Assembly: GCA_963668695.2 (NCBI GenBank)
Contig: CAXXLQ010000004.1
Location: 1,632,001 to 1,696,000 of the forward strand
Reading direction: 5' to 3'
DNA: 64,000 bases
Origin: Vicinamibacteria bacterium
GTDB taxonomy: Bacteria; Acidobacteriota; Vicinamibacteria; Marinacidobacterales; Marinacidobacteraceae
Position 1 is the stretch's first letter. The number at the start of each line of letters is the position of its first letter. Shown piece after piece: positions 1 through 64,000 of this stretch. The notes under the pieces are model-generated. The model was not told where the DNA came from and ran no database searches. It worked only from the letters and a program-made list of their open reading frames with translations. A program made the translations under genes and the position numbers.

Positions 1-1226
1 CCTACACCCGCTTCGAACTTCCCTCTACGGCCCGTGGAAACTGGGAGGCTGAGGCCCGCTTGATGGAGTCGGCCTTTGCCTCCTGGGCGGCGAATCTCTC
101 GTACAACATGGAGGAATTCGACGGCCACCAGTTCGCTGCCGGGATTGCCTACCAGCGACACGTCTACGGCGATGCGCCGGCCTACCGGCCGCCGGCGGCG
201 CCCATCCTGAACCCGGCTCTGCTCCAGGAACCGCAAGCCGAGTGGGATGGCGCGGCGTTCGTCGCCGATGACTTCACGCTCGGGCGCGCCAGTCTGAGCA
301 CCGGTCTGACCTATCGACGCTTCTCCTATCTGACCGGGCACCGGGGCCTCGCGCCTCGCGCGGTCCTCGAAGTCAAGGCCGGACAAGACTGGACGTTGAT
401 GGGCGGAATGGCGTCCCGGGTGGACGGCCCGATCGGAGAAGACGCGGCACTTCTTTCCCGGGTGGCGCACGGAGATCTGCTGGCGCTTGATCCCTCGTGG
501 TTCGGTTCGGAGGCTGCTCAGCGGAACACCCGGTATCAGGCCGGAGTCCGATACGAGGCGTCCCCGAACCATGTCCTGGCAGCTCGGCTGTTCCGGGAAA
601 TCACCACCGACCAGCTCCTCAGGACGTTCGAATCCGGACCGATTTCGGGGGGGCGTTTCGATGTCGTGAACGCTGGCAACTACTCCTCGACGGGTTTCGC
701 TTTCGACTGGATCCGGGACATGGGACCGGTCACCCGGCGGCTTGATCTCGGGGGCCGGGTCTCGTGGCTGACGGCAGTCGTCCGGAATCCGGGCGGCGAG
801 GCCGGGCTCGAAACGCCCCGGGACCCGATTGGCTTCGTGGGTCCAGGCGGTCCCGGGCTGGCAGATCCCACCCGTCTCCTGCTACCGGTCGGTGAGAGTG
901 CCGTTGTTCACGACCTTTCGGCCGAAGTCATAGCGCGGCTCCGCCCCTCGGGAACCCGACTGAGCGCCGCGTACCGGGTGATCCGCCATCCCGGTCTCGC
1001 GCCGACGCATCCCGCGCTGGGAGCAGCAGACGAGCACACGGCCCGCTTCGACGTGGAGTTGGTCCAGCTCATTCCGTTTGCCGACTGGAGCGGAACCGAG
1101 TGGGAGCTTTCCCTGGCAGTTCGCGACCTCTTCTTCCGGGAGATGATCGGACGGTCCCTGCTGGACGAGATCGCGGTGGCCCACGCTCCCAAGCGCGTCG
1201 TGGGCGGACTCGCGGTCAGGTTCTGA
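1..1226 (+). CDS. TonB-dependent receptor-like outer-membrane beta-barrel, 3' part (5' truncated by window edge)
   Basis: Frame is open from position 3. Amphipathic beta-strand pattern and C-terminal OM signature (...GGLAVRF). Confidence 0.6.
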   Translation, partial: YTRFELPSTARGNWEAEARLMESAFASWAANLSYNMEEFDGHQFAAGIAYQRHVYGDAPAYRPPAAPILNPALLQEPQAEWDGAAFVADDFTLGRASLSTGLTYRRFSYLTGHRGLAPRAVLEVKAGQDWTLMGGMASRVDGPIGEDAALLSRVAHGDLLALDPSWFGSEAAQRNTRYQAGVRYEASPNHVLAARLFREITTDQLLRTFESGPISGGRFDVVNAGNYSSTGFAFDWIRDMGPVTRRLDLGGRVSWLTAVVRNPGGEAGLETPRDPIGFVGPGGPGLADPTRLLLPVGESAVVHDLSAEVIARLRPSGTRLSAAYRVIRHPGLAPTHPALGAADEHTARFDVELVQLIPFADWSGTEWELSLAVRDLFFREMIGRSLLDEIAVAHAPKRVVGGLAVRF

Positions 1227-1554
1227 GGAGCGCCGGCCGGTTCTCCCGGTAGGGGCCTTCAGACCGGCATCGCGGCCGAAGGCCGCGAAACTCACGTCCT
1301 ATTCACCCCTATTGCACTGACCTGGTCGGGGACGGCGAAACCCACGGCTGGCCATCCCCCGCAGGGGAGCGAAAGCCTCGCCATCGAGCCTCACGGTTAG
1401 CGACAGCGGAAGCGCGCAGTCCCACCACCCTCACGTTGCCGGGCGGGCCGACGCCCGCTTCTCTCTATCCAATTTGTTGAATCTTCCCGACGCCGATCCG
1501 TCACATTGGATAAGATGGTGGATCCCGTTGGTGCTCGCGCCGACCGGGATCAAC

Positions 1555-2561
1555 CAGCCCGTGAACAAAGTGAACCGGCATTCCCGAGCCAAGAGGGAGA
1601 GGGGCCGGGTGTCCCCGTCCCCGATCCCTCTCGCTCCGGGGTCTGCGCGGTGCTGGCGCCCCGCTCCGGAAGCCCGAGCCAGAAGGGATGGGGGTCGGCT
1701 TGCCCCGCCCCCCGTCCCTCTCGCTCCGGGGTCTGCGCGGTGCTGGCGCCCCGCTCCGGAAGCCCGAGTCAAGAGGGAGAGGGGCCGGGTGTCCCCGTCC
1801 TCCATCCCTCGTGCTCCGGGGTCTGCGCGGTGCTGGCGCCCCGCTCCGGAAGCCCGAGCCAGAAGGGATGGGGGTCGGCTATCGCCGCTCTCCATCCCTC
1901 GTGCTCCGGGGTCTGCGCGGTGCTGGCGCCCCGCTCCGGAAGCCCGAGCCAGAAGGGATGGGGGTCGGCTATCGCCGCTCTCCATCCCTCGTGCTCCGGG
2001 GTCTGCGCGGTGCTGGCGCCCCGCTCCGGAAGCCCGAGTCAAGAGGGAGAGGGGCCGGGTGTCCCCGTCCCCGATCCCTCTCGCTCCGGGGTCTGCGCGG
2101 TGCTGGCGCCCCGCTCCGGAAGCCCGAGCCAGAAGGGAGAGGGGCCGGGTGTCCCCGTCCCCGATCCCTCTCGCTCCGGGGTCTGCGCGGTGCTGGCGCC
2201 CCGCTCCGGAAGCCCGAGCCAAGAGGGAGAGGGGCCGGGTGTCCCCGTCCCCGATCCCTCTCGCTCCGGGGTCTGCGCGGTGCTGGCGCCCCGCTCCGGA
2301 AGCCCGAGCCAGAAGGGATGGGGGTCGGCTTGCCCCGCCCCCCGTCCCTTCCGCTCCGGGGTCTCCGCGGTGCTGGCGCCCCGCTCCGGAAGCGAGCGGC
2401 GATGCATCCCGGCTGAACCGCTCTGCTTCGCATCGCTCATCGTTGCGCTTCGGTCGAAATACGTCCGGGCCAGTTCTCCCGGTGGGGGCTCCTCCCTCAC
2501 GCGCCTTGTCAGCCGGGCGCCTCACCGCTCTCGGTGCTCGCCCCACCTTGTCCACGGACTG
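1555..2561. mobile_element. MITE family A copy carrying 9 tandem 90-bp cassettes and one 18-mer
   Basis: Ends CAGCCCGTGAACAAAG / CCTTGTCCACGGACTG. Length 1007 = 179 + 18 + 9x90. Confidence 0.85.
1583..2392. repeat. Tandem array of 9 x 90-bp GC-rich hairpin cassettes (3 sub-variants plus hybrids)
   Basis: Constant GCTCCGGGGTCTGCGCGGTGCTGGCGCCCCGCTCCGGAAGCCCGAG recurs with an exact 90-bp period. Confidence 0.95.
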
Positions 2562-2569
2562 GTGACGGC

Positions 2570-5500
2570 ATGCCTCCTCTCCTCCGCGGCGTCACCCGCT
2601 CCACCCTCGCAGTAGCCGCCACCGCGTTGCTGCTTGCGCTGGCTGCGACGAATGTCGCCCGTCAGGTGGTTTCCGGGGTCATGGACGACGGCGTTCTCTG
2701 GGGCGACGAACTCGGCCGGGTGGTCGCCATGCGGGTGGAAGAAGGCGGGGCGGGGGACCAGGCCGGAATCGAAGTGGGCGACTCTCTGCAGGTCATCACC
2801 GACCGGACCAGCGGGGCGACGATCGAGGTGGACAGCGCTACCGACGTGCGGACGGTGCTCGATGCCGCTTCGCCGGGCTCGCGGCTCCGCTACGTGCTGA
2901 TTCGGGAGGGAGAGCGTCGAGGCATGACTCTCTCCGTCGTTCCTCTCCCGACGGGCAACGTTTCTCTCTATCTGTTCCTGGCGGCGGTGGGCATCTTCGC
3001 CGGCGGAGTCGGCACGTTCGTGTACGCCTTCCGCCGCGGCGCCTCGGCCTCCGCCCACTTCTACGGGCTCTGTCTCCTCTGGCTGCTCGCCTTCTCTTTC
3101 TCGTTCACCGGCGAATTGGATCTATTCGACCACCTCTACTTCTGGCTGGACCGGATCGGGGTGTTGTTCTTCCCGCCGGTCTTCCTTCACTTCGCGCTCA
3201 CCTTCCCGGGCCGCAGCCGGTTCCTCGAGAAGTGGCCCAAAGTGCTGCATTGGGCCTACGCGCCGTCCTTCGCCCTGATGGGGCTGTCGGTGGGCTCCCG
3301 CATCCTCTATTTCTCCCCGTTCAGTCCGGGTGGCTCCGCTATCACCGGCAGCGAGTTTGTCGTCGACCGGCTCGAACCGGTCCTCTGGGCCGTGTACTCC
3401 CTCGCCGCGTTCGTGGCCTTCGTGGACGCCTATCGCAACGCCGAAAGCGTCACCGTCTCGAAGCAACTCAAGTGGATCGTTTGGGGCACCGGGGTCGGAA
3501 TGCTGCCCTTTGCGCTGATCTATGCGGTTCCCTACCTGGGCGGTCTTCCCACGACCCCGGAAATGGAACTCTCTCTCGTCCCGGTGGTCCTGGTGCCGCT
3601 GTCCTTCGCGTACGCCATCGTCAAGTACCGGCTCATGGACGTGGAGGTCCTGTTCAAGCGCGGAATCCTGCTCGCCTCGCTGATGGTCGGTGTCGCCGCC
3701 ATCTTTCTCGCGGCCTTTCTGGTGGGAACCTCCTGGTTCGGGGGCGACGAGCACTCGCTGGTCATCGCCGTCCTGTCGGCCATCGTTGCGGCTCTTGCGG
3801 TTCCCGCCTTCCGCTCCCGGACCGAGCGTTTCATCGACCGGCTGTTCTACCGCGAGCACTACGACTTCCGGCGCGCGCTGGCCCGGCTGGCCGGCGAGAT
3901 GAATTCCCAACTCGACCTGGTGCCGCTGGCGAACCGGCTCGTGGAGCGCATCAGCGAAACCTTCCGGATGCAGCGGGTCGCGCTGCTTACCGCGGTGCAG
4001 GACACCACCGTTCCGGAACTGAAGGTCGTCGCCGCGCACGGCCTCGACGATTCGGAAATGGAGGCTGCGGAGAGGTTCATCAGTTCGGCATCGGTGAGAA
4101 AGCGCCTGAGCGCGGGCGCCATTGCGCGTGCCAGCCACATGCCGGCCCCGGTTCGCGAGGGAGTGTGGGTGCTGAACGCCGTTCCCTGCTTTGCCCGGGG
4201 TGAGGTAGTTGGCGCCTTCCTTCTTGGGGCCACGGTCGACGGCGAGGATCTGTCCTCCGAGGACCTGGACCTGCTACGCACCGTGGCGGCGCAGGCAGCC
4301 ACCGCTCTCGTAAACGCTCGCCTCTACAGCTCGCTCCAGGCCAAGCACGAAGAGGTGGTCGCGCTCCGGGAACAGAGCGAGGACACGATCGAATCGCTCG
4401 CCGCCGGCGTCGTGGTGTTCGACCTCAAGGGCCGCGTCGTCCGCTGGAACCGGTCCATGGAGATCATCTATGGGCGGAGCCGCCACGAGGTTGCTCATTC
4501 CTCTTACGCGGCCGTCTTCCCCAAGAGCCTCCGGCACGCACTCGACGCCGGCCTCGGCGAGGGTTGGCTGGTGCGCAACGAGGGCGGCGGGATCTCACGC
4601 CTCAACCTGAGGGCCGCCGACGGGCGGGACCGGGTAGTGAACGTCAAGGCCGCGCCGTTCATGTCGGGAGGAGGCCAGCGCCACGGAGCGCTCCTCATCT
4701 TTGAGGACATCACCGAGCGGGTGGGGATGGAAAACGAGATGCAGCTCCGGGAGAAGATGAGTTCTCTCGGAGTCTTGGCGGCCGGTGTTGCCCATGAGGT
4801 CAACACGCCGCTCACCGGCATCTCCAGCTTCACGCAGATGCTCCAGGATCAGACCGACCCGAACGACCCCCGGCAGCCGCTCCTCGACAAGATCGAAAAA
4901 CAGACGGAGCGCGCTTCAAAGATCGTGAATGGTTTGCTCAACTTCGCGCGCCATAGCCAAACGAACTTTCAGATCGTGAATCTCAACCGCGTTCTCGGCG
5001 ACGTGCTGTCACTCCTGGACCACCAGTTGAAGAGTTCGCACATCCGGATCCGCAAGGAGTTTGATCCGGCGCTTCCGCCGCTCCGAGGCGACGAAAACAA
5101 GCTGCAACAGGTTTTCGTGAACCTGGCGGTGAACGCCTTTGACGCCATGCCGGCGGGAGGCTGGCTGACGATCACCACCCGGAGCGAGGGAGAGCAGGTG
5201 GTTGCCGAAGTGGCCGACACCGGCGAAGGAATCGCCCCCGAAGACATCCGGCGGATCTACGACCCGTTCTTTTCGACCAGGAAAAAAAGCGGCGGGAATG
5301 GCCTGGGCCTTTCGATCAGCTACGGAATCGTCCAGGAGCACGGCGGCGCCATGGAGGTTGAGAGCGATGTCAGCAGCGGCACCCGCTTCCTGATCCGCTT
5401 CCCCGCGGCGGCCTCCGCGTCTGAACGTCCCGCCGGGGAGGATTCTTCCACGCTGGTTCCGAGAGCTACCGGTTCGCGCGGAGCGGAGATCGGACGATGA
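2570..5500 (+). CDS. Membrane sensor histidine kinase (PDZ-like, multi-TM, GAF, PAS, HisKA, HATPase)
   Basis: H-box AAGVAHEVNTPL, N-box QQVFVNLAVNA, DTGEGI, GNGLGLSIS. Start placed at ATG 2570, just after the MITE end. Confidence 0.92.
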   Translation: MPPLLRGVTRSTLAVAATALLLALAATNVARQVVSGVMDDGVLWGDELGRVVAMRVEEGGAGDQAGIEVGDSLQVITDRTSGATIEVDSATDVRTVLDAASPGSRLRYVLIREGERRGMTLSVVPLPTGNVSLYLFLAAVGIFAGGVGTFVYAFRRGASASAHFYGLCLLWLLAFSFSFTGELDLFDHLYFWLDRIGVLFFPPVFLHFALTFPGRSRFLEKWPKVLHWAYAPSFALMGLSVGSRILYFSPFSPGGSAITGSEFVVDRLEPVLWAVYSLAAFVAFVDAYRNAESVTVSKQLKWIVWGTGVGMLPFALIYAVPYLGGLPTTPEMELSLVPVVLVPLSFAYAIVKYRLMDVEVLFKRGILLASLMVGVAAIFLAAFLVGTSWFGGDEHSLVIAVLSAIVAALAVPAFRSRTERFIDRLFYREHYDFRRALARLAGEMNSQLDLVPLANRLVERISETFRMQRVALLTAVQDTTVPELKVVAAHGLDDSEMEAAERFISSASVRKRLSAGAIARASHMPAPVREGVWVLNAVPCFARGEVVGAFLLGATVDGEDLSSEDLDLLRTVAAQAATALVNARLYSSLQAKHEEVVALREQSEDTIESLAAGVVVFDLKGRVVRWNRSMEIIYGRSRHEVAHSSYAAVFPKSLRHALDAGLGEGWLVRNEGGGISRLNLRAADGRDRVVNVKAAPFMSGGGQRHGALLIFEDITERVGMENEMQLREKMSSLGVLAAGVAHEVNTPLTGISSFTQMLQDQTDPNDPRQPLLDKIEKQTERASKIVNGLLNFARHSQTNFQIVNLNRVLGDVLSLLDHQLKSSHIRIRKEFDPALPPLRGDENKLQQVFVNLAVNAFDAMPAGGWLTITTRSEGEQVVAEVADTGEGIAPEDIRRIYDPFFSTRKKSGGNGLGLSISYGIVQEHGGAMEVESDVSSGTRFLIRFPAAASASERPAGEDSSTLVPRATGSRGAEIGR

Positions 5501-6924
5501 GCCGAAACCGCGGGACCGTCCTCGTGGTGGACGACGAGCAGGTGATGCGGGAAATCCTCGAGGCGCTCCTTCGCCAGGCCGGATACTCGGTGCGCCTGGC
5601 GGAAACCGGCGAAGAGGGGATCCGGATTGTGGACCGCGAGCCCATCGATCTGGCAGTCGTGGATGTGATGCTGCCGGACATCTCCGGGCTGAAGGTGCTC
5701 GAACGGCTCCGGGAGATCGATCCGGAGATCAGCGTAGTGATGCTCACCGCCTTCGCCTCGGTGGAAACCGCCGTGACCGCAATCAAGTGCGGGGCCTTCG
5801 ACTACCTGACGAAGCCGTTCAAGAACGACGAAGTTCTCAACCTCGTCGGCAACGGAGTAAGGCAGCGGCGTCTTGCGCGCGAGAACCGTTCCCTCCGGGA
5901 GCAACTGGTTCGCCGCGAACGCTTCGAGGAGCTGATCGGAAAGTCGCCATGCATGCAGGAGGTGTACGCCCTCATCGAGCAGGTCGCCGGATCCCGAGCC
6001 AACATTCTGGTTACCGGCGAGAGCGGCACCGGCAAGGAACTCGTCGCGAAGGCGATCCATCGCCTCAGTCCGCGCAAGAAGCGGCCGTTCGTCACCGTCC
6101 ATTCCGGGAGCCTCCCGCCCGAACTTCTCGAGAGCAACCTCTTCGGCCATCTCAAGGGCGCGTTCACCGGTGCGGTGGCGCCCAAGAAGGGTCTTTTCGA
6201 GATTGCCGATGGCGGCAGCATCTTCTTCGACGAGATCGGCACCGTGCATGTGGATACCCAGGCGAAGTTGCTGCGGGTGATCCAGGAAAAGGAGTTCATG
6301 AATCTGGGAGGGGTGGAGACCATCAGGGTGGACGTCCGGGTCATCGCCGCCACCAACACGGACCTGAAACGGCTCGCCGAACAGGGCAAGTTCCGTGAGG
6401 ATCTCTACTTCCGGCTCGACGTCATCAACATTCACATCCCGCCGCTTCGGGATCGCCGCGAGGACATCCCGGCGCTCGCCAATCACTTCCTTCGCAAGTA
6501 CGGGGGAGAAAACGGGAAGACCCAGCTTGCGTTCTCGTCCGACGCCATGCAGGTGTTTCTCGACTGCCCGTGGCCGGGGAATGTGAGGCAGCTCGAGAAC
6601 GCCGTGGAGCGCGCGGTGGTGCTGACGCCCGGCAACGATATCGACGCTTCACTCCTGCCGGACGCCGTGAGGACCCGGGTTTCCCGGGCTTCGGTCTCTT
6701 CGGTCCCGCCGCTCGAGGACGGGGTGACCCTCCGCGAGTACATTTCCGAGGTGGAACGGCAGTTGCTCCTCCAAACCCTCGACCGGGTCGGCGGGATTCA
6801 GAAGCGCGCCGCCGAGGTTCTGGGTCTGAAGCCAACCACGCTCAACGAGATGCTCAAGCGCCACGGCATTCGGTTCAGCCGGCGCGCTCCGGAGACCCAC
6901 GGGTCCGTTCTTCGGCAGGTCTAG
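5497..6924 (+). CDS. Sigma54-dependent NtrC-family response regulator
   Basis: Receiver domain (VVDDE, DVMLP), Walker A GESGTGKE, GAFTGA, WPGNVRQLEN, C-terminal Fis HTH. Overlaps the kinase stop (ATGA). Confidence 0.95.
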   Translation: MSRNRGTVLVVDDEQVMREILEALLRQAGYSVRLAETGEEGIRIVDREPIDLAVVDVMLPDISGLKVLERLREIDPEISVVMLTAFASVETAVTAIKCGAFDYLTKPFKNDEVLNLVGNGVRQRRLARENRSLREQLVRRERFEELIGKSPCMQEVYALIEQVAGSRANILVTGESGTGKELVAKAIHRLSPRKKRPFVTVHSGSLPPELLESNLFGHLKGAFTGAVAPKKGLFEIADGGSIFFDEIGTVHVDTQAKLLRVIQEKEFMNLGGVETIRVDVRVIAATNTDLKRLAEQGKFREDLYFRLDVINIHIPPLRDRREDIPALANHFLRKYGGENGKTQLAFSSDAMQVFLDCPWPGNVRQLENAVERAVVLTPGNDIDASLLPDAVRTRVSRASVSSVPPLEDGVTLREYISEVERQLLLQTLDRVGGIQKRAAEVLGLKPTTLNEMLKRHGIRFSRRAPETHGSVLRQV

Positions 6925-7157
6925 CAGCCTGTGGACAAAGTCACGCGGCCCAGTTCTCCCGGTGGGGGCTCGACCGGCGATGCATCCCGGCTGAACCGCG
7001 CCGCTTCGCGACGCTCTGCGTTGCACGTCGGTCGGAATACACTCGGGCCAGTTCTCCCGGTGGGGGCTCCTCCCTCGCGCGCCTTGTCAGCCGGGCGCCT
7101 CACCGCCAGTTCTCCCGGTGGGGGCCTCGGCGCTCACGTCACTTCATCCACAGGCTA
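6925..7157. mobile_element. MITE family A copy with three 18-mer insertions
   Basis: 233 = 179 + 3x18. Flanks CTAG (the regulator stop codon) and CTAA. 18-mers at 6950, 7048, 7106. Confidence 0.88.
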
Positions 7158-7164
7158 CTAACCC

Positions 7165-9549
7165 ATGTTCCCGACCGCAAGAAGGACTGCCGCGGCCCTA
7201 ACAGCCTGTGGAGAAGGTCTGTCCGTGTCCGTCCGCGGCGCAGAGCGCCGCGGGGGAGGGGCGTGGGGAGGGGTTTCCCCTCCCCACCGAAAACGATGGC
7301 GCGGGCCCCCACCGGGAGAACTGGCGCGGAGCGATCCGGGACATCACCCCGTGGGGAAAGCGCCCCGCACGCACGAGAACCGGCAGATTCGGCGCGCCTC
7401 TCGCCTTGGACACCGTGCGGGGTGCTTTTTCTGCGGGCTGCTGCTGCTGGCGAGCCTGCCGGTGATGGCCAGGGCCGCGCAGGAGGAACTCAGCCGCAAC
7501 GAGCAGATCGAACGTCTGCGGGAAGACCACCGCAAGTGGCTCGAACAAGACGTGGCGTACATCATCACCGACCGCGAGGAGGACGTATTCCTCAGCCTCG
7601 AGACCCTCGAAGAGCGGACTCGATTCATCGAGGTCTTCTGGGAAAAACGCGATCCTTACCCGGCGACCCCCGAGAACGAGTTCAAGGACGAGCACTACAG
7701 CCGGATCGAATACGCAAACAAGTACCTCGGCAGGGACACCTTCCGCGAAGGCTGGCGGACGGACCGGGGCCGCTACTACATCCTGCTCGGCGAGCCCCGC
7801 GAGCGGCATGCCTTCGACGGCTACAACGAAGTGGTCTCGAGCGAACTCTGGTTCTACCAGGGCGACGTGTCGAAAGGATTGCCGTCCTTTTTCTATCTCG
7901 TCTTCTTCAAGCGCCACGACATCGGGGAGTACCGCCTCTATCACCCGGTGGTGGACGGGCCGCAGTCGCTGGTTCGAGGCCAGTACACCCAGGGAGGCGG
8001 GCCGCAGGGCAATGTCCAGGCCTACAAGACCCTGCAACGGATTGACGCCGAACTCGCGAACGCCTCCCTCTCCCTGGATCCTTCGGAACCGGGGGACTGG
8101 ACGAGCGGCAGGGCCTCGCTGGCGAGCGACCTGCTGATCGCGCGGGTCGAAGATTCGCCCCGGCGCGCCATCCGCACCGACTACGCGGACGCGTGGCTCC
8201 GTTACCGCGATCGGGTCTCGGCCGACTATTCGTTCAACTTTGTCCCAAGTCGCGGGGTGTTCGGAATCACCGGGGGACCTCTCGGTACTCCCTTTGTTCA
8301 CTACAGCGTCGAGATCGATCCTCAGAACTTCACTCTCGAGACCGACGAGGACCGGACGAAGTTCTACACGACCCTCGATATTTCGGTCGAAGCGGTGAAC
8401 GAGGACGATGTGACGGTGCTGGCGATCGACCGCCCGGCCTATCTGGAGCTCACCAGGACTCAGGTCGAAGGCATTCAGGGTTCGCCGTTCGCGTACCAGG
8501 ACAGCGTGCCGCTACTACCCGGCACGTACGACCTGAGTGTGATCGTTCGAAACCGCGCCGCGGCCCAGTTCACGGTTGCCGAGACCACGATTGACACCAC
8601 GCGTCTGGGCGCCGCGGCTGGTTCGTCCCGAATTGCCGGCATCATCGCCGGGTTCGACGGCACCGATCTGGTGCAGGCGCCGAGCCCCGAAGCGATTCGC
8701 ACGTTTCAGGTCGGAAACGTCCGGATTCAGCCGGCCGCGGACGGCCTCTTCGCCCTCGGGAACACCCTCTACGCCTTCGCGCACGTGATGGAAGCCGGGG
8801 ACGGTCAGCAAATGCGCTTCCAGGTGCTTGCCGATCTCTCCGGAAGTCCGGACGGAGAACCCCTCACCGAGCTGGTGGTGGCGGTTCCCGGCCCGGGAGC
8901 CGTCCTCGGCCGTTTGCCGCTGGATCTTGGGGTCGGCGGAAGCTACTGGCTGCGCGGGCGGCTCGAGGATGAAGCGGGGACCCTGCTCGATCAGCATGAT
9001 CGGCGGATCCAGGTTTCCCCCCGGGCGGGTGTCCCGCGCGCCGGCTTCGTTTTGCGGCGCGGTTTCAACCCGGAAACACCAGGGCTGCTGGCGCTCGTTC
9101 GCGGCGATCAGTACCTGACGCTTTCCCGCTTCGAGGAGGCGCTCCGCGAGTACGAACTCGCGGTGGCCTCCGGGAATCCGCAGTTGCCGGCCGCCCGTTG
9201 GAAGCTCGCCCACGGCTACGTGCGAACCAGTCGGGTGGCCGAAGCAGCAGCCCTGCTCGAGCCTATGGTGGACCAGTTCCCCGAGGTCTTCGAGGTAGCC
9301 AGCGGGATGGGTTTCGTTCGCTACTTCCAGGGCCGCTACGAGGAGAGCGTGGCTCATCTGGAGCACGCCCTCGCACTGCGCACCCCGGGATTCGGGTTGT
9401 TGAACGTCCTCGGAGACGCCTACGCTGAGGTCGGACGGCTCGAGGAGGCGCGCGCCACCTTCGGGCGCTCTCTGGAGTTGAATCCGGAGCAGCCGTTCCT
9501 TCGGGAGCGCCTCGCCGAGATCAGCGCGCCGTCTCCACCTGGCGAGTAG
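7165..9549 (+). CDS. GWxTD domain protein with C-terminal TPRs; signal peptide interrupted in frame by a MITE
   Basis: GWRTDRGRYYILLGEP motif and TPR-like C-terminus. Removing 7201-7440 restores MFPTARRTAAALLLLASLPVMARA-AQE. Confidence 0.88.
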   Translation: MFPTARRTAAALTACGEGLSVSVRGAERRGGGAWGGVSPPHRKRWRGPPPGELARSDPGHHPVGKAPRTHENRQIRRASRLGHRAGCFFCGLLLLASLPVMARAAQEELSRNEQIERLREDHRKWLEQDVAYIITDREEDVFLSLETLEERTRFIEVFWEKRDPYPATPENEFKDEHYSRIEYANKYLGRDTFREGWRTDRGRYYILLGEPRERHAFDGYNEVVSSELWFYQGDVSKGLPSFFYLVFFKRHDIGEYRLYHPVVDGPQSLVRGQYTQGGGPQGNVQAYKTLQRIDAELANASLSLDPSEPGDWTSGRASLASDLLIARVEDSPRRAIRTDYADAWLRYRDRVSADYSFNFVPSRGVFGITGGPLGTPFVHYSVEIDPQNFTLETDEDRTKFYTTLDISVEAVNEDDVTVLAIDRPAYLELTRTQVEGIQGSPFAYQDSVPLLPGTYDLSVIVRNRAAAQFTVAETTIDTTRLGAAAGSSRIAGIIAGFDGTDLVQAPSPEAIRTFQVGNVRIQPAADGLFALGNTLYAFAHVMEAGDGQQMRFQVLADLSGSPDGEPLTELVVAVPGPGAVLGRLPLDLGVGGSYWLRGRLEDEAGTLLDQHDRRIQVSPRAGVPRAGFVLRRGFNPETPGLLALVRGDQYLTLSRFEEALREYELAVASGNPQLPAARWKLAHGYVRTSRVAEAAALLEPMVDQFPEVFEVASGMGFVRYFQGRYEESVAHLEHALALRTPGFGLLNVLGDAYAEVGRLEEARATFGRSLELNPEQPFLRERLAEISAPSPPGE
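7202..7440. mobile_element. MITE family B copy (221-bp core + one 18-mer)
   Basis: Ends CAGCCTGTGG...CTGCGGGCTG. Colinear with the reverse complement of 60182-60604. Confidence 0.8.
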
Positions 9550-9625
9550 CGGATAGTTCGCGTCACCGCCTCCCGCCCTTCCGGCGGGTCACGTCATTCG
9601 TCCGCTGGCGGCATCCGCGGCTGCA

Positions 9626-12463
9626 TCAGAACCGCAGCCTCACCCCCACCCGCGCCACCCGCGGGGGAAGAATCCCGACCACCGCGCCGAAGGAATCGTC
9701 GCGGGATCCCTCGCCCACCACGTTGTTCAGGTTCAGCGCGTTGAACACATCGAGATACGTCGAGAACTCGGCCGCTCCCGGCAGGTCCAGGCGGTGGTCC
9801 AGGCGGAGATCCAGCAGCGGCACTGCCGGCGACCGGGCGGTACCTGGGGGTTCGACGATGACCTCGGTGCTGCCCTGGGGAAGCGGTTCTCCCTCCAGCG
9901 TTTCGGTGAAGATCACCGACCGGTAGTTGGGCCAGCCCGAGTGCGCCCGGAAGGAACCCGCTACCGCGAAGCCCCAGGGAAGTCGGTAGCTGCCGGATAT
10001 CCGGGCGATGAAAGGGCGATCCCAAAAGGTGCGGCCTTCGTGCAGGTCGCCGTGGTTGGGGTTGTTGAGGAGCGAACCGGGGAATCCGGTGCCCTCGTCG
10101 ATCTGGTCGCCGGGCCCCGGCAGCCAGCCGATCGAGCGGCTTACGGTGACGGAGGCGAGAAGTTGCCAACCCGCAGCGTAGCGCTTCCGGGCCTCCAGGA
10201 TGAGCCCCCGATAGCTGGACCCGATGCCCGGGTTGTACAACCGGAAGCGGCTCTGCCCGAGGGTGGCGGGATCCTGGAGCCAGAGGTTGATCGGGACGTC
10301 ATCGCCGCTACCCCGGACGAAATCGCGGCCCGGATCGAGGTGGGGAATCGGATGCCAGGCGCTCTCCGGGACGCCGATGTCGGTGTCTTCGATGAGGTCG
10401 CGCTCACGGCGCAGGATGCCGGTGAGGCCAAGGGTGATCTCGTAGGGAATCTCGCGATGGATCCCCAGGGTCAGTTCGTCGGTGACGGGTTGTCGGAGGT
10501 CGGGATCGACTTCGTTCCGCACGGGGATGAAGACGCTGAGGGGTCGGGTGAAGTCCACCTCGCCTTCGTCCACCAGGGCATTGAAGTTCCGGTCGTTGAA
10601 GCGGAATTTCGCGGACGCCCGAGCGTTGGGGTTTCCGTACGCAGGAACGCTCAGACCCAGTTGGTGAAGGTAACGCCCGGCGCTCAGCCGGATCTGAGTG
10701 CGGCCGTCGTCGGTGAGCTGGTAGTTGACGCCGAAGCGCGGAGCTACCCCCACCCATGAGACGAGGGACGATTCGCCGGTCGTCTGCCGGGGGATCCCGA
10801 AGTTTCGGAAGGCCTCGCTCCACGGTCCCGGTTCGTTCTCCTGGTCCGGGTATCCGGCCCCCCACCAGTCGGCGCGCAGTCCGAACTCCAGGACCATTCG
10901 TCCGCGGACGAGGCTGTCCTGGGCGAAGAGTCCGACGTTCCGGGTGAAGTTCCGGACGGCCACCGGATCGCTGTAGAGCGTGACCTCGATGGGCCGCACG
11001 CGGTCGTGGATATAGACGATCCCGCCGTGCAGGTCATGGGTGGTGCGTCCCGGGTTCACGGTGGTCTCGAAGCCCACCTTGAACTCGTTGGTGCCGCCGA
11101 AGAGGCCGTCCCGGAAGAGGGTGGCGGTAGCGCTCCCCTGCCACCGGTCGCGTTCGTAGATGGTGTTGGTGCCCGAACCTCCGTACCAGATGCCGGTGTT
11201 CAACTCCCAGCGTGAGACTTCGGGTTCCCGGTCGGGCTGCTGTCCGTACGGGAAGTAGAGATCCAGGCGGCTGGCGCGGGCCTCCACGAGCAGCGATTCG
11301 CCGAATACGCCGGACCAGGAGATCTGTCCCAGTGCGGTGACCGAGTCCTGGTGGAATGTTGTTTGCGGTCGGGGACGGAAAAGACTCGCCCCCCGGTAGG
11401 GCCGGTACTTTCCGTTTCGGTAGAAGAAAACCCCGATCTCGTGTCCCTCGGCCACCCGCACGCTGCCCCTGGCCAGCAGGTTGTCGAGTTCCGTGAGGTC
11501 CACACCAGGTTCCCCATCCTCGAAGAAGAACCCCGGGAGGAAGGGTTCCACCCGGAACCGGGAATAGTTGAAGTAGAACCAGGCGCGGTCACGCCGCAGG
11601 GGACCGCCGAGTTCCGCGCTCCCGTCGAAGAGCGCCTTGAGGCGGTTGGCCTGTCCGACCCCCCGGGCGCGGAGCGCGTCGTCGAGGTTCTGCGCCTGGA
11701 AGCGTTCGTGCTCATAGAAGAAGCTGCCGCTACCGGCGAACCGGTTGGTGCCTCTCCGGGTGACGATGTTCAAGAACACGCCCGGGGTCTGGATTTCGGC
11801 GCGGTGCCCCGCCGTCGAAACCTCTACTTCTTCGAAGCTGTCGAAGGAGTAGTAGGCGATGCTCGCTCCCATCGCCGCGGGGTCTGTCACGTTGACGCCG
11901 TTCAGGTAGTACTGGTTCTGCGTCCATGCCGAGCCCGCCGCCGAAAAGAGGGACTGCTGGCCGCTCTCGGCTCCCCCCACGTTGATCTTGGACATCATGA
12001 TGCCCGGGGTCTGTTCCAGAACGCTCCAGATGTCTCTGGTGTTGGGCAGATCCTCGAGCACTGGCCGGTCGACCGTTTCCCGGACTCCGCTGCCGCGACG
12101 GTCGAGGGGCCGCCGGGAGACCGCCGCGACGCGCTCGGTGATGCCGGCGAGCCCCAGTTGGAGTCGGACCTCGATGATGGAACCGGCGTCCACCACCACT
12201 TCGGCGGGTGGCGAGTCCTCGAATCCGGGGTGCCTCGCCGTGATGCTCCAGGCGCCGGGTTGGAGGCCGGCGAAGCCGAACCGCCCCGATGGCCCCGCGG
12301 CCTGTTCGCGCCGTATCCCACGTCCGACGAGTACCAGCGATACCCGGGCGCCGGGCAGGACACCTCCGGTAGCGTCGAGCACGACGCCGTCCACTCCGCC
12401 GGTCGGTTGCGCGACACCGGGCGCGGGAAAGGCCACGAGCAACGCGCTGAGGGCAGCCGCCAA
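9626..12463 (-). CDS. TonB-dependent receptor with carboxypeptidase-regulatory-like N-terminal domain (Oar-like)
   Basis: GVVLDATGGVLPGARV N-domain, plug (NQYYLNGVNVTD, NIVTRRGTN), C-terminal ...RVGVRLRF. Start uncertain (TTG 12463); the longer ORF runs through tRNAs. Confidence 0.85.
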   Translation of the reverse strand: MAAALSALLVAFPAPGVAQPTGGVDGVVLDATGGVLPGARVSLVLVGRGIRREQAAGPSGRFGFAGLQPGAWSITARHPGFEDSPPAEVVVDAGSIIEVRLQLGLAGITERVAAVSRRPLDRRGSGVRETVDRPVLEDLPNTRDIWSVLEQTPGIMMSKINVGGAESGQQSLFSAAGSAWTQNQYYLNGVNVTDPAAMGASIAYYSFDSFEEVEVSTAGHRAEIQTPGVFLNIVTRRGTNRFAGSGSFFYEHERFQAQNLDDALRARGVGQANRLKALFDGSAELGGPLRRDRAWFYFNYSRFRVEPFLPGFFFEDGEPGVDLTELDNLLARGSVRVAEGHEIGVFFYRNGKYRPYRGASLFRPRPQTTFHQDSVTALGQISWSGVFGESLLVEARASRLDLYFPYGQQPDREPEVSRWELNTGIWYGGSGTNTIYERDRWQGSATATLFRDGLFGGTNEFKVGFETTVNPGRTTHDLHGGIVYIHDRVRPIEVTLYSDPVAVRNFTRNVGLFAQDSLVRGRMVLEFGLRADWWGAGYPDQENEPGPWSEAFRNFGIPRQTTGESSLVSWVGVAPRFGVNYQLTDDGRTQIRLSAGRYLHQLGLSVPAYGNPNARASAKFRFNDRNFNALVDEGEVDFTRPLSVFIPVRNEVDPDLRQPVTDELTLGIHREIPYEITLGLTGILRRERDLIEDTDIGVPESAWHPIPHLDPGRDFVRGSGDDVPINLWLQDPATLGQSRFRLYNPGIGSSYRGLILEARKRYAAGWQLLASVTVSRSIGWLPGPGDQIDEGTGFPGSLLNNPNHGDLHEGRTFWDRPFIARISGSYRLPWGFAVAGSFRAHSGWPNYRSVIFTETLEGEPLPQGSTEVIVEPPGTARSPAVPLLDLRLDHRLDLPGAAEFSTYLDVFNALNLNNVVGEGSRDDSFGAVVGILPPRVARVGVRLRF

Positions 12464-12490
12464 AAAATGGATGCGCCAGGCCGGCGGCGC

Positions 12491-12579
12491 GGCGGAGAGA
12501 GAGGGATTCGAACCCTCGGCGCGGTATCCCGCGCAACTGCTTAGCAGGCAGCCCTGTTCAGCCACTCCAGCACCTCTCC
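12491..12579 (-). tRNA. tRNA-Ser(GCT)
   Basis: GGAGAGGTG start, anticodon arm GCTGC-CT-GCT-AA-GCAGT, long variable arm, GGTTCGAATCC T-loop. Confidence 0.93.
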
Positions 12580-12701
12580 AGCGCCCTCCCAAGGCGAAGG
12601 TTTCACCGCCGGGACAGGGATGGTACACCGGAGCTGTGGCGCGCGCGCCACAGCGGCGTACGGCCCCGAATCCTGCTATCCTCATGCATTCCCGCGACCA
12701 C

Positions 12702-12775
12702 TGGGAAGTCGTCCAATGGCAGGACACACGGCTCTGGACCGTGGAATCGGGGTTCGAGTCCCTGCTTCCCAGCCA
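12702..12775 (+). tRNA. tRNA-Gln(CTG)
   Basis: TGGGAAG acceptor stem, anticodon arm CACGG-CT-CTG-GA-CCGTG, GGTTCGAGTCC, encoded CCA. Confidence 0.93.
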
Positions 12776-12843
12776 GCCGGGTGTGGGCGGACGGGGCGCT
12801 GGCTCGAAGGGGGCCTCAAGCCCACAGGCGAAGGAGATCTCCC

Positions 12844-13770
12844 ATGAGAAACAACACCACTCGCAAGGCCGGACTCGTTGCGCTCGGCCTGCTGTTCGTC
12901 GCGCAAACGGCAATGGCTCAGATGGGTACCGGTCGTGTCTCCGGGACCGTGAAGGATCAGGACGAAAACCCGATCGAGGGAGCCACCGTCACTGCGAATG
13001 CCGGCGATTCGGCGCGGCTCCTCGAAGCCACCACGGATGCGCGCGGCCGCTGGGCAATCCTCGGTTTCCGGTCCCGGGCCTACGATTTCTCGGTCCAGGC
13101 GCCGGGGTTCATGCCCTACAACTATCAGGTGCCGATGAAGCAGGCGGGCAAGAACCCCGACATGGACCTCGTCCTCGAGCGAGCCCAGATGGGCCGGTCA
13201 GCGGGAACGGGTGGGGGCCTTATTGCGGAGGCTCAGGAACTCCACCAAGCCGGGCGGTACGACGAAGCGCTCGCGATGTACGACGAGGTGCTCAGCGCCG
13301 ATCCGACGGTGTACCAGATCAACCTGAACCGGGCCGCAGTGCTCCGCGAGCTGGACCGTCCAGACGAAGCCAGGGCGGCATACCAGGCCGTGTTGGAACA
13401 GGATGCCCAGAACGCGGCGGCGCTCGTGTCGCTAGGCGAAATGGAGATGGCCGATGACGACATGAATGGGGCGCTCGAGTACTGGGAAGCCGCCGTGGAC
13501 TCCACCGCGGATGAGGTCATCCCTTACAACGTGGCGCAGATCTCCTTCCAGAACGGTGAGACGGACAAGGCGATCGAGTACTACATGATCGCCGCCGACC
13601 GCCGGGCGGACTGGGCGGAGCCGTTTGTCCAGATGGGCATCGTCTATCTGAACAAGGGTGATTTCCCCGCGGCCTCCGAACAGTTCGAGATGGCGATCGA
13701 GGTAGAGCCGGACAGCGCCGCTGCCGCGCAGGCGCAGGCGATGCTGGACGCCCTGCCGAAACCGGAGTAA
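12844..13770 (+). CDS. Secreted carboxypeptidase-regulatory-like domain + TPR protein
   Basis: RBS AAGGAG, signal peptide (AMA-Q), [19 protein letters not shown] helices. Confidence 0.85.
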
Positions 13771-13817
13771 CAGCGCGCCCCAAGCGGGGCGTGGTCCGGC
13801 GGCACGATCCCGTCCAC

Positions 13818-13902
13818 GGAGGGATGGCCGAGCGGCTTAAGGCGGTGGTCTTGAAAACCACTGACCCGAAAGGGTCCGGGGGTTCGAATCCCTCTCCCTC
13901 CG
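13818..13902 (+). tRNA. tRNA-Ser(TGA)
   Basis: GGAGGGATGGCCGAGCGG start, anticodon arm GTGGT-CT-TGA-AA-ACCAC, long variable arm, GGTTCGAATCC. Confidence 0.93.
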
Positions 13903-14009
13903 CTCGGTCGAGGGGTCCGCTGACGGGGCCTCCAACCGGCACTACGTCGCACCGTGGGTTTCATTTGTGGCATGAGGCCCCGTTAGCGGACCCCCCGGCG
14001 CTTCGCGCC

Positions 14010-14420
14010 GGAATCGCAAATCCCTCCGGGATTTGCGATTCGAGCTGTCTTTTTGTGAAAGGGGGGGTGCCCCCCTTTCACACTTTCCCCCCGGTCAGGC
14101 GGGCAGCGAACGGAGTTCGCTGCCATCTGTTTCTTCGCGTTTGGCAGTACGCGTGTGATGACGCAAAGGCAAGGGAACGCCGACCTCCTGGTCGGCACAG
14201 CCCGCCGAAGGCGGGCGGGAGCGCGTACGGCTGATCAGGCAGATGGCGCGTAGACGGGGAAGAACGCGTAGTGCCGATCGGGAAAAAGCGCGGGGACGGC
14301 TTGGAACGCCGACCTCCGGGCAGTTCTCCCGGTGGGGCCCGGCATCGCGCGGGAGCGCGAAACCAGCGCGGATTACGCGGCGCTCTACCGACGTGAGCGT
14401 CGCACCCTCTCACAATCCCG
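14010..14420 (+). repeat. Hairpin-rich dispersed repeat family C
   Basis: Shares TTTTGTGAAAGGGGGG...CCCCTTTCACACTTTCCCCC, GCAGCGAAC..GTTCGCTGC, GGGAACGCCGACCTCC and CGCGCGGGAGCGCGAAACC with 36940-37430 and 23318-23460 (reverse). Confidence 0.75.
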
Positions 14421-14462
14421 AATAGTGCGACCGCTCACCGCCTTCAACAGAGGATCTACGCC

Positions 14463-15110
14463 GTGCTGTGGTTGTGCTGGGCGCACGCCTCCGTTGAGCA
14501 GAACGTGGCCGGGGAAGGAATCGAGGGCGCGCTGCCGGCCATGCCGGCCGTCAAGGCGCACTTCCGGGCGCTGCCGTACCAGGAAGTAGCGGCGGCGCTT
14601 GAAACCGTGGATGGGTCGAAGGCGAGCAAAGCGGCCAAGCTTTGCCTCCGGTTCCTGATCCTGACGGCGGCGCGATCCGGCGAGGCGCGGGAATGGCGTA
14701 TCCCCGGCGAGCGCATGAAGGGAGGTGCGGGTCATCGCGTCCCGCTGAGCGATGCGGCGCTGGTCGTTCTTGAGCGGGCGCGGGCACTGGACGACGGGAG
14801 CGGACTGATCTTCCCGTCGCCGCTGAGGCCGGGCCGGCCCCTCTCCCCGATGACCCTGACGAAGATCCTCCGGGACCGGGGACTCGCCGAGTGGGCAACG
14901 GTTCACGGCTTCCGGAGCGCGTTTCGGGACTGGTGCGCCGAAACTGGGAAGCCGCGGGAGGTTGCGGAGGCCGCGTTGGCTCACACCGTGGCCGGGATTG
15001 AGGGGGCCTACTTCCGGAGTGACCTATTCGCCCGCCGGCGCGCGCTCATGGACCAGTGGGCCGCGTTCCTCGCGGGAACCGATGCGAACGTGGTAAGGCT
15101 GTATGGATAG
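14463..15110 (+). pseudogene. P4-type tyrosine integrase, C-terminal fragment
   Basis: LILTAARSGE, HGFRSAFRDW, EAALAH, AYFRSDLFARRRALMDQW. No N-terminal domains and an apparent internal deletion after RSGEAR. Confidence 0.8.
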
Positions 15111-16045
15111 TCAACGCGAGGCCGCATGGAAAGCGGCGATCGCTACATCCGTTCGGGGCGAACATGTGTCTTCGGAGGAACACAAAGCCCTGCACGCGGG
15201 CGCTGCGGCCGTCAGTGCTGCGGACCATCGGCCGGGAGCTGATTCGCCGGGGCGAGTGCCTGTTCGTGATCGAGGTTGCAGACAACGGGCTCCGGCTACT
15301 CCCGGCCGGGACGTGGAACGTGACGGGCTCGGCTGCGTCCTGGCGCTACCAGGTGTCCCTTGCCGGGCCATCGACCACGGCCACGCGCGAGCTGGCGGCG
15401 AGTTCCATTCTCCACTTCCGGTACGCGGTGGATCCGGCGCGGCCGTGGCACGGGCTAGGTCCGATTCAGTTCGCCAGCATCGCCGGCCGGCTGAACGCGG
15501 AGACGGACAACACGCTCGCAAGCGAGTCGGGCGGGCCGATGGCGAACCTGCTACCGATCCCGGTGGACGGGCAGGATCCGACCGTTACAGCACTCCGGGA
15601 GGACATCGCGAAGGCGAAGGGGAAGGCGCTCACGGTGGAGAGCACTACGGGCGATTGGAACGACCCGAAGGGCGGGCGGAGTGCGGTCCGCTTCGACTGG
15701 CGGGCGGAACGTCTCGGCGCGGCTCCCCCGGCTGCGCTGGTAGAGCTGGCGCGCAATGCGGAGCGGAGCGTCCTGGCGACGTGCGGCGTCCCGGTAGAGC
15801 TGGCGGAGGCTGGCGACGGGACGGGCCAGCGCGAGGCGTGGCGGCGGTTCCTGTTCGGCTCCGTGGCTCCCCTGGCGAAGATCGTCACCGAGGAGCTGGC
15901 GGCGAAACTTTCTCCCGAAATCGGGATGGACTTCGAGGAGCTGCGGGCCTCCGACCTGGCGGGCCGGGCGCGGGCCTACAAGCAGCTCACGGAGGCGGGG
16001 ATGGACGCGGGCGCTGCGGCGCGGATCGCGGGCTTCGAGTCCTGA
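15056..16045 (+). CDS. Phage portal-like protein (possibly 5' truncated)
   Basis: ELIRRGECLFVI...ILHFRY...PWHGLGPI resembles HK97-type portal proteins. Adjacent to the integrase. Confidence 0.55.
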   Translation: MGRVPRGNRCERGKAVWIVNARPHGKRRSLHPFGANMCLRRNTKPCTRALRPSVLRTIGRELIRRGECLFVIEVADNGLRLLPAGTWNVTGSAASWRYQVSLAGPSTTATRELAASSILHFRYAVDPARPWHGLGPIQFASIAGRLNAETDNTLASESGGPMANLLPIPVDGQDPTVTALREDIAKAKGKALTVESTTGDWNDPKGGRSAVRFDWRAERLGAAPPAALVELARNAERSVLATCGVPVELAEAGDGTGQREAWRRFLFGSVAPLAKIVTEELAAKLSPEIGMDFEELRASDLAGRARAYKQLTEAGMDAGAAARIAGFES

Positions 16046-16521
16046 GTGGGCCGGCGCGACCCGGGCGGCGCGGCTGCGGGAAGCGCGCCGCCGGGTCGGC
16101 CGACTGGTTTCGGCAGAGGTTTGGAATCGCTAGCTGAGGGGGCCGTTCCGGGATAGAGTCACCCGGCATGGAGCGCGAAAGAAAAGCACTCGTGGCGGCG
16201 GGTCCCGCAGCTGCGACGGTGCTCACCGTCCTAGGGGCGGTAGCCGAGGCCAAGCAGCTCCCCGATGATCTGGAGCGAGCGGTTCAAGTCCCATGCCAAT
16301 ACAACCTGACGGACGGCTCGCAGGAGCCGCCAGACGAGGATAGTGCGCCGCCGCGAGACCACCGGGTGAATGCTGGCCCCGCTCGCTGGTCGTTCACGAC
16401 TTCGCAGCCGTCCGTAACACTGACACCGGCTCGCGCCTAACGAGAGGCGTGGGGAAGGATGTGGGGTAACATCCGGTTTCCGATCCCGGTCAGTTCCTAA
16501 AACCAAGGAGTTAGGGGGTCC

Positions 16522-16543
16522 GTTCTACTCCCCCTCCCTCCGC
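16522..16543 (+). other. Degenerate copy of the tRNA-Ser(TGA) 3' end, candidate attR
   Basis: GTTCTACTCCCCCTCCCTCCGC vs tRNA GTTCGAATCCCTCTCCCTCCGC (19/22 identical). Confidence 0.55.
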
Positions 16544-16656
16544 GTTCCAGGGGTGGCGGTAATGTTCCTTCCTATTCGCTAGGAACCGTTGTAAAACGTT
16601 GTATGACAACGTCTTGCAGTCTTGACACGTTCCAATCCATTGCCCTGGGATGCCGT

Positions 16657-16950
16657 GAGCCTGTCAGATATTCCGTGCGTAGGACGTGCGTAAGGCGGCG
16701 CACTTTGTGATCGGGGTGATCCCTCTTGGTCGGAAGGAGATCTTGGGGATGTGGACGGCGTCGCAGTAGGGGGCGAAAGCTCTGGCTTGGGGTGATGAAC
16801 GAGTTGAAGGCGCGGGGGGTAGGGGACGTTCTGATCGTGGTCGTGGACGGGCTGAAGGGGCTTCCCGAAGCCATCACGACGGTGTTTCCCGGCTGTGTGG
16901 TGTAAAACCTGCCTCGTTTATCTCATGCGCTACTCGCTGCAGTTCGCCTC
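16657..16950 (+). pseudogene. IS256-family transposase remnant with one end
   Basis: Frameshifted WLGVMNELKARGVGDVLIVVVDGLKGLPEAITTVFP...TCLVYLMRYSLQFAS. GAGCCTGTCAGATATTCCGTG resembles an IS256 TIR. Confidence 0.75.
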
Positions 16951-17007
16951 AAGAACGGCTCAGCACGCGAAATTGCTTGAGGCCCCGAGACGGGGCCCGT
17001 GCCTTGG

Positions 17008-18390
17008 CTACCTTCTTACGAGGGCCAAGTTGTACGGATCGTTTCCTACGCCGGTCACCGTGCCCACGACGCTGCGCGATCGAAGATCGATCACATATAC
17101 GTGACCGGGCTCCTCGGAGAACGGCTCCGCCGCTGCGCCCCCGCTGATCACCGCGTAGCGGCCATCGGAAGTGACCGCCGAGCCCTTCGGGCGGGCGGGC
17201 CGTCCATCCGCCCTAGCCAGCGGAATGCGCGCGACTTCGGCGTCGGGATCGCCGGCCAGCGCCAGATCGAGGTTCACGATCGACACGTTGTCGGCACGAT
17301 AATTCGGGACGATCACCTCCCTCCCATCCGGGGTGACGGACGGTATGAACGGATGTGTCTGCTCCTGGGGATCATTTGTCCCTACCAGGACGCGCGCGAC
17401 TTCGGCGTCTCCGACGCCAGCGCTCGCCCGGTCGACATCGATAATTGAAATCACGTTACCCGTCAGGTTCTCCCGTTGACTTCTTCCGTTGGCTACGATG
17501 ATGTGGCGCCCGTCGCGGGTGGCCGTGATGCCCCAAGGGCCGACCTGCGTCGGGACCCGGCCGATCTCCGCAAGCCGATCCCCTTCGAGAGCACGGGTGA
17601 GGGAAATCACCGACACATCGTTCGTGCCGCCATTGGCGGAAAACACGTACGCGCTTCCATCGCTGGAACGACCCAGCGCCAACCCGTTCGGGTCGGGGAA
17701 ACATCCCCAGCCGGGATCCGGGGAGAGTACGGCCAGATGCCTGGGCGGCCCATAGGGGGAGACGTGGGGTACCGGGTACTCCGCGCAGGCGAACCCGGGC
17801 GAGCCGAGCGCCAACTCCACCGTACCGCGCAGACTTCCAGTCCGTCGATCAATGAACGTGATGCGATTGCCGCCGTCTTCGGTCAGATGGTTCTCGGCGT
17901 TGGCAACGATGAGTATGTCCGGCAGCAGTAGTACGCCGAGCGCCCCGAAGGCGCCGGAGTCCAAGTGCCGCCGGAGTGCGTTGGCCGTTGTGTCGTTCCC
18001 TGGATCGAGGACATCGTCCACGTCCAGGACCGCGATCTGTCCGCGGCCACCGTGTTGTCTGAACTCCGCGTTATCGATGGCGCCGTGGTGATTGACCACA
18101 TAGACAGTGCCACCATCCTCACTCACGATCAGATTGGCAGGATCACCGAGTAGCTGACCGTCCAGTCGGTCCAACGCCACTTTGGCGCGACTGACGATCG
18201 CATTCGGTGTGTTGTTGTTCGCCGGAGCGACGGCGCCATCAAGAGAAATGGCGTACAAGTACGGCAGTCGCCGCCCCGTCACGAGGATGTACGTGCTCTG
18301 ACTGACGGCTTCGTGGGTACCGCACACTGTCGCCAAGAGGACGGCAATCACGAGCGTCATACGGGGGAGCAACGATGTTGAGGCAGCCAC
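17008..18390 (-). CDS. Secreted YncE/YVTN-like beta-propeller protein
   Basis: Signal peptide. Repeated blades (NDVSVI, GPWGITATRDGR, DNVSIV, VGNDPYNLA). Confidence 0.75.
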   Translation of the reverse strand: MAASTSLLPRMTLVIAVLLATVCGTHEAVSQSTYILVTGRRLPYLYAISLDGAVAPANNNTPNAIVSRAKVALDRLDGQLLGDPANLIVSEDGGTVYVVNHHGAIDNAEFRQHGGRGQIAVLDVDDVLDPGNDTTANALRRHLDSGAFGALGVLLLPDILIVANAENHLTEDGGNRITFIDRRTGSLRGTVELALGSPGFACAEYPVPHVSPYGPPRHLAVLSPDPGWGCFPDPNGLALGRSSDGSAYVFSANGGTNDVSVISLTRALEGDRLAEIGRVPTQVGPWGITATRDGRHIIVANGRSQRENLTGNVISIIDVDRASAGVGDAEVARVLVGTNDPQEQTHPFIPSVTPDGREVIVPNYRADNVSIVNLDLALAGDPDAEVARIPLARADGRPARPKGSAVTSDGRYAVISGGAAAEPFSEEPGHVYVIDLRSRSVVGTVTGVGNDPYNLALVRR

Positions 18391-18439
18391 GCCACTAGCT
18401 CCTTATGGGGTAATGGGTATGCGGAGGTCGAATCACCGG

Positions 18440-18625
18440 CGCTTAGCGTACCCAGGCGTCGATCGAGCCGGCAAAGAGGTGAGCGGCGCGTACTGCCCAG
18501 GTTCAAGTGGTCGTCGCAACACTACTCTCGGGGCTGACGCGATGCGATGGCTGCCTCTAGGGCCACCACCGCGAGCCGCGTATCGATCGAGCGACTGATG
18601 GCCCCACCCACGATACGCCGCGACC
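18440..18625 (-). pseudogene. IS3-family integrase-core remnant interrupted by an IS30-like end
   Basis: Minus strand reads SRRIVGGAISRSIDTRLAVVALEAAIASRQP, then GTGTTGCGACGACCACTTGAACC (18500-18522), then GQY. Confidence 0.55.
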
Positions 18626-18728
18626 GGGCGTCTCACATCCCTTGGCGACGGACATGCCGAGGGGCCGCCGCTGGCCGATCAGATCAATCCGCCCGCGGGG
18701 GACAGCAGTCGGGCAATGAGAAACACGG

Positions 18729-19850
18729 TCATTCGCAGGCGTGGCCGTCCCCGTCGCCGTCCCGGGCCGTGTTCAGCGCGTACGTCTGTCGCTCCGCTTC
18801 GTCCCACGCATCCGGGTAGGTGCCACCATCGCGGTTCACGCCGCGGATCCAGCCTGCTTCGCGCATGGCGTTGCAGTTGGGAAATGTCCGGACCGGTGGA
18901 GGCTCTGTCGCTGGGGGAGGCCTTGTGAGGTCGCAGGAGATCGCCGTTGACTGGCAGCTGGCGAGGATCCGGTCGAGCGAATCGGCCTCGGCTTGATCAA
19001 TGGTCAAGCCATATCGCAGACGAACGCCCACGATGGTTTGGGCGAACCAGCACCGGTTCTGGTCCGGTAGCCATTCCGTCGCGTCACGGTCACTCTTTTG
19101 CGAGCGGTTCAGGGCAGGTGACGCCAACGTCAGATTGAGCAGGTCCCGCGCGAATCGGGTTCGGGTGTCGGCGTCGGCCGCGCACAGACCCGAATCGTGC
19201 GCCTCGGATCGCGCCACGATGTGTTCGATGTCGGTTTCCCGGATCGAGTCGAAGCTCTCGCAGGTGTACGGGCTGTAGACACCCCCCAACTCGCGCACGA
19301 TGTCGTTCTCGACGGACTGCGGGTAGCGGTAGTCGTCAGCGTCGTACCGCGAACAACGTTCCTCTGGTGCGACCGTCAGCCCTCGCCAAGTCTCTGTGGG
19401 CGCCGGAGGCGTTGGCTCGGGGGCAGGCGTCATCCCGTTCACGGGCGTGGACCACGCGCTATGGATCAAGTCTTCGCCCATCCCGCTGGAGGATCGGACG
19501 CGCAGGTAGGCGGTCGTCTCGGCAGGAATGTCCTCCCGGCGATATGAGGTCTCGTCCGCGGTTCGGCCAATCAGCTCATCGCCTTCAGTGAACGCGTCGT
19601 CCAGGCGGTACTGGACTTGGTAACCGCTCACCTCCGATAGGAGGTTCCAACTCCATTCAATGAAATCAGCGCCTGTTGCCGAGACGCGAAGTCCGGCGGG
19701 TGTCTCGGGAGGTTCCGGAGCAGGTGGCGGTGTTGGTGGAGGCGGCGTCGTCGGCGTTGGTGTCGGAGGTGGCGGAGCGGCGGGTGCACCATCGCCGCCA
19801 CAGCCAGCGAGAGCGCAAAGGCAGATCAATACGACCGCAATTCGGCTCAT
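18729..19850 (-). CDS. Lipoprotein: Pro-rich linker, FN3-like, DUF1524-type HNH nuclease, excalibur Ca-binding domain
   Basis: Lipobox LAGC, DIEHIVARSEAH, NLTLASPALNRSQKSD, C-terminal FPNC...DGDGDGHACE. Confidence 0.8.
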   Translation of the reverse strand: MSRIAVVLICLCALAGCGGDGAPAAPPPPTPTPTTPPPPTPPPAPEPPETPAGLRVSATGADFIEWSWNLLSEVSGYQVQYRLDDAFTEGDELIGRTADETSYRREDIPAETTAYLRVRSSSGMGEDLIHSAWSTPVNGMTPAPEPTPPAPTETWRGLTVAPEERCSRYDADDYRYPQSVENDIVRELGGVYSPYTCESFDSIRETDIEHIVARSEAHDSGLCAADADTRTRFARDLLNLTLASPALNRSQKSDRDATEWLPDQNRCWFAQTIVGVRLRYGLTIDQAEADSLDRILASCQSTAISCDLTRPPPATEPPPVRTFPNCNAMREAGWIRGVNRDGGTYPDAWDEAERQTYALNTARDGDGDGHACE

Positions 19851-20220
19851 TGTCGAAGCTCTCCCTCCTGAGTGCGGCCAGTTCCGGGAGGAAGCGCCAG
19901 TCGCGAAGATCCTGTTTCTCAGGTGTCAATTACACGAGATTACACCCCGAAAGGGCGAATTTGGCCCGAGTCGCCGGGATCCCGGTCGCTGCGGAAATCG
20001 GGATCGCTGAGGAGCGCGCGGAAGGGAGAGGGCCGACCTGTCTGGCGCCCTCTGGAATCGCGACGCGTTAGTGGGGCCGTGCAGCGGCGCTCACGAGGGT
20101 GGCCGCGAGCCTCTCCCCCATCCGGCTCGGGAGGTCGCTCACCGGGTCGGCTGATACCGTCCCGCGCATCTCACTCTTGTCTGCCCGGCATGGCGCGGCG
20201 CTTCCTGCGGAGGGAGTGGG

Positions 20221-21753
20221 ATGAGTCGATCGCGGCACACCGCCGGGCGAGGAAACATCCGGCGGTTCGGACTCGACATCAACGGGCCGGTCTTCCTGAG
20301 TTCGGCCGCGGTGATCGTCCTGTTTGTCGCCGGCGCGCTGGCGTTTAGGGAACAGGCGGGGGCTGCGTTCGGGGATCTTCACGCCTATGTCACCGCCAGT
20401 TTCGACTGGCTTTTCTTCGGGAGCGCCAACTTCGCGCTTCTGATCTGCCTGTTCCTCATCGTCTCGCCGCTCGGGCGGGTGCGGATCGGTGGACCAGACG
20501 CCCGGCCCTCGTACTCGCGGCTCACCTGGGGCGCGATGCTCTTCTCGGCCGGCATCGGGATCGGCCTCCTCTTCTTCGGGGTGGCCGAACCGGTGCAGCA
20601 CTTCCTCCATCCTCCGCTCGGCATCGAGCCCCCGAGCGCCGCGGTCGCCATTGCGGCCACCACCTTCCACTGGGGGCTACACGGCTGGGCGACCTACGGG
20701 ATCGCGGCGGTCGCCCTCGCGTTCTTCACCTACAACCGAGGCTTCCCCCTGGCGCTCCGTTCCGCGTTCCACCCGCTGCTGGGAGACCGGGTGTGGGGCT
20801 TCCCCGGCCACGTCATCGACTTCCTGACGGTCTTCGCCACCATTTTCGGACTGGCTACGTCCCTCGGGCTCGGCGCCCGGCAGATCTCCGCCGGCCTGGA
20901 ATACCTGTTCGGAATCCCCGCCACCGACCTCACCGGCACCCTCATCGTCTCGGTGATCACGCTCATCGCGCTGGCGTCGGTGGTGTCCGGACTCGATGTC
21001 GGGGTGCGCCGCCTGAGTGAACTGAACATCCTGCTGGCCCTGGCTCTGATGCTTGCGGTGGTAATCGTGGGTCCGGCCGGCGCGGTAGCCGGAGCCTTCC
21101 TCCGCGGCCTCGGCGCCTACGCTGTGCACATTGCGCCGCTGAGCAACTGGGTGGGCCGGAGCGACACTGCCTTCCTTCAGGACTGGAGCACCTTCTATTT
21201 CGCTTGGTGGTTTGCGTGGACCCCGGTGATCGGGATCTTCATCGCCCGCATCTCGCGCGGGCGCACCGTCCGGGAGATGCTCAGCTTCCTCCTCGTCGTG
21301 CCAACCCTGTTCACCCTCGTCTGGATGAGCGTCTTCGGCGGCGTTGCGCTCCATCAGCTCGCGGTCGACGGCTATACCGGGGCGGCGGATGCGGTGCGGG
21401 CGCTCCAGCCGGAACTGGCCCTCTTCCGCATGTTCGAAGCGCTCCCGCTCGCCGTCCCGCTGGCGAGCGTCGCCATCGTTCTCACCGTCATTTTCTTCGT
21501 CACCTCGTCCGACTCCGGATCGCTGGTCGTGGACTCCATCACCGCCGGCGGCAAGCTGGACGCACCGGTGGTCCAACGCGTCTTCTGGTGCCTGGTCGAG
21601 GGGTTGATCGCGGTAGTTCTCCTCCTCGGCGGCAGCCTCGAATCCCTGCAGGCGGCGGCGGTGACGACCGGCCTCCCGATCGCTGTCGCGGTAGCCGTGA
21701 TCGGTATCGGCCTGTGCTTCGAACTCCGCCGCGAGTCCCGGCGATCGCCGTAA
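20221..21753 (+). CDS. BCCT-family (betaine/choline/carnitine) transporter
   Basis: MLFSAGIGIGLLFFGVAEP, FHWGLHGW, WWFAWTP..G.FIARISRGRT, FFVTSSDSG. Confidence 0.95.
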   Translation: MSRSRHTAGRGNIRRFGLDINGPVFLSSAAVIVLFVAGALAFREQAGAAFGDLHAYVTASFDWLFFGSANFALLICLFLIVSPLGRVRIGGPDARPSYSRLTWGAMLFSAGIGIGLLFFGVAEPVQHFLHPPLGIEPPSAAVAIAATTFHWGLHGWATYGIAAVALAFFTYNRGFPLALRSAFHPLLGDRVWGFPGHVIDFLTVFATIFGLATSLGLGARQISAGLEYLFGIPATDLTGTLIVSVITLIALASVVSGLDVGVRRLSELNILLALALMLAVVIVGPAGAVAGAFLRGLGAYAVHIAPLSNWVGRSDTAFLQDWSTFYFAWWFAWTPVIGIFIARISRGRTVREMLSFLLVVPTLFTLVWMSVFGGVALHQLAVDGYTGAADAVRALQPELALFRMFEALPLAVPLASVAIVLTVIFFVTSSDSGSLVVDSITAGGKLDAPVVQRVFWCLVEGLIAVVLLLGGSLESLQAAAVTTGLPIAVAVAVIGIGLCFELRRESRRSP

Positions 21754-21797
21754 TCGAGCGCGACCCTGGCCGCAAACGGTCAGGGAAACCCTGTTGG

Positions 21798-21994
21798 CAG
21801 CCGGTGGTGGAACCCGGGTGAGCGCCGAGGCCGGCGAGGCGCCCGGCTGACAAGGCGCGTGAGGGAGGAGCCCCCACCGGGAGGACTGGCCCGGGTGTAT
21901 TTCGACCGAAACGCAACGAAGAGCGGAGCGAAGCGGAGTGGTTCAGCCGGGATGGATCGCCGGTCGAACGCCGCCTGGGTTTCACCACCGGCTG
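21798..21994. mobile_element. MITE family A copy with one 18-mer
   Basis: 197 = 179 + 18. TIRs CAGCCGGTGGTG / CACCACCGGCTG. Confidence 0.88.
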
Positions 21995-22025
21995 CTAAGG
22001 TTGGCCGGTTGCTCGGACGGAGGCG

Positions 22026-23189
22026 ATGATGGACAGACGGACGCTGCTGAGAGTGGGCGGAGGGGGTCTGCTCGGGATGGGCCTCGGGGGCTGTTCGGCC
22101 CGATCCGACATCCTGCCGCAGCCACCGTTTCGCTTGCCCATCGTGAACGTGGCGTGGAACCGGATCATCCGGACCACCGTGGGGCTCCGGCCGCATCGCC
22201 CGTCGGGGTTCGTCCTGCGTGCCGATCGGCTCGACCGCACCACGGTGCTTCACAACTACGGCCACGGGGGCTCGGGTATCTCCCTTTCCTGGGGTACGGG
22301 GCGCAAGGTGGCCGAGATGGCGCTCGAGCACCAGAGTCGGCAAGTCGCCGTGCTTGGCTGTGGAGCGGTCGGACTCGCCACCGCGCGCCAGCTCCAGCGC
22401 CGTGGATTCGAGGTCACCATCTACGCCATGTCGGTGCCCCCGAACACGACTTCGAACATGGCTTGGGCCGGGTTCACCCCGGCCTCCTGGCTGGTGGACG
22501 ACAACCTCCGGACCCCCGAGTTTGACGCGCAGTTCCGGGACGCCGTCGAAACCTCCTTTCGTGAGTTCCAGTGGCTGGTTGGCAGGGGGTACGGGGTGGA
22601 CTGGCTCGACCGCTACACGGCCACCGACATCGAACCGCGTGATCCCGCGGCCAGCCGGAGACCCGGGCGGCGCGAGCCGCTACTCCCTGACCATCTGATT
22701 AGCGGCCGGTTCCGCCTGGGCCCCGGGGAGCACCCCTTCCCCACCCGATACGCAACCCGGCGCAGCTACATGCGCATTGAGCCGGCCACCTACCTGGACG
22801 CGCTGGTGCGGGACTTTCGGGACTTCGGTGGGCAGATCGTGATCCGCAAGTTCGCGGATGCCCAGGAACTTGTCGCACTCGATGAGTCGCTCGTGGTCAA
22901 CTGCACCGGACTCGGATCTGGCGAGCTGTTTCCCGATCCGGAACTGATGCCGCTCAAGGGACAGCTCACGGTGCTCATTCCGCAGCGCGAAGTGAACTAT
23001 GCGGTGTCCGGGAATGCTCCCGGAGCACCCCCCGGAGTGGGCGGCTTCAGCATGCAGCCGCGGAGCTCAGGCATCATCCTCGGGGGCACCGCGGAAAAGG
23101 GCGAATCGTCGCTCGAGCCGAATGCCGCGGCCCGGGAGTACCTCGTGAACTCGAACATGAAGTTCTTTGCGGCGATGCGCCGCGTCTGA
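22026..23189 (+). CDS. FAD-dependent D-amino-acid oxidase-like protein with Tat-lipoprotein signal
   Basis: DRRTLL...LGGC signal, GLRP...HNYGHGGSGISLSWG near the N-terminus, LGCGAVG, VNCTGLG. Confidence 0.85.
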   Translation: MMDRRTLLRVGGGGLLGMGLGGCSARSDILPQPPFRLPIVNVAWNRIIRTTVGLRPHRPSGFVLRADRLDRTTVLHNYGHGGSGISLSWGTGRKVAEMALEHQSRQVAVLGCGAVGLATARQLQRRGFEVTIYAMSVPPNTTSNMAWAGFTPASWLVDDNLRTPEFDAQFRDAVETSFREFQWLVGRGYGVDWLDRYTATDIEPRDPAASRRPGRREPLLPDHLISGRFRLGPGEHPFPTRYATRRSYMRIEPATYLDALVRDFRDFGGQIVIRKFADAQELVALDESLVVNCTGLGSGELFPDPELMPLKGQLTVLIPQREVNYAVSGNAPGAPPGVGGFSMQPRSSGIILGGTAEKGESSLEPNAAAREYLVNSNMKFFAAMRRV

Positions 23190-23317
23190 GGCATTCTCCA
23201 CCCGCTCGCGGTGGCGGCGCACTCGCCTGGCGCGGGCTAGACGCGCAAATTGTCGTCGCGGACACCAATTCTCCCGTCAAATCGACGGGAGCACCATAAA
23301 TTCTCCTCTGGCCGAGG

Positions 23318-23460
23318 AATCACCCCTCGGGGTTGGAAGGGCGCGCGGCCCTCACGTCGGCAGATCGCAGCGTCGTCGACGCTGGTTTCGCGCTCCCGCG
23401 CGTGCCGGCCCCCACCGGGAGAACTGGCCAGAGGTCTGGCGTTCCCTTGCCTGCGCGCCA
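23318..23460 (-). repeat. Repeat family C partial copy with 18-mer
   Basis: Reverse complement aligns with 14303-14420. Confidence 0.75.
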
Positions 23461-23481
23461 TTCCGGCGGCGCGCGCCCGGC

Positions 23482-25061
<1,580 letters not shown>

Positions 25062-25133
25062 CTAGGGTAATCCGATCCCCACCCCGACCGGGAGAATGAG
25101 GGCTCGCCGGGGGCGGGGTTCCGGTTCCGATCC

Positions 25134-26174
25134 ATGCCAGAAACCCTTCCGATTCCTGATTTCTTCGACTCCGAGCGCGTGAGCCAGCTCTATCGGGTTC
25201 CTTACGAGACCCGCGCCACCGAGGCTCGGGAATGGGCCCGGCGTCACGACCTGAGCCCGGCGGCCGGCGATGCGCCACGCGTCGGTCTGCTGCTCGTGGA
25301 CTGCCAGAACACCTTCTGTCTGCCGGGGGGCGAACTCTTCGTCGCGGGCCGCTCAGGACTCGGCGCGGTGAAGGACTCCTGGCGGGTCTGTCAGTTTCTG
25401 TACAAACATCTGGACCGGATCAGCGAAGTCGTCCTGACTCTCGATACCCACACCGCCATCCAGGTGTTCCACGCGCATTTCTTCCTGGACGAAAACGGGA
25501 GTCCTCCCGCCGCGTACACCCAGATCACCTCCGAGGATCTTGAAACGGGCCGTTACCGCGTGAATCCGGACGCGGCCGCGGGGGCCGGTCTCGACCAGGA
25601 GGAACTCTCCCGCCACGCGCTCCATTACTGCCGCCGGCTCGAAGCGCAGGGAAAGTACGTGCTCGTCATCTGGCCCTACCACGCCATGCTCGGAGGGGCC
25701 GGGCACGCGCTGGTTCCGGCGATCGAAGAAGCCGTGTTCTTTCATTCGATCGCGCGTTCCGCGCAGCCGGTATTCGAGTCCAAGGGCCGGAATCCGCTCA
25801 CCGAGAACTACTCGGTCCTGCGCCCCGAGGTGCTCGAAGACGCCGATGGAAACCCGATCGCGGAACCGAACCGGCAGTTGCTCGACCGCTTGCTCGAATA
25901 TGACGCCCTGATAGTCGCCGGGCAGGCCAAGAGCCACTGTGTGGCCTGGACGGTCTCCGACCTGCGGGACGAAATCAAACGGCGCGATCCGGATGGATCG
26001 CAAGGCCTCGCGCGCCGGGTTTTCCTGTTGGAAGACGCCACCTCGCCGGTAGTGGTCCCGGGCGCCGATTTCACCGACGCCGCCGCCGCGGCCTATGCCG
26101 ATTTCGAGCGCGCGGGAATGGTCCGGGTGCAGAGCACCGACCCGCTTGAGGAGTGGCCCGGCTTTCCGACCTGA
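25134..26174 (+). CDS. pncA: Isochorismatase-superfamily nicotinamidase-like hydrolase
   Basis: LLVDCQNTFC, TLDTH, WPYHA, KG.NPLTENYS, GQAKSHCV. Translationally coupled to pncB. Confidence 0.75.
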   Translation: MPETLPIPDFFDSERVSQLYRVPYETRATEAREWARRHDLSPAAGDAPRVGLLLVDCQNTFCLPGGELFVAGRSGLGAVKDSWRVCQFLYKHLDRISEVVLTLDTHTAIQVFHAHFFLDENGSPPAAYTQITSEDLETGRYRVNPDAAAGAGLDQEELSRHALHYCRRLEAQGKYVLVIWPYHAMLGGAGHALVPAIEEAVFFHSIARSAQPVFESKGRNPLTENYSVLRPEVLEDADGNPIAEPNRQLLDRLLEYDALIVAGQAKSHCVAWTVSDLRDEIKRRDPDGSQGLARRVFLLEDATSPVVVPGADFTDAAAAAYADFERAGMVRVQSTDPLEEWPGFPT

Positions 26175-27403
26175 CGGCCGCTCCTCCGGTCGCCTCGCTC
26201 CTCGACGTGGACTTCTACAAGTTCACGATGGGTCAGTTTGTCTTCCGGCTGCACCGTGAGGTTCGCGTCCGCTACCGGCTTCTCTGCCGGACGCCGAATG
26301 TCCGTCTCGCGGATCTGGTTCCGGAGGACGTTCTGCGGGATGTCCTCGATTCCATTCGCGAGCTGTCGTTTACTCCCGCCGAGATTGCCTACCTCCGGGG
26401 TCTCGAGCCGCGGGGGCTCTTCGGCGACGACTACCTGGACTTCCTCGGACAACTCCGCCTGCCGCCGGTCGAACTCGAAGTCAGGGGCGGTGATTTCCGG
26501 ATAGAGGTTGAATCCTCCTGGTCCGGGATGATCCTGTGGGAAACGCTCATCCTGTCCGCGTTAAGCGAACTCCTCTCGCGGGCTGCGATTGCCGCGGGAG
26601 GTGCGGGGGCCGGGAAAGCAGCCGCAGAAGCCGGCCGGGAGCGGCTCGAGGAGAAGATCGCCAGGCTTCGGGAACACCCCGGACTCCGCTTCGCTTCATT
26701 CGGGACCCGTCGCCGGTTTTCACGCGTCTGGCAGTTCGAGTTGGAAGAACGCCTCGCCCGGGCACTGCCGGACCAGTTCGTCGGCACCTCGTGCGTCGCA
26801 TCGGCCTACCAGCACGGGTTGGTTCCCGTGGGGACGATCGCCCACGAGATCTTCATGGTCGGCGCCGCGTTGGGGAACGGGTCCGACGGGTCAATCCGTG
26901 GGTCTCAGTGCCGGATGCTGGACTCATGGTGGGCCATGTACGACGAGCCTCTCTCGCTTTTTCTCACGGATACCTGGGGTTCCGAGTTCTACTTCGGCGA
27001 TGTCGACGAAGCGCGGGCCCGGGAGTACCGAGGAGTCCGGCAGGACTCCGGCGATCCGGCCGCGTTCGGGGAGCGGTTGGTCCGTTGGTACGAGGATTTC
27101 GGTGTGGATCCCCGGCAAAAGTCACTCGTGTTCAGCGACGGGCTGGAACTCCCCGAGATCCTCGATCTCGAATCGCGTTTCGCCGGAAGGATCGCGGTGT
27201 CCTACGGCTGGGGCACGAACCTGACGAACGACTGCGGATTTCCCAACTATTCGCTCGTGGTGAAGCCGGTCGCCGCAAATGGCCGGCCGCTCGTCAAGCT
27301 CAGTGACAATCCGGCAAAGAGCACGGGAATTCCGTCGGAGATTTCCCGGTACCGGCGGATATTCGACGCCCCGGCGGGGCCCTTGCGGATACCGCGCTAC
27401 TGA
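26153..27403 (+). CDS. pncB: Nicotinate phosphoribosyltransferase
   Basis: SLLDVDFYKFTM, FGTRRRFS, GTIAHE, GVRQDSGDP, FSDGL, VKLSDNPAK. Confidence 0.95.
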   Translation: MARLSDLTAAPPVASLLDVDFYKFTMGQFVFRLHREVRVRYRLLCRTPNVRLADLVPEDVLRDVLDSIRELSFTPAEIAYLRGLEPRGLFGDDYLDFLGQLRLPPVELEVRGGDFRIEVESSWSGMILWETLILSALSELLSRAAIAAGGAGAGKAAAEAGRERLEEKIARLREHPGLRFASFGTRRRFSRVWQFELEERLARALPDQFVGTSCVASAYQHGLVPVGTIAHEIFMVGAALGNGSDGSIRGSQCRMLDSWWAMYDEPLSLFLTDTWGSEFYFGDVDEARAREYRGVRQDSGDPAAFGERLVRWYEDFGVDPRQKSLVFSDGLELPEILDLESRFAGRIAVSYGWGTNLTNDCGFPNYSLVVKPVAANGRPLVKLSDNPAKSTGIPSEISRYRRIFDAPAGPLRIPRY

Positions 27404-27537
27404 TCGGTAGCCGCCGACTCTTCGGCGGACCGGGGAATTTCTGGCGGGGGAATCTGGCGGGGGAGTTTCTGACGGGGGCGGCTGACGGGGGGGGTGACGG
27501 GGGGTGACGCGTAACCGCTCGCGCACTGAGCCGCGCT

Positions 27538-28518
27538 TCAGCCGGCTTCTTTGGGAGCGTTCGTTCCCCGTGGGTGGGTCTTTGAATACACCTCGAAGAT
27601 CTTCGCCGTCGAGACGTGTGTGTACTTCTGGGTGGTGGCCAGACTCGCGTGACCCAGCAGCTCCTGGATGGAACGCAAGTCGGCTCCCCGGTCGAGCAGA
27701 TGGGTCGCGAATGCGTGGCGCAGGGTGTGCGGTGAAACCGCCCCGGCGAGCCGTACCAGACCGGCTTCTCCCAGGTAGCGCTGCACTACGGTGCGCACGG
27801 ACCGGTCGGAAAGGCGTCCACCCCGGGAGTTCAGGAAAACGGCCTCCGCGTCCCCGTCGGTCCCCTGGATGCCGGCCCGGACCCGGAGCCAGGGGCCCAG
27901 CGCGTCGGCTGCGACCTCACCGAAAGGGACCACCCGCTCCTTGCGACCCTTTCCGAGGACCCGGAGGATCCGGTGGTTCGGGTTGAGGTCGGCGAGGTTG
28001 AGACTGACCAGTTCCGACACCCGCAGTCCCGTTCCGTACAGGAGTTCGAGAATGGCGAGATCGCGGCAGCCGAGCGCCGTGGTTGGATCCGGGGCGTTCA
28101 GCAAGGCCTCGACCTCGTCCATTTCCATGCGCGTCGGAATCCTCCCGGGAATCCGTGGCGCCTTGAGGGCCCGCGCCGGGTCCGTTTCCACCGCTCCCGA
28201 ACGGATGAGATACCGGTAGAGGGAACGCAGAGCCGCCAGCTTCCGCGCTACCGTCGTGCTGGACAGACCGCGCTCGTGAAGCGAGCCGAGGTAGGCGCGC
28301 AGCAAACCGGTGTCAACCTGTGACGCACCGGGGGTTCTATCCCCCGATCCGCGTTCCGCTTCGAGAAACTCGGTGAAGTGGGCGAGATCGCTTCCGTAGC
28401 TCCTGACCGTGTTGGGAGAGGCGCCGCGGCGCTCCTCCAGATCTTCCAGAAAATCCTGAATCAGCGCCCGCAGCGGAGCCGGCGACGACGCCGTGGGCTC
28501 TTCCGATCCGGGACTCAC
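27538..28518 (-). CDS. xerC: Tyrosine recombinase XerC
   Basis: LLYGTGLRVSE, GKGRKERVVP, HTLRHAFATH, LGH, TQKYTHV. Downstream of topA. Confidence 0.9.
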   Translation of the reverse strand: MSPGSEEPTASSPAPLRALIQDFLEDLEERRGASPNTVRSYGSDLAHFTEFLEAERGSGDRTPGASQVDTGLLRAYLGSLHERGLSSTTVARKLAALRSLYRYLIRSGAVETDPARALKAPRIPGRIPTRMEMDEVEALLNAPDPTTALGCRDLAILELLYGTGLRVSELVSLNLADLNPNHRILRVLGKGRKERVVPFGEVAADALGPWLRVRAGIQGTDGDAEAVFLNSRGGRLSDRSVRTVVQRYLGEAGLVRLAGAVSPHTLRHAFATHLLDRGADLRSIQELLGHASLATTQKYTHVSTAKIFEVYSKTHPRGTNAPKEAG

Positions 28519-30797
28519 GAACTAGCGACTCGCGAGCGGGTGCCGCGTTTTGCCGCGGTCTTGCGGGACGTCGCTCTTTTGCCTTTCTTCGAGGGATCGG
28601 GCTGAATGTAGCGGCATTTCGGAAAACTGCTGCAGCCGACAAAGGGGCCGCGGCGGCTCTGCCTCTGGACGAGCTGTTCCCCGCACTCCGGACACGTCCC
28701 CTCCACCGGCACGGGCGCCGCGCGGGCGACGAGTCTGCCATTGCGGATCTGGATGATCTTCGTGCATTCGGGGTAGCGGGTGCAGCCGAGGAAAGCCCCG
28801 AAGCGTCCGCGCTTTTCGGACATGGGAGCCCCGCATTCCGGGCATACGGGCGCCTCTTCGTCGCTCGCTTCATCCCCTGGGTCCGTCAGCGACCGGCTGC
28901 CCCGGCAATCCGGGAAGCCTTCGCATCCGAGGAACTTCTCGCCGCCCGACCAGCGGAGAACAAGCGGACGTCCGCAGCGATCGCAAGGTTCGGCGGTCGG
29001 CAACCCCTTCACCCGTGGCATCTCGACGATGGCCTTTTCGAGGTCGCGGGAGAAATCTGCGTAAAACGCCTCCAGGGTGCCCTCGAAGCCGGCCTCTCCC
29101 TGCTCGATGCGGTCGAGGTTTTCCTCCATGTCCGCCGTGTAGCGGACGTTGAACAGGTTGTCGAAGCTCCCGGCAAGCAACTCGCTCACCAGCATGCCCA
29201 CCTCGGTGGGAACGAAGACCCGCTGCCTGGTCCGCACGTACTCCCGATCCTTGATCTTGCGCAGGGTCGGCACGTAGGTGCTGGGCCTCCCGATCCCGTT
29301 TTGCTCGAGCTTGCGGATCAGGCTCGCCTCGCTGTACCGCTTGGGCGGCGCCGTGAAGTGCTGGATCGGAAGAATCTGGTCAAGAGTGAGCGGCTGTCCG
29401 GCCCGCAGGGGCGGGATCACCGCTTTTCCCTCGGATTCCGCGGACGGCCCCGGGTCTTCCACTGCCTCGCGATAGAGCACCCGATACCCGCGTTCGATCA
29501 GCACGGACCCGGTCGCCACGAGTCGCTCCGGAGCCTGGCCGAAGCCGGGGATCTCGGGCATACCGCCGCCGCCCGGGGGTTCGGCGAGGATCGTGGCCTT
29601 GGTGTCATGCCATACGGCCGGGGTCATCTGGGAGGCGATGAACCGCTCCCAGATCATCCGATACAGCTTCCGCTGGTCCTCGCTGAGAAAGGCTGCCACC
29701 TGATCGGGGGACCGCTCGATCGAGGTAGGCCGGATGGCTTCGTGAGCGTCCTGCGCTCCCTTCAGTTTCCGGAAGTAGTTGGGCCGCTCCGGAAGGAAGT
29801 CACCGCCGAATCGCTGCCCGATGAACCTGCGCACATCCTGAAGCGCCTGATCCGAGACTCGGGTCGAATCCGTCCGCAGGTAGGTGATCAATCCCACTCG
29901 ATCGCCCGACCCGAGATCCACGCCCTCGTAGAGCCCCTGAGCGGCGCGCATCGTTCGGGCGGCAGGGAAGCGGAACAGGGAGGCCGCCTGCCGCTGCATG
30001 GTGCTCGTGATGAACGGGGGAGGCGCCTTCTCGTGACGATCCTTGGCCTCGACATCGCTCACCCGGAATTGGCACTGCCCGAGCGCATGCTGGATCTGGC
30101 GCGCTGTGGCCTCCTCCCGAACCGCCGGCTCCCGGGGGAGGCTCTTCGGCACTTCGGCGGTCGCACGGAGCGACGCCCCGTCGCTGGTGGCCAATTGGGC
30201 GTCGATCGTCCAGTACTCCTCGATGTTGAAAGCCCGAATCTCGCGTTCCCGGGTGCAGATGAGGCGCAGCGCGACCGACTGCACGCGGCCGGCGGAAAGA
30301 CGCGGAGCAACTTTCCGGGAAAGGAGGGGCGAGATCTTGTAGCCGACGATCCGGTCCAACACCCGCCGCGTCTGCTGGGCCTTCACCTTGTTCGCATCCA
30401 CCTCACCAGCCTGCTCGAGCGCTCTCCGGACCGCCGGCGGGGTGATCTCGTGGAAGGTGATCCGCTGGATTGGAACCCGGTGGCCGGGCCCCAGCGCGTC
30501 GAGAAACTCCTCCGCGAGGTCGTGGCTGATCGCTTCCCCTTCCCGGTCGGGGTCCGTTGCGAGATAGATGTGGGACGCCTTGCGGGCGGCGCGCTTCAGG
30601 CTGTCGAGGATCTTGGCCCGGTCCGGAACGACCTCGAATTGCGGGCGAAATCCGTTGGCTATGTCCACCGAAAGGCCGCGCTGCGGCAGGTCCCGAACGT
30701 GCCCGCCGGAGGCCATCACCCGGAAGGAGCCCCCCAGAAATCGCTCGATGGTTTTGGCCTTGGCGGCAGATTCGACGACGACGAGTGCGTTCCCCAT
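28515..30797 (-). CDS. topA: DNA topoisomerase I
   Basis: VVESAAKAK, ATDPDREGEAI, SAGRVQS, ITYLRTDS, C-terminal zinc ribbons. Confidence 0.97.
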   Translation of the reverse strand: MGNALVVVESAAKAKTIERFLGGSFRVMASGGHVRDLPQRGLSVDIANGFRPQFEVVPDRAKILDSLKRAARKASHIYLATDPDREGEAISHDLAEEFLDALGPGHRVPIQRITFHEITPPAVRRALEQAGEVDANKVKAQQTRRVLDRIVGYKISPLLSRKVAPRLSAGRVQSVALRLICTREREIRAFNIEEYWTIDAQLATSDGASLRATAEVPKSLPREPAVREEATARQIQHALGQCQFRVSDVEAKDRHEKAPPPFITSTMQRQAASLFRFPAARTMRAAQGLYEGVDLGSGDRVGLITYLRTDSTRVSDQALQDVRRFIGQRFGGDFLPERPNYFRKLKGAQDAHEAIRPTSIERSPDQVAAFLSEDQRKLYRMIWERFIASQMTPAVWHDTKATILAEPPGGGGMPEIPGFGQAPERLVATGSVLIERGYRVLYREAVEDPGPSAESEGKAVIPPLRAGQPLTLDQILPIQHFTAPPKRYSEASLIRKLEQNGIGRPSTYVPTLRKIKDREYVRTRQRVFVPTEVGMLVSELLAGSFDNLFNVRYTADMEENLDRIEQGEAGFEGTLEAFYADFSRDLEKAIVEMPRVKGLPTAEPCDRCGRPLVLRWSGGEKFLGCEGFPDCRGSRSLTDPGDEASDEEAPVCPECGAPMSEKRGRFGAFLGCTRYPECTKIIQIRNGRLVARAAPVPVEGTCPECGEQLVQRQSRRGPFVGCSSFPKCRYIQPDPSKKGKRATSRKTAAKRGTRSRVASS

Positions 30798-30848
30798 GGT
30801 TCGCGTTCAGTGTAACGACAGCCTCTTGGCGATCATTCGGCTGCCTAA

Positions 30849-31098
30849 CAGCCGGTGGCGAAACCCGGGCGGCGTTCGCCCGGCGATCCATCCCGGCAAA
30901 ACAGCCTGTAGTGGAACCCGCACGGCGTTCGGCCGGCGATCCATCCCGGCTGAACCGCGTCGCTTCGCGCCGCTCATCGTTACGTTTCGGTCGAAATACA
31001 CGCGGGCCAGTTCTCCCGGTGGGGGCTCCTCCCTCACGCGCCTTGTCAGCCGGGCGCCTCACCGGGCTCGGCGCTCACCCGGGTTCCACCACAGGCTA
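30849..31098. mobile_element. MITE family A copy with a duplicated 53-bp end and one 18-mer
   Basis: 30849-30901 repeats the terminus. 30902-31098 = 197 bp. Flanks CTAA / TTAA. Confidence 0.85.
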
Positions 31099-32215
31099 TT
31101 AAGAAATCGCCGAGGAACCGGCGTACCAGGCCCCGCCGCTCCAGCTCCGAAACGGCGGCCAGCGCCGCTGGCACCGACAGGTTCGCGGAGTCGAGGAGCG
31201 TGTCCAGATCCATCCCCGAAGGCCGCCGCCGCAGCATGTCCAGCAGGTGGGCCGCGTCGGTTCCGGAGGCCGGTCCAGCGGTTTTGCCGCCGCTTCCGGA
31301 TTCCTCGAGGGTGGCGGTGTCCGGGCACGGCGCGGCGATTCGTAGGGCGAGCCCGAGTTCTTCCAAAATCTCCGGCACCGAGGTCGTCAGGGTGGCCCCC
31401 TGCCGGATCAGAGCGTGGCAGCCCACGCTGGTTTCCGACCCGATCGGACCCGGTACCGCGAAGACTTCGCGTCCGGAGTCCACCGCGTGACGCGCGGTAG
31501 CCAGGGAGCCGCTCCGCTCCGCGGCTTCCACCACCAGCGTCCCCAACGTGAGGCCGGCGATTACCCGGTTCCGACGGGGGAAGTGGTGCGGAAGCGGACG
31601 CGTCCCGGGGGGAAACTCGGTCAGCACCGCGCCGGAGGCGCTGCAGGCCCGGCTCAGTTCGCGGTGCTCAGGGGGATACAGGCAGTCATGCGCGGAGCCG
31701 AGGACGGCGACGGTTCTCCCGCCGGCCCGGAGCGCGGCCCGGTGGGCGGCCGCATCCACCCCGCGGGCAAGCCCGCTGACGACAGTGAGCCCGGCTTCGG
31801 CCAACCCGGCCGCGAATCGTTCCGCGACGGCGATCCCGTAGGGGCTAGCTCGCCTGGACCCCACAACCGCTACCGACGGTGCGGCAAGGTCAGTCTCGCC
31901 CGCTGCCTCAAGGGCGATAGGGGGCACCGCGAGTTCGGCGAGCCGCGCCGGATAGCCCGGCTGCCCCAGGATCAGCAAGCGTCGTCCGGCGGCCGCGGCC
32001 GCCTCGCGCCAACTCCGGGCCTGTTCGAGCCGCGCGCGCGGCAGATCGCCGAAGTTGCGGCGGAAGACCGAGATCGCGGTTTCGAGATTGCTGCCCTCGA
32101 AGCAGCGGGCGCGCTCCCGCGGCGAGGGCCGCTCGGCCAGCGCGATCGCCAGCGCGGCGCTTTCGAGACCGATCTGCGGGGGTTGCTTGTCGGGCGTCGA
32201 GGTGTGGTTCGTCAT
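31046..32215 (-). CDS. dprA: DNA processing protein DprA; C-terminus and stop lie inside the MITE
   Basis: VAVVGSRRAS, VSGLARGVDAAAH, FPRRNRVIAGL, VVEAAERSGSL. RBS GGAG before ATG 32215. Confidence 0.93.
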   Translation of the reverse strand: MTNHTSTPDKQPPQIGLESAALAIALAERPSPRERARCFEGSNLETAISVFRRNFGDLPRARLEQARSWREAAAAAGRRLLILGQPGYPARLAELAVPPIALEAAGETDLAAPSVAVVGSRRASPYGIAVAERFAAGLAEAGLTVVSGLARGVDAAAHRAALRAGGRTVAVLGSAHDCLYPPEHRELSRACSASGAVLTEFPPGTRPLPHHFPRRNRVIAGLTLGTLVVEAAERSGSLATARHAVDSGREVFAVPGPIGSETSVGCHALIRQGATLTTSVPEILEELGLALRIAAPCPDTATLEESGSGGKTAGPASGTDAAHLLDMLRRRPSGMDLDTLLDSANLSVPAALAAVSELERRGLVRRFLGDFLIACGGTRVSAEPGEAPG

Positions 32216-32447
32216 GGGTTTTTCTCCAGGAGTCCTTGCCGCCCGCCCGGGGGACGGGGCGGGCCGCGGCCTCTCCAAAGGTCTTGACGAAATTCGTGTT
32301 GTCTTTGTCTCACCGCGCTGCCGTTTTCGCCCACTTCTGGCACGCGCTACTATCGGTGGCCGTTCGGATTTGCATCCGGAGTCTTCTCCAGGGCCGTCGC
32401 CCGGGAAACAGCGAGAAATGGCCTGTTCATTGCATTCAACCGCAACG

Positions 32448-32882
32448 ATGCTCCGGTCGCCGCTCTTGCGCCCCGTGGTGTCTACTACCGCGCTGCTCTT
32501 CGTTGCGATCCTGGCGGTGGGAGGATCCGCCGCGGCCCAACCCGGCCCCGGCCGGGGGGCGACGGACCCCGCCGATGGCGAGCGGTCCGGCGAAGAGAAC
32601 TCCTTCGGCGTCGAAGTCGCCAGCAAGGGCCTCTGGAAGGAAGCGGCCTACCGGTGGGAAAAGGCGGTACGGCTCGATCCGCAGAACGCGAAGGCTCGCA
32701 ACAATCTCGCGGTTGCCTACGAGCGTTCCGGCAAGTTCGAGGAAGCGCTCGCCGCCTATGAGACCGCGCTTGGATTGCTTCCCAGCAACGAACAGATCCG
32801 TCAGAACTACGAGTTGTTCCGCGAAGCCTACGAGCGCAAGAAGCGCAAGGACCGGGACGCCGCCCGCTCCCAGAGGCGTTAG
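32448..32882 (+). CDS. Secreted TPR protein
   Basis: Signal peptide, GLWKEAAYRWEKAV..NNLAVAYE TPRs. Start could also be 32418. Confidence 0.8.
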   Translation: MLRSPLLRPVVSTTALLFVAILAVGGSAAAQPGPGRGATDPADGERSGEENSFGVEVASKGLWKEAAYRWEKAVRLDPQNAKARNNLAVAYERSGKFEEALAAYETALGLLPSNEQIRQNYELFREAYERKKRKDRDAARSQRR

Positions 32883-32888
32883 CAACCG

Positions 32889-33692
32889 GTGGGTCTCTCG
32901 CGCTACCGCCAGTTCGCCTCGGGAGTCGCGCTCTTCCTGCTCGGCATCACCGCTTGCGCGTCCGGGCGCTACGTTGAGGTGCCCATCGAGATTCCGATCG
33001 ATGCCAAATTGGACCTTTCGGAATACGGTCGGGTTCTCGTAGGCAGCTTCGTCAGCCAGACCAACGAAAACCTCGATCTCGATTCGGAGACCTGGCGCCT
33101 GTTGCGGAACCAGCTCCGCCTGAACTCGCGGTTGGCCGTGATCGAGGCCGAGGTCGAGCCGCTGGGTGATTTTTCGGACGCGGCACTTGAGGCAAGCGGC
33201 CTCGCCGAGCAGTTCGATGACATGTCTGCCGAAGCGGTGGCGGTCGGCGACGGGGAGATTTCGCGTCAGGAGTGGATCGACCTGGAACAGGACAAGATCC
33301 TCGAGGACGAGGAGTACTGGCGGCGGCTCGGTGAGGAGTTCGAAGAACCCCTGATCATCAGCGGCCGGCTCCGGTTTGCCGCGGAGGAGCGCTCCGGATT
33401 CTCGCGTCGCGACCGGTACATCCGCGACAACTTCAACCGGCCCCGGCTGGTGCGCAGCACCCAGTTCCAGGAGCGAAGCGCCTATACCCTCACTGCCGAG
33501 TTCTATTTCATTGACGGCGCCAGCGGCCGCACGATCCATCGGGAGCGCTTCACCGAGGAGGTCATCTTCGGTCGGGACGAGGAGAGTTCGGCGCTCTCCT
33601 CCTATTTCGAGCTGATGGACCGCATCCTCCCGAATTTTCTGAGCGTGGTCACGCCGCAGACCTTCCGCGGCACCCGCATCCTGTTGCGCTGA
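32889..33692 (+). CDS. Hypothetical lipoprotein
   Basis: Lipobox ITAC. Operon spacing with both neighbours. Confidence 0.7.
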   Translation: MGLSRYRQFASGVALFLLGITACASGRYVEVPIEIPIDAKLDLSEYGRVLVGSFVSQTNENLDLDSETWRLLRNQLRLNSRLAVIEAEVEPLGDFSDAALEASGLAEQFDDMSAEAVAVGDGEISRQEWIDLEQDKILEDEEYWRRLGEEFEEPLIISGRLRFAAEERSGFSRRDRYIRDNFNRPRLVRSTQFQERSAYTLTAEFYFIDGASGRTIHRERFTEEVIFGRDEESSALSSYFELMDRILPNFLSVVTPQTFRGTRILLR

Positions 33693-33732
33693 ACGCCCCA
33701 CTTTGTCCACGGACTGCCAAAGGAGAAGGCTC

Positions 33733-36700
33733 GTGACTCGCGACTCTTCGAAAGCCGGCCCCCCGGTCCGGACGCGGCTGGTCGTCGCCGCCCTGTGTGC
33801 GGTGCTCGGGATCGCCAGTACGGCCCCGGCGCAGTACTTCATCCCGTTCTTCGGAAAGAACAAAGTCAAGTACGACAAGCACGACTGGCAGGTGTATCGG
33901 TCGCCGCACTTCGACGTCTACTACTACCCCGAGATGGAGCAGGAGCTGGGCCGGCTGGTCAGCTACGCGGAGAGCGCCTACGAGACGATTTCCGACGAGT
34001 TGAAGCACGAGATCCCCTTTGCCATTCCGCTGATCCTCTACAAGACGTTTTCCGAGTTCGCGCAGACCAACCTCTCCCCTTCCGAGATCCCGGAAGGCGT
34101 CGGGGCGTTCGCGGAGTCCACGCGCGACCGGATGGTCATCCCGATCGACAATCCGCCCGACGAGCTCCAGGAACTCTTCCTCCACGAGCTGACCCACATC
34201 TTCGAGTTCGACATCGTGCCGCGGTCGCTCTTCCGGCAGACGGTGCCGCTCTGGATCGACGAGGGACTCGCCACGTACATGGAAAACGAGTGGGACCCGC
34301 TCGATCTGATGGTGATTCGGGACGCCGCCGTCTCCGACGAGATTCCCACGTTCGAGGCGCTGAACCAGGCCTTCGCCCGCACGCCGTATTCCTTCGGGGC
34401 GTCCATTTTCGACTTCATGGAGGAGCGTTTCGGAAAGGAGGGCGTCCGGCAGTTCGTGTTCTCGCTGCGCCGGGCCGTCACCGGCGGGGTCAGCGAGGAA
34501 GTATTCGAGCAGGCCTTCCGGATGCCGCGCGAGGAGTTCTACCGCGAGTACAAGCGCTGGATGAAGGAGCGGTTCAAGCCGTATCGGGACAAGGAGATTC
34601 CCGAGGACTACAGCGCGGACCTCTCACCGCGCGAGGGGCGCTACATCGGAGCGATTTCGGCGGCGCAGTCACCGTCCGGTGAAGTCATCGCGGTACTCGC
34701 GGGCAATCGCCGGGAGTCGGAATACGACGTGGTGCTGTTGTCCGCGAGAGACGGTGAGGTCATCCGGAACCTGACGCCCGGCTACGCCGGCGAGTTCATC
34801 AACGTGGTCGGGCTTACCGGCGAGGATCAGCTCATCGGGAGGAACCTCAGCTGGACACCGGACGGATCTCAGGTCGCCTTCTTCGGGCGGTTCCAGAAGC
34901 GCCGCGCTCTGTTGTTCGCGGATGTCATCAAATCCGACATCGTTCGGCGCATCGAGATTCCCCTCGATCGCGCCAAGTTCCCGCACGTGGGACCGGATGG
35001 CCAGTGGGTGTACTTCACCGCGCTCCGGGACGCAATTTCAGACGTCTATCGGGTGAACATCGCTACCGAAGAAATCGAGAACCTGACCCGCGACGACTTT
35101 CACGACAAGTTCCCCACCGTAAGCCCGGATGGCGAATGGGTCTATTACAGCCGGCGGATCAGCGGTTACGACAAGCTCTACCGCCTCCGGATCGCCACCG
35201 GCGAGAAGGAGCAGGTCACTTTCGGCACCTTCAACGATGTGGCCCCGATCTTCGCGCCCAACGGGCGCGACCTCGTCTATTCCTCGAATGAAGACGACGG
35301 GATCTTCAACATCCGCGCCCTGGACACCGAGACCGGCGACATCCTCCAGTACACCGATGTTCTCGGTGGGAATTTCGCGCCCAGCGTGATCGTCGATCCC
35401 GAGAGCGGCGAGGAGACGCTGTTGTTTACCAGCTACTACAAGGGGAACTGGGGCCTGCATACGCTGAGCATGGACGAGCCGGTGAAGGAGATCTTCGCCG
35501 ACACCATCGTCCGGACGCCGGGGCCGGTCATCGATTTCGTGCCGACCGTGAACCATCAGATCATCAGCGAAAACAAACGGGAAAAGGGTCGTTTCGAGAA
35601 GCTGTTCCTGGATGGGCCGCCTCCGATCACGGCCGGATTCACGAGTGATTTCGACTTCCTCGGCGGCACGGCAATTTCACTTTCGGACGTGTTGGGGGAC
35701 GACCGGCTTTCGTTCACCGCCTATTCCGTCCGTTCCTACCGCGTCTATAACGCTCAGTACGCCAACCTCTCGGGGCGGTTGCAGTACGCCTTTGAGGCGC
35801 ACGATCAGACGTCCTTCTTCTATCCCTACCTTCCCTACTACATCACGAGCTTCTGGTCGCGGGCGGACAGTATCGGCACGATTCGCTCCTCCGGCGCGTC
35901 GGCGCGGGCCCTTTACCCGTTGAGCCGATTCCGCCGGTTCGAGATGGGGATCGGCTATGACCACCAGAGTGCCGGCTTCGAGAACATCTATCTCCAACCG
36001 GGCGAGGATCCGCTGTTTCCCGATCAGTTCATCGACCAGTACAACGACTTCTACACGCGGATCTTCCCGAGTGGCCATCTCCTGCCGGCGCGTTTCTCGT
36101 TCGTGCAGGACACCATCCGCTTCCGTCAGCTCGGCCCGGCGGTGTTCCCGCAGGCCGGAAGCACGGTGTACGCGGGCATCGAGTGGTCCCCCGGTGGCGC
36201 CTTTCTTTCCCGCACCACGTTCAACCTCGACGCCCGCAAGTACCTCCAGGTCACGACCGCCAGCGTGCTGGCGGCGCGCCTCAAGTGGTTCCACAGTGCT
36301 GGCGACGCCCCCGGCTTCTTCTGGTTCGGCGGGAACGGCGAGCTCCGCGGCTACCCGCTCTATTCGTTCGTTGGGAACCGGGGCGGCCACGCCACCGTGG
36401 AGTTCCGCTTCCCGATCATCGACGCTGCCATCACCCCCTTGGGCCTCGTCGGACCGCTGCGCGGGAGTTTCTTTGTGGATGCGGGCGGCGCGGCGTACGC
36501 GGGGGAGGAACTCAGTCTCTATTCTTCGGAGCGGAGGGAGTCCCGGCTGGGCCAGCTCTGCGGCCCGCGTCAGAATGTCCTGTGTGTCTCCGAAGGGTTC
36601 GGCCTGGATGACTTCGTAGCTTCCTATGGATTTAACGCGCGCGTCTACTTCCTTGGGTTGCCCCTGAACTTCGCCTGGTCCAAGCGCACCGATTTCGCGA

Positions 36701-36750
36701 CGACGCTCGACGGTTGGAAGTTCGACTTCTGGATGGGCTGGCCGTTTTAA
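33733..36750 (+). CDS. Omp85/BamA-like protein with N-terminal HExxH peptidase-like and TolB/PD40 propeller domains
   Basis: FGKNKVKY, HELTH...WIDEGLA, PD40-like repeats (WTPDG, SPDG), LRGY barrel motif, terminal F. RBS AAGGAG. Confidence 0.85.
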   Translation: MTRDSSKAGPPVRTRLVVAALCAVLGIASTAPAQYFIPFFGKNKVKYDKHDWQVYRSPHFDVYYYPEMEQELGRLVSYAESAYETISDELKHEIPFAIPLILYKTFSEFAQTNLSPSEIPEGVGAFAESTRDRMVIPIDNPPDELQELFLHELTHIFEFDIVPRSLFRQTVPLWIDEGLATYMENEWDPLDLMVIRDAAVSDEIPTFEALNQAFARTPYSFGASIFDFMEERFGKEGVRQFVFSLRRAVTGGVSEEVFEQAFRMPREEFYREYKRWMKERFKPYRDKEIPEDYSADLSPREGRYIGAISAAQSPSGEVIAVLAGNRRESEYDVVLLSARDGEVIRNLTPGYAGEFINVVGLTGEDQLIGRNLSWTPDGSQVAFFGRFQKRRALLFADVIKSDIVRRIEIPLDRAKFPHVGPDGQWVYFTALRDAISDVYRVNIATEEIENLTRDDFHDKFPTVSPDGEWVYYSRRISGYDKLYRLRIATGEKEQVTFGTFNDVAPIFAPNGRDLVYSSNEDDGIFNIRALDTETGDILQYTDVLGGNFAPSVIVDPESGEETLLFTSYYKGNWGLHTLSMDEPVKEIFADTIVRTPGPVIDFVPTVNHQIISENKREKGRFEKLFLDGPPPITAGFTSDFDFLGGTAISLSDVLGDDRLSFTAYSVRSYRVYNAQYANLSGRLQYAFEAHDQTSFFYPYLPYYITSFWSRADSIGTIRSSGASARALYPLSRFRRFEMGIGYDHQSAGFENIYLQPGEDPLFPDQFIDQYNDFYTRIFPSGHLLPARFSFVQDTIRFRQLGPAVFPQAGSTVYAGIEWSPGGAFLSRTTFNLDARKYLQVTTASVLAARLKWFHSAGDAPGFFWFGGNGELRGYPLYSFVGNRGGHATVEFRFPIIDAAITPLGLVGPLRGSFFVDAGGAAYAGEELSLYSSERRESRLGQLCGPRQNVLCVSEGFGLDDFVASYGFNARVYFLGLPLNFAWSKRTDFATTLDGWKFDFWMGWPF

Positions 36751-36852
36751 CCCCAAGCGGTTCGGCGGCGGGGCCCGCGGCTGATTTCCTTGTCAGCCGT
36801 CCGTCAACCAGCCGCGGGCCCCGCCGCCGAACCGCCCGGCACTTCGTGCCGC

Positions 36853-36942
36853 GCTTCCGAAGTGCGGCGAGAGCCGCGCGGAGACCCCGGAGCAGGAGGG
36901 GTTGGGGTCGGGGGACCCGACTCCCAGCCGCTCCTGGCTCGG
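36853..36942 (-). repeat. Diverged single copy of the 90-bp cassette outside MITE A
   Basis: Reverse complement reads CCGAGCCAG...GCTCCGGGGTCTCCGCG...CTTCGGAAGC and is exactly 90 bp. Confidence 0.75.
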
Positions 36943-37435
36943 GAATCGCAACTTCCTTGCGCGCCTGCGGCGCGCTGCGGCAAGTTCCGATTCGTAGTTG
37001 TTGTTTTGTGAAGGGGGGGGGCCCCTTTCACACTTTCCCCCCGGACACGCGGGCAGCGAACGAAGTTCGCTGCCGTTGGTTTTTTTCGTTCGGCAATGCG
37101 CCGCTTGCTTTCACGGTACGCGCGCAAGGGAACGCCGACCTCCGGGCTTGCTGTGAAAATGCAGTTGCGCCGAGCCCTCGACAGAGCAGATGGCGCACAG
37201 GCCCGGGAACGCCGGTGTTCACACCGGCACAGCGGCCCGCAGGGCCGCGGCGGCAGAGACCCCAACCGTCGGGATGGCGCCCGTCTCGGCGCGTACCTCT
37301 CGAGGGCAGGATGGCGCGCGACAGCGGAACCCCCACCGGGAGAACTGGGCTGGCCTCCGGCCGGCATCGCGCGGGAGCGCGAAACCTGTGGCGCTCGCGC
37401 CAGGCCCCGCCACGTGAGTGCCACGCCACCTTTTT
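36943..37435 (+). repeat. Repeat family C copy with 18-mer at 37331
   Basis: Colinear blocks with 14010-14420. Confidence 0.75.
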
Positions 37436-37556
37436 CAGCTCCGCCCGCCTACGGCGAGCTACAGCGGTCTTGCTCTCCCGGTAGGGGCTTTCGGATCAGA
37501 CCGCCAGCGCTGCCCGGAGGGCAGCCAAGACCGACGTCGCCGGAGCAGATCCCGGC

Positions 37557-38261
37557 CTACCCCAGCTCCTGGATCCACGACACCGCCTCGGGCGCGAGGC
37601 CTGGTCCGTCGTGTTTTACGTAGAGGTAGAGCGTTTCTACCTGGTCCCGGAGCCGGTTGAGCATCCCCGAAATCACCTTCCGCTCCTCCGGGCCGTATGG
37701 CGGGTCGCGGCGGAGGCGGACATAGGCGAAATCCGCGGTCACCGGGATTTCCGGATCCTCTTCGAGATCCGAGATCCCTGCGACAAGGGCTGCTCCGGCA
37801 CAGCGGCACAGGGTGCGGACCGCGTCGCACTGCCACGAGTCGTGCCGGAACTCGAGCGCGAAGCGGCCTCCCTTGGGAAGGCTTCCGAGGAAGCTCTCAA
37901 GCCGATCGTCGTCCCGGCGAAACCACGGCGGGCACTGAAAGAGGACCGGCCCGAGCCGGTCTCCGAGCGGCTCGAGTGCCTTGAGAAAGTGAATCACGGA
38001 TTCCTCGGTGTCCGCGAGCCGGGCCCGGTGGGTGATTCCCTGGTGCGCCTTGATCGCGAAGCGGAACGCGTCCGGCGTGCTCGCCGCCCACGAGGCCGCG
38101 AGTTCCGGTTTCGGGAAGCGCCGGAAGGTGTGATTCACCTCGACGCTCCGGAAGACGGAAGAGTAGTACGAAAGGAAATCGGCGGGTTTCGTCTTCTCGG
38201 GATAGAAGGTTCCCACCCACTCCCGGAAGCCGTAGCCGGACGTGCCGGCGAACAGTTTCAA
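37557..38261 (-). CDS. DUF72 family protein
   Basis: GTSGY, FYP, VEVNHTF, FAIKA, GPVLFQCPP, ALEFRH, YVRL. TTG start overlaps the upstream stop. Confidence 0.9.
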   Translation of the reverse strand: MKLFAGTSGYGFREWVGTFYPEKTKPADFLSYYSSVFRSVEVNHTFRRFPKPELAASWAASTPDAFRFAIKAHQGITHRARLADTEESVIHFLKALEPLGDRLGPVLFQCPPWFRRDDDRLESFLGSLPKGGRFALEFRHDSWQCDAVRTLCRCAGAALVAGISDLEEDPEIPVTADFAYVRLRRDPPYGPEERKVISGMLNRLRDQVETLYLYVKHDGPGLAPEAVSWIQELG

Positions 38262-38704
38262 CTGCTCTCGAAGAGGCTTTCGAAGGCGGCCTTCGCGTCG
38301 CGGGCGGTGTCGAGCTTCCTGCCGGTCACATCGAGCATTTCCGTAGGGCGGAAGTGGAGACACTCGTTACCGGCCCACTTGTTCACGATGCGCTCGGGTA
38401 TGTCGGCCCGGCACTCGTACCGTTCCACTGGATCGAACAGCGCACAGTGCAGGCATGACCGAAGCGCCGTGTTGCAGGTGGGACAGGTCGAGCCGACGAC
38501 GATGGAAACCTCGCCCGTGGACCACTGATATCCGCAGCGGGCGCATCGAGTCACGATGGTGGCGCGGCGATCGCCGGCGAGTCGGAGCGTCCGCAGTTGT
38601 TCCGTGTTGCCGAGATCAGCGAGCCGCTCGTTGACCTCCCGCTGGAACCTGCGTTGCTCCTCGTCATCGCGTGGTTTGCGCTGTCCGCGGCGGCGGTACT
38701 TCAT
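38258..38704 (-). CDS. Hypothetical Cys-rich (zinc-ribbon) protein
   Basis: CARC, CPTC, CLHC..FD, EC, NEC motifs. Confidence 0.7.
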   Translation of the reverse strand: MKYRRRGQRKPRDDEEQRRFQREVNERLADLGNTEQLRTLRLAGDRRATIVTRCARCGYQWSTGEVSIVVGSTCPTCNTALRSCLHCALFDPVERYECRADIPERIVNKWAGNECLHFRPTEMLDVTGRKLDTARDAKAAFESLFESS

Positions 38705-38919
38705 TCGGAAGAAAGATCTACGTTGGATTCGGGGGATGGCTGGGTGGCCATCCGAAGCAATCGCGCAACGGGTGCGCGACACGTTGGCCAATCGGGATGC
38801 CCGGGACGACTCAACGGCGCTGAATCGCCGACAAAAAGAGCAGATCGAGGAGCGCTAGGGACGCGGGCATCGGCCCCGACTGCTGTTCCCGAAGCCTAAC
38901 ATGTCGAGAACATTCGCCG

Positions 38920-39744
38920 TCAAGTCTGGCACCGGGAGCAATAGAAGGACGAGCGGCCGGCAATCGGTATGCGGGCGATGACGCCCCGTCGGCAGTGGGA
39001 ACAGGTGGCCCCTTCGCGTCCGTAGACGAAAAAACGGGCCGAGGTGCTCCGGCGCCCGGCCTCGCCGTCGCTCAGGTAGAGGATTTCGGGAGTCCGGGTG
39101 TTCTCGATCGACCGCCGCAGCGTCCAGCGGATCGCGCGGTGGAGTTTTGCCGCTTCCCGATCTCCAAGCTCGACAGAGCTCCGAGCGGGGTGGATTCCCG
39201 CGCGCCAGAGAGCTTCGGCTGCCTGGATGTTGCCGATCCCGGCGATCCGGTCCTGGTCCATGAGGAGGGCCTTGACGGGGCGACGCGTGGCGCGGAGCAA
39301 GGCGGCCAGCCGCCTCGTGGTGAAAGCCGGCCCGAGTGGCTCCGGCCCGAGCCGGGCGAGTCTCTCCTCATCCCGGGGAAGGCACACCGAGAAGTGGCCG
39401 AAGCGCCGCTTGTCCGAAAAGACCACCCGGCGGTCGCGGGCGATCCCGAGCACCGCGCGGACGGCCGGTGGGTCCGCCTCACCGGATTGACGCAGCGCCC
39501 ACTTGCCGCTCATGCCGAGATGGCTCAGCAGTGCGGGGCCCCCACGGGCGAACTCGATGCGCAGGAACTTGCCGCGCCTCCGGACCGCCGAGACGATCTG
39601 ACCCTCGGCCGCCGCCCGAATGGCACTCTCCGTCTGACCCCGCCGGGTGAGCGGATCGGGAACCGCGACCTCGAGCAGGTGCTCCCCGGCGAGCCAGGAG
39701 GTCAGGTTTTCCCGGTTGGCTTCGGCTTCCGGCAGCTCAGGCAC
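38920..39744 (-). CDS. mutM: Formamidopyrimidine-DNA glycosylase (Fpg/MutM)
   Basis: N-terminal PELPE, RRGK, HLGMSG, LMDQ..IAGIGNI, C-terminal zinc finger. Confidence 0.93.
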   Translation of the reverse strand: MPELPEAEANRENLTSWLAGEHLLEVAVPDPLTRRGQTESAIRAAAEGQIVSAVRRRGKFLRIEFARGGPALLSHLGMSGKWALRQSGEADPPAVRAVLGIARDRRVVFSDKRRFGHFSVCLPRDEERLARLGPEPLGPAFTTRRLAALLRATRRPVKALLMDQDRIAGIGNIQAAEALWRAGIHPARSSVELGDREAAKLHRAIRWTLRRSIENTRTPEILYLSDGEAGRRSTSARFFVYGREGATCSHCRRGVIARIPIAGRSSFYCSRCQT

Positions 39745-39777
39745 GCGGTATATCGCGGGACTTGCCGGGACCCTGGA

Positions 39778-41721
39778 CTATCCGCCGTTCACGATTTCGC
39801 TGACGGCGCGGTGGGCTTCATCGATGGCGGCCTGCGTGTACGCGTAGGCCCCGGCATCGGAGTTTGCGATGTGGACCCGCCCGAAGGGCTTCCGGCCAAT
39901 CTCGTTCGGGGCCTCCCCGGGGGCGAACGGCGGATCCCAGAGGGAGTTGTATTCGAACGCGTACCCGTGCGGCCAGCGGTTCACGGTTAGCCCGAGGATG
40001 TCGCGGGCCGGGTCGAAACCCCCGGGAGCGAGAGCCCGGGCGAGCTGGCTGCGGGTTTCGCGTTCGAAGGTCTCGAAGCTCATCTGCAACAGGTCGTGCT
40101 GTCCGGCCTGATGCTGGACGCGGGCGCTCGCCCCCGGCAGACACGGTGTGCGCACCGCGTGCAGCACGACGAGGTCCTCGGGGCCGCTCGAGAAGGCATA
40201 ACCCCCGATGCTCACCGGGAAATCGAGCGACACGCTGGCGTGGAATCCTGCCGGGAAGTAGATGCCCGAAGCACCGGCGGCGACGAAGGAAGTCCAATTG
40301 CGGATCAGCACGTTCGAATAGACGAGAGGCACCTTCGGCGGGTAGGCGAGCGCTTCACGCTGCTCCTCGGGGAGTTCCGGCAACAGGTAGGGAATCACCC
40401 GGTTGTAACAAGCGAGCACGATGTGGCGGGCGCCGACCCGGACCTCGTTTCCGTCCTGGACGTAGGTCACGCTTCCCTCACCGCCCGCTCCGTTGCGCAC
40501 CCGCACCGCGGTGCTGTTCAGCCGGATCCGGCACGGCGAGTCCGGACGGTCCAGCGCACCGTAGTCGAGACGCGCCAACACGATGTCCTCCCCGGTGTTG
40601 CCGGCCGCTGCCGCCGGCACCAGCTTTCGCACCAGCAGGCGGGCGATGGTGGCGCTTCCGTCCGGGAAGTGGAAGATGTAAGGATCCGGACTTGCGTTCG
40701 GTTTCGCGGTGAGGCTGAGGCGAGGGTGGTCTTCCCTGGCGAGACCCAGGTCCTGAAAGCCTGGGTAGCCGAGCGACCAGAGGTCGAGAGCGGGAACCCC
40801 GTCCGGGCCCATCCCGAACAATCCGTGGGTCCGCTGGCGGTAGAGCGCCTGGATTTCGGCGCCCATTCCGAGCGCCTCGAGGAAGGCCTCGTAGCTGGCG
40901 GCTGCCAACCGTTCCTTTTTGGCCGCTTCACCGAGTTCGGGCCAGGGATCGCCGGGCGCCTCGTTCAGGCGAACGAAATCCGACCGCCCGGCTTCGCTCA
41001 GCGGCGCCTCGGCGGCGAACTCCCCGGCGGGACGCCGGCCCATACCGGTCACCAGACGGTCCTCCCCGAAATCCTCGCTTCCGAAGAAGACCGCGTTCTG
41101 CAACCCGTGCGATCGGTAGAGCTCGCGGTCGAAGGCGGTGGAAAAAAGATCGAGATCGACACCCAGATCGTCCAGCAGACCGTGGACCGCCGGGCTGAAG
41201 GTAGAGGGCGAGTCGAGCGACTGGGTTCCGCCGTAGCCGAGCACGGTGCGGCCCTCGTGGGTGAACTCGTTCCGCTTCGCGTGTCCTCCGAAGTCGTCGT
41301 GGTTGTCGAGCACCAGGATGCGGGCATTGGGGCCGAAGGCCTTTCGGTAGAACCAGGCAGCGCTCAAGCCGCTGATGCCGCCACCGACCACCACCAGATC
41401 GAACTGCCCACCGTCCACCGCGCCCGAGTCGTCCCAGGGACCGGTATTCGCGACGCGGTCGCGCAGTTCATGGGCCACCTCGAAGGAACCGGGGTGGCTG
41501 CCCCGCAGTCCGGTCAGCGCCGGTGGATAGGGGCCACTCGGCCCGGGCGTCGTGCAGGCTCCCAGCAGCCATCCGGAAGCTCCGGGAAGCGTGAGCGCAC
41601 CGAGGCCCAACGGAATCCCGTTCAGGAAGTCCCTCCGGCTGATTCCTCGCTCCATCCCGAGCTCGCGGTCACGGTTCCGGGTCTCGCCGGCTGAATGCGT
41701 GGAGTCTCGATTCCTTGGCAT
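39778..41721 (-). CDS. Tat-exported flavoprotein, spermidine dehydrogenase-like
   Basis: ISRRDFLNG, YPPALTGLRGSHPGSFEVAH, VGGGISG, NHDDFGGHAKRNEF, VNRWPHGY. Confidence 0.85.
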   Translation of the reverse strand: MPRNRDSTHSAGETRNRDRELGMERGISRRDFLNGIPLGLGALTLPGASGWLLGACTTPGPSGPYPPALTGLRGSHPGSFEVAHELRDRVANTGPWDDSGAVDGGQFDLVVVGGGISGLSAAWFYRKAFGPNARILVLDNHDDFGGHAKRNEFTHEGRTVLGYGGTQSLDSPSTFSPAVHGLLDDLGVDLDLFSTAFDRELYRSHGLQNAVFFGSEDFGEDRLVTGMGRRPAGEFAAEAPLSEAGRSDFVRLNEAPGDPWPELGEAAKKERLAAASYEAFLEALGMGAEIQALYRQRTHGLFGMGPDGVPALDLWSLGYPGFQDLGLAREDHPRLSLTAKPNASPDPYIFHFPDGSATIARLLVRKLVPAAAAGNTGEDIVLARLDYGALDRPDSPCRIRLNSTAVRVRNGAGGEGSVTYVQDGNEVRVGARHIVLACYNRVIPYLLPELPEEQREALAYPPKVPLVYSNVLIRNWTSFVAAGASGIYFPAGFHASVSLDFPVSIGGYAFSSGPEDLVVLHAVRTPCLPGASARVQHQAGQHDLLQMSFETFERETRSQLARALAPGGFDPARDILGLTVNRWPHGYAFEYNSLWDPPFAPGEAPNEIGRKPFGRVHIANSDAGAYAYTQAAIDEAHRAVSEIVNGG

Positions 41722-41835
41722 CTCGCTGCCAATCTTCCCACGCCCGGACGAGGTGCAAGACGAGGTGAAACTCGCCACCCTCCGGATTGTCCGGTAAATT
41801 GGGCGTTCCCTTTAGCCTTACCGGAGGCTTGTTCC

Positions 41836-42987
41836 ATGCACACTTCGAAGTCCCGACGCGAGACGCTGCGCGTCCTTTCCGCACTCGCCGCCGCCGCGGC
41901 CCTCCCGAAGGGCGTCTTTGCCGGCTTCCCCGGCCTGCAGGACGAAGAGGTCATCCCCTTCACCGACATCGGCGAGGAGTTCGCGACGATGCGCGGTGAA
42001 CACCCGTTCCGCCTCGATCTGCGGGAGTTGCGCACCTTCATCACCCCGAATGACGACTTCTTCTCCGTCGCCCACTACAACCGGCCGGAGATCAACGCCG
42101 CCGGCTGGTCGCTGCGGCTTGACGGCCTCGTGGAACGCCCCGCTACCTACGCCCTCGATCAGTTGCGCGCCATGCCCCGCGTGGAGAAAACGGTCACCTT
42201 CGAGTGTTCCGGAAACCAGGCGATCCGGCACCACGGCATGGTCGGGAATGCGGTCTGGGCGGGAACGCCGCTGATGCCGCTCATCGAGGCCGCGGGACCG
42301 CACCAGACGGCGATCGAGACGGTCTTTTGGGCCGCCGACGAGGGGACCGAGACGATCCGCAACAACGAATATCCCCAGCACTTCGGCCGGGCCATGTCCC
42401 TCGCGGACACCAAGGCCTCCGGCGCGATCCTCGCGTACGAGATGAACGGCGAAGCACTGCCCGCCAAGAACGGCTTCCCGCTCCGGCTCATCGTGCCCGG
42501 TTGGTACGGCATCAGTCACGTGAAGTGGCTTACCCGCATCCAGCTCGCCGACCGGCGCCTGATGAACCGCTTCATGGGCCGCGACTACGTGACCATCATC
42601 GGCGAAGAGATGGACGGCGAAACCGTGTGGTTCGAACGCTCGGTGACGACCCAGCGCATCAAGTCGGTGGTTGCGCGGGTCGCGCGCACCGCGGGTGGCG
42701 GCACCCGGGTCTTCGGGGTGGCGTGGAACGACGGAACGCCGATCCGCGAGGTCAAGGTGCAGATTGACGGCGGGGACTGGATGCCGGCGACGCTCGAACG
42801 TTCGGGCAACCCCTACGCCTGGACCTTCTGGAACCTGGAGACCGGCGCGCTCGGCCCGGGCGAGCACAAGCTGGTCTCGAACGCGGTGGACGAACTGGGC
42901 CGCGAGCAGCCCGCCGACCTCAGCCTCAAGAAGACCTACTGGGAGGACAACGCTCAGTTCACCCGCTCGGTCATGGTGACCGGGTAG
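41836..42987 (+). CDS. Sulfite-oxidase-family molybdopterin oxidoreductase (Tat)
   Basis: SRRETL, TPNDDFF, ECSGN, NGFPLRLIVPGWYG..VKWL. Confidence 0.9.
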   Translation: MHTSKSRRETLRVLSALAAAAALPKGVFAGFPGLQDEEVIPFTDIGEEFATMRGEHPFRLDLRELRTFITPNDDFFSVAHYNRPEINAAGWSLRLDGLVERPATYALDQLRAMPRVEKTVTFECSGNQAIRHHGMVGNAVWAGTPLMPLIEAAGPHQTAIETVFWAADEGTETIRNNEYPQHFGRAMSLADTKASGAILAYEMNGEALPAKNGFPLRLIVPGWYGISHVKWLTRIQLADRRLMNRFMGRDYVTIIGEEMDGETVWFERSVTTQRIKSVVARVARTAGGGTRVFGVAWNDGTPIREVKVQIDGGDWMPATLERSGNPYAWTFWNLETGALGPGEHKLVSNAVDELGREQPADLSLKKTYWEDNAQFTRSVMVTG

Positions 42988-42994
42988 GTCGGTC

Positions 42995-44167
42995 GTGCGG
43001 CGGCGGCGGTTCCTGACTTCGGCCGCGGGGGTCGCGGTGGCTTCGGGCTATCGGGGGGTGTCTGCGGCCCGGCGCCTGAACGGCCGGATCGGAGTGGTCG
43101 GCGGGGGCATCCTCGGGTCGTCCATCGCTCTCCATCTTGCCCGGCGGGGGGCCGAAGTCACGGTGTTCGAACGCGAGGGGCCCGCGGCGGGCGCCACCGG
43201 AAACTCCTTCGCGTGGATGAACGCCAGTTTCTCCAAACGCCCCCACTCGTACCACGAGTTGAACTGGCGCGGCATGCAGGGTTGGCGGCGGCTCGAGGCC
43301 GAACTCGGCGGCGCCCTCAAGGTGAGCTGGGGCGGCAGCCTGGAGTACCGCATCGAAGCTGATCGCGTACGGCTCCTTCACGAGCAGCTCGCCCGGAGCC
43401 AGCGCTGGGGGTATCCCATCCATCAGGTGGATGAAGCGCGGTTTCATGAACTCGAACCGGGGTTGACTCCCGAGGCGCCGGTCCTCGGAGCGATCTGGGC
43501 AAGCGCCGAAGGCTCCATCGAGCCGCGTTCGGCGACGCGCGCCCTGTGGGCCGCTGCCGAAGCCGCCGGGGTGAAATTCCTGATCGCCGAGGTTGCATCC
43601 CTGGACATCGGCTACGGAGTCCTGCGAGGTATCCGGACCTCTGCCGGCGATCACGAACTCGACACGCTGGTCCTCGCCGCCGGCGTTCAGGCGCCCGAGC
43701 TCGCGCGGCAGGCGGGGGTCGAGGTTCCGCTCATCGAGTCCCCCGGAATCCTCGCCCATTCGAAACCTGCGACGTCCATGGTCAACCGGATCGTGCTCGC
43801 CCCGAACATCCACGCGAAGCAGACTGCTGACGGGAAGGTGGTGGCCGGCGTCGGCTTCGCGGGCGCGGGCTCCACGGACCACTCCCGGGCGGTGGGACAG
43901 GGGATCTTCGAGGAGGCCGCCAAAGTTCTCCCGGCGGCGAGCGGGTTGGAGGTCGACGAGGTCAGCCTCGGTTACCGGGTGCTTCCCAAGGATGGGCACC
44001 CGATCGTTGGTTTCGATCCCGCGGCTCCGGGGATCTATTTCGCCTCGATGCACAGCGGCGTGACGATGGCCCCCGTCATGGGGACGTTCGCCGCCATGGA
44101 AATCCTCGACGACGTCGAGGTCGCCCTGCTCTCAGAGTATCGTCTCGCGCGCTTCGGGACGTCCTGA
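42995..44167 (+). CDS. FAD-dependent oxidoreductase (DAO/glycine oxidase family, Tat)
   Basis: RRRRFL, VVGGGILG, GATGNSFAW, RVLPKDGHP, HSGVT. Confidence 0.88.
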   Translation: MRRRRFLTSAAGVAVASGYRGVSAARRLNGRIGVVGGGILGSSIALHLARRGAEVTVFEREGPAAGATGNSFAWMNASFSKRPHSYHELNWRGMQGWRRLEAELGGALKVSWGGSLEYRIEADRVRLLHEQLARSQRWGYPIHQVDEARFHELEPGLTPEAPVLGAIWASAEGSIEPRSATRALWAAAEAAGVKFLIAEVASLDIGYGVLRGIRTSAGDHELDTLVLAAGVQAPELARQAGVEVPLIESPGILAHSKPATSMVNRIVLAPNIHAKQTADGKVVAGVGFAGAGSTDHSRAVGQGIFEEAAKVLPAASGLEVDEVSLGYRVLPKDGHPIVGFDPAAPGIYFASMHSGVTMAPVMGTFAAMEILDDVEVALLSEYRLARFGTS

Positions 44168-44407
44168 CGTCCTAGCCAGCTCGCCACCGGGAGAGGCCGC
44201 GGACACAGACAACCCTCCGACGCGGGAGGTGGAAATCAAAGGCGGCTATTGAGGGCGCCTATTGAGCCGTCCCCCTTCGGGCCGCCGCTTGGGGATGGGT
44301 GGGTCTTCGCGCGACAGCCCCCGGCTACGCCGGACGCCGGAGGTAAGGAGGTGAACTTTCCAGCGCAATGAAAATATACCACAGCAGAGCCCCCGTAAAT
44401 CACTGAA

Positions 44408-45364
44408 TTACCGGGTGTCATAGGCCCGGAAAATGGTTTCCAGATCGCGTCGCGCGGTTTCGAAGTTGGAACGCGGAGGGAGATCGGGATCCCGCACCGA
44501 CCGGAGGAAATCTTTGGCCATTGCCGCGAAACCCATGAGGTCCTCAAAGGGGCCCAAACGAAACCGAATTCCCCAACCGGCGCGTAGCGCCAGGTACAGC
44601 CCGTTGCTCTCGAAGACGATGCGGCCGCGCTCGCCTTCCACGAAGGAGTGCTGGAGGATCCCTCCCGGGAGCGAGGGGGTGTTCCACGAGTAGCGGATCT
44701 CACCGCGGACTCCGGACGGGTAGTCGAGTTCGAGGAAGGAGTGCCGCTCCGGTTCCTCGCCGCCCGGGAGGGTAGCCCGCACCGCTGTCGGTTCCTCCCG
44801 GACCAGCGCGCCCATGAGCGCGACGAAGTGGACGCCGCCCTCGAGGAGGGCGCCATGCTGGACCCGCCAGTCCGAGGGCTGCTGCCGCGTGAGCTTCGAC
44901 ACCCGGACGCGGCGCAGGGGCCCGATTTCCGGGAGCCAGGCCCGGAGCCGGCGGAGGGACGGCTTGTAGAGGTAGTTCTCGGCGACCATCAGCGATCCGG
45001 CCGGGCGCCCGGCCAGCGCGCGGCCGATCGCCTCGACCTCGGCGCGTGATTGGGCCATCGGTTTTTCGACGAGGACGGACTTGCCGGCCGCGAGAGCGGC
45101 GACGGTCTGGGATGCGTGGTACCCGAGCGGGGAACAGATCGCTACCGCCGCGACATCGGGGCGCTCGAGGGCCTGCTCGAAACTGGGGAGGGTCTCACCC
45201 CGAAAGCGTGCGGCGAGCGCCTCCGCGGACTGCGGACTCCGGCTCGTGAACAGGAGGCGGGCGTGCGGCGCGAGATTGGCTGCGTGCACCCGGGCGATCC
45301 GGCCGCACCCGACGATGGCGATCGTCGGCGCCTCCGGAGCTCCGGCGGCGGGTCCGCTCTTCAA
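44408..45364 (-). CDS. Gfo/Idh/MocA oxidoreductase
   Basis: IVGCGRIA, GKSVLVEKPMA. Confidence 0.88.
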   Translation of the reverse strand: MKSGPAAGAPEAPTIAIVGCGRIARVHAANLAPHARLLFTSRSPQSAEALAARFRGETLPSFEQALERPDVAAVAICSPLGYHASQTVAALAAGKSVLVEKPMAQSRAEVEAIGRALAGRPAGSLMVAENYLYKPSLRRLRAWLPEIGPLRRVRVSKLTRQQPSDWRVQHGALLEGGVHFVALMGALVREEPTAVRATLPGGEEPERHSFLELDYPSGVRGEIRYSWNTPSLPGGILQHSFVEGERGRIVFESNGLYLALRAGWGIRFRLGPFEDLMGFAAMAKDFLRSVRDPDLPPRSNFETARRDLETIFRAYDTR

Positions 45365-46890
45365 GACAGCCTCCCGTTCACGATCCCCTCAGCGATCCGG
45401 AGGGCTCCCGCGGCAATTGTGAGACTCGGATTCACCCCGCCGGACGCGGGGAAGGCGCTTCCGTCGGTAACGAACAGATTGTCGAGTCCCCGCACCCGGC
45501 CCGTCGGCTCGAGGGCCGCCTCGTCGGCCTGCTCCCCCATCCGGAGCGTCCCCACCGCGTGGGAGAACGAAGAAATCGGCCAGACGTGGGTGGCGAGCGC
45601 TCCCGCGGTGCGGAGAATCTTCCGTGCTCTTCGCACGAGGAGCGCCAGCCGGTCCTCGTCGGCCCTCCGGTAGCGGTGCTCGACCCGGATGCGCTCCATA
45701 CCCAGGGCGTCCATCTCCCCCGAGAGGAAAACCCGGTTGCCCGGTTCCGCCGCGTCCTCGGCTACGCAGAGCAGGTTCTGGAGTCGGCGCACCAGTGGCT
45801 TCGCGAGGAAGGCGCCCGCGAATTTCCCGGCGGCGCGCCGGACGACGCCGGCGTCCGGGGTGTAGATGTCCTGGATGATTCCCACGGCTAGACCGTCGCG
45901 AGCCCGCTGTTCCTCGTAAGAGTCGATGAAGCAGACCTGCTTGTGGAAGACCTGCTCCGGGTTGGTCTCGAAAGGGAAGAGTCCGGCGACCACCGCGTTG
46001 CAGTGACGCATGAGGAATCGTCCTATCGGGGGTGCGCCCTCGTCCTTCCCGTTCTTCCCGGCAAGACCCGAGCGCAGCAGGATCGCCGGGCTTCCGAGTG
46101 CGCCGGCCGCGAGCACGAAGAGGGGTGCCTCGAAGGACACCGCCTCGCCGGATTCCTGATCCACGCCGTGGGCACGGGCCACCCGGTCTCCGCGAATCTG
46201 GAGGGCTCGCACCGCGATCCCCGCCCTGACCGTCAGCCCCTTCCGTTCGGCGCGGCGCAGGAGGCCGGTGGCGTCGTTCTTGGCTTCGATGGCGCATGGG
46301 AAGCCGTCGCAGGTGTTGCAACGCACGCAGCGCGGTCCGTCCTGTCCGGAGAAGTTGAGGGCGAGCGGGATCGGGAACGGCCGGAAGCCGAGTGCTTCCC
46401 CCGCCTTCCGGATGCGCTCCGCCGGCGCCGAATACGGGATCGGCGGGAAGGGATAGGCGGCAGATCGGGGAGGTTCCAGGGGGTCGGCGCCGGCGGCGCC
46501 GTGGACCCCGAGCAGCCGTTCCGCCTCGCTGTAGAAAGGCTCGAGATCCTGGTAGTCGAAGGGCCAGCGAGCGAAGTCCGCAGGCCGGAGCCTGAGAGAC
46601 GCGCCTCCGTAGAACACCGACATCCCGCCCACGGTCTCGTTCATCGGGAGCGGGCGGAACCGGCGGTCGTCCCGCTGCCGCACCGAGAGCGGTGTCTTCC
46701 CCCGGTACCGGAGGTCGTTCAGGATCGCCTGGGGGTTCCAGTCGCCCTCGTCCCGGTGCGGCCAGCGTCCCCGTTCGAGGACCACCACCCGGGCTCCCGC
46801 TTCGACGAGCCGATGGGCGGCGAGCGCTCCGCCGAGCCCGGAGCCGATAACGACTGCGTCCGCGCCGGATCCGTTCTGGGAGCGGGACAC
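45361..46890 (-). CDS. GMC-family oxidoreductase
   Basis: IGSGLGG, VGGMSVFY, CVRCNTCDGFPC, HAVGTLRMG, GGVNPSLTI. Confidence 0.9.
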   Translation of the reverse strand: MSRSQNGSGADAVVIGSGLGGALAAHRLVEAGARVVVLERGRWPHRDEGDWNPQAILNDLRYRGKTPLSVRQRDDRRFRPLPMNETVGGMSVFYGGASLRLRPADFARWPFDYQDLEPFYSEAERLLGVHGAAGADPLEPPRSAAYPFPPIPYSAPAERIRKAGEALGFRPFPIPLALNFSGQDGPRCVRCNTCDGFPCAIEAKNDATGLLRRAERKGLTVRAGIAVRALQIRGDRVARAHGVDQESGEAVSFEAPLFVLAAGALGSPAILLRSGLAGKNGKDEGAPPIGRFLMRHCNAVVAGLFPFETNPEQVFHKQVCFIDSYEEQRARDGLAVGIIQDIYTPDAGVVRRAAGKFAGAFLAKPLVRRLQNLLCVAEDAAEPGNRVFLSGEMDALGMERIRVEHRYRRADEDRLALLVRRARKILRTAGALATHVWPISSFSHAVGTLRMGEQADEAALEPTGRVRGLDNLFVTDGSAFPASGGVNPSLTIAAGALRIAEGIVNGRLS

Positions 46891-46909
46891 GGCCCCGGTG
46901 GATCGTGCG

Positions 46910-47713
46910 CTAGCCGGCTCCGCCGGCTTCGAGGTAGGCGACCACCGCGACCGCCACGATCAGCACCCAGGCGCCGTAGTGGAACCCCTCGCGCCGGAAG
47001 GACTCGAGCCGCGGCAGATCGGGGCGGAATTTCCCCGACATGTTCCGCTGGATGTAGGTCTTGTAGTACTCCACCAGGAACCGCTCGAGCCCGCCGTTCA
47101 TATACACGAGGATTCCGAGAGCGACGGGATCTCCGGGGGTGCGGAGCCAGTAGAAGATCGGTGAGGCGATCGCGAGCGTAAGCCCGGAGCGGAAGAACTT
47201 CAGGGTGTGGAACCCCTCGAAGGGGGCGTCCTTCCAGGCGCCGCCTCCGGAGACGAGGAGACCGGTGAGGTACGCGACGGCGAGATAGGCCCAAAAGCCG
47301 GTCACCGGAGTCCCGATGAAGAGCACTGCGATCACTCCGGCAACGAGAACCACCCCGGCGGCGATCCGGAGCGCGCGGCTCCTTACCGGGCGTCCCAGAA
47401 TCGTCAGCGCCGAAGGTACGAAGTACTTCTCCTGCGGTTCTTCGCGGAAGCAGCCCTTGTGGAGTTCGGTGAGGAACCGTTCAAGTCCCATCACCAGAAA
47501 GAAGAGCTGCACCAGCCCGAGGGCGGCGACGCGTTCCGAGAGCGCGGGGACGGTGAGCAGGAACGCGAAGATCGCGACCGAGAACAGGATGCTCCGCGGG
47601 AAGGTGCGCGGCTTGAAGCCTTCCCAGGGTGAATCCTTGAACCCGCCCCAGAGCGAGGTGTAGAGCCCGGAGAGCGCGGAAACCAGCAGCCCGCCGAAGA
47701 CCCCGGCGCTCAT
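46910..47713 (-). CDS. Hypothetical membrane protein with an internal two-fold repeat
   Basis: GGFKDSPWEGF / GAWKDAPFEGF and GLERFLTELHK / GLERFLVEYYK. Confidence 0.75.
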   Translation of the reverse strand: MSAGVFGGLLVSALSGLYTSLWGGFKDSPWEGFKPRTFPRSILFSVAIFAFLLTVPALSERVAALGLVQLFFLVMGLERFLTELHKGCFREEPQEKYFVPSALTILGRPVRSRALRIAAGVVLVAGVIAVLFIGTPVTGFWAYLAVAYLTGLLVSGGGAWKDAPFEGFHTLKFFRSGLTLAIASPIFYWLRTPGDPVALGILVYMNGGLERFLVEYYKTYIQRNMSGKFRPDLPRLESFRREGFHYGAWVLIVAVAVVAYLEAGGAG

Positions 47714-47740
47714 CGCGTACTACCGGCCACTACCGGCCGG

Positions 47741-49996
47741 TCAGCGGAGAATGTCGAACTGGCGGGTGTATTTGACCGTCAGGCTGCGATTCTGGGGACC
47801 GATCAGAACGTTGCCGAGCCCCTCGGTGTCGTTATAGACGATGAACAGGCCGGTGCCGGCGGTGTTCAACCAGTTGAGGCGAACGTTCGACGACCAGACA
47901 TCCGAATCGTCGTTGTACTGGACGAGCGCCTGGAGGTAGATCAGGGGGGTGAAGTTGAGGGCCATCCGGACCTGGGTGAGGTTCGCTATGAAGCTGCCTT
48001 CGGCGAGCTCGATGTCGTTGTGGAGCCAGGCCACCGAAGTGATCAGCCGCGTGCCCCAGCGGTAGTTGATCGTGGTGTCCACCGACCGCTGGTTCCCTGA
48101 AAGGAAACCGCCGTAGTCGAGGGCCCCGGAATAGGAGAACGGCGCGGCGCGGTTCGTGTTCCAGCGCCAGCCGAGCTGCCAGTGCTCGTAGGCGCCGGGA
48201 GGGACCACGATGCCCTCCCGAATCTCGAAGGGCTCCTGGAGCCCTTCCGCAACGCGGTTCATCGCCGGGCTGAGGTGAGCGCCGTTCTCGAAATCAATAT
48301 GGCTGTCGACGTGCAGCCGGCTCGTCTCCAGGAATCCGTCGAGGGTGCGGAAACCGGTGTAGGTGACGTGCGGCCGCAGTTCCCGGAGAGGGATGGGAAA
48401 CCTCTTGAGGAAAGCCGGGCGGTAGTAGCCGAAGTAGCCGTAGTCGTAGTTGCGGTAGGCATTCCGGCGCAGGAAGCCGACCTCGGGGTTGAAGTTGGCG
48501 GCCACCTCGGTCATCCCGAACCAGAGGCGGAGATCCCGGCGGAAGTACTCGCCCCGGCCCATGTAGGCGTACTCCCCGCCGTCCAGAAGCTCGTAGCCCG
48601 GTGTCTCAGTGCGGGCCGCGAACCCGGTGAAAGTGAGCGTTTCTCCGATGCCGAGCCGGCCTTCCACGCCCCAGGTCCGGTTCCAGTCGTCGTCGAGAGC
48701 GGAACTCCCGGTTCCCATTCGGTTCACGAACATGGTGCCGAGGGAGGAGCGTTGGCCGAACTCGCGGCTCAGGCTCATCACCGTGTAGTTGTTGGCGGGG
48801 ATCACCCCGGCGACTTGCTGGGTCTGCATGTTCAAGAAGCCCAGGTTGTAGTCCCCGGCCTTCCCCGAGAGCCGAGCGCCGCCGAGAATCGGTACCGGGA
48901 CCCCGCCGGGTCCGATCCCGATCCGGCGGCTGAAGAAGAGATCCACCGAACTCCCCTGGCCCATGGAGAAATTGCCGGCGTTTTCGAGGAAGAACGGCCG
49001 CTTCTCGGGGAAGAAGAGGTTGAAGCGAGTCAGGTTGATCTGCTGATCGTCCACCTCCACCTGGGCGAAGTCGGTGTTGTAGGTGAGGTCCACGTTCAGG
49101 CTCGGGGTCAGGCCTACCTTGGCGTCCACTCCGAAGTCAGTGTTCGTGTTTGTCTCGACTTCGACCGCATAGTCGCGGCCGGCGGCGCCCAGCGCATAGG
49201 GGGTGATCTTGAAATTCCGGGGGCTTCTCAGTTCGAGCCCGTGGAGTTCGCCCGCGGAGGAAAGCCGGTAGAGGTCGTAGATGCGGGATACCGGGGACCA
49301 GTAGTCGTCCTCGCGTTTCCTGCGGATGTTGCGGTGGAAGTTGATCCCCCAGGTCTGGGGGCTCCCGGCGTAGCGGAGGGTGCGCAGCGGAATTGCAAAC
49401 TCGGCGGACCAGCCCTCGTCGGTCATCGCAGTCGCCACCCTCCAGCTCGCGTCCCAGTTCACGTTGAAACCGCCCCCGGAGCCGGTGCCGGCGCGCCGCA
49501 TCCCTGGACCGCCGCCGCCACCGCCACTGCCGCCGCCGGCGTTGCTCAACTGGCCGTCGTACTCGAGCCCGGCCGGGGTGGTCCCGAAGACGAAGCCGTT
49601 CTGGAGGTCGTGATAGGTGTCGAAGACGACCCGGAACGAATCCGAGTCGGTCAGGCCGGAATCGCGCCGGGCGTCGCTGGCGATGATCCCGTCCGGGTCG
49701 CTGTCGTAGAGCATGGCCCCGATGTAGACCGCATCGTCGTCGAAAAGGATCCTGACTTCGGTCCGTTCGGTGGCGGGCTGCCCCTCGAAGGGATCCGCCT
49801 GGACGAAGTCCGTCAGCGCTTCCGCGGCCGCCCAGACGTCCTCGTCCAGGCGGCCGTCGATGGCCGGTGCCTCGAGCGTTGGCGAGGCCCGTCCGATGCG
49901 GACTCCGCTGGCGGATTCATCTTCGGCCCCCGTGCCGGACCCGGCCGCGAGGAGCAGGGCGCCGAGGGCGAACAAGGGTAGAACCGGATACCGCAT
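47741..49996 (-). CDS. CBM9-like + DUF5916 outer-membrane protein
   Basis: PAIDGRLDE.VW, GWSAEFAIP, NTDFAQVEVD..NLTRF.LFFPEKRPFFLE. Confidence 0.85.
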   Translation of the reverse strand: MRYPVLPLFALGALLLAAGSGTGAEDESASGVRIGRASPTLEAPAIDGRLDEDVWAAAEALTDFVQADPFEGQPATERTEVRILFDDDAVYIGAMLYDSDPDGIIASDARRDSGLTDSDSFRVVFDTYHDLQNGFVFGTTPAGLEYDGQLSNAGGGSGGGGGGPGMRRAGTGSGGGFNVNWDASWRVATAMTDEGWSAEFAIPLRTLRYAGSPQTWGINFHRNIRRKREDDYWSPVSRIYDLYRLSSAGELHGLELRSPRNFKITPYALGAAGRDYAVEVETNTNTDFGVDAKVGLTPSLNVDLTYNTDFAQVEVDDQQINLTRFNLFFPEKRPFFLENAGNFSMGQGSSVDLFFSRRIGIGPGGVPVPILGGARLSGKAGDYNLGFLNMQTQQVAGVIPANNYTVMSLSREFGQRSSLGTMFVNRMGTGSSALDDDWNRTWGVEGRLGIGETLTFTGFAARTETPGYELLDGGEYAYMGRGEYFRRDLRLWFGMTEVAANFNPEVGFLRRNAYRNYDYGYFGYYRPAFLKRFPIPLRELRPHVTYTGFRTLDGFLETSRLHVDSHIDFENGAHLSPAMNRVAEGLQEPFEIREGIVVPPGAYEHWQLGWRWNTNRAAPFSYSGALDYGGFLSGNQRSVDTTINYRWGTRLITSVAWLHNDIELAEGSFIANLTQVRMALNFTPLIYLQALVQYNDDSDVWSSNVRLNWLNTAGTGLFIVYNDTEGLGNVLIGPQNRSLTVKYTRQFDILR

Positions 49997-50040
49997 AAGC
50001 GCGCAAATTTACTTCGCTGGAGCGCCCGGCGCACCTTTAA

Positions 50041-50818
50041 CAGCCGGTGGTGAAACCCACGTGAGCGCCGAGGCCGGTGAGGCGCCCGGCTGACAAGGCG
50101 CGTGAGGGAGGAATACCGGGTGTATTTCGACCGAAACGCAACGCAGAACGCAGCGAAGCGGAGTGGTGAACAGCTTGTGGTGGAACCCCCGTGAGCGCCG
50201 AGGCCGGCGAGGCCCAGTTCTCCCGGTGGGGCCAGTCCTCCCGGTGGGGGCCCGGTTGACAAGGCGCGTGAGGGAGGAGCCCCCACCGGGAGAACTGGCC
50301 CGGGTGTATTCCGACCGAAACGCAACGATGAGCGGCGCGAAGCGACGCGGTGAACAGCCGGTGGTGGAACCCCCGTGAGCGCCGAGGCCAGTGAGGCCCA
50401 GTTCTCCCGGTGGGGCCAGTCCTCCCGGTGGGGGCCCGGCTGACAAGGCGGGTGAGGGAGGAGCCCCCACCGGGAGAACTGGCCCGGGTGTATTCCGACC
50501 GAAACGCAACGATGAGCGGCGCGAAGCGACGCGGTTCAGCCGGGATGGATCGCCGGCCGAGCCCCCACCGGGAGAACTGGGCCGCGTGGGTTTCATCACC
50601 GGTTGTTTGGCCGGGATGGATCGCCGGCCGAGCCCCCACCGGGAGAACTGGGCCGCGTGGGTTTCATCACCGGTTGTTTGGCCGGGATGGATCGCCGGCC
50701 GAGCCCCCACCGGGAGAACTGGGCCGCGTGGGTTTCATCACCGGTTGTTGGGCCGGGATGGATCGCCGGTCGAGCCCCCACCGGGAGAACTGGGCCGCGT
50801 GGGTTTTGCCACAGGCTG
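50041..50818. mobile_element. Compound MITE A locus: 130-bp + 184-bp partial units + full unit with 3 extra 71-bp ends; ten 18-mers
   Basis: 184 = 130 + 3x18. 464 = 179 + 4x18 + 3x71. The 71-bp period is seen at 50563/50634/50705/50776. Confidence 0.85.
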
Positions 50819-50986
50819 TTCAGGAATGTGGGGCGTTTCCACCCGTGAGAACGCCGCGAAGCGACCAGCAAAAGGCGATGGAAATCGCGCCGGAGCGGCG
50901 CCCCGCAGCCGAAAATGGCGGGTGCTCCATGGCATAGTTCGCGCGCCGCCGGCTCTGGCCCGGAGGGAGAGGAGATTCTTCAGGAT

Positions 50987-51766
50987 ATGAACGACAGGGC
51001 ACCGGCCAGCACCCGCGAACTGCTTGACTTCGCCACCGAGATCGCCTGGGAGGCCGGGCGTCTCATCATGCGCCACTTTCAGGTCGGAGTGGGCGTTTCC
51101 ACGAAGCCGGACCGCACTCCGGTCACCGAGGCGGACATTGCCGGCGAAAGGCTGCTCCGGAAGCGGATCGAGGCGAAGTTTCCCGGCCACCGCATCCTCG
51201 GGGAGGAGGACGGCGAGTCCGGTTCCGATCCGACGCACCGCTGGATTCTCGATCCCATCGACGGCACGACGTCGTTCGTTCATGGCGTGCCCCTGTTCGG
51301 CATGCTGATCGGCCTCGAGATCGCGGGCGAGGCGGTGGTGGGGGTCTGCAACATCGCCGGACTCGGCGAAATGGTCACCGGCGCCCGCGGCGAGGGAGCC
51401 TTCTGGAACGGGCGGCCGGCACGCGTCTCCAGCGTGACCGAAATCGGAAACGCCCTTGCCACCACCACCGACCCGGCGACGATCGGTCCCATCTGGGAGG
51501 CGGTCGGCGCGAAGGGTGCGGTCCGCCGCACCTGGGGTGACGCCTTCGGCCACGCGCTGGTCTGTACGGGCCGTTCCGAGATCGGCCTCGATCCGGAGAT
51601 GAAACCCTGGGATTCGAGCCCCTTCCTGCCCATCCTCGAGGAGGCTGGCGGCCGCTTCACCGACTGGGACGGTAACCGCACGATCCACGGGCCGAACGCG
51701 CTGAGCACGAACGGCGCCCTCCACGACGAGGTCCTGGAGTTACTCGCTGAAGTCCACGGGACGTAG
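50987..51766 (+). CDS. hisN: Inositol monophosphatase family, histidinol-phosphatase-like
   Basis: TPVTEAD, ILGEE, WILDPIDGT, WD...EAGG. The specific function is inferred. Confidence 0.7.
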   Translation: MNDRAPASTRELLDFATEIAWEAGRLIMRHFQVGVGVSTKPDRTPVTEADIAGERLLRKRIEAKFPGHRILGEEDGESGSDPTHRWILDPIDGTTSFVHGVPLFGMLIGLEIAGEAVVGVCNIAGLGEMVTGARGEGAFWNGRPARVSSVTEIGNALATTTDPATIGPIWEAVGAKGAVRRTWGDAFGHALVCTGRSEIGLDPEMKPWDSSPFLPILEEAGGRFTDWDGNRTIHGPNALSTNGALHDEVLELLAEVHGT

Positions 51767-51910
51767 TAGGGACCGCCGGCCAGTTCTCCCGGTGGGGGCC
51801 TTCAGACCGGCACCGCCCGCCAGCGGCGGGCGAATGCGCTGCTCCTGAACCCGCGACTTGCAGCAGCGAGATCGCGTACTGCCATCGGTCCTGACCGCGG
51901 AGCTGCGCTA

Positions 51911-53362
51911 TCACGCGGCGATGCATTGCATGATCCTCTTGGTTTCGACGCGAAGCAGCAGTTCGTCGTTCTGCGTGATCGGCCTTCCATGAATCGTGTC
52001 GAGGCGGACTGGTTGCAAGCGCTGGAACGACTCGCGGACACTCTCCGGACGGCCAAAGAACGATCTGAACACCTGTTCCCAGTTGTCTCGCTCACATACG
52101 ACTAGCGCGCAGTCATTGACGTCGGCATAGGCAATCAGGGGGCACGAACGCCCAGCGAACCGACCTGCCGCCTCCTGCTTCGATGTCCACTCGTCATACT
52201 TGTGATCGGGAAGCTGGTGCTGTGGCCAGTCTGGGCCAAACGCTCGGTTCATTTTGCTGTCGATGAAGCGACGCACTTGGCTCTCGAGGCCCTGAAGCCA
52301 TTCGTGGGCCTCGCGGGTGCGGGAGAGGACTTCTGCCTCGTGGGCGGGTTGCGCCGCGGATTGCGGCGGCTCGTAGGTGTCGACCAGGGAAGGAGGTTCG
52401 GATTGAATCGTGGTCGCTGCGGCCTCGCGAAAGGCCGGGGCGGGCATGTCGGTGAGATCCATGTCGAAACCGAGGTCGGCGTAGAACTCTGCGCGAGCAC
52501 TGAGGTCGGTCCAGATTTCGTCTGGCCACGCGATTGCATCGCGCCAATCGCCGAGGCTTGTACGGAGAGTGTTTGCAACGGCAGGCTCGAAGCCCGCCTC
52601 ATGGGCGATGAGTTCGCCGATACTTTGCAAGCTCAACAAACGCTGGACGGAGCCGAGTTCGTTGCCGACGTTGAGCCAAGGGCTCTTGATGGACTCGATG
52701 ACGCGTTCCAGTTCGGTGGTTCCGCCCCATAGCTGGGTAGTGGTCTGCAACTCCGCAATCAGCCTCGAAATCTCCGCCGAGGCCGGAAGGCGGAACTGTT
52801 CGTTGTAGTTGGCCAGCCACTGCTGGGTGAGGCTGAGTTCGTGGCAGAAGCTGGTATCGAAGACCCCCGCACGCTGGAGCTCGTCGAGCGGACTCTCGAG
52901 TGCGCGCAGGAGCTGGCGATTGCTGCCAAGGACGCGGAGAGATCGTTCGGCGGTTCGGAGTTGATCGCAAAGAGCCACGTTGTGTTCGATGATCCGGAAC
53001 GCCCAAGCAGCGCTGGCGGAGATGTTCTGCATTTCTCTGGCCGTGCGGGCAGCTTCCCGAATTACTTCGACTTGGTGTGGGGTGATCTGCTCTATGCGCG
53101 ATGCTGCGTCGATCTCAGCCTGGCGGATCTGCCAGGTCTGCTGCAGGTTGAGCCAAAACTGTGCGGTTGTGTCGAAATAGCGACCTAGGCGAAGGGCGGT
53201 GTCGGCGGTAATGCCGCGGTCGCCGTTCAGGATCGCGGTAACTCGATTAGCTGGTACACCAATCGCTTTCGCCAACGCCCTGGCCGAGAGACCGAGGTCG
53301 TTGAGTTCCTCGCGAAGGATCTCGCCCGGATGAACGGGGGCCATGCCGCTCTTGATGGTCAT
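51911..53362 (-). CDS. higA: HigA antitoxin (HTH) fused to a Swt1-like HEPN domain
   Basis: N-terminal PVHPGEILREE...GITADTALRLGRYF...FWLNLQ. C-terminal LESQVRRFI...FGPDW...LIAYAD...DNWEQVF...RLDTIH (Rx4H). Confidence 0.8.
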   Translation of the reverse strand: MTIKSGMAPVHPGEILREELNDLGLSARALAKAIGVPANRVTAILNGDRGITADTALRLGRYFDTTAQFWLNLQQTWQIRQAEIDAASRIEQITPHQVEVIREAARTAREMQNISASAAWAFRIIEHNVALCDQLRTAERSLRVLGSNRQLLRALESPLDELQRAGVFDTSFCHELSLTQQWLANYNEQFRLPASAEISRLIAELQTTTQLWGGTTELERVIESIKSPWLNVGNELGSVQRLLSLQSIGELIAHEAGFEPAVANTLRTSLGDWRDAIAWPDEIWTDLSARAEFYADLGFDMDLTDMPAPAFREAAATTIQSEPPSLVDTYEPPQSAAQPAHEAEVLSRTREAHEWLQGLESQVRRFIDSKMNRAFGPDWPQHQLPDHKYDEWTSKQEAAGRFAGRSCPLIAYADVNDCALVVCERDNWEQVFRSFFGRPESVRESFQRLQPVRLDTIHGRPITQNDELLLRVETKRIMQCIAA

Positions 53363-53378
53363 GTTCGCTGGGCCTCCC

Positions 53379-53657
53379 TCAATGGTAGTCGGCGATCTCT
53401 ACGTCAAATGGACCGTCGTCGGCCCATTTGAAACAGATGCGCCATTGGGCGTTGATCCTGATGCTGTACTGCCCGGTACGATCTCCGCTGAGCCCCTCCA
53501 GCCGGTTGCCTGACAGGCCGGCCAGATCGCGCAAAGCGTCCGCGCTGTTGAGGATGGTCAGCCGACGTGTGGCTTGCCTTTCGAACGCCTGAAACCGCGC
53601 CACACCGGTACCCTCGAAGAATCGCCTAGTGTCCTTGTCCTTGAAGCTTCGGATCAT
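53379..53657 (-). CDS. higB: HigB toxin (RelE/ParE superfamily)
   Basis: MIRSFKDK...GNRLEGLSGDRTGQYSIRINAQWRICF...VEIADYH. Toxin-first gene order. Confidence 0.93.
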   Translation of the reverse strand: MIRSFKDKDTRRFFEGTGVARFQAFERQATRRLTILNSADALRDLAGLSGNRLEGLSGDRTGQYSIRINAQWRICFKWADDGPFDVEIADYH

Positions 53658-53677
53658 GCAGGTCGCGGAGCACAGGA

Positions 53678-53701
53678 GTTATGCGTTACGTAAAGCATAA
53701 C
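53678..53701. promoter_or_regulatory. Palindromic operator upstream of higB
   Basis: GTTATGCGTTACGTAAAGCATAAC, a 24-bp near-perfect AT-rich palindrome 21 bp before the higB start. Confidence 0.65.
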
Positions 53702-53889
53702 ATATCTCGTGACGATGGTTGACTCGATGCCGGTGCATGGTGTCTCTTCATGCGCCGAATTGGACCCTTCGCTCTACTTATCATCCCCAATTGATCCCTC
53801 GCGGAGGCTTCTCTCACCCGTCCACTGGCCGGGACGTGGCACCCGAGTGAGTCTTCCGTTCGCGGCTGGTCGTCAGCGCGCCGCTCTAA

Positions 53890-54068
53890 CAGCCTGTGGT
53901 GAAACCCATGTGAGCGCCGAGGCCGGTGAGGCGCCCGGCTGACAAGGCGCGTGAGGGAGGAATACCGGGTGTATTTCGACCGAAACGCAACGCAGAACGC
54001 AGCGAAGCGGAGTGGTTCAGCCGGGATGGATCGCCGGTCGAACGCCGCGTGGGTTTTGCCACAGGCTG
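53890..54068. mobile_element. MITE family A, empty 179-bp reference copy
   Basis: TIRs CAGCCTGTGG / CCACAGGCTG, flanks CTAA / TTAA, no 18-mer. Confidence 0.9.
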
Positions 54069-54364
54069 TTAACCCGCGCCACCACGTCCCGGACCTGATC
54101 CGCGAATCCCCGCGCGTTTCTCCATCACCTCCGCCTCGTCGAGTGTGGTGATCTCGCCGTCGCGCACCACGGTCCGTCCGTTCACCAGCACCGTCCGGAT
54201 ATCGCTGCCAGGGTCACGTACACGAGGTGGGAATACGGACGGTTGAGCGGGGTCATTCCGGCCCGTCGGGTCTCCACCAGCACGATGTCGGCCATCTTGC
54301 GCACTTCGAGGGAGCCGATGTGGTCCTGCTGGTTGAGCACCCGGGCGCCGCTGATGGTGGCCAT
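54069..54364 (-). pseudogene. Frameshifted duplicate of the 3' end of the amidohydrolase 55775-57202
   Basis: MATISGARVLN..IGSLEV.K.ADIVLVETRRAGMTPL.RPYSHLVYVT, then a frameshift to DIRTVLVNG...DEAEVMEK. Confidence 0.85.
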
Positions 54365-54400
54365 CCGGAACGCGGGACTTTACGTTCCAGCGGGAACGTC

Positions 54401-55483
54401 TCAGCCGCCCGGCCGGTTGGCGACGATCGCGATCCGGGCGCCGTCCGGACTCACGGCGAGACGGGTGATGCCCTGGACGCCGCGGTCCGAGAAGTCGGCG
54501 ATCTCCGCCCAGTGCGAGCCCTCCGACCAGGAGAACAGGCGCGAGCCGTCGCCCATCAGGATCTCGCCCTCCGGCGTCCACGCGTAGTCCTCGCGGCCCG
54601 GCAGGGTTCGCGTGATCCGCACCGCGGTTATCGCGGCGGGGTCGAGGCGTTCGATCCACCACTCCTCGTCCGAAACCTTGCGCACGAAGGAGATCTCCTC
54701 CGTCCCCGGAATCCGGTGGATGGACCGGCCCGGGCGCTCGGCGACGATCCGGATCTCCCCGCTCAGCGCGTCCCCGACCTGGAGGGTGGGCGGACTGCCG
54801 AGGATGAACATCGCGACGACATGTTCGTTGGCCCACGCGTGGTACCCCACCGGCTCGGCGGTGGCGAAGACCGGCCCCACCGCTTCGCCGGAAAGGTCGT
54901 AGCGCCACAGGTACTGCTTGCCGCGGATTTCGTGGATCGCGGAGAAGGCCTCCTGTCCGGGGATCTGGAGCGCCGAGAACTCGCTCGCCTCCTCCGTGTG
55001 CGTCACCTGCTCAGAGGCTCCGGGGCCGGCGCCGGATCCCGTCCGGGAGGTCACCCCAAGGCGCATGATTTCGGTCTGGCGCCGGTCCAGCGCCGCCGTG
55101 TGGAGGATGGCCGAGCCGTCGAGGAGGAAGCTGGGCTGGTTGTCGTAGGCGTCGCGGTCGGTCGCCTGCTCCAGGTCGGAGATCGAGAGCGCGCCGCCGT
55201 CGCGGACGAGGGTCCCCAGCCAGATGTCGGTGGCGGGTGCCCCCGCGGCCGTCGGCGTGTAATCCTCGGGCGCCGGTCCGATCTCGGGCATCGGCCCGTC
55301 CGGGGGCTCGGCCGGGAAGGAGAGCGCTGAACCCGCCTCCGCGGTCGCCCGCTTCTCGCCGGCTCCCGCCCCCGTCTCGTCACGGTCACCCGTAGCGCAG
55401 CCCGCCAGAGCCACCGTTGCGCATCCACCGAGCAGCAGGGCCGTCGCCAGGCGCGCCGCCCACCGCAGTCTCCGCTGGGTCAT
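54401..55483 (-). CDS. TolB-like beta-propeller lipoprotein
   Basis: Lipobox (LGGC/LAGC), YDNQPSF, VGYHAW, WTPEG, AVSPDG. Confidence 0.75.
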   Translation of the reverse strand: MTQRRLRWAARLATALLLGGCATVALAGCATGDRDETGAGAGEKRATAEAGSALSFPAEPPDGPMPEIGPAPEDYTPTAAGAPATDIWLGTLVRDGGALSISDLEQATDRDAYDNQPSFLLDGSAILHTAALDRRQTEIMRLGVTSRTGSGAGPGASEQVTHTEEASEFSALQIPGQEAFSAIHEIRGKQYLWRYDLSGEAVGPVFATAEPVGYHAWANEHVVAMFILGSPPTLQVGDALSGEIRIVAERPGRSIHRIPGTEEISFVRKVSDEEWWIERLDPAAITAVRITRTLPGREDYAWTPEGEILMGDGSRLFSWSEGSHWAEIADFSDRGVQGITRLAVSPDGARIAIVANRPGG

Positions 55484-55578
55484 TCGTTCCGTCCTTCTTC
55501 GTCTTGTGTCGCGGATCCCGTGACCCGCACATTGTCTCCCAAGCGAACCCCGCGGTAGAGCCGCACCGGTGGCGTTAA

Positions 55579-55793
55579 CAGCCTGTGGTGAAACTCACGT
55601 GAGCGCCGAGGCCCCCACCGGGAGAACTGGCGGCGAGGCGCCCGGCTGACAAGGCGCGCGAGGGAGAAATACCGAGTGTATTTCGACCGAAGCGCAACGA
55701 TGAGCGACGCATAGCGGCGCGGTTCAGCCGGGATGGATCGCTGGCCGAGCCCCCACCGGGAGAACTGGGCCGCGTCACTCCGTTCGCGGACTG
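55579..55793. mobile_element. MITE family A copy with two 18-mers
   Basis: 215 = 179 + 2x18. Flanks TTAA / TTAA. Confidence 0.85.
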
Positions 55794-57202
55794 TTAACCC
55801 GCGCCACGACCTCGCGCACCTGATCGGCGAAGCCCCGCGCCTTCTCCATCACTTCCGCCTCGTCGAGCGTCGTGATCTCGCCGTCGCGCACCACGATCCG
55901 GCCGTTCACGAGGACCGTTCGAACGTCGCTGCCGCGGGTCACGTACACGAGGTGGGAGTAGGGGCGGTAGAGCGGGGTCATCCCGGCGCGACGGGTCTCG
56001 ACGAGCACGATGTCCGCCTTCTTGCCGACTTCGAGAGATCCGATGCGGTCGTGCAGATTGAGCACCCGCGCGCCGCCCATGGTGGCCATTTCGAACACTG
56101 TCTCGGCAGGTAGCGAAGTCGGGTCCCCGTTCGCGAACTTGTGGAGCTTGGCCGCGGTATCCATCTCTCCGAACATGTCGAGGTCGTTGTTGCTCGCCGG
56201 GCCGTCGGTTCCGAGTCCCACCGGGACGCCGGCGGCGAGGAGCGCCTCGACCGGCGCCGCCCGGTCCGCCCCGAGCTTCATATTGCTCTCCGGGTTGTGG
56301 GCCACCCCCGCGCCGCCCGCTGCGATCCGGGCGATGTCCTCGTCCGAGAGATAGGTGCCGTGGGCAAGCACGGTCCCGGGACGAAGGGCCCCGATGGAAT
56401 CGAGCGCCTCGATCGTGCGCATGCCGATCGCCGCCTCGATCCGCTCGTCCTCGTCGCGCGCTTCGACGACGTGGATCTGGAAAGGCGCGTTGTAACGGTC
56501 CGCGATCTCGAAGGCGGCGCGGGTGGGCTCCAGCGGGGTGGTGTAGAGGGCGTGCGCCGCGGTTCCCGGGATGAGGAGCGGATGGTCCCGATACTTCTCG
56601 AAGAAGGCGTCCGCCTCGGCGAGCGATTCCTCCGGGGTCGCGAAATCGGGGGTCGGAAAGCCGATCACGTGCGGGCCGACCACTGCCCGGATTCCGGCCT
56701 CGATGGTGGCGCGGGCGACCTCGTCCCGGAAGTAGTACATGTCGGTGAAGGTGGTGGTTCCGCTCTTCAGCATCTCGATGGAGGAGAGGAGCGTTCCCCA
56801 GTAGACGAAATCGGGGGCCACGAGTTCGGCTTCGGCGGGAAAGATGTTCTGCTCCAGCCAGTCCATCAGCGGCAGGTCGTCGGCGAGGCCCCGGAGCAGC
56901 GACATGGCGGCGTGCCCGTGGGTGTTGATCAGGCCGGGGATGACCAGTTGGCCGGTCGCATCCAGGGTGGGGATCCCGGCCGGCCGGGGCGCCACCCGGT
57001 CGAAAAGACCAACGATCCGGTCGCCCTCGACCAGCACTGCTCCGCCTTCCAGGATCGTCCCCGCCTCGTCCATGACCACCACCGTGCCCCCGTCGATCAG
57101 GAGGCGCTCCGCGGCCTGAACCTCCGGCGCTTCGGAGCCCGTGCAGGCGGCGCCGGCGAGCGGAACGGCGAGGAGCAGGCTGTGGGTCGGGATCGGAGTC
57201 AT
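55775..57202 (-). CDS. Amidohydrolase, MTA/SAH deaminase-like (possible lipoprotein)
   Basis: PGLINTHGHAAM.LLRG.ADD, HALYT, IHVVE, HNPESNMKL, GTDGPASNN. Confidence 0.9.
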   Translation of the reverse strand: MTPIPTHSLLLAVPLAGAACTGSEAPEVQAAERLLIDGGTVVVMDEAGTILEGGAVLVEGDRIVGLFDRVAPRPAGIPTLDATGQLVIPGLINTHGHAAMSLLRGLADDLPLMDWLEQNIFPAEAELVAPDFVYWGTLLSSIEMLKSGTTTFTDMYYFRDEVARATIEAGIRAVVGPHVIGFPTPDFATPEESLAEADAFFEKYRDHPLLIPGTAAHALYTTPLEPTRAAFEIADRYNAPFQIHVVEARDEDERIEAAIGMRTIEALDSIGALRPGTVLAHGTYLSDEDIARIAAGGAGVAHNPESNMKLGADRAAPVEALLAAGVPVGLGTDGPASNNDLDMFGEMDTAAKLHKFANGDPTSLPAETVFEMATMGGARVLNLHDRIGSLEVGKKADIVLVETRRAGMTPLYRPYSHLVYVTRGSDVRTVLVNGRIVVRDGEITTLDEAEVMEKARGFADQVREVVARVNSPRTE

Positions 57203-57259
57203 GGAGCGGTCCTTCGGCGGGTGGCGGGAAACCCTACCGGAAGGGAAGCTGCGTGCGCT

Positions 57260-59134
57260 TCAGGCGGGTTCACTGCGAAAGCGGCCCTTCCGGAGCCGGT
57301 TCATCGCCGCGGCGATCTCGTAGCGGCGGGGACGGGCCAGCCAGCCGGGATGAGTGCCGGCGCGACCCTCGGCGGTGAGCGATTCGAGGCCTGCCTCGTC
57401 GAGCCGGGCTTCGAGGGCGTCGAGCAGTTCGCCGACCGAGAGCCCTGCGAATTGCCGAACGGCGACGGCCACGGCGTACCCGGCGGCCCGGGTCTGGCTC
57501 TCGTCGAAAAGCTGTTCTACCGCCCGGAGGTCCACCTCCTCCTCTCCGTAGAGGAGGAGATCGCGCCGCGTTGCCCGGATGCGCGGCGTTCCCTTACGGC
57601 CGGCCGGGTCAAAGCTCTCGGGCTCCGGATGCCGTACCCGGCCGCCGAAGCTCGCCGCGGCGGCCTCGGGAGACCGCCGGGTCGGATATTGAGCCCCCAC
57701 TTCGCGCGCCAGGGCCGTGACCTCGCGCGGCCGGTAGTCCGCCAACTGGATCACGGTGTCGGCGGCGTCGAAGTAGTCCCCGGAGCCGCCCATCACCAGA
57801 ATGGTCGAGACCCGGTGGCTCTCGTAGAGCTCCCGCACCCGGTCGAGGAGGGCGACGATCGGCTCCGCGTCGCGCTCCACCAGCGCCTGCATCCGGGCAT
57901 CGCGGATCATGAGGTTGGTGGCCGAGGTGTCTTCGTCCATCAGCAGCAGCCGGGAACCCGCCTCCAGCGCCTCGACGATCGAAGCCGCCTGACTGGTGCT
58001 GCCGCTCGCGTTCTCGGTGGTGAACGCCGTGGTCGGCCGTCCTCCGGGCAACTCGCGGATAAACGGACTCACGTCCACGGAGGACACCGCGCGTCCTTCT
58101 TCGGCGCGGATCGTCGTGGCGTCGGTCCGGGTCACGACCCGCTCCCGTCCGTCTCCGGGAATGTGTGGGACCACCGAGCGGGCCAGCGCCTGGAGCAGGG
58201 TGGACTTTCCGTGGAAACCGCCGCCCACGATCAGGGTGACGCCTTCGGGAATTCCCATGCCGGAGATCTCCGGGGGGCCGCTGCCGGAGTGGAGCAGCGG
58301 GAGGCTCACCCGCAGCGAGGCCGGGCTCTCGAAAGCGACGACCCCGTCGCGAAGCGGGCGTTCGCTCGCACCGTGCGCGCGCGGGAGCACCGCGCCGTCG
58401 GCGACGAAGGCCGCCAAGCCCCGGGCACCGAGTTGGGAGCGGAGGTGTTCCTGGTCTTCGACGATGTCCACGAAGGACGGTGCGCCTCCGTCGGGCAGGT
58501 TCCGGAAAACGAGCGCCTCCCGGGCGATCCGGGGGAGCTCGCCGGCCAGCAGGTCGGCGGCCCGCTGTCCCAGGATGCGGCGGCCGGCCGCCGGCAGACC
58601 AACCTCGAGACGGGCCTCTACGGAAGCAGGTTCGGTTCCGTCGCCGAAGATGTGGACCGCAGTGCGCTCCAGCACCTCCTGTCTGCCCGCGTCGACCCGG
58701 ACTACCCCGCTGTTCCCCGACCCGGAGCGATTCCCGGAGCGCGGGATCGCCTGGTCCACGCGGCGCGCCAGGTAGTCGGAGAGCCCGATCCGCCGGACCC
58801 GATTCCGGAAGAGCTCCGGCGGGAACCCCGCCACCCCTCCGTCCACCCGGAGCCGGACGCGCGACGGGGGAGCGAAAGGGTCGCGGGCTACCCGGTCCAC
58901 GAAAACGGTGATCCCGTCCCCGAGGGACCATTGCCCTTCGAGGTCCCGGTAGGCCGGGTATCCGCGTCCGTCGAGACGGCAGCACGCGGCGGCGAGATCG
59001 GACCCGTTCCGGCCGGCGCCGCCGCGCTCTCCGCCGCGGGGGAACGGGCCGGCTCGATACGCGGTGATGGGTTTCTCCTCGGGTGCCGGCCCGACGCCAC
59101 GAGACGGGCGGCGCCCCGGATCGGGCGCGATCAT
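57260..59134 (-). CDS. ABC-ATPase domain-containing protein (ABC_ATPase family)
   Basis: DPFAPPSR, GVTLIVGGGFHGKSTLL, NASGSTSQAA, LMDEDTSATN. Start uncertain. Confidence 0.85.
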   Translation of the reverse strand: MIAPDPGRRPSRGVGPAPEEKPITAYRAGPFPRGGERGGAGRNGSDLAAACCRLDGRGYPAYRDLEGQWSLGDGITVFVDRVARDPFAPPSRVRLRVDGGVAGFPPELFRNRVRRIGLSDYLARRVDQAIPRSGNRSGSGNSGVVRVDAGRQEVLERTAVHIFGDGTEPASVEARLEVGLPAAGRRILGQRAADLLAGELPRIAREALVFRNLPDGGAPSFVDIVEDQEHLRSQLGARGLAAFVADGAVLPRAHGASERPLRDGVVAFESPASLRVSLPLLHSGSGPPEISGMGIPEGVTLIVGGGFHGKSTLLQALARSVVPHIPGDGRERVVTRTDATTIRAEEGRAVSSVDVSPFIRELPGGRPTTAFTTENASGSTSQAASIVEALEAGSRLLLMDEDTSATNLMIRDARMQALVERDAEPIVALLDRVRELYESHRVSTILVMGGSGDYFDAADTVIQLADYRPREVTALAREVGAQYPTRRSPEAAAASFGGRVRHPEPESFDPAGRKGTPRIRATRRDLLLYGEEEVDLRAVEQLFDESQTRAAGYAVAVAVRQFAGLSVGELLDALEARLDEAGLESLTAEGRAGTHPGWLARPRRYEIAAAMNRLRKGRFRSEPA

Positions 59135-59191
59135 AGTGCGGCACCGGAAGCCGGCAGGACCGCGGCGCGGGAAGTACCATGACCGGCAAGC

Positions 59192-60181
59192 ATGGGATCC
59201 GCTGGCGGAGGGCGTTCGTACTGGGCCGATCAGACCGGGGAGCTGCGTTCCCGGCTGGCCGCCGCGGTGCCGCCTGCCGAGTTGCGGCGGCTCCACCGGC
59301 GTCGGCCGTTCCTTCACTTCCTCGTTCTGGGTTGGCAGTTCCTGCTGCTCTTCGGGGCCGGCGCGGTCGCCTGGAGGGCTTCCGAATGGTGGATCTGGAT
59401 TCCGGCCGCCGTGGTTGTCGGGTTTACGGTCTTCAACTTCACCGTGATGCTCCACGAGGTGGTGCACCTGCTGGTCTTTGGCGGCAGCGGACGCTCCGGC
59501 TACCGGGTGCTCCGCCATCTCTACGCGTTCCCGAGCGGGATCTCGGCGACCCAGTTCACCCGCTGGCACCTCGATCACCACGCCCAGCTGGGAGACGCCG
59601 AGGCGGACCCGAAACGGCACTGGCTCTCCCCGAAACGGAACGCGCGCTGGTTCAAGGCGCTCTACCTGACGCCGGCGCTCATCGCCATCTATTTCCGGGC
59701 CGCCCGCCGTGAGTCAGCGGGTTACCCGGAAGAGATCCGGCGCGCCATCGCGCGGGAGCGCACCCTGACGATGGTGGGACACCTGTTGATCCTGGCCGGA
59801 CTGATTGCCGCCGGCGGATTCTTCGCGGCCTCCAAGGCCTACCTGATCCCGGTATTCCTCGTGTTTCCGGTGGCCTTCACCGTGAACCGGCTCGGCCAGC
59901 ACTACGACATCGTGCCCGAGAACCCGGCGCTCTGGGGCAGCGTGCTGCGGCCGTCACGGTTCTGGGACGTGGCGTTCCTGTGGTCGGGATACCACCTCGA
60001 GCACCACTATTTCCCGCGCGTGCCCTTCTACAACCTCCGGGAACTCCATTTCCAGCTCCGGCCGTTCTTCGACGAAATCGGAGCGCAGCCCACGAGCTAC
60101 GGGAGACTCCTCTGGCAGTGGTTCGTCCACAACCGCGCGCCCCACACCGACTGGAGGAGGCCCGCGGAATCGGCCTCCTAG
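59192..60181 (+). CDS. Fatty acid desaturase family protein
   Basis: His boxes HEVVH, HLDHH, HLEHH. TM segments. Confidence 0.88.
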   Translation: MGSAGGGRSYWADQTGELRSRLAAAVPPAELRRLHRRRPFLHFLVLGWQFLLLFGAGAVAWRASEWWIWIPAAVVVGFTVFNFTVMLHEVVHLLVFGGSGRSGYRVLRHLYAFPSGISATQFTRWHLDHHAQLGDAEADPKRHWLSPKRNARWFKALYLTPALIAIYFRAARRESAGYPEEIRRAIARERTLTMVGHLLILAGLIAAGGFFAASKAYLIPVFLVFPVAFTVNRLGQHYDIVPENPALWGSVLRPSRFWDVAFLWSGYHLEHHYFPRVPFYNLRELHFQLRPFFDEIGAQPTSYGRLLWQWFVHNRAPHTDWRRPAESAS

Positions 60182-60604
60182 CAGCCCGTGGTGAAAGCAC
60201 CCCGCACGAGCCCCAGGACGTCCCGCGCGCCGAATCTGGCGGTTTGGGTGCGTGCGGGGCGCTTTCCCCACGGGCAAGCAGCCTGTAGACAGAGTCTCGT
60301 GGCGTTCGAGCGGCGTTGCATCCCGGCTGAACCGCCCCGCTTCGCGTGGCTCATCGTTGCGCTTCGGTCGAAATACACCCGGTATTCCTCCCTCGCGCGC
60401 CTTGTCAGCCGGGCGCCTCGCCCCCACCGGGAGGACTGGCCGCTCTCGGCGCTCACGCCACTCTGTCCACAGGCTGCTGGTGGTGCGAATCGCTGCACGA
60501 TTCGCTCCACCGTCTCTTGTGGGGAGGGGAAACCCCTCCCCACACCCCACCTCCGCGCCGCTACGCGCCGCGAATGGATGCCTTCAGGGTTTCACCACAG
60601 GCTG
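60182..60604. mobile_element. MITE family B with a nested family A copy (60279-60476)
   Basis: 423 = 221 + 198 + 4. Outer flanks CTAG / TTAG. Inner TIRs CAGCCTGTAGAC / GTCCACAGGCTG. Confidence 0.85.
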
Positions 60605-60664
60605 TTAGCGGGTGAGGGCCCGGTTCTCCCGGTGAGGGCGCCCGGCCATGGCAGAATGGGTGTC

Positions 60665-60907
60665 ATGGCCGAGGGAGTCGTGAAGTGGTACGACCGCAAC
60701 CGGGGCGAAGGATTCATCCAGCGCTTCGACGGGCCGGACGTCCACGTGCCGAGCAGCGCCCTGCTGGACCCGGAGCCGGGGTTCCTGATCGAGGGTCAGG
60801 CGGTGGAGTTCGAGCTGCTCAAGATTCCCGGAGGTTTCCGTGCTCGCGGGGTGCGGGTGGTGGCGTCGGGGTTCCGCCGGGGTCCGAAAGCGTCGGCTTC
60901 GCAGTAG
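60665..60907 (+). CDS. Cold-shock domain protein
   Basis: GVVKWYD..RGEGFI...DVHV..SAL...EGQAVEF. Confidence 0.85.
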   Translation: MAEGVVKWYDRNRGEGFIQRFDGPDVHVPSSALLDPEPGFLIEGQAVEFELLKIPGGFRARGVRVVASGFRRGPKASASQ

Positions 60908-60969
60908 GTTCGCCAAGCCCTTTGGGCATGCCGCGCTCAGTTCGTCGGGCGCTGTGGTTTTTCCGTTAA

Positions 60970-61203
60970 CAGCCTGTGGTGGAACCCGGGTGAGCGCCGA
61001 GAGCGGTCAGTCCTCCCGGTGGGGGCGAGGCGCCCGGCTGACAAGGCGCGTGAGGGAGGAGCCCCCACCGGGAGAACTGGCCCGAGTGTATTTCGACCGA
61101 AACGCAACGCCGAGCGCCGCAAAGCGCCAGTTCTCCCGGTGGGGGGGCGGTTCAGGCGGGATGGATCGCCGCTCGAACGCCGCCTGGGTTTCACCACAGG
61201 TTG
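60970..61203. mobile_element. MITE family A copy with three 18-mer-type insertions
   Basis: 234 = 179 + 18 + 18 + 19. Perfect TTAA duplication. Confidence 0.88.
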
Positions 61204-61239
61204 TTAAGCCCTGGTGCCGCCCCCGCCCGGGACGCCGGG

Positions 61240-61578
61240 CTAGAACTTCTTGAGAGCCTCGTCTTCGGAGTCCGTAATCGTCAGGATCTGATTGAAACCG
61301 CTGATCTTGAAGACCTCGAGGATGTGCTCCTTCATCTTGCAGAGAACCAGCTTGCCCTTCACCCCGGCCAGCCTCTTGGCGAGAATCAGCAACACTCGCA
61401 TTCCCGTCGAGTTGATGTAGTCCAACCCTCCGAAATTCATCACTACCTGCGTGGCGCCGTCCGGCCCGATGGCGTGCGCCATCACCGCTTGCTCGAACTC
61501 GCCGCTCGTGCGGGTGTCGATGCGCCCCTGGGGCGAGAGCACGAGAACACCGTTCTTCGTCTCATCTGTCAGGTTCAT
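61240..61578 (-). CDS. STAS anti-sigma factor antagonist
   Basis: GRID, LDYINSTGMRVLL, VFKISGF. Confidence 0.9.
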   Translation of the reverse strand: MNLTDETKNGVLVLSPQGRIDTRTSGEFEQAVMAHAIGPDGATQVVMNFGGLDYINSTGMRVLLILAKRLAGVKGKLVLCKMKEHILEVFKISGFNQILTITDSEDEALKKF

Positions 61579-62051
61579 TAGGCTTCCTCCTGATCGCCGG
61601 CTGAAAGCGACCGGGTTAGGCTGAGTCGGTTTCGATCTTTGATCCGTTCGTAGTGCGTCGAGGTCATCAGCGACTGAACGAGAAAAACACCGAGTCCTCC
61701 GATCGGCCTGTCTTCGAGAGGCAGGCTCGTGTCGGGGACCGGCGCTTCGTGAAACGGGTCGAATGGTATCCCGTGATCTTCGATCTCGAGTTGAAAGACG
61801 TTTTCGGCGATCGTCGCCCATACGTGAATGTGGGCGTGTTCGCTTCCCCGCGTTCCATACTTGATGATGTTGGTGACGAGTTCGTCCACGGAAAGGGTGA
61901 TTCGCTGAGTGTCCATGGGCGGCACATTGTGCGCTTCCGCGAACTCCTCAAGCTCTACGAGCATCTGGCTCAGCTCTCCCAAATCCTTCTCCAGCTTGAA
62001 GGAGAAGGTCGGTCCTCCTGCCTTCCCGCCTGAGTCGCGCTTGCGTGCCAT
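61578..62051 (-). CDS. RsbW-like anti-sigma factor / Ser-Thr kinase
   Basis: DELVTNIIKYG, IEDHGIPFDP, GGLGVFLV. Confidence 0.9.
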   Translation of the reverse strand: MARKRDSGGKAGGPTFSFKLEKDLGELSQMLVELEEFAEAHNVPPMDTQRITLSVDELVTNIIKYGTRGSEHAHIHVWATIAENVFQLEIEDHGIPFDPFHEAPVPDTSLPLEDRPIGGLGVFLVQSLMTSTHYERIKDRNRLSLTRSLSAGDQEEA

Positions 62052-62064
62052 CGGGGGGGCAACT

Positions 62065-62985
62065 CTATCTTGACCGTGCTGCGGCGTGCATGTTTCCCGG
62101 GCCCGCCGGGGCGCCGGAGGGCTCGGTATCCACGGCCTTGATGTTGACCTCCACCTCGAGCTGCTGCCAGGCGGCTCCCCGAAAGGTACCGCGGGTCGGC
62201 GGAACGTCGCGGTAGTCCCGTCCGGTGGCCACCCGGATGTGATGCTTCGGGGACACCGTGTTGTTCGTGGGGTCCGCCCCGACCCAGCCGAGGCCGGGCA
62301 ACAGGCATTCGATCCACGCGTGGCTGGCTTCCGCCATGGTCTGTTCCCGTCCCTCCCGGACGGGAAAGAGGTACCCGGAGGTGTACTGGGCCGGGATACC
62401 CCAGCCGCGCACGATCGCCAGCATGATGTGGGAAAAGTCCTGGCAGACGCCGCTCTCGGCCAGCAGGGCGTCGTCGATCGGCGAGTCCACGCGGGTTCGT
62501 CCGCGCTCGAACGCGAGCGCTTCGTGAATCCGGGCCGTCAGTTCCCGAAGCGAAGTGAGGGGGGTCTCGCGGCGCGCGATGCCGTGCCGGTCGACGAAGG
62601 CGGCGAGCGCCGCCGTCGGTCGGGTCAGCGCGGTCGGGTGCAGGAGGTGCCACATTGAGTGCGTCTGCACCTCCTTCAGAGCGTCCCAGCCCGAGCCGGC
62701 CGCCTCTTCGGGTTCGCTGGCGTGGAGGGCGACCAGCGATTTCGAGGTGACCGTCATTTGGTCGTGTTCGCCCGGAACGTCGAAGAAATGCACCGCATTG
62801 CCGAAGCAGTCCTCGTAATTGCCGAGTTCGGCCCCGGGATCGGTCAGGATCCGGAACGACTCCAGGTGCTGGGAGGCGTCGTTTCGGGGCTGCAGATAGA
62901 GGGTGACGACGGACTCGCGGACCGGTTCCGAATACTGGAAACGCGTGACGTGCTCTACGCGATAGAGCGCCGATGGCCGGGACAC
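62065..62985 (-). CDS. Transglutaminase-family protein
   Basis: GVCQDFSH, SGYL, SHAWIE, DPTN, GRDYRDVPP. Confidence 0.92.
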   Translation of the reverse strand: MSRPSALYRVEHVTRFQYSEPVRESVVTLYLQPRNDASQHLESFRILTDPGAELGNYEDCFGNAVHFFDVPGEHDQMTVTSKSLVALHASEPEEAAGSGWDALKEVQTHSMWHLLHPTALTRPTAALAAFVDRHGIARRETPLTSLRELTARIHEALAFERGRTRVDSPIDDALLAESGVCQDFSHIMLAIVRGWGIPAQYTSGYLFPVREGREQTMAEASHAWIECLLPGLGWVGADPTNNTVSPKHHIRVATGRDYRDVPPTRGTFRGAAWQQLEVEVNIKAVDTEPSGAPAGPGNMHAAARSR

Positions 62986-62986
62986 G

Positions 62987-63955
62987 TTATCTCCCCGGCA
63001 GGGCCCGATCTGCCGGATAGAAGATGAAGCGGCGGTAGATCTCGCTGTGGAGGCCGCGGGAAAGCCGGCGCACTTCAACGAGCGTGGACGCCAGATCGTC
63101 GGGTTTCTGGGAGCCGTAGGCCAGCAGCGCGCGAAGTTGGCCGGCGATCCGGTGGGCCGCCTGCAGCGGATGCCGGGCGCCTCCGGCCGGATCGATCCGG
63201 CCGAGCCCGTTGCGAATCTCCTCGGCGGCGAACCGGAGGGTGTGGGGCGACTCCGGTTCGTGGATCAGGAAGGTCATCACCTTCCACGGATCGATCGCGG
63301 GCGTGTAGTGGCGGCAATAGGGCTCGAAGCTCGCGCAATTCCTGAGGAGCAGCGACCAGTCCAGATCGGTGTCCGCGTCGTCGAGGCTCGGAAGATAGTT
63401 CTCGAGGATCTGGGTGGTGACCTGGATACGCTCCATGAAGCGGCCGAGCCGGATGAAATCCCAGGCGAGCCCGTGCCGGAGGCCGTTGTCGGTCACTCCC
63501 CGGAAGAGGTAGATCTGGGCGGAGGTCTCCTTGTAGAAGTTCTCCGGCTCCTTGTTCCAGAAGAAATGCAGCTTGGTCTCCCGCAGCGAGAGATAGGTTC
63601 GATTGAGCTGTCCCCACATCTCCTGGGTGATCTCCTGCCGGGCCTGCCGGGCGTTCTCCCGTGACATGCCCCACAGGAACACCATCGAGCCGGGGTTGTC
63701 CCGCTCGAAGCTCATGAAGTCCGCCAGCGTGTAGGCATCGGCAAGCAGGAAGGCGTCCTCGTCGCCGTAGAGCGGATCGCCGCCCGGAGGCTGGATTTTC
63801 AGGCTGCGGAAGAGCCGCGTCCACCCGGCTGCCACCTGCTCGGAAGTGTTGTCGGCCACGGAACGGACCTGGACTCCCAGCAGCCGGATGGTCTGGTCCG
63901 CGCGCTCCAGATAGCGGCTCATCCAGTAGAGGTTGTCGGCGACGCGGGCGAGCAT
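62987..63955 (-). CDS. Alpha-E domain protein
   Basis: MLARVADNLYWMSRYLERA, RENARQAR, LGRFMER. Confidence 0.92.
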   Translation of the reverse strand: MLARVADNLYWMSRYLERADQTIRLLGVQVRSVADNTSEQVAAGWTRLFRSLKIQPPGGDPLYGDEDAFLLADAYTLADFMSFERDNPGSMVFLWGMSRENARQARQEITQEMWGQLNRTYLSLRETKLHFFWNKEPENFYKETSAQIYLFRGVTDNGLRHGLAWDFIRLGRFMERIQVTTQILENYLPSLDDADTDLDWSLLLRNCASFEPYCRHYTPAIDPWKVMTFLIHEPESPHTLRFAAEEIRNGLGRIDPAGGARHPLQAAHRIAGQLRALLAYGSQKPDDLASTLVEVRRLSRGLHSEIYRRFIFYPADRALPGR

Positions 63956-64000
63956 GATCAGCCCTCCGTCGGGGCGTGGCTCCCCGGCGCTTCCGGGGTG

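Follow-up and report, generated by a model that had tools for sequence, protein, structure and literature searches.

Some repeats are so small that they can neither encode nor bind a classical transposase, and their multiplication has lacked an explanation ever since examples were described in cyanobacteria. Elhai et al. reportedly described the small dispersed repeats SDR4-6 of the Nostocaceae in 2008 (Genome Res 18:1484). As presented in PMC5861425, these SDRs are short mobile elements with preferred insertion sites, and they are reported there in Nostocaceae only. A second group to be considered are the REP and REPIN elements, for which mobilisation through RAYT transposases is described (Bertels and Rainey 2011, PMC3116915) and whose REP unit, a palindrome of 20-40 bases, carries a conserved GTAG or CGTC tag (PMC3733652). 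The 18-base unit CCCCACCGGGAGAACTGG analysed here resembles the SDRs clearly: both are shorter than 30 bases, of non-coding size, high in copy number and nested in other repeats, the unit is present or absent at orthologous places, and its way of spreading is as unexplained as that of the SDRs. The original prediction, which recognised no named element of this kind, overlooked these cyanobacterial repeats. Nevertheless, sequence and phylum differ, and as SDRs are reported in Nostocaceae only, the unit is SDR-like in behaviour and not a member of the group. Moreover, it goes beyond the SDRs in having fixed and independent sites in a MITE with terminal inverted repeats, in replacing 1-3 flanking bases, in having a site-specific variant and in an occupancy that is graded among the closed genomes of a single genus.

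The unit shares with REP/REPIN elements that it is a short extragenic repeat with hundreds of copies, of which inverted pairs can form hairpins. It differs from them by its imperfect 4-bp stem (the only fold is CCGG-GAGAA-CTGG, with one G-T pair), by the lack of a GTAG or CGTC tag, by its residence inside other repeats and in that no Y1 transposase was found in the genomes G000 and G004. Inverted doublets do not act as the unit of spread, as they do in REPINs; mirrored sites are filled almost independently. The mosaic intergenic repeats, such as the BIMEs of E. coli, the NIMEs of Neisseria with the 20-bp dRS3 and the pneumococcal BOX with its variable number of boxB, likewise contain a short module that varies in number or position within a larger repeat. 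However, those modules vary mainly in tandem number or array order, whereas the unit toggles at no fewer than nine distinct fixed positions, in either orientation and with linked replacement of the flank. Uptake sequences (DUS/USS) also arise in genes, whereas 1628 of 1630 unit copies lie inside other repeats and 2 have non-repeated flanks, as judged from 14-mer counts. A comparison with the Rfam families gave no match to the repeats (within the window, the threshold was passed by three tRNAs alone), and literature searches on Marinacidobacterium and on MITEs in sponge-symbiont Acidobacteria yielded no description of the element.

The window (the whole stretch of 64 kb that was analysed) contains 22 exact copies of the unit and 30 copies with at most three mismatches, compared to 0.00 and 0.13 expected from shuffles, which bears out the count of about 30 made earlier and the coordinates given with it. 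The degenerate copy proposed at 37470 has more than three mismatches and is visible by eye only, as ...GCTCTCCCGGTAGGGG.... As predicted, no copy of the window lies in native coding sequence: the contexts of all 30 are repeat or intergenic, and the doubtful ones at 7307, 60620 and 37331 were checked individually. The 4.1-Mb genome (G000) has 1288 exact copies and 1678 with at most three mismatches, divided equally between both strands, or about one copy per 3.2 kb. The organism with these ~1,300 copies is a sponge-associated acidobacterium.

Two repeats act as host. The first is a TA-flanked MITE of 181 bp with terminal inverted repeats of ~25 bp and ~630 copies, which is predicted to fold into a long hairpin and has at least nine fixed unit sites. 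'MITE A' and 'family C', previously taken as separate repeats, are the two halves of this one MITE. The second host is a REP-like double hairpin ('B') that provides more unit sites. It is the host MITE, and not the unit, that has both characteristics of a DDE-type MITE, the terminal inverted repeats and the TA flanks. The flank logo of the unit displays GC on the 5' side and C/G followed by CC on the 3' side, with neither target duplication nor terminal inverted repeat, as had been claimed, and the unit is indeed not a DDE-type MITE. A search for an autonomous parent of the MITE gave no DDE_3 or IS110 locus of G000 with the MITE end repeats; one DDE_3 gene of G000 adjoins a MITE. The hosts and unit copies in the window are as follows (a slash marks an insertion point; U' is the variant A13G).

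21797-21995, plus strand: full host MITE with one unit, 199 bp
50040-50819, plus strand: array of three MITE left halves (one empty, two filled), then four 71-bp right halves
53889-54069, plus strand: full host MITE without unit, 181 bp (the 'empty' 53890 copy of the original prediction), end repeats at 53889 and 54069, core at 53939
60969-61204, plus strand: full host MITE with three units, 236 bp
1237-1254, minus strand: unit with 2 mismatches (CCCTACCGGGAGAACCGG), in REP-like hairpin B
2470-2487, minus strand: unit, MITE site s3
6950-6967, minus strand: unit, MITE site C1
7048-7065, minus strand: unit, MITE site s3
7106-7123, minus strand: unit, rare MITE site GAGGC/CGG (consensus column 52), clean insertion
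7307-7324, plus strand: unit outside the main sites, in a ~520-bp repeat block absent from G001 by synteny
14320-14337, minus strand: unit with 1 mismatch (..CTGC), B-type repeat
21872-21889, plus strand: variant U', site s3, where U' is rare (2/320)
23410-23427, plus strand: unit, B-type repeat
24924-24941, plus strand: unit, MITE site s5 (ACCGCCC/CGCTT)
31007-31024, minus strand: unit, MITE site s3
37331-37348, plus strand: unit, intergenic low-copy repeat context, between two genes
50214-50231, minus strand: unit, last of tandem pair, site s2
50232-50249, minus strand: variant U', first of tandem pair, site s2
50281-50298, plus strand: unit, site s3
50398-50415, minus strand: unit, last of tandem pair, site s2
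50416-50433, minus strand: variant U', first of tandem pair, site s2
50465-50482, plus strand: unit, site s3
50563-50580, plus strand: unit, site C1, copy 1 of 71-bp tandem
50634-50651, plus strand: unit, site C1, copy 2 of 71-bp tandem
50705-50722, plus strand: unit, site C1, copy 3 of 71-bp tandem
50776-50793, plus strand: unit, site C1, copy 4 of 71-bp tandem
51780-51797, minus strand: unit, REP-like hairpin B
55613-55630, plus strand: unit, rare MITE site GAGGC/CGG (column 52)
55751-55768, plus strand: unit, site C1
60422-60439, plus strand: variant U', site s1
60620-60637, minus strand: unit with 2 mismatches (degenerate), adjoining a MITE end and upstream of a cold-shock gene
61007-61024, minus strand: unit variant (2 mismatches, U' type), site s1
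61063-61080, plus strand: unit, site s3
61127-61144, minus strand: unit, site s5

An adapter or assembly artefact, which had been named as a possible refutation, was rejected: the 18-mer occurs in 21 of 41 related genomes and the repeat depth is high in four runs. More specifically, repeat bins reached ~30 to 3000x the word depth of the unique flanks in the contigs of these runs (4 studies), which are short-read contigs that break in repeats. The possibility that the unit is the footprint, or the split ends, of a larger transposon was rejected as well, as its two halves are almost never found apart. Of 1777 occurrences of CCCCACCGG, 1550 continue into the other half (139 in the reverse-sequence control), and of 1415 occurrences of GAGAACTGG, 1344 have the first half in front (21 in the control).

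A comparison of filled and empty alleles confirmed the filled/empty pairs that had been reported, whose members differ in length by 18 bases precisely and at some sites by 19, but not the general claim of clean insertion. Most filled alleles are replacements (ATA versus GC+unit+C, AC versus GC+unit, or one base versus GC+unit), in line with the earlier remark that adjacent bases change together with the unit, and clean insertions are restricted to targets with a pre-existing GC or CC end, as in GAGGC/CGG. At a filled site, usually 1-3 bases are swapped for a patch of 20-21 bases, 'GC' plus the unit, so that the inserted entity is not simply the 18 bases proposed. The unit is a cassette of ~20 bases, (G/C/A)C + CCCCACCGGGAGAACTGG, that constitutes one allele at fixed sites in two host repeats. 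For most contexts, no exact 'empty join' of the 10-base flanks exists, and no shared target motif was found among the empty sites; the sequence ACCGG is present in several targets and in the unit itself. As all sites have the 'GC' 5' flank, the originating events had reproducible boundaries. The flank signature of the filled allele is constant per site (for the state of s3 versus the three adjacent bases V = 0.98-0.99), copies that differ in state among G000, G001 and G004 show the same signature, and the linkage of state to neighbouring bases is gone 5-6 bases from the patch.

The sites are independent of each other and of the subfamily of the MITE. The fill states of s1 and s2, only 7 bases apart, have an r2 of 0.002, the mirrored sites s2-s3 and s1-C1 have values of 0.045 and 0.01, and every combination of states is represented, at frequencies near equilibrium. 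State versus SNPs six or more bases away has a mean r2 of 0.007-0.023, and the subfamily SNPs that flank the unit sites on both sides are in mutual linkage (r2 0.5-0.96). This independence of the subfamily SNPs excludes amplification from a few filled masters. The variant U' is site-specific: it accounts for 84 of the 143 first-of-tandem units at s2 and for 47 of the 193 at s1, versus 2 of 320 at s3 and none of the 337 at C1 or the 63 at s5. In addition, MITE copies less than 3 kb apart agree in state above expectation (e.g. 0.68 versus 0.55 for s1, n = 128).

The cassette turns over in place, and in-place gain occurs repeatedly and at many repeat copies, as the original prediction had it. Between G000 and G001, which are ~95% identical, 10 of 62 orthologous site instances differ in state and only 8 filled sites are common to both, with ~10% of the sequence of each relative covered. 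The filled s3 allele was encountered only in the clade formed by G000, G001, G004 and G008 (196, 94, 95 and 48 copies, respectively) and has 0 copies in the 24 further family genomes that were searched, whereas the empty s3 allele is present in G000 and all 15 other genus genomes. Within this four-genome clade s3 occupancy climbs from 23% through 41% and 46% to 50%. In the outgroup genomes the host MITE is almost exclusively empty, which supports empty as the older state and speaks against an ancestral filled MITE, the concern raised earlier. Gains outnumber losses, and clear losses were seen at s1 only; as a simple 19-base deletion suffices there, reversibility is weakly shown.

These data bear directly on the view that only subfamily history is seen, in which either a few masters were filled once and then amplified, or the filled MITE is ancestral and suffered deletions, with no change in place. 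The single clade origin of the filled s3 allele would fit such a history, and so would the higher MITE copy number in the same clade. Nevertheless, we consider it highly improbable: the states are independent of subfamily SNPs and their combinations are near equilibrium, orthologous copies differ in state, the outgroups hold the empty form, and a deletion cannot restore ATA from GC..C.

The best reading, in our view, is very-short-patch copying that is templated by paralogous repeat copies and biased toward gain, and we hold it with moderate confidence. Ectopic gene conversion, template switching and quasipalindrome correction are general mechanisms among dispersed repeats. The process seen here is like ectopic conversion in that it would be a non-reciprocal, templated copying among homologous repeats that needs neither target duplication nor transposase; it differs in its tract of ~20-30 bases, its sharp and reproducible ends and its apparent gain bias. 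We infer that the filled allele of a site arises rarely, probably by microhomology-guided copying from a unit elsewhere, and would then pass in place from copy to copy via very short, non-reciprocal repair from a template, either by template switching or by short-patch conversion over ~20-30 bases, with a net bias toward gain; on this reading the spread is not transposition. The donors would be other copies of the same repeat, preferentially nearby, and are probably site-matched because the variant U' is site-specific. Among the three mechanisms of the original prediction, homology-directed patching fits best on account of the site-specific variant, the single clade origin of the s3 allele and the neighbours that share their state, whereas the reverse transcriptase (no RVT_1 in G000, G004 and G008) and the HUH/RAYT route (no Y1 gene in G000 and G004) found no support. 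The confinement to repeats speaks for paralogous copying as well, as do the constant flank signature of each site, which recurs at orthologous copies that differ in state, the turnover between G000 and G001, the independence of the sites from each other and from the subfamily, and the lack of an RVT_1 or Y1_Tnp gene for the alternatives (G000 and G004; RVT_1 also G008). Copying from the mirrored arm of a quasipalindrome was not supported for s3, since s2 would donate U', which is almost absent there.

Several observations fit short-patch copying less well. The implied tracts are unusually short, given the distance of 5-6 bases at which linkage is gone, and switched orthologous copies have no consistent excess of flanking differences (4.7 versus 2.15, 1.89 versus 2.48 and 1.6 versus 5.07 per 30 bases, at small n). 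Within the same copies, the unit varies about ten times less than the host sequence (per-base identity 0.996-0.998 versus 0.95-0.97), which would follow more simply from a fixed template or from selection acting on the unit. The exact 18-mer is common to at least five genera while the flanks diverge, and the reproducible 'GC' boundaries are not predicted by random template switching. To these can be added the weakly shown reversibility and an enzyme gene that could be missing from the assembly.

Several of these observations would be accommodated by a dedicated activity that writes a 20-21-base product at structure-defined places of repeat hairpins from one or a few templates and replaces 1-3 bases, which would make the unit an ultra-small, SDR-like mobile element. 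Such a writer would account for the sharp patch limits, the same 'GC' 5' flank at unrelated sites, the lack of a consistent flank co-conversion in the few switched orthologues, the uniformity and cross-genus conservation of the 18-mer, the rarity of lone halves, and the excess of gains with an occupancy that climbs within one clade. We regard it as possible but unlikely. Copies are virtually absent from unique DNA (2/1630), the empty sites have no common target motif, and the site-specific variants U' and ..CTGC speak against a single template. Moreover, the reverse transcriptase domain (RVT_1, PF00078) has 0 matches in G000, G004 and G008; matches occur in 2 of 16 genus genomes, with one in G001, on a small contig. 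The Y1/HUH transposase domain of the RAYTs (Y1_Tnp, PF01797) has 0 matches in G000 and G004, and 13 of the 15 remaining genus genomes have partial matches that are weak (33-44 bits) and do not track with the number of units. G000 has one IS110-family gene only and one weak Cas1 match, although an enzyme gene could be absent from this assembly, as it is only 91.7% complete (with 9.3% contamination). Templated writing by a DGR or retron is not indicated in G000, G004 and G008, which lack RVT_1, nor is an IS200/IS605-type element, which uses a Y1 TnpA, goes in 3' of a single fixed short target and excises seamlessly: the empty sites have no common target, 1-3 bases are replaced, G000 has no Y1_Tnp, and neither strand nor replichore bias was seen along the chromosome in 250-kb bins. 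Slightly more doubtful still is the specific proposal that machinery writing a ~20-base cassette at structure-defined hairpin positions, with replacement of 1-3 bases, turned active in one sponge-associated Vicinamibacteria clade.

Another view is that the 18-mer is a functional signal (uptake-type, a protein-binding site or a hairpin-lengthening module) whose exact sequence selection or molecular drive preserves; the spread would then follow from this advantage, regardless of how the copying takes place. The density and equal strand distribution, the conservation across genera and the uniformity relative to the host are in line with this view. Units at mirrored MITE sites can indeed pair, and this takes the predicted hairpin energy in natural copies from ~-55 to ~-90 kcal/mol. 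However, the mirrored sites are barely correlated, no stabilisation was found upon filling of hairpin B, the copies are confined to other repeats, unlike uptake sequences, and the repeats are without Rfam match. We therefore consider a functional signal rather improbable.

The data set is unusually clean, with one cassette, at least nine fixed sites per MITE, hundreds of independent on/off states per genome, and near-complete related genomes in which occupancy ranges from none to half (0% to 50%). Rates, polarity and tract length are thereby directly measurable, and a hunt for a responsible gene by comparison is feasible. If a cassette-writing machinery does exist, it would represent the smallest class of mobile DNA, of the same kind as the cyanobacterial SDRs. 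If ordinary repair is the cause, very-short-patch paralogous copying is able to remodel hundreds of loci within ~5% divergence, which would bear on the evolution of repeat families and of their regulatory and terminator hairpins.

The 18-mer CCCCACCGGGAGAACTGG (the unit) is present in the window as 22 exact copies, or 30 when up to three mismatches are allowed, against a chance expectation from shuffles of 0.00 and 0.13, respectively. This confirms the copy coordinates of the original prediction; the degenerate copy that it placed at 37470 does exist as sequence, with more than three mismatches and hence outside the 30. The count proposed for the whole genome and for its relatives gave 1288 exact copies (1678 with up to three mismatches) in the assembly (metagenome-derived, 4.10 Mb in 4 contigs, 67.5% G+C, completeness 91.7%, contamination 9.3%), evenly divided over the strands at one exact copy per 3.2 kb, and showed the exact 18-mer in 21 of 41 sampled related genomes. 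Each of the other 15 members of the genus has it (5 to 631 copies), as do 5 of 9 genomes of the same family beyond the genus; for two other families of the order the figure is 0 of 16. A one-genome-per-species scan returned records titled metagenome-assembled Acidobacteria, Vicinamibacteria or 'Candidatus Marinacidobacterium', plus four single matches elsewhere, three of which look like chance matches in genes. The fourth is on L044, a contig of a gammaproteobacterial bin, where the unit (~5380, minus strand) has the REP-like surroundings known from this acidobacterium; the contig was either mis-binned or acquired by transfer. Sequencing runs with the locus include some labelled sponge metagenome, and in contigs of four runs from four studies word depth in the repeat bins exceeded that in the unique flanks by a factor of ~30 to 3000, so the unit is no adapter or assembly artefact. 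No earlier description of the element was found in the literature searched.

The unit is almost confined to other repeats, as non-repeated flanks were seen in just 2 of 1630 copies (up to two mismatches). The main host is a MITE of 181-182 bp that has TA on either side, folds into a long hairpin and has end repeats of ~25 bp starting with ACAGCC(T/G)GTGGTG. 'MITE A' and 'family C', previously taken for separate repeats, are in fact its left two thirds and right third. The genome carries 633 MITE cores, and this number (~630 per 4.1 Mb) is far above what most of its congeners carry; a look beside its DDE_3 genes revealed no autonomous parent sharing these ends. B, the other host, is built as a REP-like double hairpin, with GCCGGTC-TGAA-GACCGGC following a GC-rich hairpin, and it holds most of the units in genomes that are poor in them. 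No Rfam family matches the repeats, three tRNA genes being the sole Rfam matches in the window.

Features in the window
53889-54069, 21797-21995, 60969-61204: examples of the host MITE
1257, 51800, 37217, 42835, 61357, 62674, minus strand: second hairpin arm and loop of B (up to two mismatches)
5683, 16846, 41189, 48264, 49595, plus strand: second hairpin arm and loop of B (up to two mismatches)
12493-12579, minus strand: tRNA gene (Rfam)
12702-12772, plus strand: tRNA gene (Rfam)
13818-13902, plus strand: tRNA gene (Rfam)

All 30 window copies have a repeat or intergenic context, three doubtful ones being non-coding by domain position and synteny, and the earlier claim that native coding sequence is avoided held. 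A degenerate unit at 60620-60637 and a MITE end, ~30-50 bases upstream of a cold-shock-domain coding region (60671-60860), likely lie in the leader of that gene. Four head-to-tail copies of the MITE's right third, spaced at 71 bp and each with a unit, make up 50535-50819, directly preceded by three left parts.

An alignment of 632 MITE copies with the units masked revealed that the units occupy fixed consensus columns and orientations (sites were called by regular expressions and BLAST alignments through the repeats).

Unit positions in the MITE consensus
Column 52, plus: unnamed site, 7 units
Column 54, minus: s1, 197
Column 61, minus: s2, 368
Column 92, plus: s3, 320
Column 138, minus: s5, 60
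Column 144, minus: unnamed site, 9
Column 156, plus: C2, 3
Column 162, plus: unnamed site, 5
Column 172, plus: C1, 178

At s2, 356 copies have no unit, 81 have one and 135 have two, and full MITEs (n=381) carry 0 to 6 units (78, 62, 74, 79, 59, 25 and 4 copies, respectively). In a genome from another genus of the family (L013, L014, L028, L039, L053), solitary copies of the 13-base core CCGGGAGAACTGG are seen as well, immediately after a full unit, and C1 is filled by a sister variant, CCCTACCGGGAGAACCGG.

Comparison of filled and empty alleles showed a difference exceeding the 18 bases, and in most contexts the joined 10-base flanks had essentially no matching 'empty' sequence.

Empty and filled alleles
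s3: empty GGAGGA-ATA-CCGG; filled GGAGGA-GC[unit]C-CCGG
C1: empty CGA-AC-GCCG; filled CGA-GC[unit]-GCCG
s1 and B: empty one base; filled GC[unit]; net +19
s5: empty GC; filled CC[unit]
s2 (single): empty GC; filled AC[unit]
s2 (pair): empty GC; filled GC[U'][unit], U' being the unit variant A13G

The preferred flanks are G (87%) and C (87%) on the 5' side and C/G, C (92%) and C (78%) on the 3' side. The event is best described as a cassette of ~20-21 bases in place of 1-3 bases; the clean 18-bp insertion originally proposed applies only to targets already ending in GC or CC (e.g. GAGGC/CGG). The absence of target duplication and of inverted ends was borne out at the flanks. ACCGG is common to the unit and several targets (s1, s3, B). 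The idea that the unit is what a larger element left as its two ends joined was rejected, since its halves are almost never found apart.

Fill state also changes in place. Samples of 400 kb were taken from each of three syntenic relatives, G001, G004 and G008 (~95%, ~91% and ~88% identity in aligned DNA), so that ~10% of each was compared, and 39 alignment gaps touched a unit. Many of these are orthologous repeat copies, otherwise near-identical, that differ by the cassette alone, with the same flank replacement as among paralogues. A census of C4:1,465,000-1,860,000 (C4 being the contig with the window) gave 288 site instances; of the 62 comparable with G001, 10 differ and only 8 are filled in both. 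At C4:1663015 and 1663053, two sites of a single copy, the differences run opposite ways. The few outgroup-polarised cases include both gains and apparent losses, the clear losses all being at s1, and simple removal of 19 bases would account for these as well. Synteny with G001 is broken at C4 ~833,000 to 986,000 and 1,034,782 to 1,715,631, one of these being an inversion.

Could this pattern simply reflect the subfamily history of the MITEs? Subfamily haplotypes are real and span the sites (r2 0.5-0.96 among columns 29-36, 81 and 114). Nevertheless, fill states at different sites are nearly independent (r2 0.002 for s1-s2, 7 bases apart, table 240/140/116/80; 0.045 for s2-s3; 0.01 for s1-C1; 0.106 for s3-C1) and barely linked to SNPs at least 6 bases away (mean r2 0.007-0.023), which makes pure subfamily history highly improbable. 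Association of the s3 state with adjacent bases decays from V = 0.98-0.99 over 1-3 bases to 0.36 at 4 and 0.10 at 5. Every one of the 16 genus members has the empty s3 allele (4 to 196 exact matches), contradicting an ancestral, fully filled MITE from which empty copies arose by deletion; the filled allele is found only in the genome under study, G001, G004 and G008 (196, 94, 95 and 48 matches; occupancy 50%, 46%, 41% and 23%), a search of the remaining 24 genomes of the family giving no match. In the 400-kb samples the same order of occupancy was seen at s3, C1 and s2, and not at s1 or s5. From this distribution, the empty state is ancestral, and the s3 fill has a single origin, after which it has been spreading.

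We favour, at about even confidence, a model in which very short patches (~20-21 bases) would be copied from one paralogue of a repeat to another, with gain favoured over loss. Templating by same-site paralogues is indicated by this single clade origin, by the fixed flank signature of every site and by the site-specific distribution of U', which accounts for 84/143 first-of-tandem units at s2, 47/193 at s1 and 13/120 in B and is rare or absent elsewhere (2/320 at s3, 0/337 at C1, 0/92 s2 singles, 0/63 at s5); B is also where a further variant, ..CTGC, is concentrated. Moreover, neighbouring copies are alike in state beyond expectation up to ~3 kb (0.69-0.73 shared versus 0.50-0.55 expected below 400 bases; 0.68 versus 0.55 at 400-3000 bases for s1). 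Against such templating speak the very sharp patch limits, the lack of a consistent excess of flanking differences at switched orthologues, the 5' 'GC' common to all sites, and a unit ~10 times more uniform than its host in the same copies (per-base identity 0.996-0.998 versus 0.95-0.97; exact 18-base windows 94-96% versus 43-58%).

A mechanism dedicated to a tiny element ranks second, as a less likely alternative. Y1_Tnp (RAYT or IS200-type) gave no match in this genome (91.7% complete) or G004, and the weak, partial hits in other members of the genus bear no relation to unit number; RVT_1 gave none in these two or G008. Among the templated mechanisms originally suggested, homology-directed patching is the one retained. 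In this genome there is a single IS110-family gene, a Cas1 match that is weak, and three or four DDE_3 loci; none is linked to the unit. A selected functional signal, acting as an overlay, ranks third and seems unlikely. Units are not biased toward either replichore or strand. Folding predictions for the DNA of natural copies pair those units that occupy mirrored sites (s1 and C1; s2 and s3), deepening the hairpin from ~-55 to ~-90 kcal/mol; these sites nonetheless fill almost independently, and filling does not stabilise hairpin B.

We take the small dispersed repeats of Nostocaceae to be the nearest described likeness, mosaic repeats such as those in enterobacteria and Neisseria being more distant. 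The finding is real. It is weaker than originally stated, in that there is no clean 18-base event and unique DNA is untouched bar the 2 of 1630 copies, and it is also stronger: turnover in place is massive and recurrent.
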